Assembly: GCA_964627095.1 (NCBI GenBank) | Contig: CAZVKH010000003.1 | Span: forward strand, 21,248-85,247 | Reading direction: 5' to 3' | Length of the DNA: 64,000 bases | From: an uncultured Candidatus Saccharibacteria bacterium | GTDB lineage: Bacteria; Patescibacteriota; Saccharimonadia; Saccharimonadales; JAUPVS01 | Notes under the pieces: model-generated | What the model was told of the DNA's origin: nothing | The model's input: only the letters and a program-made list of their open reading frames with translations | Database searches by the model: none | Shown here: positions 1 to 64,000 of the stretch, one piece after another | How positions within the stretch are numbered: position 1 is the first letter of the stretch | How the letters are laid out: each line of letters opens with the position of its first letter | Made by a program: the position numbers and the translations under genes

Positions 1-545
1 TACCGCAGTTTACTTAACATTTCTTTTATGGCCATCTGTCGGTGGCTGATAGCGTTCTTTTCTGCCGGTGACATTTCGGCGAAGGTACGGGTTTGGCCTT
101 CCGGTACAACTACCTGATCAAACCCAAAACCATTAGTACCCCTAGGCTCAACGACGCTAACATGGACTTTGCCGACAGCGTAAATCTTCTTTTTCCCGTC
201 GTAATAACCAATTGTACAAATAATTGTGGCGGCTTCTCCGGGGTTTTTAGCAAGCTGCAAAAGAGCGGTTGGGCCTAAAGCCTTTTCGTAAAACTTAAAG
301 AATGGTCCCGGTAAACCGGCCAGCCCATCTAACCCGACGGAAACATCTTCAACTACTACCGGTACTTTAAGTACATCGTAAGCACGGCTGAGCTTGTCTC
401 CGACAATAGCTTGCAGATCCATAGACTGAATTTCTGGCAGATCAAGTTCGTGCATGACAAACTCGATATCAGAGTTCGCTGGTAAAATGGCCTGCCACTC
501 CTTTAGCTTTCCCGGATTACCAGTAACGAGAGTGATAGTTTTCAT
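1..545 (-). CDS. rdgB: dITP/XTP pyrophosphatase (RdgB/HAM1 family), C-terminus runs off the window
   Basis: Manual translation from the ATG at 545 gives MKTITLVTGNPGKLKEWQAILP...VVVEDVSVGLDGLAGLPGPFFKFY...GFGFDQVVVPEGQTRTFAEMSPAEKNAISHRQMA. This is the typical HAM1/RdgB pattern. It is absent from the ORF track because no stop lies in the window. Confidence 0.7.
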   Translation of the reverse strand, partial: MKTITLVTGNPGKLKEWQAILPANSDIEFVMHELDLPEIQSMDLQAIVGDKLSRAYDVLKVPVVVEDVSVGLDGLAGLPGPFFKFYEKALGPTALLQLAKNPGEAATIICTIGYYDGKKKIYAVGKVHVSVVEPRGTNGFGFDQVVVPEGQTRTFAEMSPAEKNAISHRQMAIKEMLSKLR

Positions 546-2471
546 TTAATTAAGAACGGCTTTAATGCGACGAATGCCGGCTGAGCTAGCTTCTTCTTTA
601 AGAATCTTGAACTTCTTGCCGTCTTCAAACAGTTGCAAGGTGTGGTCGACATGCGGACCGCCACAGATTTCAAAACTGAAGGGCTTTTTGGCGCCATCGG
701 CAATCATCTTATAAACTTTGACATTGTCGCCATAACGATCACCAAACTGGCCAAGCGCACCCTTTTCTTCGATAGCTACTTTGGTAGGGAATTCTTCGAA
801 GCTAACTTTTAGGTCTTGGCCAATCTGTTCATTGACGATTTTTTCGACTTCGTCAAGTTGCTCACGGGTAACTTTTTCGGGATGAGAAAAGTCAAAGCGC
901 AGACGCTCTTCGGTAATGTTTGAACCGCGCTGAATCACATGGTCACCCAGAACATCACGTAGCGCCTGATACATCAAGTGGGTAGCAGTGTGGTACTTCT
1001 TGTGCTGCATGGTCTGGCCACCCAACCCACCCTTGAAAGTTCCCTTGGTGGCCGTTTGCGAACGTTGGCGCTGTTCTTGCATCTTGGAATCAAATTCTTT
1101 GCGCCAATCTTTGGATAATTCAATGTTTTGCCTGAAAGCCTCTTCGGTACTAAGCTCTACCGGGAAACCGTACGTGTCGTATAGGGTAAAAAGAAAATCG
1201 CCTTTCATTACAAAAGTATTTTTCTTTTCAACAACATTAAATACATCTGCAAGCTCCAATGCCTTTTCAAATTCTCGGAGGCCTTTGCGCAGTGTCTGTC
1301 GGAATATTTTCTCTTCCCTCACAAGAACCTCAATAACTTGGTCGCGCTGCTTGGCGACTTCTGGGTAGTCGTCGTGGTAAAGATCGGTGATAACCGGCAC
1401 AAGGTCGTGCAAGAAGTTTTGCTCGACGCCCAGCTCAAAGGCAAATCGAATTGCCCGCCGAACCATTCGGCGCATCACATAGCCCTGTTCCTTATTGCTT
1501 GGCGTAATGCCATCAACAGCTAAGAAAGTGGCGGCTCGCAAGTGATCGGCAATGACGCGCATGGCATTGGTGTGTGTGCCATAGTCTTTACCCGAAATCT
1601 TTTCGAGCTTCTCGATAATTGGCCACATAATACTGATTTTAAAGACGTCCGGGCTATCAATAGCTGCGGCTGCGATGCGTTCTAAACCACCGCCAAAGTC
1701 AACATTCTGCTTCTTTAAGGGTTCGAAGCCTTTTTGGGTACGCAGATATTGCATGAACACTTGGTTGCCGATTTCCATGAATTGGCCGGAGTCACTAGCG
1801 GGGTGGGCTTTGCCAAAGCCAGCGGCGTGATTTTGGGGACCAAAGTCATAAAAAACTTCGCTGTCTGGGCCACACGGGTCACCGACTGGCGTTTTGTCTA
1901 AGCCACCGGCCCGGCTCCACCAGTTTTCGCCATCATCATAAAAGAAGATGCGTTCACCCGGATTTATGCCGCGTTTATCGCCATCGGCCTGCGAACCAAC
2001 TTCGGCAATCTTGGCATCTATTCCCTTTTCTTTAAAAAGCTTCTGCCAGATTTGAGCCGCTTCGTCGTCACGCGGAATGGCGTGCTCTTTACTACCGATA
2101 AAACAGGTGACATAAATTTTTTGCGGGTCAAGCCCGACAACATCAACCAAGAATTCAAAGAACCAACGAATTTGATCTTCTTTAAAGTAATCGCCCAAAC
2201 TCCAGTTACCTAGCATTTCAAAAAAAGTCGTATGACGATTGTCGCCAACTTCATCGATGTCTTGAGAGCGTAAACAAGTTTGGCTGTTTACTAGCTTTGT
2301 ACCGCCCTGGTGTGATTCGCCCAGCAAATACGGAATGAGCGGTTGCATGCCCGAACCGGTAAATAATGTCGTCGGGTCGTTTTGCGGCACCAAAAGGGCG
2401 CGCGGGATCACCACGTGGCCACGATCCTTGAAGAATTGCAGGTAGGCTTGGCGAATTTGTTGGGCATTCAT
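546..2471 (-). CDS. alaS: Alanine--tRNA ligase, short form ending right after the editing domain
   Basis: MNAQQIRQAYLQFFKDRGH N-terminus and class II core motifs. Editing-domain metal motifs HTATHLM and CGGPHV are present. The ATG at 2471 (M20 of the ORF) fits the conserved N-terminus better than 2528. Confidence 0.9.
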   Translation of the reverse strand: MNAQQIRQAYLQFFKDRGHVVIPRALLVPQNDPTTLFTGSGMQPLIPYLLGESHQGGTKLVNSQTCLRSQDIDEVGDNRHTTFFEMLGNWSLGDYFKEDQIRWFFEFLVDVVGLDPQKIYVTCFIGSKEHAIPRDDEAAQIWQKLFKEKGIDAKIAEVGSQADGDKRGINPGERIFFYDDGENWWSRAGGLDKTPVGDPCGPDSEVFYDFGPQNHAAGFGKAHPASDSGQFMEIGNQVFMQYLRTQKGFEPLKKQNVDFGGGLERIAAAAIDSPDVFKISIMWPIIEKLEKISGKDYGTHTNAMRVIADHLRAATFLAVDGITPSNKEQGYVMRRMVRRAIRFAFELGVEQNFLHDLVPVITDLYHDDYPEVAKQRDQVIEVLVREEKIFRQTLRKGLREFEKALELADVFNVVEKKNTFVMKGDFLFTLYDTYGFPVELSTEEAFRQNIELSKDWRKEFDSKMQEQRQRSQTATKGTFKGGLGGQTMQHKKYHTATHLMYQALRDVLGDHVIQRGSNITEERLRFDFSHPEKVTREQLDEVEKIVNEQIGQDLKVSFEEFPTKVAIEEKGALGQFGDRYGDNVKVYKMIADGAKKPFSFEICGGPHVDHTLQLFEDGKKFKILKEEASSAGIRRIKAVLN

Positions 2472-2526
2472 ATCTGTTAGAGTATACCAGATTGTTGACA
2501 AACAGTAAGCCCGGAGTCTTAAATAC

Positions 2527-4083
2527 ATGGAACGTAATCACGGAGGGCTTGTGGAACATCCAGACTGGCGACGACATCTGGCACCCGTGGCATTTGTAGC
2601 CGCTGGCACGGCCGTTGGCGCTAGTGCCGGTGCTGTTTACGCCGCTTCCAGCCCGACGCCGGTCGAAGCCGGCCCCCACCAAGCCACTGTTGAGCTTAAC
2701 AGCACTGGTATGTATAAGATTGACTTTGGCATGATCGGCTCTATAACCATGCCGAGCGAACAGGGTCCGATTGGCGCCGAGTTAGATATTTTAGATGTTC
2801 CGGCCGAAGACACGACAGCCGAACCATTTGACTACGAGCACCTGGCGACCCAGTACAAGCAATTGTTTGCCAACCCCGACCACGTTTTTAGTCGCATGCA
2901 AGAAAATGTCAGAAACCAAGTAGAACAAGGTGCATCAAAAGGGGCTGCCCTAGGCTTAGTGCTAGCCATGTCCGGCCTGATTGCCGTCAAGTCCATGAGT
3001 ACCGAAAAGCAGCAGGCCCTACGCACCCTGCTAGTACCTGAAGGCCCTCACCCCGCCTTGCGCAAGGTCGTAACGGCTGGTGGCTTGGCGGGGATCTGTG
3101 CCCTGCTGGTTGCGCCCGACATCCCCAATGCCTCGGCTGATAGCCCAAGCGAACCAGTGGCGGCTTTTGCTGGCACACCGTTTGAAGGCGCAACGGTGCA
3201 TGGCCTTTACTTACGAAGTATTATCGACGAGGTTGCCCCCGAGGTAATTGACTTTATTGAAGATACCGACGGCTTTTACGAGCAAGCTCAAGCCAACTTT
3301 GAAGAGGCCTTTAATAACCGTCCGTCACTAGACAAGGACGAAGCTGTCAGACGCGTGATGATAGTTAGCGACATCCACTGCAACATTGGCATCAGCCGCG
3401 TTTACGGGGCGGTGGCTCGACGTTTTGCTGTTGGCGCTGTAATCGACGCCGGCGACGCCACCATGAGTGGCACACCAGTCGAAGAAGAGTGTATCGCCAA
3501 TGAGGCCGATGCCCTGGGCGATACCCCGCGTTTTATTACCTTGGGCAATCACGACAGCCCACAGGTTACCGGCGAGCAAGCTCGCAATCACAACTTTATG
3601 GTCGCCAATGGTGAGATGCAGGAATTCGCTGGGTTTACAGTTCTGGGAGCCAGCGATCCGCGCCGGAGCCGCTTTGGGGCGCCCGACATCCACAACAACG
3701 ACCAGCGCCTAGTCGAACAAGGCAAGACAATCAAAGAAACCGCCTGCGTTACCGAGCCAGATATTGTCGTCATGCACGACCCGAAAGCCGGCCAACCAAC
3801 CGCTGAAGCCCATTGCGCTAACCTGACTATTTCCGGACATGTTCACGAACAAGCTGAGCCAGAGGTATACCAAGACGGCTTAGGCAATGCCAATTATCAC
3901 TTTGTTCAAGGTACCACCGGTGGCGCCAAAGAAGACAGCTTAGTGCTCGGCGCCCTAAACGATCCGGCCGTGATGAGCGTCTTCGAGTTTGGCGATAACA
4001 ATAAACCTCTGGGCCGTTACGACATAACTGTTAATACTGATTCTTCTGTAAAAATCAGTCAGTTTATTCCCCTGCCCCGTTAG
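2527..4083 (+). CDS. Membrane-anchored calcineurin-like metallophosphoesterase
   Basis: Ordered motifs SDIHCN, DAGDATMSG, LGNHD, VMHDP and SGHVHE. The N-terminal segment is hydrophobic. The exact start is uncertain. Confidence 0.7.
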   Translation: MERNHGGLVEHPDWRRHLAPVAFVAAGTAVGASAGAVYAASSPTPVEAGPHQATVELNSTGMYKIDFGMIGSITMPSEQGPIGAELDILDVPAEDTTAEPFDYEHLATQYKQLFANPDHVFSRMQENVRNQVEQGASKGAALGLVLAMSGLIAVKSMSTEKQQALRTLLVPEGPHPALRKVVTAGGLAGICALLVAPDIPNASADSPSEPVAAFAGTPFEGATVHGLYLRSIIDEVAPEVIDFIEDTDGFYEQAQANFEEAFNNRPSLDKDEAVRRVMIVSDIHCNIGISRVYGAVARRFAVGAVIDAGDATMSGTPVEEECIANEADALGDTPRFITLGNHDSPQVTGEQARNHNFMVANGEMQEFAGFTVLGASDPRRSRFGAPDIHNNDQRLVEQGKTIKETACVTEPDIVVMHDPKAGQPTAEAHCANLTISGHVHEQAEPEVYQDGLGNANYHFVQGTTGGAKEDSLVLGALNDPAVMSVFEFGDNNKPLGRYDITVNTDSSVKISQFIPLPR

Positions 4084-5129
4084 ACTATAATGCCGCCGCC
4101 CACAACTTGTTCACCGCTGTAAAAGACGGCCGACTGACCGGCCGTAATAGCCCGAGCTTCGTCTTGCATAATAACTTTTAGTGGCTTACCAGACTGTAAG
4201 GTGCATTGCACTAAGGGCGCCCGGTAACGGGTGCGCACCTGTAGGTTATCTGCCGCGTTTGGCGCACCGTTAATCCAGTGCACATCAACTAAATTAAGCT
4301 GCTTGTGCCATAGCTTGGCATCATCAAGATTAGTCGTTACGTAAACCTCGTTTAAGTCCATGTCCTTGCCAACTACGTAGTAGGGCATGCCACCGCCAAC
4401 ATTCAGCCCGTGCCGCTGCCCAATGGTATAAAAAATTGCGCCGTCGTGGCTACCCACGACATGTCCGGCTTGATCCTTGATTTGGCCGGGTTTTTGGGCG
4501 CCAAGTTCGTGCAATAAGAATTCTTTAATCCCAACCTTACCCACAAAGCAAATACCTTGGCTGTCTTTTTTGTTAGCCGTCACCAAACCAAACTTCTTGG
4601 CTAGGGCGCGCACCTCGTCTTTGGTTTTAAACTCACCAATTGGCATCAAGGTTTTCTTAAGAGCATCGCTGGTAACTCGGTACAAAAAGTAGGTCTGGTC
4701 TTTGTCGATATTGCGAGCCGTTAGGAGTTGGCCGTCTTTAACGCGGGCATAGTGACCAGTAGCAATTAAATCAGCCCCGTCCGCCAAAGCAGTATCTAAG
4801 AATAGTTTGAACTTAACCTCTTGATTGCACATGATGTCGGGGTTAGGCGTGCGGCCAGCTTGATATTCGGCCACCATGTAGTCAACGACTTTTTGGCGAT
4901 ATTCCTTTTGGAAGTCATACATTTTGAAAGGTATGCCTAGCTGTACGGCAACGCGTTTGGCATCTTGGTAGTCCTCTTTCCAGGGGCAGGCAAAACCAGG
5001 CAAATCTTGGCTCCAGTTCTTCATGTAGACACCAACTACCTCGTAGCCCTGCTCCATTAGCAAAGCCGCCGTGACCGAACTATCGACACCGCCACTCAGG
5101 CCCACATAAACTATCTGCTTCTTTGCCAT
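4080..5129 (-). CDS. mnmA: tRNA-specific 2-thiouridylase MnmA
   Basis: PP-loop VGLSGGVDSSV and typical MnmA length and motifs (GHYAR, CFV). Confidence 0.9.
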   Translation of the reverse strand: MAKKQIVYVGLSGGVDSSVTAALLMEQGYEVVGVYMKNWSQDLPGFACPWKEDYQDAKRVAVQLGIPFKMYDFQKEYRQKVVDYMVAEYQAGRTPNPDIMCNQEVKFKLFLDTALADGADLIATGHYARVKDGQLLTARNIDKDQTYFLYRVTSDALKKTLMPIGEFKTKDEVRALAKKFGLVTANKKDSQGICFVGKVGIKEFLLHELGAQKPGQIKDQAGHVVGSHDGAIFYTIGQRHGLNVGGGMPYYVVGKDMDLNEVYVTTNLDDAKLWHKQLNLVDVHWINGAPNAADNLQVRTRYRAPLVQCTLQSGKPLKVIMQDEARAITAGQSAVFYSGEQVVGGGIIV

Positions 5130-5161
5130 ATCTTTTGTATTATAGCAAATTTACCCCTGTT

Positions 5162-5473
5162 TTACACGTCTAAAAAGACAATCACTTGGTCAGCCTTAAC
5201 ATGCATCATACCCTTGGCGATCTTAATACTGCGCTTTTCGCGATCAGTCTGAATAGTAATATTGCCGGCATTTAATAAGGTAATGAAGTTGTGATGCTTG
5301 GGCAATATGTCGAATGGCCCAGTGTCGTTCACGGCCGAGACGCTAATGGCCGGGTCATCAAAGTAAGTCTGAAAAGGGGAGTAAACCTTAACATGCATGG
5401 TCGGCTTAGTACTCTTGGCAGTAGTCCCGTCATCAACAATCTTTCCAGTGCTAGCGTCTTGGCGTTTTACCAT
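5162..5473 (-). CDS. atpC: F1 ATP synthase epsilon subunit, short (beta-sandwich only)
   Basis: Sits directly after atpD. The small protein carries the DILPKHHNFITLL signature region. An AGGA lies upstream of the ATG at 5473. Confidence 0.65.
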   Translation of the reverse strand: MVKRQDASTGKIVDDGTTAKSTKPTMHVKVYSPFQTYFDDPAISVSAVNDTGPFDILPKHHNFITLLNAGNITIQTDREKRSIKIAKGMMHVKADQVIVFLDV

Positions 5474-5480
5474 AGGATTC

Positions 5481-7632
<2,152 letters not shown>

Positions 7633-7636
<4 letters not shown>

Positions 7637-9069
7637 CGCTTCAACTCCAATAAGCTCTTTTGCTTCAAAGCCGCTCGGGCTGATTGGTAGGTTTTTTCAT
7701 CCTTAACAGTTACCGCATAGGTAGATACAGAAACTTTTAGCGCGTTAATGTCGAGTAGTTCGTTATCACCCAGATTCAATACTATATCAAGCATCAGCTG
7801 CTGGCTCATAACCGAGAAAGTCTCACCCGGAGCCTGGGTAAGTAGTTCGCGCAGCCTTTTTCCGGTCGCTAAATCGCGCTTGGCTTCTAGTGCCAATTCG
7901 GTACCAAAACGAGAAAATTCTTCGGCTTGCCGAAAGGCTGCCAAAATCTGGAAAGTCTGTGCCGCCAGTTGTTTTTGCAACTTACTATGTCCCCGGCCAC
8001 CGACCCGCGTGACACTCAAACCGGTACTCAAAGCTGGGCGGATAGAATTACGGAATATGTCCATATCAAGTACCCATTGCCCGTCGGTGATGGACATCAA
8101 GTTGGTCGGCAAAAAAGCCGTAATGTCACCACCGCTGGCCAGTACAATCGGCAGAGATGTCAGAGTTTTATGGGTGCTAGCCAGCCGACCGGCACGTTCT
8201 AGCAGGCTAGAGTGGGCATAGAACATATCACCCGGGTAAGAGTCACGGCCAGGACTAGTCCCAGACAGTAGCGAGATTTCGCGGTAAGCTTGGGCGTGGC
8301 TGGTCAGGTCATCGTAGATAATCGCCACGTCACGCTGTTCTTTTTGCCATAAATATTCGGCCATGGCACAACCAACATACGGTGCCAAGTAGCTGGTAAT
8401 AAGTGACTCGAACGAATTCGATACTACAACAATGGTGTTCTTGAGCGAATCATTCTCTTTTAAGCGAACAAGTAGAGCATCAACGTCACTACTGCGTTTT
8501 GAAATGAGCACGTAGACCACAATAATGTCGGTGTTCTTTTGGTTAAGCGTAAGTTGAGTCGCCAGGGTCGACTTGCCACTTTTACTGTCGCCAATAATTG
8601 CTAAACGCTGCCCGCGCACAATTGGGAAAAGCGAGTCAATTACCACCACGCCACTTTCTAGCTGATCGTTTAGCATTTCTCTTTCGTACAACATGGGGGC
8701 TTCATTAAAAACTGGCCACACGGCATCGGCCGCAATTGGCCCTTTACCATCAAGCGGCTCGCCACTAACCGAAACAACTCTACCAATAAAATCCTTACCG
8801 ACCTTAGACACGAGGTCGTCGTGTTGAACAACAGCCAAAACGCCTAGGCCAACTTGGTGCTGACCAAGATGCAAGACTACTACATGGTCTTCGTAAATAT
8901 GGTGCACAAAGCCCTTGCTGCCATCGTCAAACATTATTAGCGAATGGACGCTTACTGGGTGCAGACCTTTGACGCGCACCAAGAACTGATCCACGGCAAT
9001 CACCTCGCCAACCGGCTTACCTTGTTTGACTAGCTGGTCAAAATGGCGACTAATTTGTGTCTCAGGCAT
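7633..9069 (-). CDS. atpA: F1 ATP synthase alpha subunit (divergent P-loop)
   Basis: The alpha-type fold order is kept. The P-loop is GDSKSGKST, followed by [16 protein letters not shown] and PGRDSYPGD. Confidence 0.9.
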
Positions 9070-9565
9070 GCCGCACTTCCCTGATTCGTTTTAGCAGCTC
9101 GGGTTTTGAAGTAACTAATCGCTGTCGAATACTACAGTCAATTATGTTGTTGGTGGTACGAATAATACAACCGGCCGCAATAGTGGGCTGTAAACCAATA
9201 TCCAAGACCAACAAGGGGTGGATTTCTTTTCTAAGCCAAGTGATCAATTTGTTGGTAAAAATACCCGACGGCTCAGAGGCAAAGCTCATATGCAGGCGCG
9301 GCGCATTAACTTTTAGGTCACTCAAGAAATTGTAGAGACGCTTGCGGTCGGCTTCTTTTTGCAGGTCAACCCGATTGGCTTGCAAAAGCTCGCTTAAATG
9401 GTCGCTCACCGCTGGCAAAGCTTTGGTGCCATGGCCATTTTTTTGCTGTGCAATAATGTCGCCTAAAGCCTCTAGTTCGCGCGCCGTCCGAATAATATCA
9501 ACCTGGCTAACCACTGTGCTGGGGAGTACTAAGCTAGTTCGATCATTAACTGGTTCAGGCGCCAT
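9062..9565 (-). CDS. atpH: F1 ATP synthase delta (OSCP) subunit
   Basis: Operon position and a C-terminal OSCP-like segment [26 protein letters not shown]. Confidence 0.7.
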
Positions 9566-10175
9566 TTTTGATATCCTCGAGGATGGCCTGTTTATTGGCT
9601 TCTAGATCACCAATGATGTATTCTAGCTGATCATTCAAATCAATCTGCTCACCAATCGCCAGCATAATATAGTGGTTAACGATATCGGCCATATTCTTCT
9701 CGAAGTGTTCGACCAACTGCTCTTTGGCAGCATCGGCTTGCTGCTTGAGCTGGTCAGTCAGGATTTTACGCTGCTCCTCAATGGCTCCCTGAGTTTTATT
9801 TATCGAGTCGGTGGCCAACTTTTTGGCGTCAGCAATCGACTGCTCATACTTGGCAAACTCTTCTGTAAGAGTTCGTTTAATCTCCTGCTTCATGTAATCG
9901 TTAACTTGAGACGCCGTTATGCGCAAATCTTGCTGCAGGAACATAGCATTTTCGTTAATTATTTGCTCGAAGTGCAATAAGCCCCGGTTGCGGAGCTCTT
10001 GGCGAAAAGCATCATTAAAAATATGCTCGACGTCTTTTTCGGCAGTTTCACTAAAAGCTTTTTCGCGGGCACCAGCGGTTTTCTTTTGGCTCTGACTAAG
10101 CTTTATAGCCAACCACACAATAATACTCAGCAGTACTAGTGCTATCCCCAACCCAAATATCAGCCAAATTCCCAC
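9555..10175 (-). CDS. atpF: Fo ATP synthase b subunit
   Basis: A single N-terminal TM helix followed by a long charged helix. It sits upstream of atpH. Confidence 0.6.
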   Translation of the reverse strand: MGIWLIFGLGIALVLLSIIVWLAIKLSQSQKKTAGAREKAFSETAEKDVEHIFNDAFRQELRNRGLLHFEQIINENAMFLQQDLRITASQVNDYMKQEIKRTLTEEFAKYEQSIADAKKLATDSINKTQGAIEEQRKILTDQLKQQADAAKEQLVEHFEKNMADIVNHYIMLAIGEQIDLNDQLEYIIGDLEANKQAILEDIKNGA

Positions 10176-10235
10176 GGTGTAAGTTGCCCACCTTGCTTAT
10201 GTTTATAGCTTCCCTGTTACTATACTCTAAAATGT

Positions 10236-11381
10236 CTATTCGGAAAAGCTTTTGACCCCTGAATTTTGGAGTACTTTTAGAACCGTCGCGATATCTCTTT
10301 TGGTAGTAGTGCGACCCAAACTAAAACGTAGCGAACTTTGAGCATCTTTTTGCGACAAACCCATTGCCATCAAAACATGTGACGGTTCGTCATCACTAGC
10401 GGCACAGGCCGACCCAACGGCGCACATAATCCCTTGCTCATCTAGCTCCATCATAAGCCTTTCATTATCCGTGCCCGGGAAAGTGATATGGCTGTTATTG
10501 GGTAGGCGATGTTTACCGCCGTTGACCACAATATTGGCATTAAGAGATTGGAGCGATGTTTCGAAGTCATCGCGTAATTCTTTAAGGCGCTGGCTTTCGT
10601 CGAGGCGAGAGTCTTGGGCTACAGCCAACGCTGTCGCCAAACCAACACAAGCTGCTACATTTTCGGTACCACTTCTTAGACCACGTTCTTGGCCGCCACC
10701 ACGAATATAGGGTTCTAGCTTTAGGCCGGCTTTAAAGTAGAGTGCGCCCGACTGTTTGGGTCCATAAATTTTGCCGCCATTGAGCGTCATTAAATCAACG
10801 CCCAGTCGGCTGACATGTACATCTAAATAGTTGGCGGCCTGGCTGGCATCGGTATGAAAATAAAGTGGTCTAGTTAGGCCGGCTTTTTGGCGGCGTTGAC
10901 GCTCGGCTTGAACTACTTGGGCAATGCGCTTGAGCGGCTGGATTGTACCAGTTTCGTTATTGGCATACATAATGCTTAGTAGCACTGTTTCGCCGTCAAT
11001 TTGCCGTGCCAGGTGATCGAGGTCAATCTGTCCGCCCCCATCTACCGGGACTAGCTCGTGACGGTATTGCTTAGCTGCTTCTAGAATGGCCTTGTGTTCG
11101 GTTGCGCCTACCAGTAATTTGGCATCAGCAAAGTTCTGCATCACACCATGAATGGCTAAATTATCAGCTTCGGTACCACCGGCCGTAAATATAATTTCGG
11201 TCGGTCGGACACCAAGGTAATCGGCAACCTTAGCACGCGCCTCGGCTAACTTTTGAGCGACGGCTTTACCGGCCAAGTAGCTGGCCGATGGGTTATAGAA
11301 CTGGTTTTGCCAGAATGGTTCCATGGCCCTTAAAACCTGGGGCTCTATTGGTGTTGCAGCGGCGTGGTCAAGATAAATCAT
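10236..11381 (-). CDS. Cysteine desulfurase (class V aminotransferase, NifS/IscS-like)
   Basis: MIYLDHAAATP start and the HTDASQA, LNGGKIYGPK (PLP lysine region) and SGTEN motifs. Start alternatives are 11381, 11390 and 11414. Confidence 0.85.
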   Translation of the reverse strand: MIYLDHAAATPIEPQVLRAMEPFWQNQFYNPSASYLAGKAVAQKLAEARAKVADYLGVRPTEIIFTAGGTEADNLAIHGVMQNFADAKLLVGATEHKAILEAAKQYRHELVPVDGGGQIDLDHLARQIDGETVLLSIMYANNETGTIQPLKRIAQVVQAERQRRQKAGLTRPLYFHTDASQAANYLDVHVSRLGVDLMTLNGGKIYGPKQSGALYFKAGLKLEPYIRGGGQERGLRSGTENVAACVGLATALAVAQDSRLDESQRLKELRDDFETSLQSLNANIVVNGGKHRLPNNSHITFPGTDNERLMMELDEQGIMCAVGSACAASDDEPSHVLMAMGLSQKDAQSSLRFSLGRTTTKRDIATVLKVLQNSGVKSFSE

Positions 11382-11736
11382 ACTCGGCATCGATACGTTG
11401 ATTATACAACTCAACTGCCTGGTATAGATTGCGCGCTTCTTCTAGGCCAACATACTGGCTCTGGTGACCATCTTGGACCTTAATTACGCCATTAGGACGC
11501 ACATCGTAGCGCGTGGTCTTAGATTGCTTTTGATTATTGCCATCAACCCACTCTTCGTACCAAATCCAGGTATGCTCATCAAGACAAAAGAACTCGCGGC
11601 GATGACCATTAGGAATTGGACCAAACAATCTACCACCAATTTTAGCCTCACGCCGAATTAGTTCGCGGTACTGCTCGGCCCGGCGGTCAATACTCTTGGA
11701 TTCGTTAAGCGACTTAAGCAGCTTGTGGAAGATCAT
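11368..11736 (-). CDS. Hypothetical protein
   Basis: Same-strand ORF packed tightly between neighbours. No motif recognised. Confidence 0.45.
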   Translation of the reverse strand: MIFHKLLKSLNESKSIDRRAEQYRELIRREAKIGGRLFGPIPNGHRREFFCLDEHTWIWYEEWVDGNNQKQSKTTRYDVRPNGVIKVQDGHQSQYVGLEEARNLYQAVELYNQRIDAEYDLS

Positions 11737-12019
11737 AACTCATATCCTCCTGGCTGCTGGCGGCTGCAACTTCAGCGCGAATGGCGGCTATGCCGGTAAG
11801 TTCATCTTGCACGAATTTCGCTACTACCGGTGCCACCTCGGTAGGAGGAATAGCGGGCACTTCAGTTGTTACCACAACTGGAGCTTCTTCAGTAATTTTT
11901 ACCTGTTCACCAAACCGATGCACAAGGGTGGCACGCGTTGAGTCCGCTGCCTCGTGACGAGTCCAGCGACGTTGCTGCTTTGCTTCTGGATCAATTTGAC
12001 GTTCCTTGTTGATGGACAT
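11714..12019 (-). CDS. Hypothetical protein
   Basis: ORF in the operon context upstream of 11368..11736. No motif recognised. Confidence 0.4.
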   Translation of the reverse strand: MSINKERQIDPEAKQQRRWTRHEAADSTRATLVHRFGEQVKITEEAPVVVTTEVPAIPPTEVAPVVAKFVQDELTGIAAIRAEVAAASSQEDMSYDLPQAA

Positions 12020-12033
12020 GTAATAATTACTTT

Positions 12034-12804
12034 CTAGCTTAGCTTAAATAATTTGGCCGCATTCCGGTTTGTTGCCGCGGCAAAATCCTCAAGAGATTCA
12101 CCTCTCAAGCGACTTAAAAACTCGGCAGACACACGGACATGTTTAGGCTCACACACTTTACCACGAAACGGTGCTGGAGTCAAGAAGGGAGCGTCGGTTT
12201 CGAGCACGATTTTCTCGAGTGGCGCAGCCTTGGCAGCGTCGAGCTGAGCATCATTTTTTGTAAATGTCATAATGCCATTCAAACCCACCAACAAACCTCG
12301 TTCTATAATCTGATCAAGTTCTACTTTTGTAGCACTAAAACTATGAACTACGCCCCGCAAATCTTTAAAGTCATCAAAGATCGGCCAGAAATCCTTAAAA
12401 GCATCGCGCACATGGAAAATCAGCGGTAAGTTGTGTTTCTGGGCAAGTTCAAGCTGAAAGCGTAGTAAGGCCTTTTGGGCGTCTTTAGGTGAGTGATTAT
12501 AGTAATAGTCCAAGCCACATTCACCAATTGCCACCACTTTTGGCTGGGCGGCCAGGGCGGCAAACTTGGCTAGCTGCTTAGTGTCTTTGATGTAATGCTG
12601 GGCTTCGTGTGGGTGCAGACCAATACTGGCCCAGACATTGCCGTGCTTAGCGGCAAAGTCCACTGCCGCTTGACTGTCCTGAAGCGTACAGCCAACCACC
12701 ACCAAACGGTCCACTCCAACCCGTTTAGCATTGGCAATAACCTCTTCGGTATCTAGCGGGTAATCGTCAATATGAATATGGCAGTGGGTGTCGGTAAACT
12801 GCAT
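12034..12804 (-). CDS. tatD: TatD family metal-dependent hydrolase/DNase
   Basis: FTDTHCHI, GLHPHEA, GECGLDY, FHVRDA, HSF and ETDAPFL motifs. Confidence 0.85.
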   Translation of the reverse strand: MQFTDTHCHIHIDDYPLDTEEVIANAKRVGVDRLVVVGCTLQDSQAAVDFAAKHGNVWASIGLHPHEAQHYIKDTKQLAKFAALAAQPKVVAIGECGLDYYYNHSPKDAQKALLRFQLELAQKHNLPLIFHVRDAFKDFWPIFDDFKDLRGVVHSFSATKVELDQIIERGLLVGLNGIMTFTKNDAQLDAAKAAPLEKIVLETDAPFLTPAPFRGKVCEPKHVRVSAEFLSRLRGESLEDFAAATNRNAAKLFKLS

Positions 12805-12807
12805 GAG

Positions 12808-14256
12808 TTAGCCTTTTTGGGCTGGCGAATCAGTTCGAGGGAAGAGTGATCCCTTAATTGGACGTACCACGCCTTCGCTAAATACATAGGTAATTTTAGC
12901 AGCGGTATCGGGCATAAAGGGCTCCAACATACCAGCGATTTCGAGCAAACAGCTGACCTGATAGGCTAAGACTTCGCGCAGGTGCGATTCGTCACCTTCT
13001 TTAGCAATTGACCACGGCTTCTCTTCTTCAATATACTGGTTTAAACCACGAACCTGCTCCCAGACTTCATCAAGTGCTCGGTCGAACCGACAATCTTCTA
13101 TGGCTTGTTCGTATTTGGCGATGTCATGTTTGGCCGGCGGGATATCACCAACGATCCCGTTTAGATATTTCTGCACCATTACAACGGTTCGTTGCACAGC
13201 GTTACCAAGTTCGTTGGCCAGCTCGTTATTGTAGGCATCCTCGAAACGCTTCTGACTAAAATCGCCGTCTTCATAACTTGGTATGTGCCGAGCAAAGTAG
13301 TATCTAAAGACATCGGCTCCCCATTTGTCGATTAGAACATGGGGCGAAACGCTATTACCTAGACTCTTGCTCATCTTTTCGCCATCGACACTAACAAAGC
13401 CATGAACATATAAGGTTTTGGGCAAAGGCAGACCCAAACCAAGGAGCAAACCGGGCCAAATGGCAGCGTGAAAACGCAAAATGTCTTTACCAATTACCTG
13501 CACATTGGCTGGCCAAAACTTTTTAAAATCAGAATGCTCGGGGTAACCAAGTACAGTTATATAGTTAAGTAAGGCTTCGAACCAAACGTACATAACCTGG
13601 CCGGGGTCGCCCGGAACGGCTACGCCCCAGCTGACCTTTTCTTTGGGTCGCGAAATACTGATGTCTTCTAGGCCACCCTTGATGACGTTTAGAATCTCGT
13701 GCTTGCGTGTAGCCGGTATAACTCGAAAAGAGCCCGATTCAATGGCATGTAGAATTTGTGGTGCATAGTTACTAAGCCGAAAAAAATAATTTTCTTCCTG
13801 AATTTTTTCGTAGGGCTTGTTGTGGTGCGGACAGCTGCCCTTATTTTCTTTGGCAACCGCTTCTGTTACAAAAGCTTCACAGCCGCTACAGTACAAGCCA
13901 ATATAGTTACCTTTATAGATGTCTTTGCTAAGATTTTTCCAAATAATCTGCGATCTTTGTTCGTGTGCCTTATCGGTAGTACGAATAAATCGGTCGTTGC
14001 TGATGTTCATGACCTTTTGCAAATCACGGAATTTTTGACTCATCTGGTCAACCAATTGCTGGGGAGTGATTTTTAGCTCGGCGGCTTTTTCGGCCACTTT
14101 AGTGCCATGCTCATCAGTACCGGTACTAAAGATAACTGGCGCTCCTTGTTTACGGGCGGCTCGAGCCAAGATGTCGGCGTACAAAAACTCCAGAGCGTGA
14201 CCCAAGTGCGGCTCACCGTTCATGTACGGAATTGAAGTTGTCACATAATAGTTCAT
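12808..14256 (-). CDS. metG: Methionine--tRNA ligase (short form without the C-terminal tRNA-binding domain)
   Basis: HLGH (GEPHLGHA) and KMSKS motifs, plus the CSGC...CPHH knuckle. Confidence 0.9.
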   Translation of the reverse strand: MNYYVTTSIPYMNGEPHLGHALEFLYADILARAARKQGAPVIFSTGTDEHGTKVAEKAAELKITPQQLVDQMSQKFRDLQKVMNISNDRFIRTTDKAHEQRSQIIWKNLSKDIYKGNYIGLYCSGCEAFVTEAVAKENKGSCPHHNKPYEKIQEENYFFRLSNYAPQILHAIESGSFRVIPATRKHEILNVIKGGLEDISISRPKEKVSWGVAVPGDPGQVMYVWFEALLNYITVLGYPEHSDFKKFWPANVQVIGKDILRFHAAIWPGLLLGLGLPLPKTLYVHGFVSVDGEKMSKSLGNSVSPHVLIDKWGADVFRYYFARHIPSYEDGDFSQKRFEDAYNNELANELGNAVQRTVVMVQKYLNGIVGDIPPAKHDIAKYEQAIEDCRFDRALDEVWEQVRGLNQYIEEEKPWSIAKEGDESHLREVLAYQVSCLLEIAGMLEPFMPDTAAKITYVFSEGVVRPIKGSLFPRTDSPAQKG

Positions 14257-14304
14257 ACCTATCTAGTCTACCTCTATTAAGCAATTAACAAAAGGGTCGG
14301 GCTA

Positions 14305-15951
14305 CTAGGTTGTGATGGCTTTGATGAGTTTTTTGGTAGCGTCGTTAGTAAAGTCTACACCGGCATCATCTTTATAGGCGTCGACAACCGCCTTTACGGC
14401 CGGTTTAGTAGCATGCTTTTCTAGGGTCTGAACTGAGTAGTCAGTGATCGTTCGAGTGTCCTTAACGATGGTGTCACCCAGCTGACTAACCGACTTAAGA
14501 GCAATCTCGACAAAGGCGTCCAGGATATCGGCGTAAGAATCGTCTAGTTTAAGATTCTTAGCCGGCTTGATAACCCTACGTAGGTTAGCTAAACAAAGTG
14601 CCACTAATTCGGGTTTTTTATGTTCAATGGCGTCAATGCCAAACGTGAAGTAAATACCGTAAAGGGTTTTTAGCAGTACCTGATACTGGGCATTCAAACC
14701 TACCGTTTGGCGGCCAGCCTCAACAATTTCGGCATAGCGAGCAAATAACACTTCTATAACAGCCTCGATCGCCTCGAAATACAGAACCGGATAGGCGTCG
14801 GCGTAATCGTCGGCCAGGTTGTCATAGGTAGTAAAGAACTTAACCAATAAACCTGTCACAGTCTGGTACTCGCCAGTGTAGTGGCCAATTATCGGCACTG
14901 TCTGCAAGGTATTGTTACCTTGTATGAAGTACTGCTCGGCAATGCGTGTTACCGACAGACAGGTTTCCTCGAATATTTGGGCAATTTCTTGCCACGGCTT
15001 GCCTTTATGTTGGCTCAGGTAGTCATCGAGCAGGTCTTGAATGCTATCAATCGCTAGTATTACTTCGTCGTCATCGGCCATCTTGGCCATACCCTCAATT
15101 GTGCGCACAACTGTTATAAAACCTTCGCCTGAAGGAATCGCCGCAAATTCCCGACCCTTGATGCGCACCGTTTTTATGAGGTCTTCTTTGCGTCGCTCCG
15201 AAGAAGTCTTACGGAAAACGTTAAAGTATTCGAGGGCGCTGTCATGCAGGTACTTGGCAAGATGAGCATACTCACCAGGCTGTGGGTTTTTACTAATGGC
15301 CTGAAAGGTTTGATCAAAAAACTCACTAAAAAACTTCATGCCCGACTTGGTGCCAAAGTCATAAAGTTTTAGCGCGTTGTCTTTAACGTACTCGCGGATT
15401 GGCTGGAATGGGTCCTGCCGATACTGAACTTGCTGATACTGTTCTTCCCAGGTTTGCAGGGCGGTTTGATAAGCTGCCTTTTCGTGCTCTGGGGCGCCTT
15501 CGGCTGGCTCTTCGGGCTCTCGGGCATAAAGCTTATATAGGTAGCCCCTAACATCATTCATATCTTGGGCTTGTATGTAAGTTCTAAGATATTCATCGGC
15601 CTGCAATAAGGTGCGAGCTTTGTAGATAAGCTGGACAAACCAAAATAGCCCAACCAAACAAAGCGCCAACAGCAGACCGCCGACATTAGCATCCAAAAAG
15701 AATTCTTCTATTGTCACTTGGTCGAAAGCAATCGCCCAAGCACCAATACATAAACCAATTAAGACAGCGACCATTAAACCAACGTAGGCATACAAAACAC
15801 TGTGACGAATCAGCAGGCTGGTGACGCGGTGTGGCTTGGCATTGTGCAGCATTTGCATCAACGTCACGATACCAGCCACCACAAATCCCAAGATTGCCAT
15901 TTGGACGGAAAGTAGGGCCAGGTAAAAGTTGAGAGCGGTGTCTTGGGTCAT
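14305..15951 (-). CDS. Hypothetical membrane protein (about 4 N-terminal TM helices plus a large soluble domain)
   Basis: Hydrophobic N-terminal third, no recognised catalytic motif. Confidence 0.5.
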   Translation of the reverse strand: MTQDTALNFYLALLSVQMAILGFVVAGIVTLMQMLHNAKPHRVTSLLIRHSVLYAYVGLMVAVLIGLCIGAWAIAFDQVTIEEFFLDANVGGLLLALCLVGLFWFVQLIYKARTLLQADEYLRTYIQAQDMNDVRGYLYKLYAREPEEPAEGAPEHEKAAYQTALQTWEEQYQQVQYRQDPFQPIREYVKDNALKLYDFGTKSGMKFFSEFFDQTFQAISKNPQPGEYAHLAKYLHDSALEYFNVFRKTSSERRKEDLIKTVRIKGREFAAIPSGEGFITVVRTIEGMAKMADDDEVILAIDSIQDLLDDYLSQHKGKPWQEIAQIFEETCLSVTRIAEQYFIQGNNTLQTVPIIGHYTGEYQTVTGLLVKFFTTYDNLADDYADAYPVLYFEAIEAVIEVLFARYAEIVEAGRQTVGLNAQYQVLLKTLYGIYFTFGIDAIEHKKPELVALCLANLRRVIKPAKNLKLDDSYADILDAFVEIALKSVSQLGDTIVKDTRTITDYSVQTLEKHATKPAVKAVVDAYKDDAGVDFTNDATKKLIKAITT

Positions 15952-15969
15952 TACGCTTATTCTACCAGC

Positions 15970-17256
15970 TTAGGCTCGTTTATCGATGTAATCCTGACAG
16001 AAGCGCTCAAAAACGGCGTTCGTCCAACCAAAGCCGGTCTGCGACGGATAAACACCCTTAACGGGCGGCTTGTCGGGATTAATAACATTGTACTTCTCTA
16101 AAAAGACATGTTCGTCGTTAAACCAGTCAAGATTGGTTTTCAACCACTTCATAGCTATCCGCCTGGCATCATCATGATAGCCATAACGCTCCAGGCCCTT
16201 GATAACAATAAATTGCAAAGGCGCCCAGCCGTTAGGATAGGCCCATTGGGTTGGGGTATTGCCGGTGCCTGGCAATTGACCAGGTAGGCGTTGATTAAAC
16301 TGTTGGTCGGTGGTACTCAAACCACCCTTGGCCTCAAATTTCTTTAGAGACCGCACCATCTTGGCAGCCTGCTCTTTGGTGGCCATGCCAGCCCACATTG
16401 GGTAGAAACCAGCTAGCGAACTAACCGAACCGCGGCGTTGTCGCACGTAGTCGTAGTCGTAGTAAAAGTCACGTGACGGACTCCACATTAGCTCATCCAT
16501 GACCTCCTTGCGGCTAGCCGCCCGCTTAAGCCACGATTCTTCGGCAGCATTGTCTCCGGCGATTTGCGACGCTCGGGCAAAGTCGGTTTCGTACTTGTAC
16601 AACAATGAATTCAAATCAGTCGGTAGATAGTTTAATGCCTTACGCGTAAAACGCGGCGTCATATCCCAACCGCTTTCGGCTTCGGCCAGGTCATGCAAGT
16701 AGTTAATGTCGTAGTAGCGGCTCAGACCGCGATAAATTTGACGCTCATTCGGCTTGCTAACACCCAGCCAGACATTATAGTATTCGGCTTCGGCCGTTTT
16801 AATTGCTTCGGCCAGCCATTTCTTGCCCGGGTGATAACTGTCGTAAACATCAAAGATGAAACTAGTCAGTAGCGGCGGCTGCGACCGACCGGTTAAATAG
16901 GTGCGTGAGGCATTGGGAATGATCTTAAGTCTTTTTTGTAAATACAGAAGATCTTCCAATATCCCGCTGACCAGCTTTTGGCGATGCTTGTCTTTAAGAA
17001 AGCCCTGCACCATAAAGTAACTATCCCAGTAGTAGAGTTCGTTAAAGTCAAAGCTATGCCCGGCTTCGTAAGCTGGCACCAAGTAGGGTTTAGGAACACC
17101 AAACAGTGTCTCGTCGTCTTTGGGGTGATAGCGCTCTAGCCGTTTCCAGTAATCATGGATGTACTGACGCGCTTCGTTCACATCTTTAGAAGACAAGTCG
17201 TGTGACTGGTTACCGCCCCCTAATCGAGCAACGACTTTTTTGGCTTTTTCTAACAT
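15970..17256 (-). CDS. Trehalase-like glycoside hydrolase (GH37)
   Basis: GH37-like signatures RSQPPLLT, ESGWDMTPRF and GFGWTNAVF. No signal peptide is visible. Confidence 0.7.
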   Translation of the reverse strand: MLEKAKKVVARLGGGNQSHDLSSKDVNEARQYIHDYWKRLERYHPKDDETLFGVPKPYLVPAYEAGHSFDFNELYYWDSYFMVQGFLKDKHRQKLVSGILEDLLYLQKRLKIIPNASRTYLTGRSQPPLLTSFIFDVYDSYHPGKKWLAEAIKTAEAEYYNVWLGVSKPNERQIYRGLSRYYDINYLHDLAEAESGWDMTPRFTRKALNYLPTDLNSLLYKYETDFARASQIAGDNAAEESWLKRAASRKEVMDELMWSPSRDFYYDYDYVRQRRGSVSSLAGFYPMWAGMATKEQAAKMVRSLKKFEAKGGLSTTDQQFNQRLPGQLPGTGNTPTQWAYPNGWAPLQFIVIKGLERYGYHDDARRIAMKWLKTNLDWFNDEHVFLEKYNVINPDKPPVKGVYPSQTGFGWTNAVFERFCQDYIDKRA

Positions 17257-17296
17257 CTTATACTTAGCTTAAGAGGCGCTGGTACTGGCGTCAAGG

Positions 17297-17533
17297 CTAT
17301 AAACGATTAACTATAATAAAGATCATCACCAGCACACCCAAAGCGCGTCGAAAACTGTTGGCACCGTCAAAGATTTCTAACCAAGCCCAGGTAAATAAGG
17401 CCCCAAAACTAATTAAAGCGGCCGCGAAATTCAGCTGGCCATAAGGTAGAAGTTTGGTCAAAATCCAACTAATAAACCACACTACCAAAGGCAGGTTTGG
17501 TGGCTGAAAGACAATCGTTTTCTTAGTCGTCAT
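17297..17533 (-). CDS. Small membrane protein, hypothetical
   Basis: 78 aa with two or three hydrophobic helices. Confidence 0.4.
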   Translation of the reverse strand: MTTKKTIVFQPPNLPLVVWFISWILTKLLPYGQLNFAAALISFGALFTWAWLEIFDGANSFRRALGVLVMIFIIVNRL

Positions 17534-17574
17534 AGTTACCTGTTATCATAGCGTGCTTATGGTTAATGCGCCAT

Positions 17575-17603
17575 ACAAAAAACCCGCCACGGTGGGCGGG
17601 TTT
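17575..17603 (-). terminator. Rho-independent terminator downstream of the RRM protein gene
   Basis: CCCGCC-acggt-GGCGGG hairpin followed by a T-run on the minus strand (plus strand reads aaaaaacccgccacggtgggcgggttt). Confidence 0.6.
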
Positions 17604-17631
17604 AAGGTTTGAACGCTAGTTACGTAATTAC

Positions 17632-17898
17632 TTAGTAACGAGGTCGTTCTTCGCGAGGACGAGCTTCGCTAACGTTGATGGCACGGCCATCAAGTTCTTG
17701 GTTGTTGAGTTGATCAACAGCCTTCTTGGCTTCTTCGTCGCTAGACATCTCAACAAAGCCGAAGCCCTTTGAGCGGTTTGTGTCACGGTCAGTGATGACC
17801 TTAGCAGATACAACGGTACCAGCTGCAGAGAAAAAATCTTTGAGTTGGTCGTCTGTAACACCCCATGATAGGGATCCGACAAATAGTTTAGTAGCCAT
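17632..17898 (-). CDS. RRM-type RNA-binding protein
   Basis: RNP-2 KLFVGSL and RNP-1 KGFGFVEM motifs in an 88-aa protein. Confidence 0.85.
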   Translation of the reverse strand: MATKLFVGSLSWGVTDDQLKDFFSAAGTVVSAKVITDRDTNRSKGFGFVEMSSDEEAKKAVDQLNNQELDGRAINVSEARPREERPRY

Positions 17899-18039
17899 TA
17901 ATGATTAACTCCTTTTGTTGCTCGGAGGTAACCTGGCTCTCGAAAATCGGGGTCCAGTTTAGCTGCTCCTCAGAAACACTTAACTTATATTGATCTAGAA
18001 CTAACAAACGTTATGTAGCAGCTTATTTCTAGCAGACAC

Positions 18040-18048
18040 ATTATAACA
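18040..18048 (-). promoter_or_regulatory. Candidate extended -10 (TGtTATAAT) for the RRM protein gene
   Basis: The minus strand reads tgTGtTATAATgtg about 140 nt upstream of the ATG at 17898. This implies a long leader. Confidence 0.35.
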
Positions 18049-18053
18049 CATTA

Positions 18054-19259
18054 CTATCGATTAACGAAGGTAAGCGCGTAACCGGTTTTACCGGCTCGGC
18101 CGGCTCGGCCAATTCGGTGAACGTAATCTTCGTAACTTTGCGGCTGTGTGTAGTTGATAACGTGACTAACGTCAGCGACATCGATACCACGAGCGGCCAC
18201 ATCAGTAGCGACTAAAATAGTGGTCTGGTTAGACTTAAAGCTGGCCAAGGCGCGTTGGCGCTGACCCTGGTTCTTGCCACCATGAATCGAGACAGCCGCA
18301 AAACCACGGTCAATTAGTTCGTTGCTAAGGCGCTCCACACTGCGTTGGGTTTCATCAAAAATGATGGCCTTAGTAACGTTGGGTTGGATTAAAACGTCGT
18401 GTAGTTTTTCGATCTTTTCGATGTTGCCACCAAATTGGATGACATTCTGGTCAACGTTATCACTGGTTTCACCTGTTTTGATAGAAATCGTGACCGGCTC
18501 GTTTGAGAAAGTCTGGATTAGTGAGTTCACACGAGCGTCTAGTGTAGCCGAAAAGAAGAATGATTGGCGCTGAGCGGCAACATTACTTAGAATCTCGCGG
18601 ACGTCGTCGACAAAGCCCATGTCGAGCATACGGTCAACTTCGTCCAAAACTACCATGTTGAAGCGTTCCAGGTTAAGGGTACGGCGTTCAATGTGGTCTT
18701 TAATACGACCAGGCGTACCAATGACAATTTGTGGGTTAGAGCGCAGGTCGCGTAGCTGGCGGCCAATTGGGGCACCACCAATTAGGACGGCACCAAATAA
18801 GCCACTACCCTTAGCCATCGAACGAATGTCTTCTTCGATCTGCATGGCAAGTTCGCGGGTTGGGGCTACTACCAGGGCGCGTGAACCACGTTGGCTCATT
18901 AGCATGTGAAGGATTGGAATTGCAAAAGCGGCCGTTTTACCGGTACCAGTGTTAGCAATACCAATAATATCCTTACCGGCTAGGGCTGGAATAATAGTCT
19001 GGTCTTGAATTGGGGTTGGGGTAACGAAGCCCTTAGCACGCAGGTTAGTTTTAACAACCTGGTGAACATCAAAGTCGTCGAACTTGTGGGTTGGCACATA
19101 TTCGGTCTCGGCTGTAACTGGTTTAGCAGCTTTTACGAAACGAGTTGGGTCGATGTATTTAGCGCCGGGACGGCGGTTACCGCGGCTACGTGAGCCAGAG
19201 CCACCACTTGGGCGACGGTTACGGTTGTTGGTTTGAGATTTGTAGGCGTAATAGGCCAT
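18054..19259 (-). CDS. DEAD-box ATP-dependent RNA helicase
   Basis: Motifs ANTGTGKTAAF, PTRELA, DEVD, SAT and HRIGRAGRAG. The N-terminal tail is Arg/Gly-rich. Confidence 0.9.
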   Translation of the reverse strand: MAYYAYKSQTNNRNRRPSGGSGSRSRGNRRPGAKYIDPTRFVKAAKPVTAETEYVPTHKFDDFDVHQVVKTNLRAKGFVTPTPIQDQTIIPALAGKDIIGIANTGTGKTAAFAIPILHMLMSQRGSRALVVAPTRELAMQIEEDIRSMAKGSGLFGAVLIGGAPIGRQLRDLRSNPQIVIGTPGRIKDHIERRTLNLERFNMVVLDEVDRMLDMGFVDDVREILSNVAAQRQSFFFSATLDARVNSLIQTFSNEPVTISIKTGETSDNVDQNVIQFGGNIEKIEKLHDVLIQPNVTKAIIFDETQRSVERLSNELIDRGFAAVSIHGGKNQGQRQRALASFKSNQTTILVATDVAARGIDVADVSHVINYTQPQSYEDYVHRIGRAGRAGKTGYALTFVNR

Positions 19260-19413
19260 AAAAAAAGAATCCTTTGGTTTGTTATAAATTGTTATTACTT
19301 AGCTTTTGGCGCGTATCTGACTTGTTGTCAGCGAGGCATTGATAGCTGTGATTGTCACAGATGAAGCCTCAGTAATAACGAACAAACTGTGGATCCAATT
19401 GAACAATACTAAT

Positions 19414-19442
19414 ACATTAGCACGATTTGCATAAATAGTCAA
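19414..19442 (-). promoter_or_regulatory. Candidate sigma70-type promoter of the DEAD-box helicase gene
   Basis: The minus strand reads TTGACT-17 nt-TAATGT. This leaves a leader of about 150 nt containing hairpins CTGTGAcaaTCACAG and CTGACaacaaGTCAG. Confidence 0.45.
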
Positions 19443-19454
19443 TCTGTTGCTTGA

Positions 19455-21269
19455 CTAGCGCTTGCGTTTCTTCTGGTCGAGTTCGCGTTTACGCAAGCGT
19501 AGGTTTTGAGGGGTGACTTCTAGTAGCTCGTCGTTTTCGATGAAGTCCAGGCATTCTTCGAGGCTAAAGATAGTTGGCGGCGTTAGCTGCACCACACCAT
19601 CGCTGCTAGAACTACGCATGTTGGTCAGGTGCTTAGCCTTACAAACATTGATTTCCATGTCTTCCTGGCGCGTGTTCAAACCAATAATCTGACCAGCGTA
19701 CACTTTTTGGGCCGGGCCGACAAAAGTGGTGCCACGGGCTTCGGCATTCTGTAGGGCGTAAGGAGTAGTAACGCCAGTTTCGAAGGCGATCAGTACGCCA
19801 TTACGGAGCTGCTGCAAGGCAGTTCCAAGCGGTTGATAACCAATAATCAAGCTGTTCATCACAATCGTACCCTTGGTGTTGGTCATCAGGACGTTACGCA
19901 TACCCAATAAAGCACGGGTCGGCAGTTCATAGACCAGTTTAGTAACACCCTTGGGGCTGGCAAACTGTTCGTTCAAAGTGGCGCGGCGTTTGCCCAATTC
20001 CATCTGCACAGTTCCGACATGTTCGGCTGGCACTTCAATAATAACTTCTTCCAAAGGTTCTTCGGTAACACCATCTTTTTCGCGTGTGACCACCTGGGGG
20101 CGACCAACTTCGAACTCATAGCCTTCACGGCGCATCGTTTCAATCAAAACTGAAAGGTGCAATTCACCGCGGCCGGCTACCAAAAAGCCGATGCCTTCTT
20201 CTTCGACACGCAAACCAACATTGGTTTCGAGCTCTTTAGTTAGCCGTTCGCCAATCTGGCGTGAGGTGGTGAACTCACCCTCTTGCCCCTTCATTGGGCT
20301 GGTATTTGGACCTAGGTAGATTTTAAGAGTTGGGGCTTCGACTTCTAGAACCGGTAGAGCCTCGGGGTTATCAGCGTCGGCAATAGTTTCACCAATTTTA
20401 GCGTCAGCCACACCAGTTAGCTGGACGATGTCGCCGGCCACACCTTCTTTAACTTCAAAGCGGCTGACACCGTGACTCATAAATACTAGATCAATCTTGG
20501 CCTTAGCTTGAGTACCGTCTTTTTTGCAAAGAGTTACCGGGTCACCAGCCTTAATGCGACCTTGAGTAATCCGGCCAATGGCGTATTTACCTTTAAAGCT
20601 ATCCCAGGCCAGCGCCGTTACCAGCATCTGGAAGGGTTTCTCGACGTCAATTTTGGGGGCTGGAATGTGCTCGATAATGGCATCAAAGACGTCATCTAGG
20701 TTGCCTTCAACTTCAAAGTCACTAGGGACTTCGGTCCAGGCTTTGCCGGCACGCCCAACGGCATAGTAAACCGGGTAGTGCAATTGGTCTTCGTGAACAG
20801 CTAGCTCCAAGAATAGGTCGGCTAGTTCGTCTTCGACTTCTTTAATACGGCTGGCTGACTTGTCGATTTTGTTGATAATCACAATCGGCTTAAGCTCGTT
20901 GGCCAAGGCCTTGCTAAGCACAAACTTGGTTTGTGGCATTGGGCCTTCTTGGGCGTCAACAATCAAAATACAACCATCGGCCATGTTCAGCGTGCGCTCA
21001 ACTTCACCACTAAAGTCGGCGTGACCTGGGGTATCGATGATGTTAATACGGTAGTCACCATGCTGAACGGCGGTAACTTTGGCAGTAATGGTAATGCCGC
21101 GTTCTTTTTCTTGGTCACCACTGTCCATAATCAAATCTTGGCTCATTTCGGCCTGGTTGTCGCGGAAGGTCTGCGACTGCTTCAATAGCCCATCTACCAA
21201 GGTGGTCTTACCATGGTCAACGTGAGCGATAATCGCAATGTTACGGATTTTGGTTGGGTCTTGCTGCAT
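19455..21269 (-). CDS. typA: Translational GTPase TypA/BipA
   Basis: [20 protein letters not shown] and NKID motifs. At 604 aa it has the BipA-like domain order. Confidence 0.9.
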
Positions 21270-21383
21270 ACTGATTTCTTGATATTAAAAACGCGCCTTT
21301 GAACCAAGCGCGTTGATTTCGCTACTGATTATAACAGAAACAGGGGTATCAGTCTACTTTTTTGAAGACGTGTTAGGCTGTTA

Positions 21384-21779
21384 GTGATGACCGTCCGAAC
21401 CTTCCTCCGCCTAACCGCCAGTGTCACCGCCGTAATCGGCCCGGCCCTGCTACTGTTTCCCAGCTTTATTAATAACATTTTTGTAACGGAACCGGCACAT
21501 GGCACCGATATATTTATCCGCTTTTTGGGATCGGCCCTGATCGGCTACACCTACCTAAACTGGTACAGTGCCCACTACAGTAAAACCGCATCAGTCTACC
21601 CTACTCTGGTGGGCAACTTCTCAACTCTAAGCATTGCCTTAGTTCTTAGCATCATCGCCGTAGCCGATGGCAGCCTAAAAACTACCGGTTGGGCAATTGT
21701 ACTTTTGCACCTAGTTTTTGCGGTCGGCTTTGGCTGGTTTTTGTGGCGATTACGCCCGAACTCGCAGCACAGTTCGTAG
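21384..21779 (+). CDS. Hypothetical 4-TM membrane protein
   Basis: The hydrophobic pattern is the only evidence. Confidence 0.4.
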   Translation: MMTVRTFLRLTASVTAVIGPALLLFPSFINNIFVTEPAHGTDIFIRFLGSALIGYTYLNWYSAHYSKTASVYPTLVGNFSTLSIALVLSIIAVADGSLKTTGWAIVLLHLVFAVGFGWFLWRLRPNSQHSS

Positions 21780-22001
21780 GTTTGACAGGTAGTGCGCTGG
21801 GTTCACCTTAGGGTGGGTCTTAAGATACTCGAGATGACGCGACTTGAATTCGGCCTCTGGCAAAGAACCAGGACGCTCTTTAATTAGATCTGGGTTGGTG
21901 TTGTATGAAGCGTCGCTCTCCATACTGGCTAGCATCTGTTTAATCTCGGACTCTTCCATAAAGATTGGTTTGCGAACAGTTTCGAGCTGCTTAATGTTCA
22001 T
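21750..22001 (-). CDS. Hypothetical protein
   Basis: 83-aa ORF whose ATG overlaps (ATGA) the stop of a 20-codon upstream ORF. Confidence 0.4.
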   Translation of the reverse strand: MNIKQLETVRKPIFMEESEIKQMLASMESDASYNTNPDLIKERPGSLPEAEFKSRHLEYLKTHPKVNPAHYLSNLRTVLRVRA

Positions 22002-22060
22002 ACTTGAACCTTAGGCTGTTTAGGCTTCTTAACTTCTTTACGACCTCGATCTTTAGACAT
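21998..22060 (-). CDS. Possible 20-aa lysine-rich micro-ORF (MSKDRGRKEVKKPKQPKVQV)
   Basis: Found by manual reading. Its stop overlaps the ATG of 21750..22001. There is no homology evidence. Confidence 0.2.
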   Translation of the reverse strand: MSKDRGRKEVKKPKQPKVQV

Positions 22061-22167
22061 ATCCACCTTCTTTCGCTTGTGCGTTCTTACTACCTAACAG
22101 TATACGCTATAAGGGGTGGATTACCTATCTAGAAACAAAAAAGACCCATCTTTCAATGAGTCTCTTA

Positions 22168-22567
22168 TGGTGGAGCTGCCGGGTACCGCCCCCGGGTCCG
22201 CTAGTTTATCTTTGTTAGCCGTCTACAGGTATAGTCTACTTAATTGGTCTTAGCATCGTGGCTGTAAATAGACCAAATACTACGATGAGCAGACTCTTAG
22301 TCTTAGTACCTACTAGGAGTCACTAGCAAGTAAGCAACCAGATGAAATGGCGTTCGTTCAGTCTATCTGGTATCGACTAAAGAACGGCTCGAGTTAAACT
22401 CGGGCTGGTGCGAAAGCAAAGTTGCTAGCGGCAAACAAGTTTGCAACAGCGAGCTTAGCTTCGCGAATAGAAGTTTTTACATCTATTGTGTTTACCCTAT
22501 AACGCTGAGTAAGCGACCTGCGGGATCTAACTGATAAAGTCCAACGTCGAGCTTAAAATTCAGCCCC
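22168..22567 (-). ncRNA. ssrA: tmRNA (ssrA), about 400 nt
   Basis: The minus strand starts GGGGCTGAATTTTAAGCTCGACG and ends GGACCCGGGGGCGGTACCCGGCAGCTCCACCA. The acceptor stem GGGGCUG/CAGCUCC contains the G3:U alanine identity pair. A candidate tag ORF at 22394..22444 encodes ANLFAASNFAFAPARV followed by a stop. Confidence 0.85.
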
Positions 22568-22575
22568 GTTCGGTT

Positions 22576-22584
22576 ATTATACCA
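22576..22584 (-). promoter_or_regulatory. Candidate extended -10 (TGgTATAAT) for ssrA
   Basis: The minus strand reads gTGgTATAATaaccgaac immediately before the GGGGCTG 5' end. Confidence 0.4.
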
Positions 22585-22602
22585 CTTTTAAGCCGCTTAT
22601 GT

Positions 22603-23913
22603 CTAGTGCGCTCCGCCGGCAGCTTCGGCGGCCAGTTCGGCCGGTGATTCGTGCAGAATGTGATTGGACGGCTTGTAGAAAACGGCAAAGATGACGCCAG
22701 CCGCCATAACTGTTATAGCACCAACGATTACCGGCATGTTCATGCCCATGGTAGCCACGTAACCACTGATGATAGCCGGGATAGCCTGGGCCAGAGCCAT
22801 AACGCTGGCATCAATGCCCAGTATCTCGCCTTGCATTTCTGGACCGGCCGATAAGCTAACTAGAGCCGAAATATTGGCCATGGTGATACCAACAAAGATA
22901 GCGATAAGAGGTGATATTAATAATAGCTGTGACGTATTGCTAGGCCAAAGTTGGGCAAATAAGGCGATACCCATTCCAAAGAATGTAACCCTTAGCACCT
23001 GGTAGTTCTTGAAGCGCTTGGCCAAGATTGGCGTAATGACACCCTGCGTCAGTGCAATCCAGATACCAATGTAGGCAAAGAAGTCACCAACATTAGCTTG
23101 GGTAAAGTTCAACTTTTGAATAAGTAGAATCTGGAAGAAGGTCGTAAAGAAGGTGAAGCCGGCTTGGTACAAGAACTCGGCCGTAAAGACAATCCGTAAG
23201 CCTGGCGCCGACGCAGCTTTGCGGATGTTGGTTAGCGACTGGTTCCAAACCATCTTCAGTTTCTTGTTAATGTGTTGGTGGGTTTCGGGCAGAATCGCCA
23301 GTACTAGAACTGTGTTAATGGCTGCTAAAATTGCCGTAAACCAAAATGGTGTGGCCGGACCAAACCAGCTTGGTGTTGTGAACAAACCAAAGAAGTTAAC
23401 ATTTGGCGACGCCAGGCGGGCACCCAGGTATGGACCCATCACAAAACCAATTCCAAAGGCGGCCCCAATTAATCCAAAGTTTTTGGTGCGGTCTTCTGGC
23501 TTGGTAACATCGGCGATGACGGCGCGGGCTACACTAATATTACCGCCAGTTACACCATCAAAGGCTCGCGAAATAAATAGTAGCGGTATGTTTTTGGTAA
23601 TAATGCCAATGGCAAATAAAACATAGCCAAAGCTTGTTCCTGCCAAACTAAGACTCAGAATCTTCTTGCGACCATAACGATCCGACAACTGCCCAAGTAT
23701 CGGTGTGGCAGCAAACTGCATCAATGGGTAAATACCAGTTAACCAGCCAAGTGCAATCAGGGCTTCATTGTAGCTAAAACCAGCTGGAATAAAGATTTTA
23801 AAGACCATCTGTGGTAGCACCGGAATCAAAATACCTACACCCAAAACGTCTAAGAAGACTGTAAAGATAACAATGGGCAAGGCTTTGCGTGTAAGGTTCT
23901 TAGTTGAGGTCAT
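22603..23913 (-). CDS. MFS transporter (drug:H+ antiporter-like)
   Basis: About 12 TM helices and the MFS motif A GQLSDRYGRKK. Confidence 0.85.
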   Translation of the reverse strand: MTSTKNLTRKALPIVIFTVFLDVLGVGILIPVLPQMVFKIFIPAGFSYNEALIALGWLTGIYPLMQFAATPILGQLSDRYGRKKILSLSLAGTSFGYVLFAIGIITKNIPLLFISRAFDGVTGGNISVARAVIADVTKPEDRTKNFGLIGAAFGIGFVMGPYLGARLASPNVNFFGLFTTPSWFGPATPFWFTAILAAINTVLVLAILPETHQHINKKLKMVWNQSLTNIRKAASAPGLRIVFTAEFLYQAGFTFFTTFFQILLIQKLNFTQANVGDFFAYIGIWIALTQGVITPILAKRFKNYQVLRVTFFGMGIALFAQLWPSNTSQLLLISPLIAIFVGITMANISALVSLSAGPEMQGEILGIDASVMALAQAIPAIISGYVATMGMNMPVIVGAITVMAAGVIFAVFYKPSNHILHESPAELAAEAAGGAH

Positions 23914-23925
23914 ATCTATTCCTGT

Positions 23926-24390
23926 TTACTCGTTAATAAATTTCTGGCACATTTCGACGCCTTTATCCTGACAAACATAGTCGTGTAAACCGCCCAACAA
24001 GTCAACTAATTGCTCGGTGTCTTTGGGGGACATATGCTCAAACATCGGTTGATAATAATTAGTTAATATCCGTTGTGCCTCTTCGGTATAGCGCACACCC
24101 TTAGGCGTCAAGGTAGTAATATGTTCACGACGATTCTTGGGGCTTACTGTTGTCTGTAATAATCCTTTGTCGTGTAAAAGTTTAATCTGACGACTGATGC
24201 TAGCCTCGGTTTGATTAAGGGCATTGGCGATTTGCTTTTGCTGGATGTGTGGCATCTTTTGTAGCACCATCATCAGCTTGTACTGCGAGAACCCTATGCC
24301 AAGTTGTTCCTGTAAAACTTGATCGTTGGTACGGCCAAGAGAGAAGGCGAGGTGCTGGATTAAAAAGCCGATTTTGTTGCGTGACTGCAT
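23926..24390 (-). CDS. MarR family transcriptional regulator
   Basis: Winged-HTH pattern (QYKLMMVLQKMPHIQQKQIANALNQTEASISRQIKLLHDKGLL) and operon partnership with the MFS pump. Confidence 0.85.
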   Translation of the reverse strand: MQSRNKIGFLIQHLAFSLGRTNDQVLQEQLGIGFSQYKLMMVLQKMPHIQQKQIANALNQTEASISRQIKLLHDKGLLQTTVSPKNRREHITTLTPKGVRYTEEAQRILTNYYQPMFEHMSPKDTEQLVDLLGGLHDYVCQDKGVEMCQKFINE

Positions 24391-24436
24391 ATTTAGTAGG
24401 TCCTTACCAAAAGCCTACCAAGCGATACTTAACAAG

Positions 24437-25243
24437 TCAAGTGTTAAGGGTAGGGGAGTGTTCTTTAATAGTCAGCGTCAGTTGGTGCCAGTCTTGCAAG
24501 GTTAACTCTTGGGGGCGTTTGGCTGGATCCAAGCCAGCTTTGGTTAATATCTGCGTCACGACTGGCTTATCCAGTCTTAACCCCCCGCTCAAGGAGTTAA
24601 GCAAGGTTTTGCGACGCGCCGAAAACCCTGCCCTAACCACTGTTAGAATGGCCTGCAGGGAAGTGCTTGGGAAGAGCTGTTCTTCCCTTTTTTGCAAAAC
24701 TAGGACCTGCGAATCAACTTTAGGTGGTGGGCTAAACAGTAGAGCCGGTACCTTAACGCCTAAACGGGGCTCATAATACAGCTGCACACTTACACTCAGC
24801 AGCGACATCTGCCCTGGCTTGGCGGCCACGCGCTCGGCGACCTCTTTTTGAATTAGCAGAATAATTGTGGCTGGCGGGTTAGCCGACTCACTTAAGACGC
24901 GCAGCAAATTACTAGTTAAATAGTACGGGATATTAGCCACTACCTTGTAACCAGCCGCTAAACTGGTTAGATCAAACTTTAGAATGTCCTGGTGGACAAC
25001 CTGAAGGTTGCTGGCATTGACTGTTTGCGCCAAGCTACGGGCAAAACGTTCGTCAAACTCGACCGCGACTATTTCCCTGGCCCGTTTAACCAAGTATTTC
25101 GTTAACGCGCCTGGGCCAGGGCCGATTTCTAACACCACATCATCGGGCTTTAGCTCGGCCTCATCAACAATTGCCTCCAGCGTAGCTGGGTCGTTAAGCC
25201 AGTGTTGCCCAAGTGATTTCTTGGCATATGGTTGATCAGTCAT
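24437..25243 (-). CDS. rsmA: 16S rRNA (adenine1518/1519-N6)-dimethyltransferase RsmA/KsgA
   Basis: KSLGQHWL, the SAM motif EIGPGPGALT and NIPYY. Confidence 0.9.
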   Translation of the reverse strand: MTDQPYAKKSLGQHWLNDPATLEAIVDEAELKPDDVVLEIGPGPGALTKYLVKRAREIVAVEFDERFARSLAQTVNASNLQVVHQDILKFDLTSLAAGYKVVANIPYYLTSNLLRVLSESANPPATIILLIQKEVAERVAAKPGQMSLLSVSVQLYYEPRLGVKVPALLFSPPPKVDSQVLVLQKREEQLFPSTSLQAILTVVRAGFSARRKTLLNSLSGGLRLDKPVVTQILTKAGLDPAKRPQELTLQDWHQLTLTIKEHSPTLNT

Positions 25244-25263
25244 AGAGCTATTCTAACAGGAGT

Positions 25264-25767
25264 TTAGGCAGTTGGCCGGATTGTTCCATAAACGCCGCTA
25301 AAGGTCATTAAGCGTTCCTCGATAACCTTGCCCTCGGGCGCAGCATTGGCATGGATATAATAGGCCCCGCTGCGGAAAACCTGAGTTACAACCCCGATAT
25401 GTCCGGGCACAACATGAGTCTTGTCATCAACGGTGTGTTTACGACGCATCACCAGCAGGGAGCCGCGCTCCAATGGGGTAGGCTCGAAAGCTGTTGTTTC
25501 TGATTGGGCATCACCCCACATATCGCGCACATGGCGGAGCTCAAGTGGCCACTCCTCTACCGGCTTGCCCACAACATCACTAAAAGCCCGAATTATCAGA
25601 CCTGAACAGTCAAATCTGTCTGGGCCAATACCGTCATCAAGACAGCGCGGGCTAGCCTGATCTAAACAGTTACCAGCGAATTCGTAGTGGTGCACCGCCG
25701 GTTGACCCATATAAGAACGGCTGGCAGCAATAAGTTCAGCACCAAATGTATCGGCAAGTTCGGCCAC
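25264..25767 (-). CDS. NlpC/P60-like cysteine peptidase, no signal peptide visible
   Basis: FDCSGLI (catalytic Cys context) and a downstream PGHIGVV His motif. Confidence 0.6.
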   Translation of the reverse strand: MAELADTFGAELIAASRSYMGQPAVHHYEFAGNCLDQASPRCLDDGIGPDRFDCSGLIIRAFSDVVGKPVEEWPLELRHVRDMWGDAQSETTAFEPTPLERGSLLVMRRKHTVDDKTHVVPGHIGVVTQVFRSGAYYIHANAAPEGKVIEERLMTFSGVYGTIRPTA

Positions 25768-25803
25768 GACTATACTCCTTTGACAAAGAGTATAGCATAT
25801 GTT

Positions 25804-27048
25804 CTACCACCAGTGGTTAATTAACCAGAAGTTGTAGGCACCCTGCCAACTACCATAGCGACCGTTGGCATAACCACTAAAGAAGCTAACCTGACAAACG
25901 GCATCGGACTGCCAGTTAGGGCAGGCGTTAACCAGTTTTTGACCGGGGCAGGCCTGGCCTAAGCCCAAACAACCACTGCCGTTACGGGCCGCTAAATTCC
26001 AGCCCGACTCACGAGCAATTACAAAGTCGGCGGCCGTCTGCTGCGAAAGTGGTACACCGGCGGCCGACAGAATAGCCGACTTGTCGCCGCCAATCTTGGT
26101 ATTGACGATCTTAGTGCCCTTAGCAATCACCCGTGTCACAGCCTCGACCGAAACAACTTCTTGAATCGCCTTACGGCCAACTTCCTTGCCATTCTCGAGC
26201 TGCAGTTCAAAAGTAGTCAACTTCTTACCGGGGCTACCCTCTTTTTGAACCACACTTGTACCGGCTGCTACATTCGGATCACTAATAGTTTGAACTGGTG
26301 CCGGGATAATAACTTCTTCGGTAACAATCTGCTTGCCAACCGTAACTACAAACACCTGCATATTAGACGTGATAGGAGTAGTTAGAGCCGGTGTCACCGT
26401 ATCAGTTGGCTGCGGTTTAATTCCCTTCTCGGCCAATACTTCGGCCACAGTGGTGGCATGAGTCCGGGCCAAAACTGGCGCACCGTAAAGGTTAATATTA
26501 ACGACTTCGGCGCGGTTGACTACTAGCTTCTGGCTAATGACACCTTCTTGCAACAGGTTCTCGGGCTGAGCTACTTCAACCTTGTCTTCGGGTGCTAGCG
26601 TTATGCCGACCTGCTTAGCAATCGCCTCCGGTGTCTGCTGAGCGGTATAAGCCGTTATAGAGGTTTTTTTGCCGCTAGCATCGCTGTCGACAATGGTAAC
26701 CGGATAGGCTCGGTAAACATTTACACTAAAGTTATCATCGGTAATGGCGGCATCGCGGGCCGGTTCAACCACGTCATTCTCGCCTAGGCTAATTTTAGCT
26801 CGCTCTAGCAAATCATTAACTGTGGTAGCCCGGCTAGGTAAAATCTGCTCCTGGCCATCAACATACAGATGAACAATGTGACTATCACTGGGGCCAATGC
26901 TTGAACCACCCAGTAATACAAAAGTAGCTAGGCTAATTACAAATAATCCCAGAAAGGTTACAACTGGCACTACAAACGGATGATTCTTAAAGCGATGTAG
27001 CCGTTTTTGCTGGGGTTGGGTTTTGGAAGTAGAAAGTTTCTTCTTCAT
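25804..27048 (-). CDS. Membrane-anchored cell-wall protein with DUF348-like repeats, a G5 domain and a C-terminal transglycosylase/Apf-like domain
   Basis: N-terminal TM anchor. G5-like segment DPNVAAGTSVVQKEGSPGKKLTTFELQLENGKEVGRK...AKGTK. The C-terminus reads ARESGWN...GLGQ...SWQGAYNFWLINHWW. Confidence 0.6.
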   Translation of the reverse strand: MKKKLSTSKTQPQQKRLHRFKNHPFVVPVVTFLGLFVISLATFVLLGGSSIGPSDSHIVHLYVDGQEQILPSRATTVNDLLERAKISLGENDVVEPARDAAITDDNFSVNVYRAYPVTIVDSDASGKKTSITAYTAQQTPEAIAKQVGITLAPEDKVEVAQPENLLQEGVISQKLVVNRAEVVNINLYGAPVLARTHATTVAEVLAEKGIKPQPTDTVTPALTTPITSNMQVFVVTVGKQIVTEEVIIPAPVQTISDPNVAAGTSVVQKEGSPGKKLTTFELQLENGKEVGRKAIQEVVSVEAVTRVIAKGTKIVNTKIGGDKSAILSAAGVPLSQQTAADFVIARESGWNLAARNGSGCLGLGQACPGQKLVNACPNWQSDAVCQVSFFSGYANGRYGSWQGAYNFWLINHWW

Positions 27049-27133
27049 AATTGTAGCTATTGGTTAGGGCTGTGATTAAACTGTTACTGACGCCACACAA
27101 ACCTCAAAAATAGCTCTATAAGTATAGCAAGTA

Positions 27134-27586
27134 TTAGGTCTGCGACCAAGTATCAAGACAGTCACTAGTATCTGGTGTTGCCGATAACTTAGTGACGTGT
27201 GCGGGGTTAATCCACTGGAATTCAGAAATCTCGATCGCCTGACGCTTAACCGCTGGTTTAGCTGGTAACTCAACTAGATAGGCATGAAAACGGAAAGAAA
27301 GGCCATAGCTACTAGACCGACCAGAATAGAGTGGTTGGAGTTGGTCTGATTTAACTGCTATACCGGTTTCTTCACGCAGCTCTCTTTGGGCGGCTTGGAC
27401 CGGCGGTTCACCCCTATGGACACCGCCGCCTGGTAGCTGCCAATGACCCATACCCAACCAGCCGCGCAACAACAAAATTTCGTCGTCGACAATTACCAGC
27501 ACACGGGTGCGCCAGCCAATGCGCAAATAGACCCACAAAAGTGGATAACTCAGCCAAAATCCTATTTTACCAATTAGTCGCCACAT
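27134..27586 (-). CDS. NUDIX hydrolase
   Basis: Nudix box GGGVHRGEPPVQAAQRELREETG. Confidence 0.8.
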   Translation of the reverse strand: MWRLIGKIGFWLSYPLLWVYLRIGWRTRVLVIVDDEILLLRGWLGMGHWQLPGGGVHRGEPPVQAAQRELREETGIAVKSDQLQPLYSGRSSSYGLSFRFHAYLVELPAKPAVKRQAIEISEFQWINPAHVTKLSATPDTSDCLDTWSQT

Positions 27587-29725
27587 CTATTCAACTTTCT
27601 CGAGGGGAGCGAAAGAAATATTCAACTTTTTTGTCCCTTTGCCACGAAAATATATAGTGGCGTTGTCGCCGTCCAGCTCTAACACGGTGCCAACCCCGAA
27701 GAGTTTGTGCTTAACATTGTCGCCCTCGTTCAACTCTGGTACGTAATGGGGTTCATCGTTAACCGGCTGGTACTGGGTATCGCCAGAACTAAATGATGGG
27801 CTGGTTTGAACCTGACCATCAATCTCGCTCAAGAAGCGACTGGGCGGATTGTGCTGAACGCCACCATATAACATGCGTCCACTGGCATAAATCATGAATA
27901 ACTCTTCCCTGGCGCGTGTCATACCAACATAACAAAGCCGACGTTCCTCTTCCATTTCTGATTGATCATACAAAGCCCGGGAATGCGGAAAGATTGTTTC
28001 TTCCATGCCCGTCATAAAGACCACCGGAAACTCTAAGCCCTTAGCGGCATGCAAGGTCATTAAAGTTATGGCGTTGCCGTTGCTCTCCCAGCTGTCTAGA
28101 TCACTAATAAGTGAAACTTCTTCCAGAAAACCAGCCAAGCCAACTTCTTGGTAAGACTGAGCGACGCTAATGAGTTCTTGAACGTTTTCTTTGCGCGACT
28201 CGCCCTGCGGTGTTCCATCGTCCAAAAACCGTAGGTAGTCGAGGCGACGGATTAAGGAGTCGAGTAGAGCAGGGAGTGGCGTGTCGTCCATAACCTTGCG
28301 TGATACCTGGATAATATCGGCTAGCTCAGCTAAACCTTGGCGAGCCTTGGCAGTTAAGTTGTTGCAGGTGGTAACCATTTGCAAAGCTTCGTCCAAGCCA
28401 AGGCCAGCTTGGGTCTGCCATTCTAAAAAGTTCTGCATCGACTTGGCGCCAATACCGCGCGTTGGTACATTGACGATGCGCTCAAAACTGGCTCGATCTT
28501 CGGGCTGATAGATGAGCCGCAAGTAGGCCACGATATCTTTAATTTCTTTGCGATCGTAAAAGCGTTGGCCACCAACAATCCGATAAGGAATGCCGTAATG
28601 GATAAAGGTTTCTTCTATGGAACGGCTCTGGGCATTAGTACGATACAAAACTGCAAAATCACGATAGTTACGCAACTTCATGTCGACAGTGGTACGAATA
28701 CGTCGAACAATCGCCTCACCTTCGGCTCGCTCGCTACCAACAGGTATAACCTGCACCGGGGCGCCATCGTTGGCATCGGTCCACAGTTTTTTGTCGGAAC
28801 GTTGCTGGTTCTGCGAAATCACGGCGTGGGCTGCTTCTAGAATATGTTTAGTGCTGCGGTAATTCTGCTCTAATTTGATAACTGTACATTTGGGGTAGTC
28901 TTTTTCGAAGTTGAGAATGTTGCGAAAGTCGGCACCGCGCCATGAATAAATGCTCTGCCAGTCGTCCCCTACTACCGCCACGTTCTTATCATCATTAGTC
29001 AGAAGTTTGACCAGTTTGTATTGGGCGGCGTTGGTGTCTTGGTATTCGTCTATCATGACGTACTTAAACTGCTTTTGCCATTTTTGACGCACCTCAGTTT
29101 GAGTTTCCATTAGGTGCACGGTGCGGCTAATTAAGTCGTCAAAGTCTAGGGCGCGAGCGTTGTGGAGCTCTTTTTGGTAGAGCGGAAAAACTTGGGCCGC
29201 CACCTGCTGGGCCGGGCTCATGGCTGTACCAGCGTAGGCTTGCGGCGATATAAGTTCGTTCTTGGCGCTGCTAATTAAGCCACCAATAACGCGGGCTGGA
29301 AAGGTTTTTTCGTCGATGTGGAGCTGTTTAATAATTCGCTTAACAGTCGACTGGCGGTCGGACTCGTCGAAAATAATAAAGTTACGGGGCACGCCAATGG
29401 CTTCGCCGTCCTGGCGTAGCAGGCGCACGCAGATACTGTGAAAAGTACCCATGAAAGGCATAAAACCACGGTCGTCGGCGCGCGCCCCTAGTAAGTCAGC
29501 CACGCGTTCGCGCATTTCGCCGGCTGCCTTATTGGTAAAAGTTACCGACAAAATATTAAACGGTGTGGCCTTTTTGGTAGCAATAATATAGGCAATCCGG
29601 TGGGTTAGAGTTTTGGTTTTACCACTCCCTGCCCCGGCCAAGATTAATAAAGGCCCTTCGGTTGCTTGAACGGCCTTTTGTTGTTCTTGATTTAACCCAA
29701 CCAGTACATCTTCTGACACCATCAT
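27587..29725 (-). CDS. pcrA: ATP-dependent DNA helicase, UvrD/PcrA family
   Basis: AGAGSGKTKTLTHR, DEYQDTN, LEQNYRS and VGMTRARE motifs. Confidence 0.9.
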   Translation of the reverse strand: MMVSEDVLVGLNQEQQKAVQATEGPLLILAGAGSGKTKTLTHRIAYIIATKKATPFNILSVTFTNKAAGEMRERVADLLGARADDRGFMPFMGTFHSICVRLLRQDGEAIGVPRNFIIFDESDRQSTVKRIIKQLHIDEKTFPARVIGGLISSAKNELISPQAYAGTAMSPAQQVAAQVFPLYQKELHNARALDFDDLISRTVHLMETQTEVRQKWQKQFKYVMIDEYQDTNAAQYKLVKLLTNDDKNVAVVGDDWQSIYSWRGADFRNILNFEKDYPKCTVIKLEQNYRSTKHILEAAHAVISQNQQRSDKKLWTDANDGAPVQVIPVGSERAEGEAIVRRIRTTVDMKLRNYRDFAVLYRTNAQSRSIEETFIHYGIPYRIVGGQRFYDRKEIKDIVAYLRLIYQPEDRASFERIVNVPTRGIGAKSMQNFLEWQTQAGLGLDEALQMVTTCNNLTAKARQGLAELADIIQVSRKVMDDTPLPALLDSLIRRLDYLRFLDDGTPQGESRKENVQELISVAQSYQEVGLAGFLEEVSLISDLDSWESNGNAITLMTLHAAKGLEFPVVFMTGMEETIFPHSRALYDQSEMEEERRLCYVGMTRAREELFMIYASGRMLYGGVQHNPPSRFLSEIDGQVQTSPSFSSGDTQYQPVNDEPHYVPELNEGDNVKHKLFGVGTVLELDGDNATIYFRGKGTKKLNISFAPLEKVE

Positions 29726-29767
29726 ATTCTAACCTAAGCAAAGCGCTTTGTCTGTGGTAAAAAGTGC

Positions 29768-30550
29768 TTAGTCGGCTTTGCGGTGCAAGCGGTAGGCTGA
29801 ATCGATGATACCAGAGAATTTATGATAGTTAATACTAGCGCCGCCAACTAAAACTCCGTCACAGCCTGGAATCGCCAAGTAGCCACTTACGATTTGGTCG
29901 TCAACACTACCGCCGTACAAAATTCGCACATTTTTGGCGGCTTTAGGTCCATAAAGCTGTTTAACCTGATCCCTAATGTAGTCCATAGCTTTCTGGACTT
30001 CGTCTGGCTTTGCCAAGATTCCTTGGAAGGTGCTAATTGCCCAGACCGGTTCGTAGGCAATCACCATGTCTTGAACTTCTTTGGCGGTTAGGTCGGCTAA
30101 TGCCGTGGTGACTTGGTCGTGTAGGACTTTTTTGGTTTCGCCATTCTTACGCTCTTCTTTGGTTTCGCCGACACATAAGATTGGCGTGATTTCGTTACGG
30201 ACAGCCGCGGCAACTTTGGCACGAACGGTTTTAAGATCTTCGTGGAAGTAAATGCGTCGTTCTGAATGGCCAATAATCGCGTAGTGCACTAGGTCGCGTA
30301 ACATCGTAAAGGAAACCTCGCCAGTAAAGGCGCCTTCGTCGGTGGCATAGGCGTTTTGGGCGGCTAGGCGGAACTTGCGTCGGTCTAGCCTCACCGACAA
30401 TGGCTGCAAGACCAACATGCTGGGGGCTAGGACGACTTCTATGTCACTGCTGATGCGAATGCGCTCCTGCAGGCGATGCAGCAGCAGGCTGGCCTGACTA
30501 ACGTTCAGGTGCATTTTCCAGTTTCCGACAATTAGTGTTCGATCGCTCAT
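29768..30550 (-). CDS. tpiA: Triosephosphate isomerase
   Basis: GNWKMH, IGHSERR, AYEPVWAI and GGASI motifs. Confidence 0.9.
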   Translation of the reverse strand: MSDRTLIVGNWKMHLNVSQASLLLHRLQERIRISSDIEVVLAPSMLVLQPLSVRLDRRKFRLAAQNAYATDEGAFTGEVSFTMLRDLVHYAIIGHSERRIYFHEDLKTVRAKVAAAVRNEITPILCVGETKEERKNGETKKVLHDQVTTALADLTAKEVQDMVIAYEPVWAISTFQGILAKPDEVQKAMDYIRDQVKQLYGPKAAKNVRILYGGSVDDQIVSGYLAIPGCDGVLVGGASINYHKFSGIIDSAYRLHRKAD

Positions 30551-30573
30551 AGTTGTTATGTTTAAATTGTACC

Positions 30574-31890
30574 CTATTTCGCCTTCTTTAGGCGTGATTT
30601 ATTCTTTAGGGCCTCGACACCCGGCAATTTTTTGCCACTCATCAACTCTAAACTAGCGCCGCCACCGGTTGATACATGGTTAAAGCTATCGGTTAAGCCA
30701 CGGCCTTCCACGTAAGACACAGTGTCGCCTCCGCCGACAATACTGAACGGTCGGTGACCGTACTGACCAAGCATAGACTCCACAATTAGCTCGGTGCAGT
30801 GGGCAAACGGACCAACTGGTCCTAGCCCACCCAAGGGACTAACTTCGGTCACACCCATGGCCCCGTTCCAAATAACGGTTTCGGCCAACTGCATGCCACC
30901 GGCAATGAAGGCACCGGAAAATGGCCCAATATCATAGAGCAGTTCGTTACTTTTAATCTTGCTGGCTTCACGCGGTGGTCGCTTGGGGTAACTTTCGATG
31001 TCGGCAATCATGTGGGTATCCCAGTCGACAATGCGAGTTTTGGCCTTGGGGTCTAGCGATGTAGCCACCACACCGTCTTGAGGCAAATAAAAGATGAAGC
31101 GCTGTTTAGCAGCCTTTTGGCGCGCCATGTCCATAATCTTTTTGGCCAGTGGCACATCTTCCGGTACCACGACACTACTACCGACATCAACACCCTTGGC
31201 TAGCAAAAAGGTGTTAGCCATAGCGCCACCGACTACCAAGAAGTCGGCAATGGCAATGAAGCGTTCCAGGAACTCAATTTTGTCGGCTATCTTGACGCCG
31301 CCGACGATGGCCATAAGTGGTCGCTTGGGGTTAGATATAGCCGCCTCTAGTGTGACCACCTCTTTTTCGAGTAGCAAACCGCTAAAACTAGGTAGATAAT
31401 GCGTAACACCTTCGGTCGAGGTATGAGCCCGGTGGACCACCCCAAAACCATCCTGCACAAAAACGTCACCTAACCGCGCCAGGGCTTCCGAAAAGTGCTT
31501 GTCGTTAGCCTCTTCTTCGGGGTGAAAACGCAGGTTTTCGAGCATCAGCACGTCTTTGGGCTTCATTTGCTGAACAGCCTTTTCGGCTACCGGCCCAATA
31601 CAGTCATCAACAAAAGTTACCGGCTGGCCAAGTAGCTTCTGTAAGTGTTTAGCAACCGGTTTTAGGCTCAAGTGCTTGTCGTACTTATCCTTGGGCCGCC
31701 CCATGTGTGAAATAATGACAACTTTGCAGCCTTGCTTAAGCAAGTATTGAACGGTGGGGACGGACTGGGTCAAACGGTAGTCGCCAGCTATTTGGCCATC
31801 ACCACGAATTGGCACGTTATAATCGGCCCGTAGTAATACGGTTTTGCCTTTTAGCTTAACGTCGCGGATTGTCTGTTTATTAAAACTCAT
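30574..31890 (-). CDS. pgk: Phosphoglycerate kinase (longer than usual, with an internal insertion)
   Basis: RADYNVP, SHMGRP, GGAMANTF and STGGGASLE motifs. Confidence 0.9.
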   Translation of the reverse strand: MSFNKQTIRDVKLKGKTVLLRADYNVPIRGDGQIAGDYRLTQSVPTVQYLLKQGCKVVIISHMGRPKDKYDKHLSLKPVAKHLQKLLGQPVTFVDDCIGPVAEKAVQQMKPKDVLMLENLRFHPEEEANDKHFSEALARLGDVFVQDGFGVVHRAHTSTEGVTHYLPSFSGLLLEKEVVTLEAAISNPKRPLMAIVGGVKIADKIEFLERFIAIADFLVVGGAMANTFLLAKGVDVGSSVVVPEDVPLAKKIMDMARQKAAKQRFIFYLPQDGVVATSLDPKAKTRIVDWDTHMIADIESYPKRPPREASKIKSNELLYDIGPFSGAFIAGGMQLAETVIWNGAMGVTEVSPLGGLGPVGPFAHCTELIVESMLGQYGHRPFSIVGGGDTVSYVEGRGLTDSFNHVSTGGGASLELMSGKKLPGVEALKNKSRLKKAK

Positions 31891-31904
31891 CCCACCCCTA
31901 CCAG

Positions 31905-33335
31905 TTACAGGACCCGCACTTTAATGGTGTCAGTCGTGCCAACCACACCCGGATGCTTGCCCGACGCCGTCACAATAATGTTGCCCTTATTGAGCACCTT
32001 GTTCTGCAACAGCCAGTTGGTTAGTTTAGTGGCCGCCAATGGATCGATTGGTCGTACGTAGGCCTTGGTACCAAACACAATAGCCAGCTGCTGGGCGACG
32101 CGTTTGTCTGGTGTAACAGCGATTAAGGGCATTGCCGGCCGGCGGCTAACAATTTGTAGGGCGGTATTGCCGGTTTGAGTCTCGGCCACAATAGCCGTTG
32201 CCGGAAGATGCTCGGCCAAACCAATAATAGCCTTGCTGACGGCACTCTGAAACGATTTGTGCGGGTGGTCCGGAAAATGCACTGTTAATGGATTATTTTG
32301 TTCGGTATAAGTTGTGACGCGCTTCATTACCCGGACAGCTTCGATGGGATACTGGCCGTTGGCGGTTTCGTCACTGAGCATTACACAGTCGGCGCCTAAG
32401 ATTACGGCAGTGGCGACGTCTGATACTTCGGCCCGGGTTGGTTCCGGTGTTTCGGTCATACTGGCTAACATTTGCGTGGCCACGATGGTTGGCTTGGCTT
32501 GAGCCAGTCCTAAGCCAATAATTCGTCGTTGGACAATTGGCACGGCTTCGGCGGCCGTTTCGATGGCTAAGTCACCGCGCGCCACCATCACCGCATCGGT
32601 TGCCTCAATAATTTCTTCTAGGTTGTCGATTGACGCCTTGGTCTCGATTTTGGCAATAATTCGGGCTGTACTACCTAATGATTTGAGACGTTTGCGTAAT
32701 TGTTCAATATCATCGGCCGTTTGCACGAAACTCAGGGCAACGTAGTCGATGTCACGCTCCGAACCAAAGGCAATGTCTTTTTTGTCTTTAGCGGTAATGA
32801 TATCACCGGCGAAATCGGTATCTGGTAGGTTAATGCCCTTACGCTGAATCAAAATACCAGCGTTTTTGGCTTCGGCATGCACCACACCATCCTTAACGCT
32901 GTTCACGATAGTGCGAATTTTGCCATCATACAAAAATAGCCGTTCACCTCGTTTCACTTTCTTGCTCAGGTCATACTGGGTCGGAATAATACCAGACCGC
33001 TCAATGTCAGCCTGATAGCCAAACTGCAAAGACTGGCCCTTCTGGACGTTAATAATACCCTCGAAGTCGCCTAAACGGATTTTGGGACCTTGCAGGTCTT
33101 GAATAATGGCGACCGGCTTGCCATAGGCCTTAGAAGCTTTGCGGATCCAAGCGATCTGCTCATCACGCTCTTCGTAGTTACCGTGACTAAAATTCAAACG
33201 TAGGCCGTTTACACCAGCCGAAATTAACTCGGCAATGGCATCGTAGCTATTAGTAGCCGGGCCCACTGTAGCAATTATTTTGGTGCGCTTAAATTTAGAA
33301 AGCGGCACCCGCGGTGTCTGATTAGTTACATCCAT
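31905..33335 (-). CDS. pyk: Pyruvate kinase
   Basis: TKIIATVGPA, NFSHG, MVARGDL and TQML.SM motifs. Confidence 0.9.
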   Translation of the reverse strand: MDVTNQTPRVPLSKFKRTKIIATVGPATNSYDAIAELISAGVNGLRLNFSHGNYEERDEQIAWIRKASKAYGKPVAIIQDLQGPKIRLGDFEGIINVQKGQSLQFGYQADIERSGIIPTQYDLSKKVKRGERLFLYDGKIRTIVNSVKDGVVHAEAKNAGILIQRKGINLPDTDFAGDIITAKDKKDIAFGSERDIDYVALSFVQTADDIEQLRKRLKSLGSTARIIAKIETKASIDNLEEIIEATDAVMVARGDLAIETAAEAVPIVQRRIIGLGLAQAKPTIVATQMLASMTETPEPTRAEVSDVATAVILGADCVMLSDETANGQYPIEAVRVMKRVTTYTEQNNPLTVHFPDHPHKSFQSAVSKAIIGLAEHLPATAIVAETQTGNTALQIVSRRPAMPLIAVTPDKRVAQQLAIVFGTKAYVRPIDPLAATKLTNWLLQNKVLNKGNIIVTASGKHPGVVGTTDTIKVRVL

Positions 33336-33415
33336 TACATTAATTTTACTTGCTTATGGTTACAAAGCCAACTTTGTTATAATAAATGTAAAGCAATCAA
33401 ACCAAACACCATACT

Positions 33416-34747
33416 ATGCCCAAAAATATTTTCCAAAAAAGCGCCGAAGCGCCAGCCAAAATCCTCGATAAGAGCATCGAGCTAGGGCAACATCTTGGTC
33501 AGAAGATAAATCCGGTGTCTTATGCCGACATCATGTTCCGCAAAGACAAGCGGACTCGTCTATTCCTAGATTCGTCGCCCGAAAAGCGCATCGAGATTAT
33601 TCGTTCGGTTACGGTACCCGTTAAGCGTGATATTTTAGCCAAGATACCCGAAGAGGAAGTCGTTAGGCTAATCGAAGGCCTAGACCCCGACGAGGCCACC
33701 GATGTATTACAGCTAATGACCAAGCGCAAACGCGAAAAGGTTTTGCTACTTCTTAGTCAGGATTTAAAGGACTCTTTGTCGACACTACTAGAGTTCGATG
33801 CCGAGACCGCCGCCGGTTTAATGACCCTGGACTACATTCAAGTCAACGATACCGAAAGCGTGTCCGATGTCGCCCACCATTTTAGGCAACACGAAACCCG
33901 CACCGGCCGACCGCCGGTGATTTTAGTTTTTAAAGACGGTAAATTATGTGGTTTCTTGCCTGGCCATGAACTTGGCTTAGCAGCGAAAAGCGAGCTGATT
34001 AGCAAATATGTTAAGCGCATCCCTAGTATTTCTTACGCCGCCACCCACAAAGACGTGGAACGGGCCTTCCGCGCTCACCCCCACTCTAAAATCGCCGTAC
34101 TGAACGATTCTGGTAATGTGGTCGGTATTATTTATTCAGACGATATGCTGCAATTGCTGGAAGACCGTCAAGCCTCGTCTTTGTATAACTTTGCCGGTAT
34201 TAGCCAAGAAGAAAGCGTTACCGACTCGGCCAAGATGAAAATTAAGAATCGCTACCGCTGGTTAATTATTAACCTGGGGACAGCCTTTCTGGCCGCCTTT
34301 ACGGTTGGTATGTTCGAGGACACCCTCAACAAGTACGTTTTGCTAGCCGTCTACATGCCCATCGTGGCTGGCATGGGCGGTAACGCCGCCACCCAAACTC
34401 TGGCTGTTCAAGTAAGGGGTATTTCTTTAAAGCAGATTGAGCTCAAAACTGTCTGGAAAACACTGCGCAACGAGCTCGGAGCTGGCCTGGTCAATGGCCT
34501 AATTAACGGTGTCTTGGTAGCCGCCGTTGTCATACTGGTAAACCACGACTATAAAATCGCCTTTATCTTGGGCATCGCCATGGTAATTAACTTGGTGGTA
34601 GCTTCTTTCTTTGGAACAATTGTGCCGCTAATTATGGCCAAACTGGGCAAAGACCCAGCGGCTTCGGCTACCATCTTTATTACCACTGCCACCGACGTTC
34701 TAGGCTTCTTAGCCTTCCTAGGCTTGGCCACAATAGTATTAGGCTAG
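33416..34747 (+). CDS. mgtE: Magnesium transporter MgtE
   Basis: MgtE N-domain, CBS pair and a 5-TM C-terminus with GMGGNAATQ and TTATDVLGF. Confidence 0.9.
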   Translation: MPKNIFQKSAEAPAKILDKSIELGQHLGQKINPVSYADIMFRKDKRTRLFLDSSPEKRIEIIRSVTVPVKRDILAKIPEEEVVRLIEGLDPDEATDVLQLMTKRKREKVLLLLSQDLKDSLSTLLEFDAETAAGLMTLDYIQVNDTESVSDVAHHFRQHETRTGRPPVILVFKDGKLCGFLPGHELGLAAKSELISKYVKRIPSISYAATHKDVERAFRAHPHSKIAVLNDSGNVVGIIYSDDMLQLLEDRQASSLYNFAGISQEESVTDSAKMKIKNRYRWLIINLGTAFLAAFTVGMFEDTLNKYVLLAVYMPIVAGMGGNAATQTLAVQVRGISLKQIELKTVWKTLRNELGAGLVNGLINGVLVAAVVILVNHDYKIAFILGIAMVINLVVASFFGTIVPLIMAKLGKDPAASATIFITTATDVLGFLAFLGLATIVLG

Positions 34748-34751
34748 ATAC

Positions 34752-35066
34752 CTAGCTATCGAATTCTTCGTAGCCACCGCTATCAAGGTAGCCAGCTGGC
34801 CATGGCCCAAAGGCATACTGCATGGCCCGACCCGATGCAATTATCATTGCAAAACCAATTTTTCTAAATCGCTCGCGCCGATCGGCAACAACCAAACTCC
34901 TCTGAAACTCCTGTGAAGCCTGAGCCTCTTCTTGCCTAATCCGCTCCAATTCACCCTCGGCAGCTGCTCCTAGATACGCTTCGGCTTGAAGAACCAGCAA
35001 ACGGGTCTGTTCTTCAACGGAAATTTCATAATCCTCGGGGTGGACATTGATGTTTGGGTCTCTCAT
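34752..35066 (-). CDS. Hypothetical protein
   Basis: ORF only. Confidence 0.35.
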   Translation of the reverse strand: MRDPNINVHPEDYEISVEEQTRLLVLQAEAYLGAAAEGELERIRQEEAQASQEFQRSLVVADRRERFRKIGFAMIIASGRAMQYAFGPWPAGYLDSGGYEEFDS

Positions 35067-35090
35067 AATTTAGTGCATTGTAAGCAAACA

Positions 35091-35114
35091 AAAAGCCCAA
35101 GGCAAGCTTAGGCG
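35091..35114 (-). terminator. Probable rho-independent terminator after 35134..35970
   Basis: Imperfect hairpin GCCcAAG-gcaag-CTTaGGC with a T-run on the minus strand. Confidence 0.4.
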
Positions 35115-35133
35115 TTTTGAGTCTTCTTATTAA

Positions 35134-35970
35134 CTAGTTTATAGGCTCAAGGACACTTATACCGTACGTCTTCCAGACTCCAGAAACATTAGCCACGTTT
35201 ATACGACTCACATAGGGTTTATTCTGATTACTCTTATAACTTAAAGAAAAAACAGTGGCTTTTCCGCTAAATACAGTGGCGTCGACGCTATAGGCAAATT
35301 CTACTTTGCAATCAGATGGCTTGAGCGATCTAAATGACTTGTCGACTTCGGCTGGGTCATTTAGGGGGCTAGTATTTGAGTACTCTTTAGGAACCCAACT
35401 GGTTAATCCGGCTGAACCCCCGGCCAAAGCGGTTTTAACAGAGCTTTCGACCTGTTTGAGTGCCCCAGGGTCAATTTGCTTGGCATAGGTTTCGTTTGAC
35501 ACACAAGTAAACCCTGAGCTAGTAGTTTGAGCAGCAGACTTTTTAGAACTAGCCACTGGAGCCGGTGCCGGCTTAGGCGTGGACTGGGCAGTCGTAGGAG
35601 CTGGCGCGGTCGCTGCCGAAGGGCTGGCAGCAGATTCAGCCGCTATATTATCTGTAGCCGCTTTCTTATCGGTACTCTGAACTTTTTCGTTACTACCACT
35701 TCCCCTAACTGTATCTTGTTGAACCTTATAAACAAGACCCAAACCAACCACAATAACCAATAAAACAACAGCTGCCAGAACGAAATATTTTTTCGGGAAG
35801 CGTCGGTTTGGCTGCTCGGTCTGTATTATTGGTGCTGTCACATTATTTTCGGGCACAGCGTAACTAACCGGCTGCTGGGCGGGAATGATTGGCGGCCCTT
35901 CGGTAACTGGTTGTTGATAGGTTGGATTATTGTCAGGGTTCTGGGTTGGTGGTTGGTTATTTGGCTGCAT
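35134..35970 (-). CDS. Bitopic membrane protein with a Pro/Gln-rich N-terminus and an extracellular Ala/Pro/Ser linker plus a globular domain
   Basis: The composition and a single TM segment (YFVLAAVVLLVIVVGLGLV) are the only evidence. Confidence 0.5.
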   Translation of the reverse strand: MQPNNQPPTQNPDNNPTYQQPVTEGPPIIPAQQPVSYAVPENNVTAPIIQTEQPNRRFPKKYFVLAAVVLLVIVVGLGLVYKVQQDTVRGSGSNEKVQSTDKKAATDNIAAESAASPSAATAPAPTTAQSTPKPAPAPVASSKKSAAQTTSSGFTCVSNETYAKQIDPGALKQVESSVKTALAGGSAGLTSWVPKEYSNTSPLNDPAEVDKSFRSLKPSDCKVEFAYSVDATVFSGKATVFSLSYKSNQNKPYVSRINVANVSGVWKTYGISVLEPIN

Positions 35971-35973
35971 ATA

Positions 35974-36447
35974 CTACCAGGTGCACTCCGGTAAAACCTT
36001 GATATGGACTGTTTCAAGAACATACTGAACGCCATCCTTGGTTAACCCAGCGGCAGTGAAACCAGTAGTTGGTATTTCTACTTCTATGGCATTAACTTCA
36101 TCACCCCACCACTGCGTGACAGACTGTTTATTAACACCCTGCAATGTGCTTTCTATGCCCCTAGAACCGACTGGCTTTTTATAAATGTACATTGCCTTAG
36201 TTGGCTTACCGGGTGTTGTATTTTTGCAAGCCTTTATGGCCGTTCCCTTACCGTCATCGTAGATTGGCGTAATAAATAAGTTAGCAGCCTTGGCCTTAAG
36301 ATCATTGGCACGCCATTTGTTATAACCAAAGGAAGTTAACCCAATAACGACCACGCCAGTAGCAATAACTAGCAGAAGAGTCCTCCGTCGGCTGTTATTA
36401 CCAAGCCTGCCAACATTATGCGATGAAGTATTTGAAGGTTTATTCAT
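35974..36447 (-). CDS. Signal-anchored small extracellular protein, paralog of 36472..36984
   Basis: N-terminal TM anchor. It shares the WWG(D/G)EV-x-A-x-E(V/I) block and a C-terminal P-x-C motif with the neighbouring gene. Confidence 0.5.
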   Translation of the reverse strand: MNKPSNTSSHNVGRLGNNSRRRTLLLVIATGVVVIGLTSFGYNKWRANDLKAKAANLFITPIYDDGKGTAIKACKNTTPGKPTKAMYIYKKPVGSRGIESTLQGVNKQSVTQWWGDEVNAIEVEIPTTGFTAAGLTKDGVQYVLETVHIKVLPECTW

Positions 36448-36471
36448 ATATACATACTAAGTATCTTCGAC

Positions 36472-36984
36472 TCAGCCATTACAATTTGGCACACCTACAC
36501 GATAGACTGTATCAAGAAACATATACTTGCCATCGGACGGCCTATACAAGCCCACTGCCACTGATGTGGCGGAATCGATTTCTCTTGCCTGAACCTCTCC
36601 GCCCCACCACGACTGATTACGGTCAAACTCTACCGAATTACCCGCCGACGCAACCCCACTCCATAACGTATACTCGGTATCCTTACCAAAGATTATTACA
36701 ATCTTGTTGCCCCGCATACAGGCGACTATCCTCATCGTCCTACCATCGCCATCGCCGTCCGGAGCCTCCCAAATCTGCTTAACATTGACGCTGCCAGCTT
36801 TAGCTTTCAGCTTATTTGTTGTGGTTTTATCAAGGATATACGCCCCAATAACTGTTGCTATAAATACAATAACTAATACAGCTAGTATTTTTATTAACAG
36901 TGATGTCTTTTTTGCACTGCTGACGTTAACTGCTTTTGATTGTGATTTTTGCTTGTTAGAAGGTTTTTTTGATTTTAGTGACAT
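36472..36984 (-). CDS. Signal-anchored small extracellular protein, paralog of 35974..36447
   Basis: The same architecture as its neighbour. The ATG at 36984 (MSLKSKKPSNKQ) is preferred over the ORF-track start at 37059. Confidence 0.5.
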   Translation of the reverse strand: MSLKSKKPSNKQKSQSKAVNVSSAKKTSLLIKILAVLVIVFIATVIGAYILDKTTTNKLKAKAGSVNVKQIWEAPDGDGDGRTMRIVACMRGNKIVIIFGKDTEYTLWSGVASAGNSVEFDRNQSWWGGEVQAREIDSATSVAVGLYRPSDGKYMFLDTVYRVGVPNCNG

Positions 36985-37057
36985 TATTTTGCCTATTTTT
37001 ATATTTTGATTATAGCTTTGATTGTATTCCGTATTAGGGCTCCGTGTCAAACTGACC

Positions 37058-37085
37058 AAAATAAAATACCCCAGTCAAGCTGGGG
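37058..37085 (-). terminator. Hairpin plus T-run immediately downstream (on the minus strand) of the tRNA-Glu 3'-end remnant, read as the orphaned tRNA terminator
   Basis: CCCCAG-tcaag-CTGGGG at 37069-37085, followed on the minus strand by tattttatttt. No gene ends here in the present arrangement. Confidence 0.55.
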
Positions 37086-37094
37086 AACTTTATT

Positions 37095-37111
37095 TGGTGA
37101 GCTCTAGGGGA
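37095..37111 (-). repeat. Degenerate copy of the tRNA-Glu 3' end (candidate att-site repeat, left junction)
   Basis: TGGTGAgCTCtAGGGGA against TGGTGAcCTCaAGGGGA at 60776-60792. That is 15 of 17 identical in the same orientation. Weaker gapped similarity continues to about 37133 (GAACaCCCTAT against GAACCCCTAT). Confidence 0.6.
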
Positions 37112-37193
37112 TTTTTCTGGAACACCCTATACAAAGGTATTCTAGATTTAGACGCTAAGCTTGTCGAGCTTGGAATAGATGAGGAGATGCAAG

Positions 37194-37679
37194 ATGTTTA
37201 AACTTCTCCGCAAGAAAACTGTTCCAGGGCAAGATCTGCTAGACTCACAGCTATTCGATGAGAGTACTTTTTATAAGGCTTTTTCCAGAGATCTTAAAAG
37301 CGCTAGGAGCAACGTCATTATCGAAAGCCCATACCTGACCGAAAAAAGAGCCCTTCAGTTAGCTAGAACGTTAAAACGCCTAAAGAAGAACCGAGTTAAA
37401 GTCAGAGTTAATACTAGAGAACCAAGGCATCACGACAAGCACCTTGAGATACAAGCTTGGAAAGCCATTAAGGTTTTGCGAAAATCTGGCGTTAAGGTTT
37501 ATGTTTGTAGTGACCTGAGGCACAGAAAGTTGGCGATCATAGATAACCAAATACTTTGGGATGGCAGCCTGAACATACTCTCGCAGTCCAATAGTAAAGA
37601 GGTTATGCGCAGAACAGCCTCGGCTACTCTATGCAAGCAAATGGCGTGTTTTACAAGATTAAATAATAGGTATTGGTGA
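37194..37679 (+). CDS. Single-HKD phospholipase D family protein (Nuc-like nuclease)
   Basis: HKD motif HRKLAIIDNQILWDGSLNILSQS. GAGGAG lies 7 nt before the ATG at 37194. Confidence 0.7.
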   Translation: MFKLLRKKTVPGQDLLDSQLFDESTFYKAFSRDLKSARSNVIIESPYLTEKRALQLARTLKRLKKNRVKVRVNTREPRHHDKHLEIQAWKAIKVLRKSGVKVYVCSDLRHRKLAIIDNQILWDGSLNILSQSNSKEVMRRTASATLCKQMACFTRLNNRYW

Positions 37680-37683
37680 TATT

Positions 37684-37893
37684 ATGGATAAGATGAGTGG
37701 ATACGAAATTACAGAGCAAGACATACAGTCAGTTGTTAAGTGGCTCAAAGACCGTGATCCAGCAAACGCAAATGAAGAGTTTGCCAAAGAAATGCTATTG
37801 GCGATGAAAATGAGCTATAGAGAAATCGGACAAGCTGACCCCGATGCTTTGGAGAAGTTTTATACAAACTTTAAGCAAATAAACCAAAACTAA
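37684..37893 (+). CDS. Hypothetical small protein
   Basis: 69-aa ORF located 4 nt after the PLD gene. Confidence 0.4.
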   Translation: MDKMSGYEITEQDIQSVVKWLKDRDPANANEEFAKEMLLAMKMSYREIGQADPDALEKFYTNFKQINQN

Positions 37894-37961
37894 CAGTCAG
37901 TTGGAGTTCTGTATCTGGAGTTAATATTTACAAACTCCCTGTAACATTGTATTGTTATTTT

Positions 37962-38408
37962 ATGTTTGACTTTGATGACACCTCCCCTAACCGGTACGAA
38001 GGCATGTCAATTCAAGAAATCATTGATGAAGCACTTGGTAGGTTAGATGCAATTGTTTTATCCCCTGAACAGGCAAAAAGAATATTGCCTTACCGACTAG
38101 AGATGCTAGGCAAGGTAATGGAAACACTAGAGCCAGACGAGTTCGTGAGTGATGAAATATACGCACTGGCAGAAATTGCTGCAAGTACTGAACCCAGATC
38201 GTTCGGTGAAGTGTTTAGGCGTTACCACATTAGTTCGGCAGACCAGCTTGGTATGGGAGGTGTGCACGAAACAAGCCTAGCAAATGATTACGAGGGCGCC
38301 GGTGAAAATCAGGGTGTTATTTGGAGCGAAATTGCATTTCAGGAAGTTGGCATTCAAAACGGATGGCGAGAGCCATTTGCGCCGTATGAAGGCATGACTG
38401 ACAACTAA
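37962..38408 (+). CDS. Hypothetical strongly acidic protein
   Basis: By my count there are about 29 Asp/Glu against about 10 Arg/Lys. The start is uncertain (TTG at 37947 or ATG at 37962). Confidence 0.4.
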   Translation: MFDFDDTSPNRYEGMSIQEIIDEALGRLDAIVLSPEQAKRILPYRLEMLGKVMETLEPDEFVSDEIYALAEIAASTEPRSFGEVFRRYHISSADQLGMGGVHETSLANDYEGAGENQGVIWSEIAFQEVGIQNGWREPFAPYEGMTDN

Positions 38409-38620
38409 AACGGCAAAACGTCTGAAGCTTTCACGCCCAACGCCTTAACGAGACGCTCCAGCATCTTCAGGGAAGGCATTACTTCTCCACGCTCAACCTT
38501 GGCGTAATAGTTGTCTTTAGTGCCAGCTTTTTTAGCTACTTCGAGCTGAGTCATGTCTTTCTCCATGCGTGCTTGTTTCAGGTTCTTGGCAATACTTGCT
38601 TTAATGCTTGTCTCATTCAT
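38405..38620 (-). CDS. XRE family helix-turn-helix transcriptional regulator
   Basis: 71 aa with MTQLEVAKKAGTKDNYYAKVERGEVMPSLKMLERLVKALGV, typical of HTH_3. Confidence 0.8.
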   Translation of the reverse strand: MNETSIKASIAKNLKQARMEKDMTQLEVAKKAGTKDNYYAKVERGEVMPSLKMLERLVKALGVKASDVLPF

Positions 38621-38866
38621 TTGGATATAGTATAAACGTATAAGTTTCGTTAGTCTAACCCCAGTAAACCACGAGCATTATCAGGGGTTTTGTTGTAATT
38701 TTAATCTACCTCTAATCTTGTAGTTTTTGTAAAACGCTTCCCTCTGGTAATATGCTTACTTTTTGAAGCTACTTTACCCCATATAAACATAAGTATTATG
38801 TAATAATGCTTGCGTTCTGGCAAGTTATTGTGATATTTTCTGGGTGTAATAATCAGGGAGGAAGGT

Positions 38867-39208
38867 ATGCGAAGCAAAAAACTACTGTTTATAGCAATAC
38901 TAGTAGCATTTGGGCTGCCGATTATCCTCCCCGACGCAGCCTTAGCGCAAGGCTCGGGTGATGTCGGACAAGTCGAAAGCTTTATCCGCAACGTCATCCA
39001 GGTCATAGCAGGATTAGCCGGTCTCATAGCGACCGGCTTTTTTGTTGTCGGGGGTTTTGGATACATCACCAGCTCGGGCAATCCGGAGAATCTTGAAAAG
39101 TCCAAGCGGACTATCATCTTCTCAGCGACAGGGTTAGCCATAACCATAGGGGCGTTTGTGCTCAGTAACATCGTTACTGGGCTAGCATCTAACGCCTTTG
39201 GAGGGTAA
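38867..39208 (+). CDS. TrbC/VirB2-like T4SS pilin
   Basis: Signal peptide ending AALAQG and two hydrophobic helices flanking YITSSGNPENLEKSKR. Strong RBS GGGAGGAAGG. It is the first gene of the T4SS operon. Confidence 0.6.
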   Translation: MRSKKLLFIAILVAFGLPIILPDAALAQGSGDVGQVESFIRNVIQVIAGLAGLIATGFFVVGGFGYITSSGNPENLEKSKRTIIFSATGLAITIGAFVLSNIVTGLASNAFGG

Positions 39209-39214
39209 GCGAAG

Positions 39215-40474
39215 ATGGATTTTGCCACTCAAGCAGTAACTTGGGTGGCACAGTTTGCCGCCATCAATGCTGATGTTCAAAACTACCTAAAACCCCTGAT
39301 GCTCAGTCTGATTGGGCTGGCAGGCGTAGTTTCAACATTCTTTATTGTCACCGCTGGCATCGAGTATATGACTAGTGCTGGGCATCCAGAGAAGTTAGGT
39401 CACGCAAAGAGAGTTCTACGCAATGCAATTATCGGACTGGTTATTGTTATTGCAGCCGGAACCTTGACCGCCATTCTTTCCTCTGCCTATAACGATGCTG
39501 GCGGTTCAAATATAACCAACATTCCAGCACTTACCCCTGTCGATACCCAGGATGGTGGCGGTGGCATAACCGAAGTGCTGATTAACGCCATTATTGGCTT
39601 GTTCAAACACATAATTGAGACGGCTGGAAAGCCGTTTATTAGTGCGCTGGACTTCTTTACGCACAGTACGCCACTGATGGCTGATAACCCCAGTGTCTTT
39701 AATCTTTGGTTGACAGTTGTCGGTATTGCCAACGCATTGTTCGTGCTGGTTGTGGCACTTCTGGGCTTCCATGTCATGAGCGCTGCTAGCCTAGGGCTGG
39801 ATGAGATTGAATTCAAGCACTTGCTTCCTAGGCTTGGCGCCACATTCCTGCTCATGAACATGTCCATCTTTGCCATTGATATCGTGATTAGCCTATCAAA
39901 TATCATGATAAAAGCTATTGAAAATGCCTATAACTCACTGAATGTTTGGGATGCGCTCGGTGGCGTAGCTGACGGCGCTGGTAGCCAAGGACTAGTCGCA
40001 CTGCTGGTCATGATTGTATTCATGATACTGGCTGCAATTCTGCTGATCTACTACGTCATGCGTATTGTAACGCTTTACGTGGGAGCTATTTTGTCGCCAG
40101 TTGTCATTATGCTTCAGGTGTTGCCAGGCTTTCGGGACTTTACGGCTACGGCTATTAAAACCTACTTCACAACTGTGTTTGTGCTGTTTGTGCACGTCAT
40201 TATCCTGACCCTGGCTGCGTCGCTGTTTAATGGCTTGCGTAACGATGGTGCCGAACAGCCATACGATCCTGTTATGGCCATGGTTATTGGTATTGCCTCG
40301 ATTATAGCCCTACTGAAAACCCAAGGCGTCATGATGCAGCTTAGTTACGTTAGTGTCGGCCCAAGAGCCCTCAGAAAACTTGGTGGTCAGTTTATAAACG
40401 GCGTGAGCTACACCAGCAACAAAGTCAAAGCCGCCCGAAACGTAAGACCCGTGAAAGGAACAGCAACCAAATGA
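39215..40474 (+). CDS. VirB6/TrbL-like polytopic membrane protein with an N-terminal VirB2-like pilin module
   Basis: Residues 1-95 repeat the pilin pattern of the upstream gene (AGIEYMTSAGHPEKLGHAKR against GFGYITSSGNPENLEKSKR). They are followed by about 6 TM helices. Confidence 0.55.
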   Translation: MDFATQAVTWVAQFAAINADVQNYLKPLMLSLIGLAGVVSTFFIVTAGIEYMTSAGHPEKLGHAKRVLRNAIIGLVIVIAAGTLTAILSSAYNDAGGSNITNIPALTPVDTQDGGGGITEVLINAIIGLFKHIIETAGKPFISALDFFTHSTPLMADNPSVFNLWLTVVGIANALFVLVVALLGFHVMSAASLGLDEIEFKHLLPRLGATFLLMNMSIFAIDIVISLSNIMIKAIENAYNSLNVWDALGGVADGAGSQGLVALLVMIVFMILAAILLIYYVMRIVTLYVGAILSPVVIMLQVLPGFRDFTATAIKTYFTTVFVLFVHVIILTLAASLFNGLRNDGAEQPYDPVMAMVIGIASIIALLKTQGVMMQLSYVSVGPRALRKLGGQFINGVSYTSNKVKAARNVRPVKGTATK

Positions 40475-40974
40475 AAACCACTGTCGTACCAGCCCAAATA
40501 ACTACTGTCGAGGATAAGATTGCTGGCAACCTCAACTTTACTCAGCTTTTACTGTTGATAGCGCCGATATTCCTTGGTGGCGCTGTCTATGCCTTTATGC
40601 CACCCGTTATTAGCTACACACTGCCAAAGACTGTCATAGTCATTTTACTGGCTCTAATTTGCATAACCCTAGCCATTCGTATTAAGGGTCATCTGATCCT
40701 GGAATGGATCGGTATTAAGTCTAGATATAACTTGCGGCCAAAGCGCTATGTCTATAACAAGAATGATATTTTTCTTCGCAAGGTTGAACAAAATAATGCC
40801 GATACTAAGCCAAAGAAAGCTCAGATCAAGAAAACCAAGATCAAGCTGGAGCCACGAACTGCACTACCCAAACTGATACAAATTGAACACATGATCACTG
40901 ACCCAAAGTCAGACTTTCACTTTAAGGCCAATAGAAAAGGAGGACTCAGTGTCCATATTAAGGAAGTCAAATAA
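40471..40974 (+). CDS. PrgI/VirB3-like T4SS membrane protein
   Basis: The N-terminus VPAQITTVEDKIAGNLNFTQLLLL plus two TM helices matches the PrgI-family pattern. It lies directly upstream of VirB4. Confidence 0.5.
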   Translation: MKTTVVPAQITTVEDKIAGNLNFTQLLLLIAPIFLGGAVYAFMPPVISYTLPKTVIVILLALICITLAIRIKGHLILEWIGIKSRYNLRPKRYVYNKNDIFLRKVEQNNADTKPKKAQIKKTKIKLEPRTALPKLIQIEHMITDPKSDFHFKANRKGGLSVHIKEVK

Positions 40975-41560
40975 GAAGCAGTCGTCAAGGCGACAGATCC
41001 GCATTGAGGGTGTGCGTGATGGTATTCTGATTCTTCCGGGTGGTCAGTACCGTGTGATCTTACAGATTTCGTCAATCAACTTCGAACTGATGAGCGAAGA
41101 CGAACAGGATGCCATTATTGACGCCTACCAGAACTTCCTCAACTCCCTTAATAATCCATTCCAAATTTTAGTTCGGGTGCGAGAACTCGATATGGACAAG
41201 TACTTAGAGGACTTTGCTGGCAGGGTTTCAAGCGAGAAAACTAAAGTCTATAAAGACCAAGCTAAAAACTACACCGACTTCGTAAAAGGTCTGGTTTCTA
41301 CAAACAAGATCCTATCTAGAAGCTTTTATATCGTTTTACCTTACAGCGCCAAGGACAAAGACTTCTCAGAAGTCCGTGAGCAACTACGCATGCGCGTTGG
41401 CATTACAACAAAGGGCTTAGGCAAACTAGGCATGCAGACCAGTCGGTTAAACAGTCTTGACGCTTTAGATTTGTTCTACAGCTTCTACAACCCCGCTCGA
41501 GCCAAGCGCCAACCACTCAAAGACCAAACGATGAGCATGCTAGAGAGGAGCTACCTATGA
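40949..41560 (+). CDS. VirB4-family ATPase, N-terminal portion as a separate ORF
   Basis: GTG start. IRIEGVRDGILILPGGQYRVILQISSINFELMSEDEQDAIIDAYQNFLNSL resembles the N-terminal region of Gram-positive VirB4 proteins (TrsE/PrgJ/ConE). Its stop overlaps the next ATG (ATGA). Confidence 0.6.
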   Translation: MSILRKSNKKQSSRRQIRIEGVRDGILILPGGQYRVILQISSINFELMSEDEQDAIIDAYQNFLNSLNNPFQILVRVRELDMDKYLEDFAGRVSSEKTKVYKDQAKNYTDFVKGLVSTNKILSRSFYIVLPYSAKDKDFSEVREQLRMRVGITTKGLGKLGMQTSRLNSLDALDLFYSFYNPARAKRQPLKDQTMSMLERSYL

Positions 41561-43305
41561 AGCTAGCCTTACCTAATCCCAAAGATAAGGTTTTGTCTTG
41601 GAAGAAAGCCCGAGATGAAAAACCCAAGGACTACACCCTAGAGTTTGGCGAACAGGATCCGATGGACGCCATAAGCTACTCAGGGCTACAAGAGGAACCA
41701 GATTACCTCATAATTGACGGTATTTACGTGAGAACTCTGTTTATATCTGGCTATCCCTTTGTTGCTAATTCCGGCTGGCTTAACAGCCTTATAAACTTCA
41801 ATAACAATGTTGATATCAGCTATCACATCACACAGGTCAATGCCACCAAGGCTCTACCAAAGCTGCACCGTAAAATCACCGAACTGGAAAGCACCAAGCG
41901 AACCCTCATTAAAGCTGGCAAGATTGTCGGGCCAGAAGTTACCGATCCGCTTGAATCAGCTACTGAGCTGCGTGACAAGATCCAACGAGGCCAAGAGATG
42001 CTGTTTCAAACCTCAATTTATGTAGCCCTGACGGCACCGACACTGGCCGAGCTAGATAAAACTACCAACCTGCTTGAAACTGCCCTAGCAGCGCGTTTGT
42101 TCTTTACTAAAAGCGCCCGCTACCAACAAATTGAAGGGCTGCAATCAATTCTGCCAAGAAGCGAAGACATACTTAACCAACGCCGCAACTTAGACAGCTC
42201 CTCGGTTGCTCTGACATTCCCATTTATGAGTTCTGAGTTGGTACAAGAATCCGGCATTCTCTACGGTGTTAACAAGTCTAATAACTCGCTGGTGATTTTG
42301 GATCGCTTTAGTTTGCACAATGCTAACTCCATCGTCTTTGCCCAAAGCGGTTCGGGCAAAAGTTATGCCACGAAAGTTGAGATCCTGCGCCAACTCATGC
42401 AAGGCACCAGCGTGATTGTCATTGACCCAGAGCGTGAATATAAACTGCTCAGTGAATCTGTTAAGGGCAGTTACGTAAAACTCTCCGCTAATAGCAAGCA
42501 AAAGATTAACCCATTTGATATTGCTAACAGAAGTACGCGAGTTAAGGACTTATCCGAGCACATTCAAGACTTAACTGAAGTCGTTAGTCTGATGGCTGAG
42601 GGGCTTGAGCCTGCCGAAAAGGCCGCTACAGATAAAGCCCTGCTTAACATGTACAAGAAAGCTGGTAAACACCAACCGATATTAAGTGATCTCTACCACG
42701 AGCTGAAGCTACTAAAGCAAACCAAGCTATGTGAAAGACTAGAAAAGTACATCTCAGGTTCTCTGGCTAATGTCTTTAACTCACCGAGTAATGTTAGCCT
42801 GGCCAACCGCTTGATTATCTTTGACATCAAAGACATGCCCGAATCACTCCGGCAAATCATGATGCTAATTATCTCTAACTTCGTGCAAAATCAGGTGAAG
42901 CACAAACCAAAGAAGCGTCTGTTAGTTATAGATGAGGGCTGGTTACTACTGGAACACGATGAATCAGCACGGTTTGTTTCAGGGCTGGTTAGACGAGCTA
43001 GAAAGTATTATCTGGGAGTGTCTATCATCTCCCAGCAAGCCAACGACTTTTTGAAGAACGACTACGGCCGGGCAATTGCCTCGCAAAGCTCACTTCGTAT
43101 TCTGATGCGTCAAGATACAACCACAATTAAAAATGTCGTTTCTCAGTTTAACTTGAGCGAATACGAATCAAACTTCCTGCTGACCTGCGATAAGGGCGAG
43201 GCACTGATCATTGCCGACAAGAATCACGTAGCCGTAAAAGTCGTTGCCTCCAAGAAAGAACACCCGTTAATCACCACCAACCCTGCGGAAATATATGATC
43301 TATGA
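41557..43305 (+). CDS. virB4: VirB4-family T4SS ATPase, C-terminal ATPase portion
   Basis: Walker A AQSGSGKSYATK and Walker B LLVIDEGW, plus the IDGIYVRTLFISGYP region. Confidence 0.85.
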   Translation: MKLALPNPKDKVLSWKKARDEKPKDYTLEFGEQDPMDAISYSGLQEEPDYLIIDGIYVRTLFISGYPFVANSGWLNSLINFNNNVDISYHITQVNATKALPKLHRKITELESTKRTLIKAGKIVGPEVTDPLESATELRDKIQRGQEMLFQTSIYVALTAPTLAELDKTTNLLETALAARLFFTKSARYQQIEGLQSILPRSEDILNQRRNLDSSSVALTFPFMSSELVQESGILYGVNKSNNSLVILDRFSLHNANSIVFAQSGSGKSYATKVEILRQLMQGTSVIVIDPEREYKLLSESVKGSYVKLSANSKQKINPFDIANRSTRVKDLSEHIQDLTEVVSLMAEGLEPAEKAATDKALLNMYKKAGKHQPILSDLYHELKLLKQTKLCERLEKYISGSLANVFNSPSNVSLANRLIIFDIKDMPESLRQIMMLIISNFVQNQVKHKPKKRLLVIDEGWLLLEHDESARFVSGLVRRARKYYLGVSIISQQANDFLKNDYGRAIASQSSLRILMRQDTTTIKNVVSQFNLSEYESNFLLTCDKGEALIIADKNHVAVKVVASKKEHPLITTNPAEIYDL

Positions 43306-43961
43306 GTATCTTGCTGTGGGTATTAAAGTCATGCAAGCGAGAACTGTATATCGTTTTGATTACACTTGCCGTGCTGATGAGTATTCCGGCTGCTGCGGTG
43401 GTCGTATTTGCGGATGCTGGTATCCAACTGATTAGTGATGCCCTCGTTTCTGTTAACCCAGCCACGCGCCTGGTTGAGATCTTTGATTCTAATGGCAATA
43501 AGGTTGCCGAGCTAGAACTATCAACCAACTGGCCAGCCCGTGGCTATGTATCGGATGAGTTTGGAACTTGGGAAGCGTGGCGCAAAGCCATGGGTCTCGG
43601 GCCTCACACTGGTATAGACATTGCTAATCAATATGGAGACTACGGTGATCCGATCACTCCGTTCATGGTCGGCAAGGTTTTATATAACCACGACATTGAT
43701 GACAACAGTTGTGGCAAGTTTGTCAAACTGCAACATGAGCACAACATTACCTCGCTTTATTGCCACCTAGATAATACGGCTGGCATTACGCCCGGTACAA
43801 ACGTTAAGCCAGGCGACATTATTGGCTACATGGGTAACACTGGCAGCTCAACTGGTGTGCATTTGCATTTTATGATCCAGGTGTATGGAATAAATGTTAA
43901 TCCTAGGACATTTATGGTCGGCGAGCCAGAAGGGAGCGTCAGTCGTGTTCCAAGTTTCTGA
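43302..43961 (+). CDS. M23 family metallopeptidase (T4SS-associated cell-wall hydrolase)
   Basis: N-terminal TM anchor, HTGIDIA and GNTGSSTGVHLHF motifs. Confidence 0.85.
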   Translation: MSILLWVLKSCKRELYIVLITLAVLMSIPAAAVVVFADAGIQLISDALVSVNPATRLVEIFDSNGNKVAELELSTNWPARGYVSDEFGTWEAWRKAMGLGPHTGIDIANQYGDYGDPITPFMVGKVLYNHDIDDNSCGKFVKLQHEHNITSLYCHLDNTAGITPGTNVKPGDIIGYMGNTGSSTGVHLHFMIQVYGINVNPRTFMVGEPEGSVSRVPSF

Positions 43962-46509
43962 TGTGTTAAACATTTTGTATCCCGTACTTATATTTCTGAC
44001 CATTGCTTTTGTAATTGCGCTTATTCTACTTGGGCTTAGGTTTATCTATTCAAAATACTGGCAACTAACCTCAGGCTACACCCTACTGGAGCTAACCCCG
44101 CCAGCTTTTATTGATCGTTCAGCGCAAGCCACTGAAGCCTTGTTTACGGCTATCCACGGACTGGGTATGACACACTCACTAAGCGAAATGCTACTCGGCA
44201 AGACGCCGGTGTTTAGTGTTGAAATTGTTTCTACCAGAAAAGATGGTATTCGGTTTTTAGTCAGAGCACCTGAGGAACGTGCCGGAACCCTGGAGCAGAT
44301 TATTTCCTCGTACATTCCAGAAGTAAAAGTGAAGCGAGTTTCAGACTACCTTAGAACCGAGTTTAAAGGCAGAATACTAGAGTTTAAGCAGTCTCGGCAT
44401 TTTGCCTATCCACTTAAGAACTTTGACGAACTATCCAACCACGATCCAGTTGGCTACATTCTTTCCAGCATGACTAAACTGCCTGATAACGAACTTATAG
44501 CCTACCAAGTTGTCTTTACGCCCAAGAACGTCCGCGAAGCCACCGAACTAAGCCGGAGGATACTGAGAAACGATGCTCTGCCGTCTCGGCAAAAGAAGCG
44601 CCCGATTGTCGGAACAGCAATTCGCTTGCTCAACAGCGCTATGTTTAGCTTTGCCGATGCCTTCAGCATGTCTTATCACGGACCAAACAATTATGATTAT
44701 GCCAAAAGGCAGCGTGATCTTAGCTATCAAAAACAAGTTTATGACGAAACCAGACCAGCTCGCACACTTAGCTACTTTGAACATGAGCTGATGGAATCTA
44801 TTCACCAAAAACTTAGTCGTCCTTTGTTTCAAACTAACATTAGAGCGTTTATTTTAGCGGATCGCAAAGCCACCAGCACGCACCGTAAATCGATTGATTC
44901 AGCACTGAGTCTGTTTACAGTTCCAAAGTATCAGTCACTAAAGCTCAAGCACCGCAAGTACTCGTTTGCTGCCAAGTTACTTGATTATATGTACCGCAAA
45001 CGAATCCTAAGCGTGACCATGTCCCCAATGTACTTAGGTGCGAATGAACTTTCAGACCTGTATCACTTTCCAAACTCACTCTCGGCTAAGACTGAAAATG
45101 TTGTGAAGTCGCTGAGCAAAACGTTACCGGCACCAGTGTCACTCAAAAACGGCACTGAGCTTGATGTTTTATATGGAGAAAACATTCACCACGGCCAACA
45201 CACCCCAATAGGACTGACAGCTAACGAGCGCGAACGACACATGTATGTGATTGGTGGAACTGGCAACGGTAAAACGACCATGCTGCTCTATAGCATAGTC
45301 CAGGATATTCAGGCTGGTAAGGGTGTAGCGGTGCTTGACCCACACGGCGATCTGGCAACAACAATACTACGCTATATTCCAAAGGAAAGGATCAAAGATG
45401 TCGTTTATATAAACCCTGATGATTTATCTAGACCAATTGGCATTAACTTGCTAGAACTTTCTCCAGATATCTCAGGAGACGAGTTACTAAGAGAAAAGGA
45501 TTTAGTGACAGAATCAACCATTTCAGTCCTGCGTAAAATCTTCTCCGATGACGATACCGGCGGACACAGGATTGAATACGTGCTCAGAAATACCATTCAA
45601 ACCGCACTGACGCTAGAAGGCTCCACACTCTTTACAATCTTCAACTTACTCAACAACACAAAGTATCGAAAAGATGTGGTCAGAAATCTCGAAGATGAAG
45701 ATCTCAAGAACTTTTGGAAGAATGAAATGGGCAAAGCCGGTGACTTTCAGCGCGTTAAGATGGCGGCTGGTATTACCGCTAAAATTGGACGTTTCTTATT
45801 CTCAGCTTCAGCCAAGCGTATCTTAGAGCAAGAAAAGTCTACCATCGACTTCAGTGAAATCTTAGAATCTAAGAAGATCGTTATTTGCAATTTTTCTAAA
45901 GGACTACTTGGCGAGGACACATCAGCTTTGTTCGGTACAACCATTCTAGCGAAGTTTCAGGTTGCTGCACTTCGGCGTGCACGAAACAAGCAAGAAGACC
46001 GACAACCCTACTATCTCTACGTTGATGAGTTCCAGAACTTTGCCACTATGAGCTTTGTGCAGATGCTGTCTGAAGCTAGAAAGTATAAGCTGTTTCTAAC
46101 CATGGCCGAGCAATCTACCCAGCAACAGCAAGAACAACGCATGGTTGATATTATCCTGGCTAACGTCGGCACAATTGTTGCGTTCCGCTCAGGCAGCCCA
46201 GCTGATGAGCGGTTAATACTACCTTTGTTCTCGCCGTATATTAACGAGGGAGAGATTGCTAACCTACCAGCCTACAACTTCTATACTCGAATCTCTTCTG
46301 TTGATGCCCAAGAGCCTATGTCGGGCGTGACAGTGTTGCTAGACAGCAAAGGCAGAGATGAGACGGCACAAGCAGTTATTGAAGCTTCAAGAAATGCGTA
46401 CGGATATGAACGTCCACAAGAACCCAAAAAGAAACCTGATAACCCAAAACCTGCTCAAGAACCTACTCCCAAGAAAACAAAGCAACAAACTCTCGAGGAG
46501 GTTGCATAG
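43945..46509 (+). CDS. virD4: Type IV coupling protein (VirD4/TraD/TraG family)
   Basis: N-terminal TM helices, Walker A GGTGNGKTT and Walker B YYLYVDEFQNF. The GTG at 43945 is preceded by GGGAG, while the ORF-track start at 43894 overlaps the M23 gene. Confidence 0.8.
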   Translation: MFQVSDVLNILYPVLIFLTIAFVIALILLGLRFIYSKYWQLTSGYTLLELTPPAFIDRSAQATEALFTAIHGLGMTHSLSEMLLGKTPVFSVEIVSTRKDGIRFLVRAPEERAGTLEQIISSYIPEVKVKRVSDYLRTEFKGRILEFKQSRHFAYPLKNFDELSNHDPVGYILSSMTKLPDNELIAYQVVFTPKNVREATELSRRILRNDALPSRQKKRPIVGTAIRLLNSAMFSFADAFSMSYHGPNNYDYAKRQRDLSYQKQVYDETRPARTLSYFEHELMESIHQKLSRPLFQTNIRAFILADRKATSTHRKSIDSALSLFTVPKYQSLKLKHRKYSFAAKLLDYMYRKRILSVTMSPMYLGANELSDLYHFPNSLSAKTENVVKSLSKTLPAPVSLKNGTELDVLYGENIHHGQHTPIGLTANERERHMYVIGGTGNGKTTMLLYSIVQDIQAGKGVAVLDPHGDLATTILRYIPKERIKDVVYINPDDLSRPIGINLLELSPDISGDELLREKDLVTESTISVLRKIFSDDDTGGHRIEYVLRNTIQTALTLEGSTLFTIFNLLNNTKYRKDVVRNLEDEDLKNFWKNEMGKAGDFQRVKMAAGITAKIGRFLFSASAKRILEQEKSTIDFSEILESKKIVICNFSKGLLGEDTSALFGTTILAKFQVAALRRARNKQEDRQPYYLYVDEFQNFATMSFVQMLSEARKYKLFLTMAEQSTQQQQEQRMVDIILANVGTIVAFRSGSPADERLILPLFSPYINEGEIANLPAYNFYTRISSVDAQEPMSGVTVLLDSKGRDETAQAVIEASRNAYGYERPQEPKKKPDNPKPAQEPTPKKTKQQTLEEVA

Positions 46510-46570
46510 CCACCACTATATTTGTGGTTTGGACAGCACAGACTACAGCTAGCCTATGCAATTTCTTGTA

Positions 46571-46598
46571 TTGACATACCCCCTAGGGGTACTATAAT
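46571..46598 (+). promoter_or_regulatory. Promoter with an embedded CsoR-type operator
   Basis: TTGACA (46571-46576), then 16 nt, then TATAAT (46593-46598). The spacer contains the perfect inverted repeat TACCCC-cta-GGGGTA (46577-46591), which resembles known GC-rich CsoR operators. Confidence 0.6.
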
Positions 46599-46604
46599 TG
46601 AAGT

Positions 46605-46889
46605 ATGATAGTCGAAATAAAGAAACGTGCGTTACACCGAGCCAGAATACTTGAAGGGCAAATGCGTGGCGTACAGAAGATGATTGAAAATGAAGACTAC
46701 TGTATGGACGTCATCACCCAGAGCCTAGCCATTCAAAAGTCCATCAGTTCCTTAAATAAGCTTATACTAGAGAATCACGTTCGAACTCACGTAAAAGAAA
46801 GTCTTCGCTCTACTTCAGAAAAAGAACAAGACAAGGCAGTAGCCGAGCTACTGGCCCTATACGAACTAACCAACGTGAGGAGCAAATAA
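46605..46889 (+). CDS. csoR: CsoR/RcnR family metal-sensing transcriptional repressor
   Basis: 94 aa with RILEGQMRGVQKMIENEDYCMDVITQSLAIQKSI, typical of this family (DUF156). Confidence 0.8.
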   Translation: MIVEIKKRALHRARILEGQMRGVQKMIENEDYCMDVITQSLAIQKSISSLNKLILENHVRTHVKESLRSTSEKEQDKAVAELLALYELTNVRSK

Positions 46890-46892
46890 AAA

Positions 46893-47261
46893 ATGAGACT
46901 AGCAACAGCTATAAAGACATTCCTAGTCCTATTTGCTGTTGTGCTTCTTAATTCAGCTAGCCTAACCGGTCACTCTATAGCTATGCCGGCTCAGGCTCAC
47001 GATATGAAGGCTATGAACCATAGCTCTAGCGATACTAGTTCGTGTGCAACTCTGTGTCGCACGGTAGTAGTTGGCAAAGAAGAAAACATTATTAAACCTG
47101 AGGAGAAAGAAAAGGACAAAAACCCTGTACCTTACTATCTTCAAAGCCAAAACCAGTCATTTACAGACGTAAGGAGTATATCCAAGCGTTCCTACGCTTC
47201 TAATGTCAAACCACCTCCTAAGATACCGATTTACATACTCTATGGTGTCTTCCGAGCTTAG
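46893..47261 (+). CDS. Hypothetical secreted protein with a His/Met-rich segment
   Basis: Signal-like N-terminus and the segment HSIAMPAQAHDMKAMNH. The function is unknown. Confidence 0.4.
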   Translation: MRLATAIKTFLVLFAVVLLNSASLTGHSIAMPAQAHDMKAMNHSSSDTSSCATLCRTVVVGKEENIIKPEEKEKDKNPVPYYLQSQNQSFTDVRSISKRSYASNVKPPPKIPIYILYGVFRA

Positions 47262-47311
47262 GATTTGTTTGTTAATCAAATAACATCTTAAATATAACTT
47301 TGGAGAGCATA

Positions 47312-47977
47312 ATGAAGAATAAGAACATAATAATCATTGCAATCGTAGCAATCGTAGCAATTGCGGGTATCAGTATTTACGCTATCAGCAATAACAATGA
47401 CGGAATGATGGGCGACAATATGATGGGAAGTAACTCGTCACAACAAGCTAGTTCGAGTAGTCTTGTAGACAAGAACTCGGCTGATTACAAAATGTACAGC
47501 GAGCTTACAGGCGAAGACTATGACAGAATGTTTATTGCTAACATGATAGAGCATCATAGGGGTGCTGTTGACATGGCAAAGCTTGCTCAGACGAACGCTA
47601 AGCATCAAGAGCTAAAAGATATGGCAGATGACATCATCTCGGCTCAAAGCAAAGAAATAGCCGATATGGAAAGCTGGCAGAAGCAGTGGGGCTACCCTGC
47701 AAGTAGTGGTGAAATGATGATGGATCATTCAGCAATGGGAATGATGGCTGATATGGGACAAATGACCGAAAACTTAAAAAGCTTATCTGGCGATGAGTTT
47801 GATAAAGCTTTCCTTGCTTCTATGATTGAACATCATCAGTCAGCTATAAATATGGCAGCACCTGGAGCGACTAACGCCGAACATCAAGAGGTTAAAGACC
47901 TAACGACAGCAATAGTTTCAGCTCAAACAAATGAAATAGAGCAAATGAAACAGTGGCAAAAAGAATGGGGCTACTAA
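47312..47977 (+). CDS. DUF305 domain protein (two repeats), membrane-anchored
   Basis: Duplicated MIEHH(R/Q)(G/S)A(V/I)(D/N)MA motifs. GGAGAG lies before the ATG at 47312. Confidence 0.75.
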   Translation: MKNKNIIIIAIVAIVAIAGISIYAISNNNDGMMGDNMMGSNSSQQASSSSLVDKNSADYKMYSELTGEDYDRMFIANMIEHHRGAVDMAKLAQTNAKHQELKDMADDIISAQSKEIADMESWQKQWGYPASSGEMMMDHSAMGMMADMGQMTENLKSLSGDEFDKAFLASMIEHHQSAINMAAPGATNAEHQEVKDLTTAIVSAQTNEIEQMKQWQKEWGY

Positions 47978-47992
47978 TCGTAGGTAATAATT

Positions 47993-48502
47993 ATGGGAAA
48001 CAAAATATTCTACGGATTTTTAGTCGTTGCCACAGTAGGCTTTCTTGCTGTCATAACAATTAACAAAGAACCCGAAAAACCAAGACCAGGAAATGAACAT
48101 CAAGATAATGGCCGTCAACACGTACAATCCAAGGACTATGGTGGCGAGGAGCCTCCTACTTCTGGTGACCATGCAGAACCACTAGCTTGGCGGGTGTATG
48201 ACCAAGAAATACCTGATGCAAACGCTATACATAACATGGAACACGGCGGGGTTTACATCTCCTACAGACCAGATTTACCTAAAGACCAGATTGAAAAGAT
48301 AAAGTCGCTATTCTCAAAGCCGTACTCAAATCCGAACTTTAGTCCTATAAAAGCCATCGTAGCACCTCGTGCGAACAATAAGGCACCGATAGTAATGTCA
48401 TCGTGGACTCGCAGTCAGTCGTTTGAGAGTTTTGATGAAGCTAAGATAATTGAATACTACCTTGCCAATATAGGCAAAAGTCCAGAGCCAGGAGCGAGCT
48501 AA
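47993..48502 (+). CDS. DUF3105 domain protein
   Basis: N-terminal TM segment and an HNMEHGGVYISY motif. Confidence 0.65.
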   Translation: MGNKIFYGFLVVATVGFLAVITINKEPEKPRPGNEHQDNGRQHVQSKDYGGEEPPTSGDHAEPLAWRVYDQEIPDANAIHNMEHGGVYISYRPDLPKDQIEKIKSLFSKPYSNPNFSPIKAIVAPRANNKAPIVMSSWTRSQSFESFDEAKIIEYYLANIGKSPEPGAS

Positions 48503-50523
48503 TGGACCACTCGCACCACACGCAACATCACGAAGAACACCAAGAACACGACAAGCACGCAGGTCATTCTGTTGCAATGTTTAGGGATAAGTTCTGGCTT
48601 TCCTTAATTTTAACCATACCTGTGCTTATGTACTCCGAGATGATACAGCATTGGCTCGGCTTCACACCGCCAGACTTTCCAGGCTCACAATATGTCCCGT
48701 TTGTTTTGAGTACAGTCATCTTCTTTTACGGCGGTATGGTTTTCATCAAAGGTGCGATTGGCGAACTAAAGGCTCGATTACCTGGCATGATGACACTCAT
48801 CAGCTTGGCAATCATAACGGCCTATGTCTATAGCGTTGCCACTCAGTTTTTCATTGAGGGAGAGGGTTTCTTCTGGGAACTTGCAACCCTAGTAACAATA
48901 ATGTTACTAGGGCATTGGCTTGAAATGGCATCGGTGGCGAAAGCAGAAAATACTTTAGACGCTATCTCAAAGCTACTGCCAGATAAGGCTGAAAAGTTAG
49001 TTAATGGTAAGCCAAAACAAGTATTAGTCAGTGAGCTAACTGTTGGCGACTTAGTGCTTGTAAGACCAGGAACAAGAATACCGATTGACGGCGTAATAAA
49101 AGACGGTAGTTCATCAATAGATGAAGCTGCTATTACTGGCGAGTCAAAACCAGTTAGTAAGACTGTAGATGATGAGGTAGTGGCAGGTACAGTAAATCAG
49201 GACGGTTCTTTAACAGTTAAAATTACAAAGCTTGGTGACGATACAGCACTCGCAGGAATAATGCGACTAGTCGCCGAAGCACAAACCTCAAAATCTAATG
49301 TGCAAGTATTGGCCGATAAAGCAGCCTTTTACCTAACTATAGTGGCAATAGTCACCGCAGTTATTACTTTCATTTACTGGTTAGTTGCTAAAGATATGAA
49401 CTTCGCCCTAGAGCGGTCAGTAACAGTTCTGATTATTGCTTGTCCTCATGCACTTGGTTTGGCGATACCGTTAGTTGTTTCAATCTCTACTACGCTATCT
49501 GCAAAGAACGGTTTGTTGGTACGTAAAAGATTAGCGCTTGAATCAGCACGGAAGCTAGACTGGGTCTTGTTTGATAAGACGGGTACACTAACCAAAGGGG
49601 AACATGGCGTTACTGACGTATGGGCGACAAAAGGCTATTCAAATGAAGATGTTTTGCATCTTACCGCCAGTCTTGAACAGAACAGCGAACATATTGTTGG
49701 CAAAGGAATTGTACGTAAAGCAGAAGAAGACAATGTGCATCTTGATAAGGTTACTAACTTTAAGGCTTTACCTGGCTTAGGTGTACAAGGAACTCTGCAT
49801 GGCAACGATGTATACATTGCAGCCAGCTACCGTTATATTGAAGAAAATAAGCTTACGATCCCTACTGAAATAGCCAAAGCCGTTAAGCAAGCTGCTAAAG
49901 AGGGTAAAACCGAAGTGTACCTAATTTCGAACAAGAAAGTAATCGGTGCGTTGGGGCTGGCAGATATTGTGAGAGATGAATCAAGGCAAGCGATTAGAAC
50001 CCTACGAGAGATGAACATTAGGACGGCTATGATTACTGGCGATTCTGATGAAGTTGCAGCATACGTTTCAAAGCAACTAGGCTTGGACCAATATTTTGCA
50101 GAAGTTAGACCCGAAGACAAAGCTGCTAAAGTCAAAGAACTACAGAAAAACCGACAAAAGGTTGCAATGGTTGGAGACGGCATCAATGATGCACCTGCTC
50201 TTACTCAAGCAGACATAGGTTTAGCTATAGGTGCTGGTACTGATGTAGCTATTAAGTCGGCAGACATAATCCTCGTGAAAAGCGACCCACAAGATGTAGT
50301 AAAGGTGATAAATCTTTCAAAAGCGACATATAAGAAAATGACCCAGAACCTAGTCTGGGCTACTGGCTATAATGTGTTCGCAATCCCTCTGGCTGCTGGG
50401 GTATTTTACGGAGCGGGTATAATACTTGCCCCTGCACTTGGTGCGATACTAATGTCAGTCTCCACTGTCGTAGTGGCTATAAATGCACAGCTGCTAAGAC
50501 GAACGTCATTGCGACGAGTATGA
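48502..50523 (+). CDS. copB: Copper-translocating P1B-type ATPase, CopB-like (CPH motif, His-rich N-terminus)
   Basis: N-terminus MDHSHHTQHHEEHQEHDKHAGH. The TM motif is CPH (IIACPHALGLA). DKTGTLT, GDGINDAP and TGES are present. Confidence 0.9.
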   Translation: MDHSHHTQHHEEHQEHDKHAGHSVAMFRDKFWLSLILTIPVLMYSEMIQHWLGFTPPDFPGSQYVPFVLSTVIFFYGGMVFIKGAIGELKARLPGMMTLISLAIITAYVYSVATQFFIEGEGFFWELATLVTIMLLGHWLEMASVAKAENTLDAISKLLPDKAEKLVNGKPKQVLVSELTVGDLVLVRPGTRIPIDGVIKDGSSSIDEAAITGESKPVSKTVDDEVVAGTVNQDGSLTVKITKLGDDTALAGIMRLVAEAQTSKSNVQVLADKAAFYLTIVAIVTAVITFIYWLVAKDMNFALERSVTVLIIACPHALGLAIPLVVSISTTLSAKNGLLVRKRLALESARKLDWVLFDKTGTLTKGEHGVTDVWATKGYSNEDVLHLTASLEQNSEHIVGKGIVRKAEEDNVHLDKVTNFKALPGLGVQGTLHGNDVYIAASYRYIEENKLTIPTEIAKAVKQAAKEGKTEVYLISNKKVIGALGLADIVRDESRQAIRTLREMNIRTAMITGDSDEVAAYVSKQLGLDQYFAEVRPEDKAAKVKELQKNRQKVAMVGDGINDAPALTQADIGLAIGAGTDVAIKSADIILVKSDPQDVVKVINLSKATYKKMTQNLVWATGYNVFAIPLAAGVFYGAGIILAPALGAILMSVSTVVVAINAQLLRRTSLRRV

Positions 50524-50667
50524 TCTGGTATTATTTATACTACATGTTGCTTGTCGGCAACCATAGTAAAGTGCCTGCTTGTTCCCTTAGGCTATACCCT
50601 AATGATCTTTAGCTGCAGGATTTAAAAGAGAGACTATCTGTCCTCTCGCAAGGTACACAAGCCTCTC

Positions 50668-50695
50668 TACTACAGTATGATAGCAAACTGTAGTA
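50668..50695. promoter_or_regulatory. Perfect 9-bp inverted repeat (candidate operator) upstream of 50717
   Basis: TACTACAGT-10 nt-ACTGTAGTA, ending 21 nt before the ATG at 50717. Confidence 0.35.
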
Positions 50696-50716
50696 AATTA
50701 TCCACTAGGAGGGCTT

Positions 50717-51265
50717 ATGGTTAACGTATCAGATGACTCACTCGACGAGTTTATTAAGATTTCAAAGGAACAAGGCACCGAATATAACGATCGGGCTGAA
50801 GCGCGGCGGTCTGCTAATAACCTCGTTGGCTTCTTTGACATACTCATTCAAATTGATCAGCAGGAACGCGCACGCAAGAAACGCCTAGAGCAAGAGCCTG
50901 GTGGCTTTACGTTTCCTGGCAAGGGTAGAAACTGCATGTTATGTGGTCGTTCAGTGCATGGAGACATGTTTTACGACAAATGGGGTCAGCAGTGCTTTGA
51001 TTGCCACGAGGCGCACAAAAAGCGCATAGTGCCTGGCTACGCTTTTGGCGACCATAAACACGAAAAGTCCGTTACCAGCTCAACCTTGCAATACAAGTTT
51101 GATGTCAGCCACATGACGCTCAAGAAGCTAGTACGCCAGGGCAAACTAAAAGCTCGCGTCATTCCGGGCAACGGCGTGATGATCTTCTTACGCAAAGAAA
51201 ATCCGGGTATAGTGAAGATCATTGAGCAGGACAAGAAAGAGCGTGAGGAATCAAAGCGTGGCTAA
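50717..51265 (+). CDS. Hypothetical protein with a Zn-ribbon (CxxC...CxxCH) and a C-terminal excisionase/MerR-like HTH
   Basis: CMLCGRSVHGDMFYDKWGQQCFDCH, then VSHMTLKKLVRQGKLKARVIPGNGVMIFLRKE. RBS AGGAGGG. Confidence 0.45.
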   Translation: MVNVSDDSLDEFIKISKEQGTEYNDRAEARRSANNLVGFFDILIQIDQQERARKKRLEQEPGGFTFPGKGRNCMLCGRSVHGDMFYDKWGQQCFDCHEAHKKRIVPGYAFGDHKHEKSVTSSTLQYKFDVSHMTLKKLVRQGKLKARVIPGNGVMIFLRKENPGIVKIIEQDKKEREESKRG

Positions 51266-51279
51266 AAGCGCCTCTCACT

Positions 51280-51915
51280 CTATTGCTTGACACCCTTAAT
51301 GACGTCAACCACTCTGCCTTCAATCGTGTAGTCATCATGTTCATCAATAAATATTGGTGAGAAGTCTCGTTGTCTGTGAGAGTCGGAAAGAAGTACTATC
51401 CTCCCGGGCTCACGCTTGAACTTCTTAACATTAGCCAAACCACCAATGTTCGATATAACAATGTCGTTATCCTGTGGCTCGTAACCGTCGAGCTTGTCAA
51501 CAATTACGTAATCACCATCTTCTATTGATTTACCGTTCACATTTACTGAACTCATTGAGTCTCCCCTGGCGATCAAGGCATACAGACGGTCAGGCCTTTT
51601 TGTTCTTACAACTGATGGCGATACGACCAAGCTGTCGACAACCCTTCCATCAGCGTAGCGTGTTGCTTCGCCACAGTCAGCTTCGCCCATAACAGGTATA
51701 GTCATGTATCCTGCAACGCTTTTCATTGCTGGAACTAACCTACCCGATACACGCACTAAGTCACCAGACTTAACTAGCTGGTTCATGTGGTGCGTAATCT
51801 GTGACGGATACTGACATCCGACCAAATCAACAAGGTCGACTCTACGGGTTGTATCGAGGTCTATTGTGCGTGCAAGAAGAAGGATCTTCTCTTGAATTGG
51901 GTTCATTATTACCAT
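51280..51915 (-). CDS. LexA/CI/SetR-like repressor with an S24 autopeptidase domain
   Basis: N-terminal wHTH, a candidate cleavage site VAG-Y followed by IPVMGEA, the catalytic Ser context ARGDSMS and the Lys context ANVKKFK. Confidence 0.8.
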   Translation of the reverse strand: MVIMNPIQEKILLLARTIDLDTTRRVDLVDLVGCQYPSQITHHMNQLVKSGDLVRVSGRLVPAMKSVAGYMTIPVMGEADCGEATRYADGRVVDSLVVSPSVVRTKRPDRLYALIARGDSMSSVNVNGKSIEDGDYVIVDKLDGYEPQDNDIVISNIGGLANVKKFKREPGRIVLLSDSHRQRDFSPIFIDEHDDYTIEGRVVDVIKGVKQ

Positions 51916-52084
51916 TGTAACACGTTTTTGTTGTGTTTTCTGTTTTTTTTCTGTCTTTCTGTGCTATAATTATGTCAAGCTAATCACACCGAGGTGGGCC
52001 GAGGTGATGAGCGATCCTTTCGCAGCTAAGATTCCGCGTTGCGCCTGGAGGGTAGAAAGCGGGACAGGAAGGATCTATAGTTAC

Positions 52085-52360
52085 ATGGCAGTCAGGATTC
52101 AGGCAATCACGAAACCAGCTGGCGATGATCGATATGAGGCAATTAGCCATTATTGGGCAAACAACAGCAGTGGCGTACTAGAGGGCTTTGAACGAGCATG
52201 GTTTATTGGCTATCTCGAAAGAGAGAACACATACGCCTATGTATCTGAGGATGGCGACAAAGCAATTTGCGACATCAAAGATAACGGCAACATCCGTTTC
52301 TTACAGACTCGTGCAGACGCATCTCAGGCTAACAATTTGTTAAGTCTTCCGCGGAAATAG
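52085..52360 (+). CDS. DUF3892-like protein
   Basis: From memory of the family, the C-terminal FLQTRADASQANNLLSLP resembles DUF3892. The M28 start (52085) gives the usual length of about 90 aa. The ORF track starts at 52004. Confidence 0.5.
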   Translation: MAVRIQAITKPAGDDRYEAISHYWANNSSGVLEGFERAWFIGYLERENTYAYVSEDGDKAICDIKDNGNIRFLQTRADASQANNLLSLPRK

Positions 52361-52384
52361 TTTTTACTATTTGCAGCAATAAAG

Positions 52385-52415
52385 TAGCTCCCTAAGGGGG
52401 CTATTTTATTTTTTG
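52385..52415. terminator. Bidirectional rho-independent terminator between convergent genes
   Basis: TAGCTCCC-taa-GGGGGCTA hairpin flanked by aataaag on the left and ttttatttttt on the right. Confidence 0.6.
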
Positions 52416-52428
52416 GCATGCAGGTTAG

Positions 52429-54318
52429 TTAGTCTGTGTTTGTGTAGAACACTTTGCCTTTAGGTAGCTTAAGGTTTGGCATCCAGAACGGATTACCGTC
52501 CCAGCCCTTACTCTGGCTACCGACAATCCTATAAAGAGTAATCACAGGTCTATCTTCAATGTGTTTGCCAAGAGATCGATCATCTGGCGAAAGCATTGTG
52601 CCGGTCTTCATGCCGATGTCGCGGTCTCGGCGCACAATAAGGGTAACTTCATCAACAAAGCCTTTCTCTGATGACAGTGAGCGTAAGGCTGATATGAATG
52701 ATTGGACACTCCAGTTGTTGATCTGATCCTCTTTGAACTCTGACAGGATTTTCATCGCTTCTACGTAGGTAATCTGGTGTGTTGGTTTTTTGTCGCTGTA
52801 CTGATCAAGCATCTCATCAAGAGGGTCTTCATTATCCTGCTCTGGGTTAGGCGGGAAGTAGTTGATTCCACCGACCAACACATCTAGCTTGCTACGATCT
52901 ACAACGTTTGGACGGGTTGGCCGTACTCCTGGAGGGAACATCAGCTGTAGCTTATCTAAGTTACCTTGCTCGATCTGCTCGTAAAGTACTTCGTTTGAGC
53001 TGTTAATTTCTGCGAATAGGTTGAATAGTGCTCGTGGCATAAACAGGCGCATGAGGAGTGGATCTCGGTCGTAGCCAAACATTCGACTGTGCTGCCAAAA
53101 GGTGTCGGCCTGAGGGTTTTTTGAAGATCTACAGTAATAGACCGTTTGCAGTCCCTTGAAGGTAACACCACGACCCAGGCTGTTGCCACCAACAATTATG
53201 TTTGCGCCTTGCTCAATGTTTGGTGCTACCTCGCTGTCTTTACCTGAGTTCATAGTCACATAGTGAATCTTGTGGCTACTCTTCAAGTAGTTAACGATCT
53301 TATTGAAATCAACAATGTCTGGCTTAGACTCCTTGAGTCTCTCGTATGCAATCGTAAGCCTCTCTGTCGCCCAGAGACTATCTATGTTTGATACTAGATC
53401 GGTTATGTATGCTTCGGTTTTTTGAGCCAGTACTGAATGGTCATCAATACGCGAACTGGGGTGAATGAGAAAGTTGCAAACTTTGGCACCAGCTATGAAC
53501 TGATGAGCGTATGTTACTAAAAAGGTTTCCGCCGCCAACTTAAGGCCCTCTGGGGTACCGTCTGTTTCTAGTAGCTCACTGAGTTCGTCGTCAGCTGTAT
53601 AGATATTGGTGAAGGGTCTTGGCTTGGAGTAGAAGAAGGAACCCCCAAGGTATCCTTTGCCGGGTGGGAAGTAATGGATAAAACTTGGCTTCCAGCCTGA
53701 ATCAAGGGTTTGTAATAAAATTGGCTGGGGCGTTGCTGTTACTTGCAGATAAAAGCTACTTGTACAGAGATTCTTAATCTCCTCGAGATGCTTGTTGATG
53801 GTACTTTGATCAAGTTCTGGGTTATTTACTTTGGTATTAAGTGAAGTAGCGTCAGCCTCATCGTCAATAATGAATATAGGTCGTCCCGTACAGTAACCTG
53901 ACGACGCTAGATGATTTTTCCACTTTTTAAGCACACTAGCGTTCTTTTTTAGAACCACGACGGTCGGCTGTCTTAGTTTCTTACTAAAGAATCGAACGTC
54001 GTCTTTCTCGTCGCATACATTAAAAGTATCTATACTCTGCATGGCGCGTTCAAAGGTTTGCTGTTGAAGTGCGGTCATGCCACTTGTTAACACCAGGAAT
54101 AGTTCAAAACCAGCATCAGCGGCTGCCGACATAACGCCAAACATCTGACCTGTTTTACCGCTCTGAACTTGACCAAGCAATAAACCTACCACATGATCTT
54201 TAAAGGTAAATTTGGCTAGCTGCTCATCGTTGAGTAACTTAATTGTCTCTCTAACTGAAGCCACTGCTTCAGGTGTACTCTCTGCTAGTCTCGCTAAATA
54301 TTCATTTACATGATTCAT
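52429..54318 (-). CDS. Z1-domain P-loop/DEAD-type ATPase, N-protein of a CglI/NgoAVII-type restriction system
   Basis: Walker A GQVQSGKTG and Walker B/DEAD FIIDDEADATS. The ATG overlaps the stop of the PLD nuclease gene by 4 nt. Confidence 0.7.
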   Translation of the reverse strand: MNHVNEYLARLAESTPEAVASVRETIKLLNDEQLAKFTFKDHVVGLLLGQVQSGKTGQMFGVMSAAADAGFELFLVLTSGMTALQQQTFERAMQSIDTFNVCDEKDDVRFFSKKLRQPTVVVLKKNASVLKKWKNHLASSGYCTGRPIFIIDDEADATSLNTKVNNPELDQSTINKHLEEIKNLCTSSFYLQVTATPQPILLQTLDSGWKPSFIHYFPPGKGYLGGSFFYSKPRPFTNIYTADDELSELLETDGTPEGLKLAAETFLVTYAHQFIAGAKVCNFLIHPSSRIDDHSVLAQKTEAYITDLVSNIDSLWATERLTIAYERLKESKPDIVDFNKIVNYLKSSHKIHYVTMNSGKDSEVAPNIEQGANIIVGGNSLGRGVTFKGLQTVYYCRSSKNPQADTFWQHSRMFGYDRDPLLMRLFMPRALFNLFAEINSSNEVLYEQIEQGNLDKLQLMFPPGVRPTRPNVVDRSKLDVLVGGINYFPPNPEQDNEDPLDEMLDQYSDKKPTHQITYVEAMKILSEFKEDQINNWSVQSFISALRSLSSEKGFVDEVTLIVRRDRDIGMKTGTMLSPDDRSLGKHIEDRPVITLYRIVGSQSKGWDGNPFWMPNLKLPKGKVFYTNTD

Positions 54319-55379
54319 CTGCTAACCCCGAAGTCAATATACCACTTGTCGCTATCTCGCAGTTTGGAAAGTGTAAACGTATCACGACCATACTTCCTGA
54401 ACGTCTCGGAGGTAACAAGCTCGCCGGTCTTTAGAGCGCCTGCTTGCTCTAGTCTGCCTTTAAGCCACTTGCCGAGTATCTTGAGATCTTTTTCGGAACG
54501 TAGATTCTTACTGTTCTGGCCACTAATCTTACATGTAAACTCCCAGCCATCATCTGTAATTACCTCAATTACACCACCGTCACCGTCTTTGTCCGATTGA
54601 GGATAGCCTGGCAATGAGGTAACAGACTTAGGAACAATCAGTTCAACCTCATACCAAGAGCGAGGCATAACAAACTTCTGCTTATTCTCACGTCCTTTTC
54701 CATTAAAGGTATTGAGGTTACTCCTGGTCGCGTCGTCTGCCTTAAGAGCTATGGTAAAGCTAACGCTAGGGTCAATGTTTGCTGATACTAGCTTTACGGT
54801 TTCATCGGTTACTTTCTCCACACCATACTGGTCATTCAGTAGGGTGTTCTTAGACTGAACAACTTTTACGTCAGCTTCAGCAAAGGGTGTTGTTGCAACC
54901 TCGTTCAGCTTCGATATAAAGTCATTGACCTCGTCTGCGTCGCCATTCTCAAGAAGATAATCTACCTCGTATTGGCGGTTGGTTTTGTTCTCAATAATGT
55001 TCGTTAGATTGGATGAGCCAATTAACGATCCGATGTTACCGCCGTCTTTAGAAAAGCTCATTAGCTTTCCGTGAAACGGAAAAGTTACCACCATATATAC
55101 GCCACCAAGGTCTTTTTGACGTAGAAGCTGGTCTAGATCTTCAAGGGCTTGCTTTTGCTGTACGGATAATCCTTCGAAATAGTGCATGCCGATATTGAGC
55201 TGTATGAAAGGCCCACCATTAATTTCAATGATGTTCCGCAAATCAACTACAGCATCGGCTGAGATATAACCTGTGGCAATATTAAGTCTATCGGCAACTT
55301 CGATTAATTCTTTGAAGGTGTCGTGGTAGGTGCTGGACTGGGTTTTCAGCGGTGGATAATTTGAATACAGTAAGCTCAC
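54315..55379 (-). CDS. PLD-family restriction endonuclease (NgoFVII/NgoAVII/CglI R-protein-like) with a C-terminal DNA-binding domain
   Basis: The HKD-like motif FHGKLMSFS...GSSNLT lies in the N-terminal half. GTG start is 1 nt after the methylase stop. Confidence 0.65.
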   Translation of the reverse strand: MSLLYSNYPPLKTQSSTYHDTFKELIEVADRLNIATGYISADAVVDLRNIIEINGGPFIQLNIGMHYFEGLSVQQKQALEDLDQLLRQKDLGGVYMVVTFPFHGKLMSFSKDGGNIGSLIGSSNLTNIIENKTNRQYEVDYLLENGDADEVNDFISKLNEVATTPFAEADVKVVQSKNTLLNDQYGVEKVTDETVKLVSANIDPSVSFTIALKADDATRSNLNTFNGKGRENKQKFVMPRSWYEVELIVPKSVTSLPGYPQSDKDGDGGVIEVITDDGWEFTCKISGQNSKNLRSEKDLKILGKWLKGRLEQAGALKTGELVTSETFRKYGRDTFTLSKLRDSDKWYIDFGVSR

Positions 55380-55380
55380 T

Positions 55381-56454
55381 TTACTCCGTAGCTAATGATA
55401 GGTTAAGTTTTACACCACTTTCTATCTTACTACGTTCTTTAACAGATGCTAAGCCCTCTACGCGCCTCTTAGCCTCAAACACCGGCATTAGGTGCTCAGC
55501 CACAACTTTAGCGGCCACTGGAGGCACCGAGTTTCCTATTTGCCGACGAACTTCGGTGATTGAGCCTTCAAACACAAAATCGTCAGGGTAGCCGAATAAT
55601 CGGGCACGCTCTCTATTTGTAAGTGGGCGATGTTCTTCGAAGTGATAACCCCAAGTGCCACCACCGCCACCAGCGATGATAGTTGTTGATGGTTCGTCTC
55701 TGTGTAGCCTGCGATAAACGTGACTGATCATGCCTTTAACATAGTGTGGATTGTCTTTAGGTATTGCTGTGAAGTTTTTGCCCTCAGGAATGAGTTTCAG
55801 CTTTTCAACTGTACTCGGCATGATGCTCTGATGCTCGTTATTGTGTTTCACTTTCTCGACACCTTTCAGTGCTTCGCCAGCAGTAACGTAATTACCCGGG
55901 CCGTGCGTGGGCTCTGGAGGAGTAAATACAAAATCTATATCTGATCTAACGCCTACAATTAGAACTCGTTCTCGCAGTTGTGGCGCACCGTACTTTGCGA
56001 AGTTATAAAGATTGACATTTATCTCATATCCAACTGCTCGGAAGTCCTCAGCTATCTTGGCTATAGCTTTGCCACCGTTAGCGGTTATGAGGCCTTTTAC
56101 GTTTTCTGCGATGAAGACCTTAGGCATCTTAGTCTCAACAGCCTTAACAAAGTATTTGTATAGGTTGCCTCTGTCTGTTTCTAGACCGCCACGCTTAGAG
56201 ATCATCGAGAAATCTTGACAAGGGAACCCTCCAGTCATAATGTCGCAGTCAGGAATGTCATTGAAGTCTATATCCGTAATACTTTTTTCGACAATGTGAT
56301 CACCGAAATTTTTCGCATATGTTTTGCATGACCAGTGGTCAAAATCGTTAGCCCACACTACTTGATAGCCAGCTTGCACAAGGCCAAGGTCAAGTCCGCC
56401 ACATCCAGAGAACAGTGAAACTAATTTTGGCTTACTAAGTGTTTTCTTAGACAT
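55381..56454 (-). CDS. DNA (cytosine-5)-methyltransferase
   Basis: Motif I LFSGCGGLDLG, motif IV GGFPCQDFS, ENV, QLRERV and GNSVPP. The ATG at 56454 follows GAGGG. Confidence 0.9.
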   Translation of the reverse strand: MSKKTLSKPKLVSLFSGCGGLDLGLVQAGYQVVWANDFDHWSCKTYAKNFGDHIVEKSITDIDFNDIPDCDIMTGGFPCQDFSMISKRGGLETDRGNLYKYFVKAVETKMPKVFIAENVKGLITANGGKAIAKIAEDFRAVGYEINVNLYNFAKYGAPQLRERVLIVGVRSDIDFVFTPPEPTHGPGNYVTAGEALKGVEKVKHNNEHQSIMPSTVEKLKLIPEGKNFTAIPKDNPHYVKGMISHVYRRLHRDEPSTTIIAGGGGGTWGYHFEEHRPLTNRERARLFGYPDDFVFEGSITEVRRQIGNSVPPVAAKVVAEHLMPVFEAKRRVEGLASVKERSKIESGVKLNLSLATE

Positions 56455-56708
56455 GGTTACCCTCGTTTTTCTATTACGGTTATGCAATTGATAAATGTAG
56501 TATACATGAAAATTGTATGCCTCGCCGCACTTGAAATATTAAGAAATGATTACATTGCTAATCTGTTATGTGGATAACTCTTACTTTACGTAGGCTTTTG
56601 AGTGTACATCCCAAACTCCACTAGCAAGGTAGTACAAAGTCTCCACCTTGCCAGCGGAGCCTCTTGGGATTGTTTGTATGCCTGTTACATAAAGTAAAGG
56701 AGGCAGAC

Positions 56709-56981
56709 ATGCTAGAACAAACATCAACTTACAACGGTTGGAGCAACCGTGAAACGTGGTTAGCCAGTCTTTGGTTAACCAATGACCAAGGCAGCTACGC
56801 ACTGCTCATGGAAGCGCTGAGGACTGGTGACAGTGACTTTGCTCGAGCTGATTGGCTCGAGCAGCAGCTGCGTGAACAGCTTGCTGACGAAGCTGGTGGC
56901 GCTAGTATGTGGAGCGATCTGCTCAGTACAGCGTTTCACCGCATCAACTGGGTTGAGGTTATAGAGAATAACCAAGACTAG
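56709..56981 (+). CDS. Hypothetical protein (acidic, Trp-rich N-terminus YNGWSNRETWLASLWLTND)
   Basis: RBS AAAGGAGG before the ATG at 56709. No function recognised. Confidence 0.4.
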   Translation: MLEQTSTYNGWSNRETWLASLWLTNDQGSYALLMEALRTGDSDFARADWLEQQLREQLADEAGGASMWSDLLSTAFHRINWVEVIENNQD

Positions 56982-57016
56982 TTACTCGCCCTGATCATGG
57001 CGGTAAAAGGCTCAAA

Positions 57017-57529
57017 CTAATCTTTAATAACACTTCTGATAAAGTCATTCTTTGAACGTGTGTATATGTCTCGATTGTCTTTGTGCTTGGTCGCTAGGCT
57101 TCGTTTTAAGGTGGCATACTCTTCTGCTAGAGAAGCGTTATCTCTCAGACGGTCTCTAAACTTCAGTAGCGATTCAAATTCGCGGCTGTTTACGATGTGT
57201 AAGTAGACTGTTCGCTTTTCTCTTGGCCCCTTAGCAAAAAATCTGCGATCTGGCAGGTCAGGCTCTATTCCTTTATACCAGTAGCCTATTTTGGCTAGGC
57301 GATCTTTCCAGTCCTCAGCAATATCCAACGAGTCCACAAGAACAGCTATATCAAGAATTGGCTTTGATGGCATGTTAGGAATAGACGTGCTGCCAACATG
57401 TTCAATACGTCCAGCATCTATGCCTAGTGCTTTGCGTAAACTTTCTGCCTCAAGCTCATATATTTTTGGCCAGTTTGCATTGTATTCAACAAGTTCAACT
57501 GTTCCGCTTTTAAGTCCTAGATCTGCCAT
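57017..57529 (-). CDS. GrpB family (nucleotidyltransferase-fold) protein
   Basis: IEHVGSTSIPNMPSKPILDI and YLHIV motifs typical of GrpB. Confidence 0.7.
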   Translation of the reverse strand: MADLGLKSGTVELVEYNANWPKIYELEAESLRKALGIDAGRIEHVGSTSIPNMPSKPILDIAVLVDSLDIAEDWKDRLAKIGYWYKGIEPDLPDRRFFAKGPREKRTVYLHIVNSREFESLLKFRDRLRDNASLAEEYATLKRSLATKHKDNRDIYTRSKNDFIRSVIKD

Positions 57530-57532
57530 GTG

Positions 57533-57997
57533 TTACTCTAATTCATCCTGTGTAGGTGGTTCGAAAGTAGCGACCCATTTCTCTAAGTCATCTCTGGTGA
57601 AGTGAAGCATTCCGATTTCTTGGGTTTCAGGTCGTTCAGAAGATCTTCGCCAGAGCTCATCAATAGGAACATCTTGGTAGTCCAGTTTTACTATTGCTCC
57701 AAGAGCTTGAGCCTCTTCACGATACTTTTGTCGTTCAGTTCTTGACCAAAAGCCATTCTCAAGAATAACACTTTGCCCCAATGTCAGGAGCCTTTTACCT
57801 AGTTGCCACTGAAGTCTTTCTACTTGTTCTCGGGCTTGCTCGTGGTGTTCGTGGTCAAGCCTATGGTCGTAAAGGTCAGTAACCCACTCATCAGGTGAAA
57901 AACGGACAGCATTTTGTTCCTGCTCAATCTCTTTTGCACGTGTTGTTTTGCCTGAGCCAGGCAATCCAACCATCAGATATAAAGTTGGCTTGTTCAT
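57533..57997 (-). CDS. P-loop kinase-like ATP-binding protein (AAA_33/PNK-like)
   Basis: Walker A GLPGSGKTT at the N-terminus of a 154-aa protein. Confidence 0.65.
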   Translation of the reverse strand: MNKPTLYLMVGLPGSGKTTRAKEIEQEQNAVRFSPDEWVTDLYDHRLDHEHHEQAREQVERLQWQLGKRLLTLGQSVILENGFWSRTERQKYREEAQALGAIVKLDYQDVPIDELWRRSSERPETQEIGMLHFTRDDLEKWVATFEPPTQDELE

Positions 57998-58016
57998 GAG
58001 ATTATTGTATCAGATG

Positions 58017-58835
58017 TTACAGATGAGCTAGCCCACTGTTCTGACCCGTCCAGATATCTTTGGTGGCTCCGTCTAGTAGAGACTTCGTTGAAGTTGTCAT
58101 AAACCTCAGATCCTCTTCGTCTATATAGTTGTTATCTAGAGCCGTTTGGATGTGTTTGTGGAGTTTTTCTTCGGTTCTGGCATCCTGGCAGGCTATCAGG
58201 ATGGTTGGGTATTGATTGTTTGGCCAGTCACCGGACTCAAAGTGCTCAACGTAGGCATCTATGCGCTTCTTGATAATAAAGAACTGGGTGTCGGTGAAGA
58301 TGTCCAGTAGGTATTCGTTTGGCTGGTCTTCGGCCGGCTCTTTTCGGCTTAGGTAGAGATCTGGCAGCTTTTCTGGCATGTAGTCCAGCTCAGCTGTTTC
58401 TGACTTAGTGAAGATGCTGAAAGTGTCTTTGTAAGCTTCACGCAGGTTAAGGCAAGCCGTGAATACGTTTAGGTTATGATCAACAAAACTTTGGCTCAGT
58501 GATTTGTTTTTGTACATAAGATGCAGAGCCTTTTGGCTCAAACTATGTTCATCACGCAGTAGCTTCAATCCTTTTGAGACTAGAAAGTAACTAGCAGGTT
58601 TCCCAAGTAGCTTGTACGACTTGTCATAACGCCGAGATATATAGCCTTGATCCATAAGTATTGATAATGTGTTGTTGACCGATCTTGGACTAACTTTCTT
58701 TTGTCTGGCTAATAACTCAGCAGATGCAAACCTGAATTTGAAGAGCAGCTTTAAGAGATGCACTTGCTTGCTGTTTAATTTAGTTTTATGGGCATCCATA
58801 TACGTAAGTATATAAGAGAGATAGTAAATAGTCAT
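58017..58835 (-). CDS. Replication-relaxation-like wHTH protein (candidate replication/transfer initiator)
   Basis: The N-terminal pattern LNSKQVHLLKLLFKFRFASAELLARQKKVSPRSVNNTLSILMDQGYISR resembles the Replic_Relax family as I remember it. The real start may be M13 (58799). Confidence 0.45.
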   Translation of the reverse strand: MTIYYLSYILTYMDAHKTKLNSKQVHLLKLLFKFRFASAELLARQKKVSPRSVNNTLSILMDQGYISRRYDKSYKLLGKPASYFLVSKGLKLLRDEHSLSQKALHLMYKNKSLSQSFVDHNLNVFTACLNLREAYKDTFSIFTKSETAELDYMPEKLPDLYLSRKEPAEDQPNEYLLDIFTDTQFFIIKKRIDAYVEHFESGDWPNNQYPTILIACQDARTEEKLHKHIQTALDNNYIDEEDLRFMTTSTKSLLDGATKDIWTGQNSGLAHL

Positions 58836-58905
58836 TATTATATCTGTTAAGAATTGTATATTTATTGCTTATCGGTAGGTAATAAAATATTACAACGCTA
58901 ATGTC

Positions 58906-58934
58906 TTGAACTGTCCTAAATAAGGTAGTATACT
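58906..58934 (+). promoter_or_regulatory. Candidate promoter of the recombinase operon, overlapped by direct repeats
   Basis: TTGAAC-17 nt-TATACT. Direct repeats ACTGTCCTaaATAaGGTAG (58910-58928) and ACTGTCCTtatATAGGTAG (58932-58950) cover the -35/spacer and the -10/+1 regions. Confidence 0.5.
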
Positions 58935-58966
58935 GTCCTTATATAGGTAGGTATATAGAGGGTAAA

Positions 58967-59116
58967 ATGGCTAGAACAAAAGGTGCGAAGAACAAGCAAA
59001 AGATACCACCCGTTCTTACGTTATCTCAGGAAGAACGCGTAGAACTCCTAGCCAAAATTCTTGTTGAGATTGTTGATGAGGAGCGACGGAGAGGCGAGCT
59101 ATGCAAGACTCCGTAA
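58967..59116 (+). CDS. Small basic/acidic protein (49 aa) upstream of and overlapping the recombinase start
   Basis: Manual reading gives MARTKGAKNKQKIPPVLTLSQEERVELLAKILVEIVDEERRRGELCKTP. GAGGG lies 5 nt before the ATG. It is too short for the ORF track. Confidence 0.4.
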   Translation: MARTKGAKNKQKIPPVLTLSQEERVELLAKILVEIVDEERRRGELCKTP

Positions 59117-60816
59117 ACGCTATAAACGCGGTTGCCGCTATACGGGTGTCTACTACCAAGCAAGGTACTGACGGTGATTCTCCAGAAGCCCAAAAGGAAC
59201 AGATCGAGCGATTTGCTGCCAATAAAGGGCTGGTGATTAAAAAGTTCTTTGTCTTTTTGGAATCAGCCAGTAAAGAGCAGCAGCCGATGCAGGAGGCTAT
59301 AGACTACTGTAAGGATCCAAAAAACGGCATCCAACTATTCATTATTAAGTCGATTGATCGATTTACCCGTGGTGGCTCGTTGTCATATGATCTGCTTAAG
59401 AATCAGCTGGAAAGTAGCCAAGTACGACTGATAGATATTTACGGGGTTATTAGCTCCGAACAAGTTAACACCCTTGAACACTTAGGCCTTGAGTACAAGT
59501 GGAGCGTGTATAGCCCTAGCAAGAAGTCTGAGATCTTAGAAGCAGAACGGTCGAAAGATGAACTACGCGACATTATGAGCCGTATGATCGGCGCTGAAAT
59601 CCGCTATACCCGCATGGGCTACTGGATGCGCCAACCACCCTATGGTTTTGTGAGCGAGAAAATAGAGACCAAGAACGGCAAAAGAACTATTCTTAAGCCC
59701 CACCCAGAGGAATCCAAATACATGATTAAAATGTATGAATTGCGGGCCGAAAGGCTGCTAAACGATCGGCAGATCGTCGATAAGCTCAACGATGCTGGCT
59801 ACCGATCAAGATTACGGTATTATCGCAGCAAACAAGACCGCACACGTATCGTAAGTAAACGTGGAGGTACGCCGTTAACTGTTAAAGCTATGCAAAAATT
59901 TCTTCGAAACCCGATATATGCTGGCATTAACGTCGAGAAGTGGACAAACGGAGAGCCTATTAAGTGTGCATTTGATGGACTAGTGCCTATTGATCTGTTC
60001 AATAAAGCCAACCGAGGTAAGCGCTATATCACTATGGATGATCAGGGCGAGTATATTATTCAGAACAAAAAACCACCTAAGCACCTAACAAATAAGGGTA
60101 TTAGAAATGCTGACTTCCCGTACCGAAAGTTTATTTTATGCCCTCAGTGCAACAGTCCACTACTAGGGAGTGCCTCAACGGGTAAGTCAGGAAAACGCTA
60201 TCCGGCATATCACTGCAGTAACCACGGCCACTACTTCCGTGTTCCTAAAGCCGAAATGGAAGCCAGAATATTAGACTTCATTAGCAACCTACAGGTCGAT
60301 CAGGAGCAGATAGAGCGAGTTATGTCCGTAATTGAGTCTGAGTACAGCAAACGCCAAGAAACCATACAGGAGGAGCTGAACAGCCTTGATGGGCGTATAC
60401 AGGCACTGAAAGTCGAGGCAGAGGCTACCGTTCACAAAATCAAATTGCTTACTAACCAAACAGCACTTAAATATATGGAGGAGGAGCTTATGAAAATCGA
60501 AGAGCAAATAATCGCTCTAGAGGCTCAAAAAATCAAAAAAGCGGACGAAAGACCTGTAGAAATACAGCCAATACTGAAACGAGTACGATACTTCCTGGAA
60601 CACCTCGACGAACTACTTGTAAAACAGATTGATCCAGTCAGGAAAGCTCAGTTTTTCGGTGCTATTTTTGACAAACCCCCAACTTACGACGAAATAAATC
60701 CTGGAACACAAAAAACACCCTTTTTTACAGGGGTGAATCCGATATTCAAACTTGCTTCCGCTCAAAAATCTCTTATGGTGACCTCAAGGGGAATCGAACC
60801 CCTATTGCCGGGATGA
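59101..60816 (+). CDS. Large serine recombinase (integrase)
   Basis: Resolvase-type N-terminus AAIRVSTTKQ...SIDRFTRGG, a recombinase domain, the Zn-ribbon CPQCNSPL...YHCSNHGH and a C-terminal coiled coil. The last 41 nt overlap the tRNA-Glu gene on the opposite strand. Confidence 0.85.
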   Translation: MQDSVNAINAVAAIRVSTTKQGTDGDSPEAQKEQIERFAANKGLVIKKFFVFLESASKEQQPMQEAIDYCKDPKNGIQLFIIKSIDRFTRGGSLSYDLLKNQLESSQVRLIDIYGVISSEQVNTLEHLGLEYKWSVYSPSKKSEILEAERSKDELRDIMSRMIGAEIRYTRMGYWMRQPPYGFVSEKIETKNGKRTILKPHPEESKYMIKMYELRAERLLNDRQIVDKLNDAGYRSRLRYYRSKQDRTRIVSKRGGTPLTVKAMQKFLRNPIYAGINVEKWTNGEPIKCAFDGLVPIDLFNKANRGKRYITMDDQGEYIIQNKKPPKHLTNKGIRNADFPYRKFILCPQCNSPLLGSASTGKSGKRYPAYHCSNHGHYFRVPKAEMEARILDFISNLQVDQEQIERVMSVIESEYSKRQETIQEELNSLDGRIQALKVEAEATVHKIKLLTNQTALKYMEEELMKIEEQIIALEAQKIKKADERPVEIQPILKRVRYFLEHLDELLVKQIDPVRKAQFFGAIFDKPPTYDEINPGTQKTPFFTGVNPIFKLASAQKSLMVTSRGIEPLLPG

Positions 60817-60850
60817 AAACCCGGTGTCCTAACCGTTAGACGATGAGGCC
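60776..60850 (-). tRNA. tRNA-Glu (anticodon UUC), CCA encoded
   Basis: The minus strand reads GGCCTCATCGTCTAACGGTTAGGACACCGGGTTTTCATCCCGGCAATAGGGGTTCGATTCCCCTTGAGGTCACCA. The full 75-nt cloverleaf folds by hand (7/4/5/5 bp stems, T-loop TTCGATT). Confidence 0.9.
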
Positions 60851-60980
60851 TTGGCGCAGACATAAATGATTTGTGCCGGCATGAATCATTTATTGTCGAG
60901 CACAAGGGTGTATATGCCGGAGGCATATGAGGCCACATGTGCAGTTGCTGCAACCGCAAAATTGTACCATAACAGAGGCG

Positions 60981-61020
60981 AAAAAGAAACCCCCTGGTTA
61001 GAGGGGGCTTCTTGTTTTGG
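60981..61020. terminator. Bidirectional rho-independent terminator (serves the LPXTG protein gene on the minus strand)
   Basis: CCCCCT-ggttag-AGGGGG (60990-61007), flanked by aaaaagaaa on the left and cttcttgtttt on the right. Confidence 0.6.
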
Positions 61021-61109
61021 AACCGAGAGTGAGCGGTCAGTCATTGCTCATTTCTGTGGTTAGCTTAGCATAAAAGGTATGTTTTGGCTAGCCACTTGTC
61101 CACAGGCAA

Positions 61110-62222
61110 TTACTGACGACTAAGGCGTCGTGCCATGAAGACTCGGTAAGCCATGGCACCGGCGACAGTGGCAGCAGCAAATACTGCGGCTACACTACCT
61201 GTACCAGTCGCTGGCAAGGTAGTTACGGTTACAGGAGTTGTTGGTGGAGGTGTCACAATAGTTGGTGGAACACCTGACTTAAATGTGACCTGCTTAGTAC
61301 AAGCGGTCGCGGTCTTCCATTCGGTTCGACCATCAGCATAGCGAACCTGAACCTTAGTAACGATGGTATAAGTGCCATCTTTAGCATAGGTGTGAGTATC
61401 GGTTTGCTTGTTCGACTTAGTACCATCACCAAAGTCAATTTCGTAACCAACAATGGTGGCATTGTTAGTTTGGCCAGTGACGGTAACAGTAACCTTGCGG
61501 TTATCGGCTGTAGTTAGGTCGGCAACTTTACATGAACCTTCCGATACAACGGGTGGAGGAGTTACCTTCTTGACCTGAACATCCAGCGTTACATAAACGC
61601 GTTGGTCCCAACAGCCCCAAACATTACCGTCTGGAGTCATGGTGCCAATCGGCGCGCCGGTAGTAACAATGCTGTCACTGACAGCCTGGGTACCACTTGG
61701 CTTGCTGTACTGCTTTGCAGAACCAGCTACATAGCTCATTGTTACCTGTGAACCGTTGGTACAGTTAATGCGCATGTCGTCGGCTACAGTACCAGCGTTG
61801 CTGGCAGTAATGGTAGCGTTAGGCACAAAGTTAGTACCAGTTCCAGTTACGCCACCAACCTTAACCTTAACGTCATGAGCCACACTTGGACCGCTACCGC
61901 CATTGTTGAGGTCTTGTGAAGCACCGTTGTGTACATACACACGAAGCGTAAAGCGAGTACCGTCTTGGCAGGCGGTGTCGACTACGTTCTTTGAGTCACC
62001 AGTGTCACCGGCTACCTTGCCGCGCAAGAAGTCACTTTCGTCGCCATTGTACGGCGTACCAGTAAAAACGTTAAAGGCCGGGTAAGGTGCTGGTGGAGTG
62101 TTTTCGCCGGTATAAGGAATGCTCAAAGCATTAACCTTCATCGGCGCCAAGATCATACCAACCATGAGCAGACTAGCTGCTGCAGTGCTGATTTTCTTTG
62201 ATAGTTGCGTAAATATAGTCAT
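61110..62222 (-). CDS. LPXTG-anchored surface protein with a PKD-like domain
   Basis: N-terminal signal peptide. The PKD-like segment is EIDFGDGTKSNKQTDTHTYAKDGTYTIVTKV. The C-terminus has LPATG, a hydrophobic stretch and RRLSRQ. Confidence 0.7.
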   Translation of the reverse strand: MTIFTQLSKKISTAAASLLMVGMILAPMKVNALSIPYTGENTPPAPYPAFNVFTGTPYNGDESDFLRGKVAGDTGDSKNVVDTACQDGTRFTLRVYVHNGASQDLNNGGSGPSVAHDVKVKVGGVTGTGTNFVPNATITASNAGTVADDMRINCTNGSQVTMSYVAGSAKQYSKPSGTQAVSDSIVTTGAPIGTMTPDGNVWGCWDQRVYVTLDVQVKKVTPPPVVSEGSCKVADLTTADNRKVTVTVTGQTNNATIVGYEIDFGDGTKSNKQTDTHTYAKDGTYTIVTKVQVRYADGRTEWKTATACTKQVTFKSGVPPTIVTPPPTTPVTVTTLPATGTGSVAAVFAAATVAGAMAYRVFMARRLSRQ

Positions 62223-62242
62223 AGTATTTTCCTTTATGCGCC

Positions 62243-63520
62243 TTAGTTAGGAGCGTCTTCGTCCTTAGGTTCTTCACCCTTAGGGATTGTGGTTACTGGA
62301 GGCTTCACGGTTGTTGGAGGATATACCGGAGGCTTGCTGGTGTCTGGAGGACCTTCGTTAGGCGTTGTATCTGGAGGACCTTCGTTAGGCGTTGTCTGAG
62401 GAGGAGTTGTCTCTTCTGGACCGCCCGATGGGGTTGTACCAGTTGTGCCACAGCCACCGCCACACTGACCGCCAGGACCACCACCTTGGCCACCAGCACC
62501 TTGACCGGTACCGTTGCCAGAGGTGTTACTACCGCTACCACATGAGCCATTACAGCCATTTTCTTTACCATTGTGTTTATCTTTTTCGCTACCACCACCT
62601 TCGCCTTCGCTATCACCAGAACCACCGCCGGTGTTACCTTCTTGGTCTTGAGCTTCTGGTTCAGGCTGCTGTTCGTTTAAGCCAATATTTTCGAGGAGAT
62701 AAATTTGGCCGGTTTCTTTGTCAAAGACAAAAATCTGATTAGTGATATCGCCGTTATCGCCAACAGTGCGAATGATAAAGACGGTTTCTTTAGCAAAGTT
62801 GACGTCGGTTGGAGCAACTTCGGCTCTTACGATTTCGCCATCTTGAACACCAACTACCTTTAGGTAAGTGCCTTTGACCTCTTCTGAGTTAAGAGCGGCC
62901 GCAACTTGAATGTAAGCCGAAAGCTTGTCGGCATCTTCTAGGGCGTCAGCTGGGGTTTCAACATAGTGTTGAGCCTGCTCGTCGACGCTTGCAAAGACAT
63001 CAAAGCCACGGGCTTCGGCAGCGCCTTGGCCGTTTAAGCTCAATACAGAAGTCTTGATAACTGCCAGCGTGATAGCCGAGTTACAAGCCACACCTTCGCC
63101 GCCAAACAAATATTCGTTTAACGATGGAGTGTCTTTTAGAGTCTCGGCTGGCTCGCGGTGTAAGTCACCAGGAGTCTGCACGTTTAATGAAGCTTCGTAA
63201 GCACCATTAGTGAGGGCTTCGCCAGCACAGGCTTCAAAGTCGCCTTCTTGTGCCAAAGCTACGTCGGGTAGTGAACTAGCCGATCCGCTTTCGCCGCCAG
63301 TCATAATATTGGCTGCCACAACGCTACCGCTAGCAAACACAGCTAAACCAGCAAATGCTGCCAGGCCTTTTTTTACACGACCACTCGTTAAAATGGCCGT
63401 AGCCTGTTCTGGAGCGCCATAAACAGGTGCGCCAGCTGGCTCACCTACAAGGGGTGGACGAGCATGTTCAGCAGTTGGTGGAGCTGCTGGCATACCTTGG
63501 TCCCAATTAATCTCAGTCAT
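62243..63520 (-). CDS. Membrane-anchored or secreted protein with a Gly/Cys-rich and Pro/Thr-rich C-terminal region
   Basis: A TM/signal segment sits near residue 55. The low-complexity tail contains GGGSGDSEGEGGGS, CNGSCGSGS and GGQCGGGCG, with the tandem TTPNEGPPD repeat. Confidence 0.5.
   Translation of the reverse strand: MTEINWDQGMPAAPPTAEHARPPLVGEPAGAPVYGAPEQATAILTSGRVKKGLAAFAGLAVFASGSVVAANIMTGGESGSASSLPDVALAQEGDFEACAGEALTNGAYEASLNVQTPGDLHREPAETLKDTPSLNEYLFGGEGVACNSAITLAVIKTSVLSLNGQGAAEARGFDVFASVDEQAQHYVETPADALEDADKLSAYIQVAAALNSEEVKGTYLKVVGVQDGEIVRAEVAPTDVNFAKETVFIIRTVGDNGDITNQIFVFDKETGQIYLLENIGLNEQQPEPEAQDQEGNTGGGSGDSEGEGGGSEKDKHNGKENGCNGSCGSGSNTSGNGTGQGAGGQGGGPGGQCGGGCGTTGTTPSGGPEETTPPQTTPNEGPPDTTPNEGPPDTSKPPVYPPTTVKPPVTTIPKGEEPKDEDAPN
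62343..62396. repeat. 27-bp tandem duplication (2 copies, 1 mismatch) inside 62243..63520
   Basis: tctggaggaccttcgttaggcgttgta occurs twice and encodes TTPNEGPPD twice on the minus strand. Confidence 0.75.
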
Positions 63521-63622
63521 ACCTTATCTCCTCAGATAAATTTTACTATCACAATTTACCATAAAAGTTATCAGATGTCAATATCTTATGACATACTGGG
63601 CGTAAAGCACAAGCGCTATGCG

Positions 63623-64000
63623 CTACTTAACGAGGAGTTTGGACTTAGGGAAGCTAAAGCCAAAGGTGCTGCCCTTGTTCTCTTCGCTATGGAAGATAAT
63701 GGCACCGCCTTGGGCAACCACCACTTTTTGAGCCATAAATAAGCCTAGACCGGTTCCGTCAGGGCGAGCCTTCTTGGCGTTACCGGCTCGATAGAACTTA
63801 TTAAACAAGTGGTGCTGCTCGTTCTTGGGCACACCAATCCCGTTGTCGACTACAGTTAATTCAACGCTTTCTGGTTTGTCTTCTAGATTTACGTTGATCG
63901 TACCACCGCTTGGTGTGTAATAAATGGCATTGTCGGTAAAGTTCATGATCACCTGACGAATCTTGGTTTCATCAAGATTAAGTGATGGAAAGCCCTTCGG
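63623..64000 (-). CDS. Sensor histidine kinase, C-terminal HATPase_c part (N-terminus outside the window)
   Basis: N-box NFTDNAIYYT, G1 box DNGIGV, F box FNKFYR and G2 box GTGLGL. The reading frame stays open to the window end. Confidence 0.8.
   Translation of the reverse strand, partial: PKGFPSLNLDETKIRQVIMNFTDNAIYYTPSGGTINVNLEDKPESVELTVVDNGIGVPKNEQHHLFNKFYRAGNAKKARPDGTGLGLFMAQKVVVAQGGAIIFHSEENKGSTFGFSFPKSKLLVK

Follow-up and report, generated by a model that had tools for sequence, protein, structure and literature searches.

A probable hybrid attachment site of a conjugative element with a large serine recombinase at a Saccharibacteria tRNA-Glu gene

A short tRNA-like sequence and the hairpin beside it, near position 37,100 of a 64,000-nucleotide stretch of a Saccharibacteria contig (the window), are best explained as the hybrid attL of a 23.7-kb conjugative element that carries a large serine recombinase and is inserted at the 3' end of tRNA-Glu(UUC); the probability of this reading is put at about 0.85. 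In the proposed mechanism, strand exchange would have taken place inside the 6-bp TCACCA that is common to the attP of the element and the attB of the host. Exchange within this core would therefore have left the tRNA with its full sequence (60776-60850), and the bidirectional terminator of the tRNA would have moved 23.7 kb away, to 37069-37085. The 11 bases TCCCCTAGAGC did not come from this tRNA-Glu; they form the P' arm of the element, which resembles the acceptor/T-arm half-site of attB that the same integrase would bind. The features concerned are the following.

35134-35970, 35974-36447 and 36472-36984, minus strand: three paralogous genes for small membrane-anchored proteins, absent from L026
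37058-37094, minus strand: T1, predicted displaced native terminator of tRNA-Glu, with the stem CCCCAG/CTGGGG at 37069-37085 and complementary A- and T-tracts
37095-37100, minus strand: common core TCACCA (tRNA positions 71-76), from the comparison of attB, attR, and attL and from L147
37097-37201, plus strand: putative orphaned segment for the integrase C-terminal tail (VSSRGFFWNTLYKGILDLDAKLVELGIDEEMQDV, then a stop), from a conserved frame and fused homologues
37101-37125, plus strand: element-borne P' arm GCTCTAGGGGATTTTTCTGGAAC, the same in L147
37101-60781, no strand: integrated element of 23,681 bp, from Pfam content, GC, and its absence from L060 and L026
37194-37679, plus strand: first element gene, PLD-family nuclease-like (Pfam PLDc_2, E = 9e-15)
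59101-60816, plus strand: large serine recombinase in its integrated form, 571 aa, with Pfam Resolvase and Recombinase domains
60710-60735, minus strand: element-supplied hairpin and U-run, candidate replacement terminator, about 45 nt 3' of the tRNA end
60776-60850, minus strand: intact tRNA-Glu(UUC), the only tRNA in the window (ARAGORN; Rfam tRNA, 63.9 bits)

At the far junction, the 17-mer TCCCCTAGAGCTCACCA occupies 37095-37111 on the minus strand and agrees at 15 of 17 positions with the tRNA-Glu 3' end (60776-60792), whose last 17 bases are TCCCCTTGAGGTCACCA. The two differing bases, at tRNA positions 66 and 70, would stand opposite A7 and C3 of the present 5' strand GGCCTCA, the two places at which an earlier note on this DNA had expected the pairing to break. 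The 17-mer is followed on its 3' side by AATAAAGTT, the CCCCAG/CTGGGG hairpin (37069-37085), and a T-run, and no minus-strand gene of the window ends at 37069-37111; coordinates and scans thus bear out the layout that the note had described. Folding of the hairpin region, which had been proposed as a check, gave -23.3 kcal/mol, whereas shuffles averaged -11.7 (z = -4.8) and none of 200 was equally stable. T-runs flank the hairpin on both strands, and the terminator scan found it terminator-like in both directions, because complementary A- and T-tracts flank the stem. The nearest minus-strand gene begins downstream of the hairpin, from a promoter-like TTGACA-18-TACAAT at 37050-37021. The hairpin lies upstream of this site and therefore outside the transcript of the neighboring gene, to which, according to the note, it might have belonged instead. 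On the plus strand, an open frame begins within the 17-mer and reaches the start of the first element gene; no sigma-70-like site was found between the hairpin and the PLD start.

Relatives without the element document the state before insertion. A scan of reference genomes with the 25-mer from the tRNA-Glu 3' end gave 52 loci, nearly all of them Saccharibacteria/Saccharimonadales or unnamed (one is titled Desulfotalea), and two further loci, L060 and L058, were reached through homologues of the 36472-36984 gene. L060 aligns to the window at 61383..60776 and 37111..36572. The two window flanks correspond to L060 62..678 and 662..1192, and their overlap is exactly the 17 bases. Its tRNA-Glu leads at once into ATCTAAATGCCCCAGCCTGTCTGGGGTTTTTAGAT, beyond which come a conserved promoter-like TTGACA-18-TACAAT and then the gene orthologous to 36472-36984. 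L060 is hence an unoccupied attB, the outer flanks of the window joined at the core, and with both flanks meeting on the 17 bases an insertion into tRNA-Glu, with this region as its far junction, is well supported. L058 has the same gene order as L060 down to the MgtE gene and is also free of the element. The closest empty-site relative, L026, aligns to the window at 64000..60776 and then skips to 35119..30737; it confirms the tRNA-side boundary at 60776, where the alignments to L026 and to L060 both stop exactly.

T1-type hairpins stand directly 3' of tRNA-Glu in L060, L058, L010, L009, L023, L003, and others. Across the regions downstream of tRNA-Glu in 14 Saccharibacteria loci, including the far junction of the window, a 14-pair structure is paired in 98% of cells, with compensatory double changes at 10 of the 14 pairs; none of 500 shuffles was as high, and slid-pairing controls were 30-60% paired. 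GC-rich stem, U-run, and compensatory change are those of an intrinsic (Rho-independent) terminator at the level of sequence, and it is called here a predicted terminator. Since element-free L060 reads tRNA-Glu, a hairpin of the same type, and the same neighbor gene, the hairpin at 37069-37085 is recognized as the original terminator of the tRNA, predicted to be native in lineages with the three small genes. This part of the earlier interpretation is retained. The accompanying expectation that the hairpin follows the tRNA directly in relatives holds for L060 and L058 but not for L026, which has another terminator.

L026 lacks not only the element but also the three genes within 35120-37094 that are present in the window, L058, and L060. 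Its tRNA-Glu terminator is not T1 but the hairpin seen in the window at 35091-35120 (T2), and it differs because the three genes are missing. The segment is bounded by similar terminator hairpins, 37069-37085 and about 35091-35113, and by its sequence L026 differs through an indel between the two. The ancestral state is inferred from the more distant L060 and L058, because L026 is without T1 and the adjoining genes. The 170-aa protein among the three-gene set has only 3 homologues in a collection of 5.8 billion proteins. Two same-strain contigs (L053 and L054; SRR13208899) break and overlap on exactly the 30-mer 35091-35120, which is unique in the window despite these breaks; a population variant joined elsewhere, e.g., an L026-like deletion, may be responsible.

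Other traces of traffic at this site were seen in relatives. In L058, an insert of about 170 bp with its own hairpin stands between tRNA-Glu and T1 (226-410), flanked by CCTTGAGGTCACCA, a perfect 14-bp repeat of the tRNA end; it may be the relic of an earlier occupant of the tRNA-Glu site. The insert also holds a piece of a hairpin-rich conserved sequence, ending ..ACCA, that converges on tRNA-Glu from just beyond its terminator in many Saccharibacteria and shares the bidirectional tRNA-Glu terminator (L003, L010, L009, L041, L086 at 4400-4520, L013, L025, and L049). This converging sequence is absent from the window, ARAGORN found no tRNA in it (L086 only), and Rfam gave no credible family (L003, L009, L010, L041, and L086).

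Comparison of the junctions separates host from element to the base. The attB of L060 reads ..GAGG TCACCA ATCT.., the attR of the window (core at 60776-60781) ..GAGG TCACCA TAAG.., and its attL ..GAGC TCACCA AATA... The base 5' of the core is G in the host and C in the element, and the base 3' of it is A in the host and T in the element. TCACCA is the only part of the 17-mer common to the host attB and the element attP, and the crossover is therefore placed inside it. The locus L147 carries an element 92% identical to that of the window, with the identical 17-mer, both differences included, and another host flank. From the core inward 99 of 100 bases agree, against 27 of 60 outside, where the hairpin is a different one; the similarity begins at the TCACCA hexamer. 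In L091, the arm GCCCTAGGGGATTTAGATGGAAC adjoins an unrelated hairpin, the L091 sequence there being GCCCTAGGGGATTT. The first 11 bases of the P' arm (37101-37125) are the tRNA-like part of the 17-mer, with both differences. Because L147 carries the identical arm and L091 a near-identical one, each beside a different hairpin, and complete relatives follow the same pattern, these 11 bases TCCCCTAGAGC are assigned to the element. The earlier note had preferred a decayed original tRNA end, and this has to be given up, the 11 bases being element DNA that is identical in L147 and lies in a conserved frame; its second option, the attP of a serine recombinase mimicking the tRNA end, is the one upheld by the L147 arm and by an integrase with Resolvase and Recombinase domains.

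The same architecture recurs in elements at other sites. Other elements have different tRNA-like arms at the P' position, several with TGGAAC 17 nt after the core. The ends of L086 (tRNA-Glu) have only TGGTGACCC in common, a core of 9 bp, and L137 and L117, whose integrases are 47-48% identical, are in tRNA-Val with 7-bp cores; these three and L091 all have short cores of 6-9 bp followed by non-identical tRNA-like arms. The dyad symmetry of the reconstructed window attP is best when centered on TC (GA on the plus strand), with 13 of 24 positions, and is ambiguous for L086, L141, L066, and both attB sites; the crossover dinucleotide may be TC, on the hint of this symmetry. L147 also contains, at 60-242, upstream of its far junction and beside another hairpin, a second, near-perfect fragment of a tRNA-Glu 3' end, which agrees with TTTTGGTGACCTCAAGGGGAATCGA at 24 of 25 bases. 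Some 150 bp of unrelated sequence come next, and the arrangement suggests repeated use or decay of elements at the site.

The DNA between the junctions has a GC content of 43-46%, vs. 47-51% in the flanks. Its PLD gene heads a plus-strand block that runs on into type IV secretion genes (to 46509). Pfam matches comprise a pilin, TrbL/VirB6-like and VirB4-like proteins, a coupling protein, and an M23 peptidase; the cargo includes a copper ATPase with DUF305 and DUF3105 proteins, an S24 repressor-like gene, and an NgoFVII-type restriction-modification system with a Z1-domain gene. VirB4, the coupling protein, VirB6/TrbL, and the pilin, together with the integrase at the tRNA end, provide the type IV secretion set and the recombinase expected of an integrative conjugative element. 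The relaxase candidate is a Replic_Relax protein, matched at 24.0 bits and thus below the 25.3-bit cut-off, homologues of which adjoin the integrase in relatives. No tyrosine recombinase (Phage_integrase) was matched by Pfam among the 18 larger element ORFs scanned. The PLD gene has 3308 homologues. In a set of 80 metagenome loci, it is mostly the last gene before the far junction, and most of these loci repeat the succession of host hairpin, short core, element-specific tRNA-like arm, and PLD. Elsewhere in the window, a tmRNA at 22168-22567 (minus strand) was matched by Rfam (63.2 bits, full-length model); ARAGORN, also capable of detecting tmRNAs, reported none.

The integrase gives the junction its particular character. 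Besides matches to PF00239 at 36.5 bits and PF07508 at 23.2 bits, both over the cut-offs, it shows the RVST motif, a zinc ribbon rich in Cys, and a long stretch of helix; homologues are listed with PF13408. It reads antisense through the crossover into the tRNA and ends ..MVTSRGIEPLLPG before the stop. The last 11 codons after the core and the stop are antisense tRNA-Glu (..MV TSRGIEPLLPG, stop), the TGA (60814-60816) being the complement of U35-C36-A37 in the anticodon loop. At the far junction, the frame 37097-37201 (plus strand) has a stop that overlaps the PLD start (ATGTTTAA). Of the 31 related loci in which the PLD start is well placed, 29 keep this frame open over 90 nt or more, as against 1 and 0 for the other two frames, and in 28 its stop lies at position +5 of the PLD gene start. 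The peptide pattern WN.L..L..L..KL..LG is kept across loci while the DNA varies. When the P arm of the window is joined to the P' arm, a continuous integrase of 593 aa results, ending ..KSLMVSSRGFFWNTLYKGILDLDAKLVELGIDEEMQDV, of which the integrated form keeps 560 residues and all recognized domains contiguous.

Some homologues carry the tail as predicted from this joint. The 593-aa query returned at least 1696 homologues, and in the best 120 of at least 1696 homologue clusters 106 had tRNA-antisense ends, 13 bore the tail, and 1 had neither. One tail-bearing example, P0129, ends ..LVSSASRTWNTLYPDLISLSDKLGELGIEEYFDV, fused in frame. The integrase-tail ORF is contiguous in L066, a decayed copy with a contiguous junction, and in L141-L146, and in L141-L145 the tail-bearing integrase stands directly before a PLD or Mrr nuclease module. 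L146 (1-19217) is a tandem array of an element of about 9 kb (PLD, reverse transcriptase, Replic_Relax, and tail-bearing integrase) and a type IV secretion element with Fic/VbhA, the former abutting the latter precisely at its far junction, the PLD end. The P' arm mimics a tRNA arm, and attL may therefore accept further elements, as in L146. In a structure model of P0129 (pTM 0.34), the tail forms a helix at a pLDDT of about 65-71 after a disordered linker, with long helices at 401-482; the model gives no reliable docking of the tail, which has no known domain.

These sequences place the putative attachment site inside the integrase ORF, and integration would therefore swap the C-terminus of the integrase. 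In the excised or tandem (attP) state, 37097-37201 would be the in-frame C-terminal tail overlapping the PLD start, and integration would exchange the 33 residues of the tail for 11 that are encoded antisense to the tRNA. This exchange may influence the activity or the directionality of the integrase. Integrase, PLD, and type IV secretion genes lie on one strand with no sigma-70-like site between the hairpin and PLD, so that excision may re-couple transcription of the integrase to the PLD/type IV secretion block. In the circle, attP would read GCTCTAGGGGA after the core and not CCTCAAGGGGA, with the junction k-mer CTCTTATGGTGAGCTCTAGGGGATTTTTC; the attB junction k-mer would be CCCCTTGAGGTCACCAAATAAAGTTCCCCAG, and the tRNA-Glu of the empty site would not end in ...TAGAGCTCACCA. 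Neither an excised circle or attP junction of the window element nor the empty site of the exact strain was found. The same-strain contigs (L053-L057), 100% identical by exact-protein look-up of flanking genes, contain only the integrated form, and a scan of viral contigs for the attP-type pattern found nothing.

On the tRNA side, the element may bring a substitute for the terminator that it displaced. The hairpin at 60710-60735, antisense to the integrase motif KTPFFTGVNP, belongs to a pattern CACCCC-N8-GGGGTG with a U-run that is kept in L029, L005, L043, L047, and L086. The copy in the window has 5 stem pairs only and folds no better than shuffles (z = -0.6), and the terminator scan of the window did not flag it; the idea of a replacement terminator therefore rests on conservation in relatives. 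This hairpin, strong in relatives and weak in the window, may now terminate the tRNA. The conserved integrase motif (Q)KTPLFTGVNP coincides with the antisense hairpin and U-run (window 60705-60740), and this stretch may therefore be constrained as both protein and RNA. Several genomes carry both a UUC and a CUC gene for tRNA-Glu, the 3' ends of which are identical and offer the same attB, including the pairs L005/L028, L006/L012, and L031/L046; the same-strain contigs L056 and L057 break at 60821 within the tRNA, perhaps because of such duplicate 3' ends. Upstream of tRNA-Glu, the gene at 61110-62222 (minus strand) codes for a surface protein that has a PKD domain and a sortase-like LPATG motif, and its homologues (28-97% identity) adjoin tRNA-Glu likewise in many Saccharibacteria loci.

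Several other readings of the far junction have to be weighed against the hybrid attL. The 17-mer could be what was once the 3' end of tRNA-Glu, pushed aside by an element arriving with a copy of its own and altered since by two unselected mutations; this is the usual picture for tyrosine-integrase islands, and it would account for 15 of 17 matching bases standing directly before the native terminator. It is contradicted by L147, where the identical 17-mer with both changes stands at an unrelated flank, and by the near-identical arm of L091. Moreover, the changed bases belong to the conserved open frame (SSRG..) that continues the integrase at attP-type junctions, and a serine recombinase needs a short core only, complete relatives having cores of 7-9 bp. 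The decayed end is accordingly rejected as most improbable. Slighter still is the chance that the likeness to a tRNA end arose by accident beside an unrelated hairpin. The match, 17 bases with 2 mismatches, is short, and the region is AT-rich; against this, only 0.12 matches at up to 3 mismatches are expected in the window, 2 mismatches were attained in no more than 1 of 100 shuffles, the site is exactly where L060 synteny resumes, and the layout recurs in dozens of loci. Accident is rejected on the synteny with L060.

The true end of the island could also be sought at 35120, with the 17-mer and hairpin internal and the three small membrane-anchored genes (35134-37059) as cargo. L026 does join tRNA-Glu directly to the sequence at window 35119, GC is lowest (41%) in 36-38 kb, and the three genes have no homologue in the 52 tRNA-Glu loci. 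The orthologous genes nevertheless follow tRNA-Glu and T1 directly in the element-free L060 and L058, neither core nor tRNA-like sequence is present at 35120, the similarity to the L147 element stops at the core and goes no further out, and a deletion or duplication between the similar hairpins T1 and T2 explains L026. An end at 35120 is thus very unlikely, and is rejected on the L060/L058 synteny, the missing core, and the L147 boundary. A better, if still unlikely, alternative concerns the frame between the core and PLD, which might be a small gene in its own right or encode a leader peptide, for instance a regulator or a directionality factor, rather than the integrase C-terminus. In-frame TTG and GTG codons occur in the core, gene callers annotate it as a product of its own, of 48 aa in L148 and of 38 aa in L146, where the contig end truncates it, and the segment stays intact in integrated elements though detached from the integrase. 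Its N-terminal limit, however, is the crossover core in elements targeting different tRNAs, and upstream of it lies host DNA that differs from site to site, so that neither a start codon nor a ribosome-binding site is conserved there. The 13 database integrases with the segment fused in frame also argue for a tail, although one role would not preclude the other.

As a junction, the site is unremarkable; what is unusual is the arrangement of the integrase family, a variation on known systems. A literature search for serine-integrase elements of Saccharibacteria found no paper describing this family, which, by its predicted members, is large and resides mostly in tRNA genes, a preference uncommon for serine integrases. 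The hybrid attL fixes the ends of the element to the base (37101-60781), and the empty sites together with many independent loci document a serine-integrase family that routinely uses tRNA genes. As the integrase ORF crosses its own attachment site, a role of the swapped tail in directionality or regulation is directly testable. Saccharibacteria are hard to manipulate genetically, and the integrase, with a short attB in a conserved tRNA-Glu and its attP, is a candidate genetic tool for them. A wider proposal, possible but rather doubtful, is that in this mostly Saccharibacteria, tRNA-targeting family with attP in the ORF the tail swap and the uncoupling act together, so that the state of the element would set both the form of the recombinase and the expression of transfer. 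If true, the element would have a built-in switch for directionality and transfer, and would be a bacterial, serine-type counterpart of the archaeal self-disrupting integrases.

The window integrase shares its Resolvase and Recombinase domains, zinc ribbon, and coiled coil, as well as an att site beside its gene, with phiC31, Bxb1, A118, and TnpX/Tn5397-type systems. Adjacent integrase with its domains, short core shared by attP and attB, hybrid half-site junctions, and unoccupied attB are those of phiC31/Bxb1-type att sites. In contrast to these systems, the target is a tRNA 3' end, and attP is inside the integrase ORF with a change of its C-terminus. In a 2020 survey, 14 of 297 serine integrases used tRNA or tmRNA genes, vs. 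44.5% of tyrosine integrases; the survey called such use previously unreported and treated it as rare and unproven (PMC7192596). Insertion at a tRNA 3' end that leaves the tRNA intact, an adjacent integrase, and a far tRNA-like repeat with a displaced terminator are also features of P4, HPI, and ICEclc-type islands. Unlike them, the window element shows no tyrosine recombinase among its larger ORFs and has a serine recombinase beside the tRNA, and its repeat is inexact: of the 15 of 17 matching bases, 6 contiguous ones are shared and the rest are mimicry.

The possible link between excision and transfer recalls Tn916, the transfer genes of which are expressed only after circularization, according to the statement in PMC5812530 that cites Celli and Trieu-Cuot (1998). 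As there, integrase and transfer block lie at the two ends of the element and are read from one strand, and transcription of a circle could cross the joint; the putative coupling in the window is read from gene order and overlapping stop and start codons. SSV-type 'suicidal' integrases have the recombination site within the integrase gene, which is altered by integration; such self-altering integrases were described in a 2021 review as archaea-only and as tyrosine recombinases (PMC8371274). The recombination site of the window is likewise inside the integrase ORF. Unlike the SSV type, the window enzyme is a bacterial serine integrase, and where the SSV gene is split in two, that of the window would swap its last 33 residues for 11 and keep the catalytic and DNA-binding domains intact. 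In mycobacteriophage BPs and its relatives, attP is also in a coding sequence, and integration changes the C-terminus and the behavior of the product (PMC4557955). The gene affected in BPs is the repressor and its integrase a tyrosine recombinase, whereas in the window the integrase itself is affected, with a putative consequence; the integration-dependent immunity of BPs is the nearest bacterial analogy to the window integrase.

Follow-up and report, generated by a model that had tools for sequence, protein, structure and literature searches.

A probable integrative and conjugative element at the 3′ end of tRNA-Glu in a Saccharibacteria genome

The T4SSs published for Patescibacteria are described as chromosomal, usually far from a coupling protein (T4CP), without a relaxase and probably co-opted for a different function (PMC10633639; PMC12102498). 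The system of Southlakia epibionticum ML1 (SEML1_0006-0019; Wang et al. 2023, PMC10633639) belongs to the Patescibacteria T4SS clade, which is covered by the survey of Quinonero-Coronel et al. 2025 (PMC12102498). It is essential for epibiotic growth (PMC10633639) and is thought to be non-conjugative, as neither a coupling protein nor a relaxase could be recognised there (PMC10633639; PMC12102498). Elsewhere, a serine integrase, a PF13814 (MobC) relaxase and VirD4 form a known mobilisation module, which makes up streptococcal IME_Class_8 and related Firmicutes elements (Coluzzi et al. 2017, PMC5357655).

We analysed a window of 64,000 nucleotides from a Saccharibacteria genome, and every sequence compared with it is a metagenome assembly. 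Positions 37095-60781 are probably an integrative and conjugative element (ICE) whose own large serine recombinase inserted it at the very 3′ end of tRNA-Glu(UUC). The host is an ultra-small parasitic bacterium, and this putatively mobile 23.7 kb carries its own DNA-transfer machinery. Since the site is occupied here and empty in close relatives, a T4SS thought to be fixed in the chromosome can ride on a mobile element, which bears on the open question of what CPR T4SSs do.

The insertion site

60776-60850, minus strand: tRNA-Glu(UUC); its 3′ end, 60776-60781, reads TGGTGA (attR core)
37095-37129, plus strand: attL; core TGGTGA at 37095-37100, then the element-side P′ arm GCTCTAGGGGATTTTTCTGGAACACCCTA
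37069-37085, unstranded: terminator-like hairpin in the left flank (B arm of attL), outside the element

ARAGORN and Rfam agree on a single, intact tRNA-Glu(ttc), and TGGTGA is the reverse complement of its UCACCA-3′, i.e., the encoded discriminator and CCA end. As the initial annotation had reported, a copy of the tRNA 3′ end lies far to the left in the same orientation: TGGTGAGCTCTAGGGGA at 37095-37111 and TGGTGACCTCAAGGGGA at 60776-60792 are identical at 15 of 17 positions. Allowing up to three mismatches, this pair gave the only two matches in the window, with 0.07 expected by chance. The core followed by (G/A)AACACCCT recurs in L005, L064 and L070, either at a left end or at a tandem junction, and L009 has a variant, GGAATACGCT; core and conserved P′ arm are repeated across six independent elements. 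By comparison, the exchange point is the 6-bp core TGGTGA, with attL consisting of host flank, core and element arm, and attR of element arm, core and tRNA.

The empty site that the initial annotation proposed to look for, in which tRNA-Glu is immediately followed by the sequence left of 37095, was found in two related genomes, in several assemblies of read sets and in the closest relative identified, all of which join the left flank directly to tRNA-Glu. In L175 (GCA_030916945.1), bases 1-11696 align to window positions 23413-35119 and bases 11699-14937 to 60776-64000, with an identical tRNA-Glu at the join. In L170 (GCA_039915295.1), both flanks are collinear with the window and tRNA-Glu stands alone between them; the sequence 3′ of that tRNA, ACCAAATAAAATACCCCAGACTAGCTGGGGCACTTTATT adjoining TGGTGA, is homologous to the window left of 37095. 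L173 (MgtE 98% identical) keeps three small left-flank ORFs, immediately followed by tRNA-Glu. L170 and L173 have a homologous hairpin immediately 3′ of tRNA-Glu, and the junction order in L173 and L176-L178 is flank, hairpin, TGGTGA, tRNA. L171 carries a shorter member of the same element family at this locus. Judged by these alignments, 37095-60781 is an insertion, the whole interval being missing from the same site in related genomes; loss by an unrelated deletion is unlikely because the junction falls exactly at the core.

Composition also sets the interval apart, as had been expected. Its GC content is 0.442 (left flank 0.481, right flank 0.492), and its tetranucleotide profile lies at a distance of 0.22-0.31 from that of the flanks, compared with 0.11-0.18 for the left flank to approximately 34 kb. 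The flanking genes are of core and surface types: TIM, PGK, PK and MgtE to the left, and genes for a PKD protein and a histidine kinase to the right. That part of the initial annotation stands, as do its boundaries and the CPR (Saccharibacteria) origin.

Gene content and the element family

37179-37679, plus: PLD-family (Nuc-like) nuclease (PF13091, E 9e-15; HxKxxxxD motif, HRKLAIID)
37684-37893, plus: small conserved 69-aa ORF of the left-end module (tblastn homologues)
37947-38408, plus: 153-aa ORF (ORF call; no match in Pfam or PADLOC)
38405-38620, minus: XRE-type HTH regulator of the left-end module (PF01381, E 7e-16)
38867-39208, plus: VirB2/TrbC-like pilin (PF18895, PF04956)
39215-40474, plus: VirB6/TrbL-like polytopic membrane protein with N-terminal pilin-like segment (PF18895; PF04610 at 25.8 bits, slightly under the 25.9-bit cut-off)
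40471-40974, plus: PrgI (VirB3-like; PF12666)
40949-41560, plus: TrsD/TraC-N-like protein, related to the VirB4 N-terminal region (weak PF11130 match)
41557-43305, plus: VirB4 ATPase, Patescibacteria T4SS clade (PF19044, PF12846)
43302-43961, plus: M23 peptidase (PF01551), probably the T4SS cell-wall hydrolase
43894-46509, plus: VirD4/TraG-type T4CP (PF02534, PF10412, PF12696; Walker A GGTGNGKTT)
46605-50523, plus: cargo 1, copper resistance (CsoR, 122-aa ORF, DUF305, DUF3105, P-type ATPase)
50717-51265, plus: 182-aa conserved hypothetical protein, semi-conserved in the backbone
51280-51915, minus: S24/LexA-like protein
52004-52360, plus: DUF3892-like ORF
52429-56487, minus: cargo 2, type II restriction-modification (Z1 helicase-like protein, NgoFVII-type endonuclease, Dcm C5-methylase; Pfam, and PADLOC Helicase_II at E 1e-204, REase_II and MTase_II)
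56664-56981, plus: DUF7249 protein of the right-end backbone (PF23907)
57017-57997, minus: GrpB protein and AAA_33 kinase-like protein (Pfam)
58017-58835, minus: Replic_Relax protein (PF13814, MOBC superfamily) with N-terminal winged HTH; candidate relaxase
58967-59116, plus: 49-aa ORF overlapping the recombinase start (ORF call)
59101-60816, plus: large serine recombinase (integrase; PF00239, PF07508, sub-threshold PF13408; motif AIRVSTTKQ)

Pfam and PADLOC bore out every gene call of the initial annotation (T4SS, restriction-modification, CsoR-copper operon, LexA-like protein, PLD nuclease and serine recombinase), although its inventory had missed the Replic_Relax protein and the HTH gene. 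It had also placed the recombinase directly beside the tRNA; the two are indeed adjacent, but the ORF extends 41 nt into the tRNA gene in antisense, so that its final 13 codons (RGIEPLLPG and the preceding residues) are antisense tRNA-Glu. Because the ORF crosses attR, the protein has a different C-terminal tail in tandem-type junctions; residues 550-571 have pLDDT below 50 in the AF2 model. Structures matched by that model include serine integrase-att complexes at full length (9dxh, 9dxd and 9dxf; E approximately 1e-16) and 3g13, a recombinase from a C. difficile conjugative transposon.

Related elements were seen in at least 167 species genomes, almost all of which bear the label of Saccharibacteria or of some other Patescibacteria group, and as far as sampled the family is confined to Saccharibacteria and related Patescibacteria. 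Its backbone comprises conserved ends (PLD nuclease, small ORF and HTH gene on the left; DUF7249, Replic_Relax and the neighbouring large serine recombinase on the right) and a VirD4-type T4CP, with variable cargo. The PLD nuclease is the first gene past attL in L005, L039, L075, L087 and L171 and the first past the junction in L009, L064 and L070, where the recombinase ORF runs straight into it. Homologues of the 69-aa ORF come after it in L005, L039, L064, L075 and L087, and the HTH gene keeps its position and strand in L005, L009, L171 and L174. In many loci, DUF7249 is found close to Replic_Relax and the recombinase, and L002, L003, L005 and L009 have a 49-55 aa gene where the window has its 49-aa ORF, a candidate directionality factor or regulator with no match in Pfam. 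Most members target tRNA-Glu; divergent ones use Leu, Arg, Gln, Lys or Asn tRNAs, always at the CCA end, and the recombinase ORF terminates within the tRNA in 61 of 80 GTDB loci. Tandem junctions fall exactly at the core, where the identity of L064 to L005 rises from 69% to 88%.

Cargo varies from element to element. The sister element L007/L003 has different cargo in place of the copper genes (the ATPase's best plasmid matches are annotated as copper-translocating P-type ATPases), and strains with identical VirB4, 96% identical to the window's, bear entirely different cargo. The semi-conserved 182-aa protein is 81% identical in L003 and has a homologue in L140; the AAA_33 protein is 87% identical in L003.

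The T4SS operon (38867-46509) runs from pilin to T4CP. Its TrsD/TraC-N-like protein, recorded as PF26593 TraC-like in relatives, agrees with TrsD of PMC12102498. More than 100 VirB4 proteins of Saccharibacteria share 73-96% identity with the window's VirB4. The link to a Gram-positive host suggested by the initial annotation is not supported: close relatives of VirB4 and the recombinase are all from Saccharibacteria or other Patescibacteria, and the best plasmid-borne matches reach 30-36% (VirB4; Firmicutes and Actinobacteria) and at most 23% (large serine recombinases of other phyla).

Taken as an ICE, the element would be excised as a circle by the recombinase, perhaps with the 49-aa ORF as directionality factor. 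The Replic_Relax (MOBC-type) protein would nick an oriT, and the VirD4-type T4CP would pass the DNA to the T4SS that the element encodes (pilin, VirB6, PrgI, TrsD, VirB4 and M23 hydrolase) for transfer into another Saccharibacteria cell, where the element would re-integrate at tRNA-Glu. Gene content points to self-transmissibility, and shorter relatives without a T4SS would be mobilisable elements that borrow one.

Alternative readings

The interval could instead be an excisable island whose T4SS is the epibiont's host-interaction apparatus and no conjugation machine, spread, if at all, by natural transformation or else inherited vertically, with the T4CP and Replic_Relax in other roles (e.g., effector recruitment or regulation). 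We consider this unlikely. The window T4SS is orthologous to the essential Southlakia system, in which neither coupling protein nor relaxase is recognised (PMC10633639; PMC12102498), Saccharibacteria are naturally competent (PMC12857230), and the earliest description of PF13814 proteins was as putative regulators fused to an HTH (PMC3424549). VirB4 is more conserved than the recombinase (73-96% and 54-87% identity), as expected for a strongly selected cellular function, and at GC 0.456 the T4SS segment is nearer the chromosome than the cargo is. Also counting against an ICE are the window's Replic_Relax match to PF13814 (E 4.6e-5; 24.0 bits, below the 25.3-bit cut-off), the lack of identifiable catalytic residues in this copy (its single-sequence structure model has pLDDT 38.6), and the fact that neither an oriT for the element nor a VirB8 homologue for its T4SS was found. 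PF13814 is matched by 31 of 39 members of the Replic_Relax family (best E 2e-13).

Genetic linkage argues against a purely cellular T4SS. T4CP, MOBC-type protein and serine integrase systematically occur together and in association with the T4SS: the T4CP follows VirB4 in 46 of 49 loci of the metagenome sample, Replic_Relax adjoins the recombinase in 48 of 59 loci, and at 20 of 43 metagenomic VirB4 loci a hallmark gene of the element is found no more than 7 kb past the T4CP, with attL-like sites beside PLD in several. Short members without a T4SS retain exactly T4CP (44% identical over its full length between the window and L005), Replic_Relax and recombinase, the classic mobilisation triad, which has no obvious part in effector secretion. 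The backbone phylogeny is also incongruent with the chromosome: recombinase identities are uncorrelated with those of PK, a neighbouring housekeeping gene (Mantel r 0.13, p 0.29) and correlated with those of Replic_Relax (r 0.68, p 0.002).

A relic that integrated in the past and is now immobile, with the imperfect repeat as a sign of decay, is improbable. The repeat copies do differ at two positions, and decay occurs in the family (Replic_Relax has stop codons in L030, L033, L038 and L067). However, both mismatches fall outside TGGTGA, and the G at position 7 is common to the L070 P′ arm and so is native to the element; beyond the core of approximately 6 bp, the repeat is an element arm that resembles the tRNA arm. 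In addition, the window's backbone ORFs are all intact, congeneric genomes are empty, and cargo is swapped in sister strains.

Less probable again is a tandem composite, in which a T4SS/T4CP island (37.1-46.5 kb) abuts a mobilisable element (46.5-60.8 kb) and the internal att site is lost. Tandem arrays (L009, L064, L070/L026), T4SS-less short elements and the slight GC difference between T4SS and cargo parts would fit this. Against it, the interval has no internal tRNA-like repeat and no second or degenerate copy of recombinase, Replic_Relax or PLD, and in L070/L026 the T4SS lies within a single att-bounded unit that runs from PLD through T4SS-T4CP to Replic_Relax-recombinase. The S24/LexA-like repressor and the tRNA-gene location of the serine integrase would fit an integrated prophage or phage-plasmid, but this is highly improbable, as capsid, terminase, portal and tail genes are all absent and the recombinase family is essentially missing from IMG/VR (one weak partial match).

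Comparison with known systems

The element shares with IME_Class_8 the three-protein module and its compact order (coupling protein, relaxase, integrase), and short members such as L005 and L171 look like IMEs of this kind. It differs in that the sequences are distant (recombinase at most 23% identical to plasmid-borne ones), the target is a tRNA CCA end into which the integrase ORF runs, a full T4SS is added and the host phylum is Patescibacteria. Gene set and order match the Patescibacteria-clade T4SS (VirB2-like pilin, VirB6, PrgI, TrsD, VirB4, peptidase). Unlike published examples, however, this T4SS lies between att sites and shares the interval with T4CP, MOBC-type protein and integrase, and congeners lack the entire block at this site.

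Firmicutes ICEs with large serine recombinases (Tn5397/TndX, Tn1549-like elements and CTn elements of Clostridioides difficile) likewise use such an enzyme to integrate and excise an element bearing a monoderm-type T4SS. They insert at short dinucleotide-centred or gene-internal sites, not tRNA 3′ ends, mostly use other relaxase families and are not known to have a VirB2-like pilin. Tyrosine-integrase islands and ICEs at tRNA genes (e.g., ICEclc at tRNA-Gly) share insertion at the tRNA 3′ end, a direct repeat that rebuilds the tRNA and tandem accretion at the site, but the recombinase here is of the serine type and the common core only approximately 6 bp. As with SSV1-type archaeal integrases, the att site lies within the integrase gene and integration changes the ORF, though here only a disordered C-terminal tail is swapped and the gene is not split. 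SCCmec/Ccr is similar in its large serine recombinase, its target at the 3′ end of a conserved gene and the short direct repeat left behind, whereas the window element, unlike SCCmec, encodes putative conjugation functions.

Chromosomal site and boundaries of the insertion

The initial annotation had proposed, from a first reading of the sequence, an integrated element with a type IV secretion system (T4SS) at tRNA-Glu, and had listed the genes on both sides as core or surface genes. The same chromosomal region was fetched from relatives (loci from other genomes or assemblies have L-numbers) via MgtE, 2.3 kb left of the repeat that marks the left end. In L175 (GCA_030916945.1), bases 1-11696 align with window 23413-35119 at 84% nucleotide identity and bases 11699-14937 align with window 60776-64000 at 89% identity, with an identical tRNA-Glu at the join. 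This locus is collinear with both sides of the join, so window 35120-60775 has no counterpart there. Three read-set assemblies (L176-L178) end in the same empty junction, and L170 (GCA_039915295.1) is collinear with both window flanks in the same way; the sequence abutting the 3' end of its tRNA, ACCAAATAAAATACCCCAGACTAGCTGGGGCACTTTATT-TGGTGA, has its homologue in the window left of 37095 (ACCAAAATAAAATACCCCAGTCAAGCTGGGGAACTTTATT-TGGTGA). The closest relative found, L173 (MgtE 98% identical to the window's), keeps the three small ORFs that precede attL, followed by hairpin-TGGTGACCTCAAGGGGAATCGAACCCC, which is tRNA and not element. L171 (MgtE 83%) has a shorter element of the same family at this locus (PLD, small ORF, HTH, VirD4-type coupling protein [T4CP] and further genes), along with a 20 nt tRNA-Glu remnant. 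Taken together, L175, L170, L173 and L171 therefore indicate that one site is empty, holds a short element or holds the 23.7 kb element across relatives.

The empty sites that an insertion predicts thus exist, i.e., tRNA-Glu is joined directly to the left flank in L170, L173 and L175-L178, and it is not the case that all relatives are filled. The expected difference in composition is also present (interval GC 0.442, versus 0.481 and 0.492 in the flanks), and by tetranucleotide usage the interval lies at a distance of 0.22-0.31 from the flank profile, against 0.11-0.18 for the left flank to approximately 34 kb. Gene calls agree that the flanks are ordinary chromosome.

Features of the element and its flanks (window coordinates)
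Left flank: MFS, UvrD, TIM, PGK, PK (pyruvate kinase) and MgtE genes, then small membrane ORFs
37095: attL
38405-38620: XRE-type HTH gene, new relative to the initial annotation
T4SS operon: VirB2-like pilin, VirB6/TrbL, PrgI, TrsD/TraC-like, VirB4, M23 peptidase, T4CP
43894-46509: T4CP (PF02534, PF10412, PF12696)
Copper operon: CsoR, DUF305, DUF3105, P-type ATPase
Restriction-modification: Dcm methylase, NgoFVII-type endonuclease, Z1 helicase-like protein
58017-58835: Replic_Relax (PF13814) gene, directly upstream of the recombinase, new relative to the initial annotation
58967-59116: conserved 49 aa ORF, candidate directionality factor
59101-60816: large serine recombinase, 571 aa, at the element end
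60776: attR
60776-60850, minus strand: tRNA-Glu(UUC) (ARAGORN; Rfam 63.9 bits)
Right flank: PKD surface protein, histidine kinase

This tRNA-Glu(UUC) is the window's sole tRNA gene (ARAGORN, Rfam), and its 3' end reads TGGTGACCTCAAGGGGA on the plus strand. The reported 15/17 copy of that end is TGGTGAGCTCTAGGGGA at 37095-37111, on the same strand as the tRNA-end reading, and it is the only other match in the window at three or fewer mismatches (chance expectation 0.07). Inside the window interval, neither a second tRNA-like repeat (an internal att) nor a second backbone copy was found. Past the core, the element-side arm (P' arm) is conserved among the window, L070, L005 and L064, and the position-7 G of the window repeat is common to the L070 arm; both mismatches of the 15/17 repeat therefore belong to the element arm. 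On these alignments, strand exchange must fall within TGGTGA, and the rest of the repeat beyond this core is, by the same reading, arm-to-arm similarity, as expected of half-sites with one binding protein. When attP dyad symmetry was scored in the window and L005 (both reconstructed) and in L009 (an observed junction), the best centre lay inside the core in all three sequences, with scores not above those of shuffles (P 0.19-0.89).

Junction and arm sequences
Predicted attP junction: ...GCTCAAAAATCTCTTA-TGGTGA-GCTCTAGGGGATTTTTCTGGAACACCC...
Predicted attB junction: ...CCCCAGTCAAGCTGGGGAACTTTATT-TGGTGA-CCTCAAGGGGAATCGAACCCC...
Core and P' arm, window: TGGTGAGCTCTAGGGGATTTTTCTGGAACACCCTA
Core and P' arm, L070: TGGTGAGCTTATCGAGATCAAGGTCAAACACCCTA
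Core and P' arm, L005: TGGTGACCTCACCGGGGTTGGAGCGGAACACCCTA
Core and P' arm, L064: TGGTGACCTCTCCGGGGATGGAGCGGAACACCCTA

Several other features of this neighbourhood were recorded. Between MgtE and attL (window 35134-37059) lie three small membrane or secreted ORFs (278, 157 and 195 aa; GC 0.42-0.47), which are outside the element; L173 has them too, and they are missing from both L175 and L170. At this position L171 carries different ORFs (one pilin-like with an N_methyl domain), and its short element carries an RVT_1 reverse transcriptase gene as cargo (L171 8952-10148). The pre-attL patch is thus variable in its own right, independently of the element, and is possibly a remnant of earlier elements. 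Many independent assemblies break at or within the att core or tRNA (L003/L007, L173, L176-L178 and 11 GTDB loci), as one would expect of populations in which filled, empty and tandem sites coexist. PK-PGK-TIM adjoins the 5' side of the tRNA, right of the recombinase, in several relatives (L004, L031, L037, L056 and L057); the window's block (31905-33335) is left of the element and in the opposite orientation, which points to an inversion spanning the element and tRNA or to differing ancestral arrangements. A tmRNA gene is present at 22168-22567 on the minus strand (Rfam RF00023, 63.2 bits; no ARAGORN call).

Gene content and the serine recombinase

The genes between the repeats are as first described: a PLD nuclease, T4SS operon, copper operon, S24/LexA-like gene, restriction-modification system and serine recombinase. 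No VirB8 homologue was detected in the element's T4SS, an absence that is usual in Patescibacteria (PMC12102498). The element is very unlikely to be a prophage, as its 27 ORFs include no virion structural or packaging genes and the recombinase family is essentially absent from IMG/VR (one weak partial match).

The recombinase is adjacent to the tRNA, as had been noted, but its ORF does not stop short of the tRNA gene, overlapping it antisense by 41 nt, so the last residues of the protein (…MVTSRGIEPLLPG) are encoded by the tRNA gene. Structure modelling predicts this tail to be disordered. The protein matches PF00239 (Resolvase) and PF07508 (Recombinase), with a sub-threshold match to the zinc ribbon PF13408 (Zn_ribbon_recom; 19.7 versus 25.3 bits), and the serine-recombinase motif A-I-R-V-S-T-x-K-Q is almost fully invariant across 21 homologues. 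Its AlphaFold model (pLDDT 69.7) has long helices at residues 401-482. In fold searches, the model matches the full-length serine integrase-att complexes 9dxh, 9dxd and 9dxf (E ~1e-16), and the catalytic domain resembles TP901-1, TnpX and a C. difficile conjugative-transposon recombinase. A profile of the recombinase found no match among PDB chains by sequence, so it represents a divergent clade, for which there are more than 100 full-length homologues at 63-87% identity. The C-terminus is set by the junction: beside the tRNA, the protein ends in 13 residues of antisense tRNA (60776-60816), and at recombinase-to-PLD junctions, the tail is 30-45 residues from the element's left end (L009 11676-11809).

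The Replic_Relax protein is the candidate relaxase. PF13814 corresponds to the MOBC relaxase superfamily in CONJscan terms and is equivalent to MobC (PMC5357655). The window copy scores 24.0 bits against this profile (cut-off 25.3), 31 of 39 family members match it (best E 2.2e-13) and all have an N-terminal winged HTH. A PD motif and downstream acidic/basic residues are common in the family, not invariant, and a single-sequence structure model was unusable (pLDDT 38.6). The genes of L030, L033, L038 and L067 contain in-frame stop codons, which suggests decaying element copies in some genomes or assembly errors.

The element family and signs of its movement

When one genome per GTDB species was scanned with two peptide patterns, at least 167 genomes proved to encode a relative of the recombinase, a minimum fixed by those patterns; 80 of the loci were then inspected. 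Every sequence used for comparison comes from a metagenome assembly, and homologues in these loci were sought by tblastn with the window proteins, so divergent genes were missed. The recombinase ORF ends antisense inside a tRNA gene in 61 of the 80 loci (39 tRNA-Glu(ttc), 13 tRNA-Glu(ctc) and, in more divergent members, nine Leu/Arg/Gln/Lys/Asn), and another 11 have a contig break at the ORF end. At all 16 junctions inspected, it is the 3' terminus of the tRNA gene that the ORF runs into, and in most this is an encoded CCA (TGG… on the plus strand); three are tRNA genes with no encoded CCA. An opposite-strand Replic_Relax gene adjoins the recombinase in 48/59 loci with enough sequence, and a T4CP lies within 10 kb in 18/44.

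Some members fall outside the usual pattern. Divergent recombinases (L016, L020, L066, L069, L071, L074, L076, L083, L086 and L088) overlap the 3' terminus of tRNA-Leu(taa), Arg(ccg), Gln, Lys or Asn in place of tRNA-Glu. In L095, L152 and L164, the serine recombinase is more distant (~22% identity) and lies next to tRNA-Trp or tRNA-Gln, with the T4SS-T4CP-DUF7249-Replic_Relax layout kept. The MAGs behind L024, L059, L069, L072, L079 and L083 bear Pedobacter, Gammaproteobacteria, Pseudomonadales or Eisenbacteria labels; GC (0.37-0.49) and gene content of these loci are CPR-like, so mis-binning is likely.

Short complete elements of 10.7 kb or less (L005/L011, L039, L075, L087 and L171) begin at the left with the flank terminator, TGGTGA, PLD, a small ORF and HTH. 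In L009, L064 and L070, the recombinase ORF instead crosses the core straight into a PLD gene, giving it a longer, different tail (…MVTS|VSMRWNTLY…). L064 was considered as a circular excised form, but it has no terminal overlap. By blastn, it is 69% identical to L005 up to the core and 88% identical from that exact point on, which makes it two different elements in tandem, linked through site-specific recombination. A free circle was not evidenced at any of these three junction loci.

The close homologues of the recombinase, VirB4 and MgtE derive without exception from Saccharibacteria/Patescibacteria assemblies, which upholds the CPR origin suggested at first; one member of the window's MgtE cluster is labelled "Patescibacteria group bacterium". 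The suggested link to a Gram-positive host is not supported, the nearest non-CPR plasmid relatives having at most 23% (recombinase) or 30-36% (VirB4) identity. The copper P-type ATPase (48502-50523) has its best plasmid-database matches on haloarchaeal plasmids (55-56% identity), and as a candidate Gram-positive link it is uninformative on Actinobacteria.

Within the phylum, strains with mutually identical VirB4 (96% to the window's) keep VirB6-PrgI-TrsD-VirB4-M23-T4CP, and one such contig also keeps h182 (a 182 aa conserved hypothetical protein), DUF7249, AAA_33, Replic_Relax and the recombinase; the DNA between the kept blocks is wholly different from the window's. For eight loci with a neighbouring PK, a small sample compared by identity matrices and not by tree reconciliation, recombinase and PK are uncorrelated (Mantel r 0.13, p 0.29), whereas recombinase and Replic_Relax are correlated (r 0.68, p 0.002). 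L037 and L057, for instance, have recombinases that are 85% identical and PKs that are only 50% identical, and the window and L056 have 75% for PK and 59% for the recombinase.

These comparisons demonstrate, at the level of sequence, insertion at the tRNA CCA end with exchange within TGGTGA. They likewise show that the end modules are conserved and the cargo varies, that elements accrete in tandem and that the target can switch from one tRNA to another. The tandem junctions at the core and the phylogenetic incongruence are indirect signs of excision and conjugative transfer. In the proposed cycle, the serine recombinase would excise the element as a circle, possibly aided by a directionality factor, for which the conserved 49 aa ORF and DUF7249 are candidates. 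The MOBC-type protein would then nick at a putative oriT, the T4CP would couple the DNA to the element's T4SS for transfer through it, and the element would re-integrate at tRNA-Glu.

The T4SS and comparison with known systems

Patescibacteria T4SSs are described as monophyletic, chromosomal and derived from monoderm conjugation machinery, usually lacking a relaxase and having their T4CP at a distance from virB4, and co-option has been suggested (PMC12102498). By sequence and by gene order (pilin-VirB6-PrgI-TrsD-VirB4-peptidase in both), the window's cluster is evidently an orthologue of this system. Its VirB4 has 73-96% identity to many Saccharibacteria proteins and 30-36% to VirB4 of Firmicutes/Actinobacteria plasmids. 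Unlike the published chromosomal T4SS, however, the window's sits inside an inserted interval with a T4CP, a MOBC-type protein and an integrase. A comparable unit is found on CALCZR010000060.1 (L070/L026), with the order PLD-pilin-VirB6-PrgI-TrsD-VirB4-M23-…-Replic_Relax-recombinase-tRNA-Glu, bounded at left by the recombinase of a preceding element.

We also surveyed VirB4 in 80 metagenomic Saccharibacteria loci (L090-L169). A T4CP follows VirB4, directly or after the M23 gene, in 46/49 loci with enough sequence, compared with a published survey in which only 148/5,713 Patescibacteria T4CPs were near virB4 (PMC12102498); the contrast may be particular to this clade or stem from the detection profiles. 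An element hallmark (DUF7249, Replic_Relax or recombinase-tRNA in the window's orientation, or an inverted PLD) occurs within 7 kb beyond the T4CP in 20/43 VirB4 loci, a count made with flanks limited to 10 kb, which leaves most far ends out of view. Several loci with an inverted PLD show an attL-like hairpin-TGGTGC/TGGTGA-…GTGGAACAC… site beside the PLD.

The prevailing picture is of a fixed machine, co-opted for epibiotic growth. We tentatively suggest instead that the Saccharibacteria T4SS could commonly be a module of a mobile ICE family (with serine integrase, MOBC-type protein and VirD4 coupling protein) moving from one tRNA gene to another. In that case the element itself would encode the "missing" relaxase and coupling protein, and the apparatus would be, or until recently have been, a working conjugation system, moving horizontally among Saccharibacteria. 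The main rival to the proposed transfer cycle is that the T4SS serves epibiosis only and that the island is moved otherwise or not at all. This agrees with the T4SS being essential for epibiotic growth of Southlakia epibionticum, a species in which neither a coupling protein nor a relaxase was recognised (PMC10633639; PMC12857230), and with two recent papers that regard it as probably repurposed (PMC10633639; PMC12102498); we consider this rival unlikely. If the T4SS is commonly part of mobile ICEs, an apparatus of host parasitism might deliver DNA to neighbours or hosts.

The element is of particular interest for its direct bearing on the debated role of CPR T4SSs. It combines a T4SS, coupling protein, MOBC-type candidate relaxase and integrase in one unit that is present or absent between congeners, lands at the CCA end of tRNA genes and changes its cargo (mostly defence systems across the family, with metal resistance too in the window). 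It thereby points to a specific way, open to testing, in which genes may flow within a phylum with almost no characterised mobile elements, adds a divergent serine integrase whose target is short and defined, and makes the question "conjugation or effector delivery?" experimentally addressable in cultivable, transformable Saccharibacteria.

Known ICEs and IMEs already include ones that combine a serine integrase with a MOBC relaxase and a VirD4 protein, and the window's element has several features of an ICE: its own recombinase, an att-bounded insertion with empty sites, a VirB4-bearing T4SS and a T4CP. The searchable literature yielded no description of this element family, of Saccharibacteria serine-recombinase ICEs or of a tRNA-Glu-overlapping recombinase. 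What appears undescribed there is the family in Saccharibacteria, its tRNA-CCA-end target with an integrase ORF reading into the tRNA and its ability to carry the phylum's characteristic T4SS. Among known systems, the streptococcal IME_Class_8 (PMC5357655) has the same trio: a PF13814 protein, a VirD4 coupling protein and a serine integrase.
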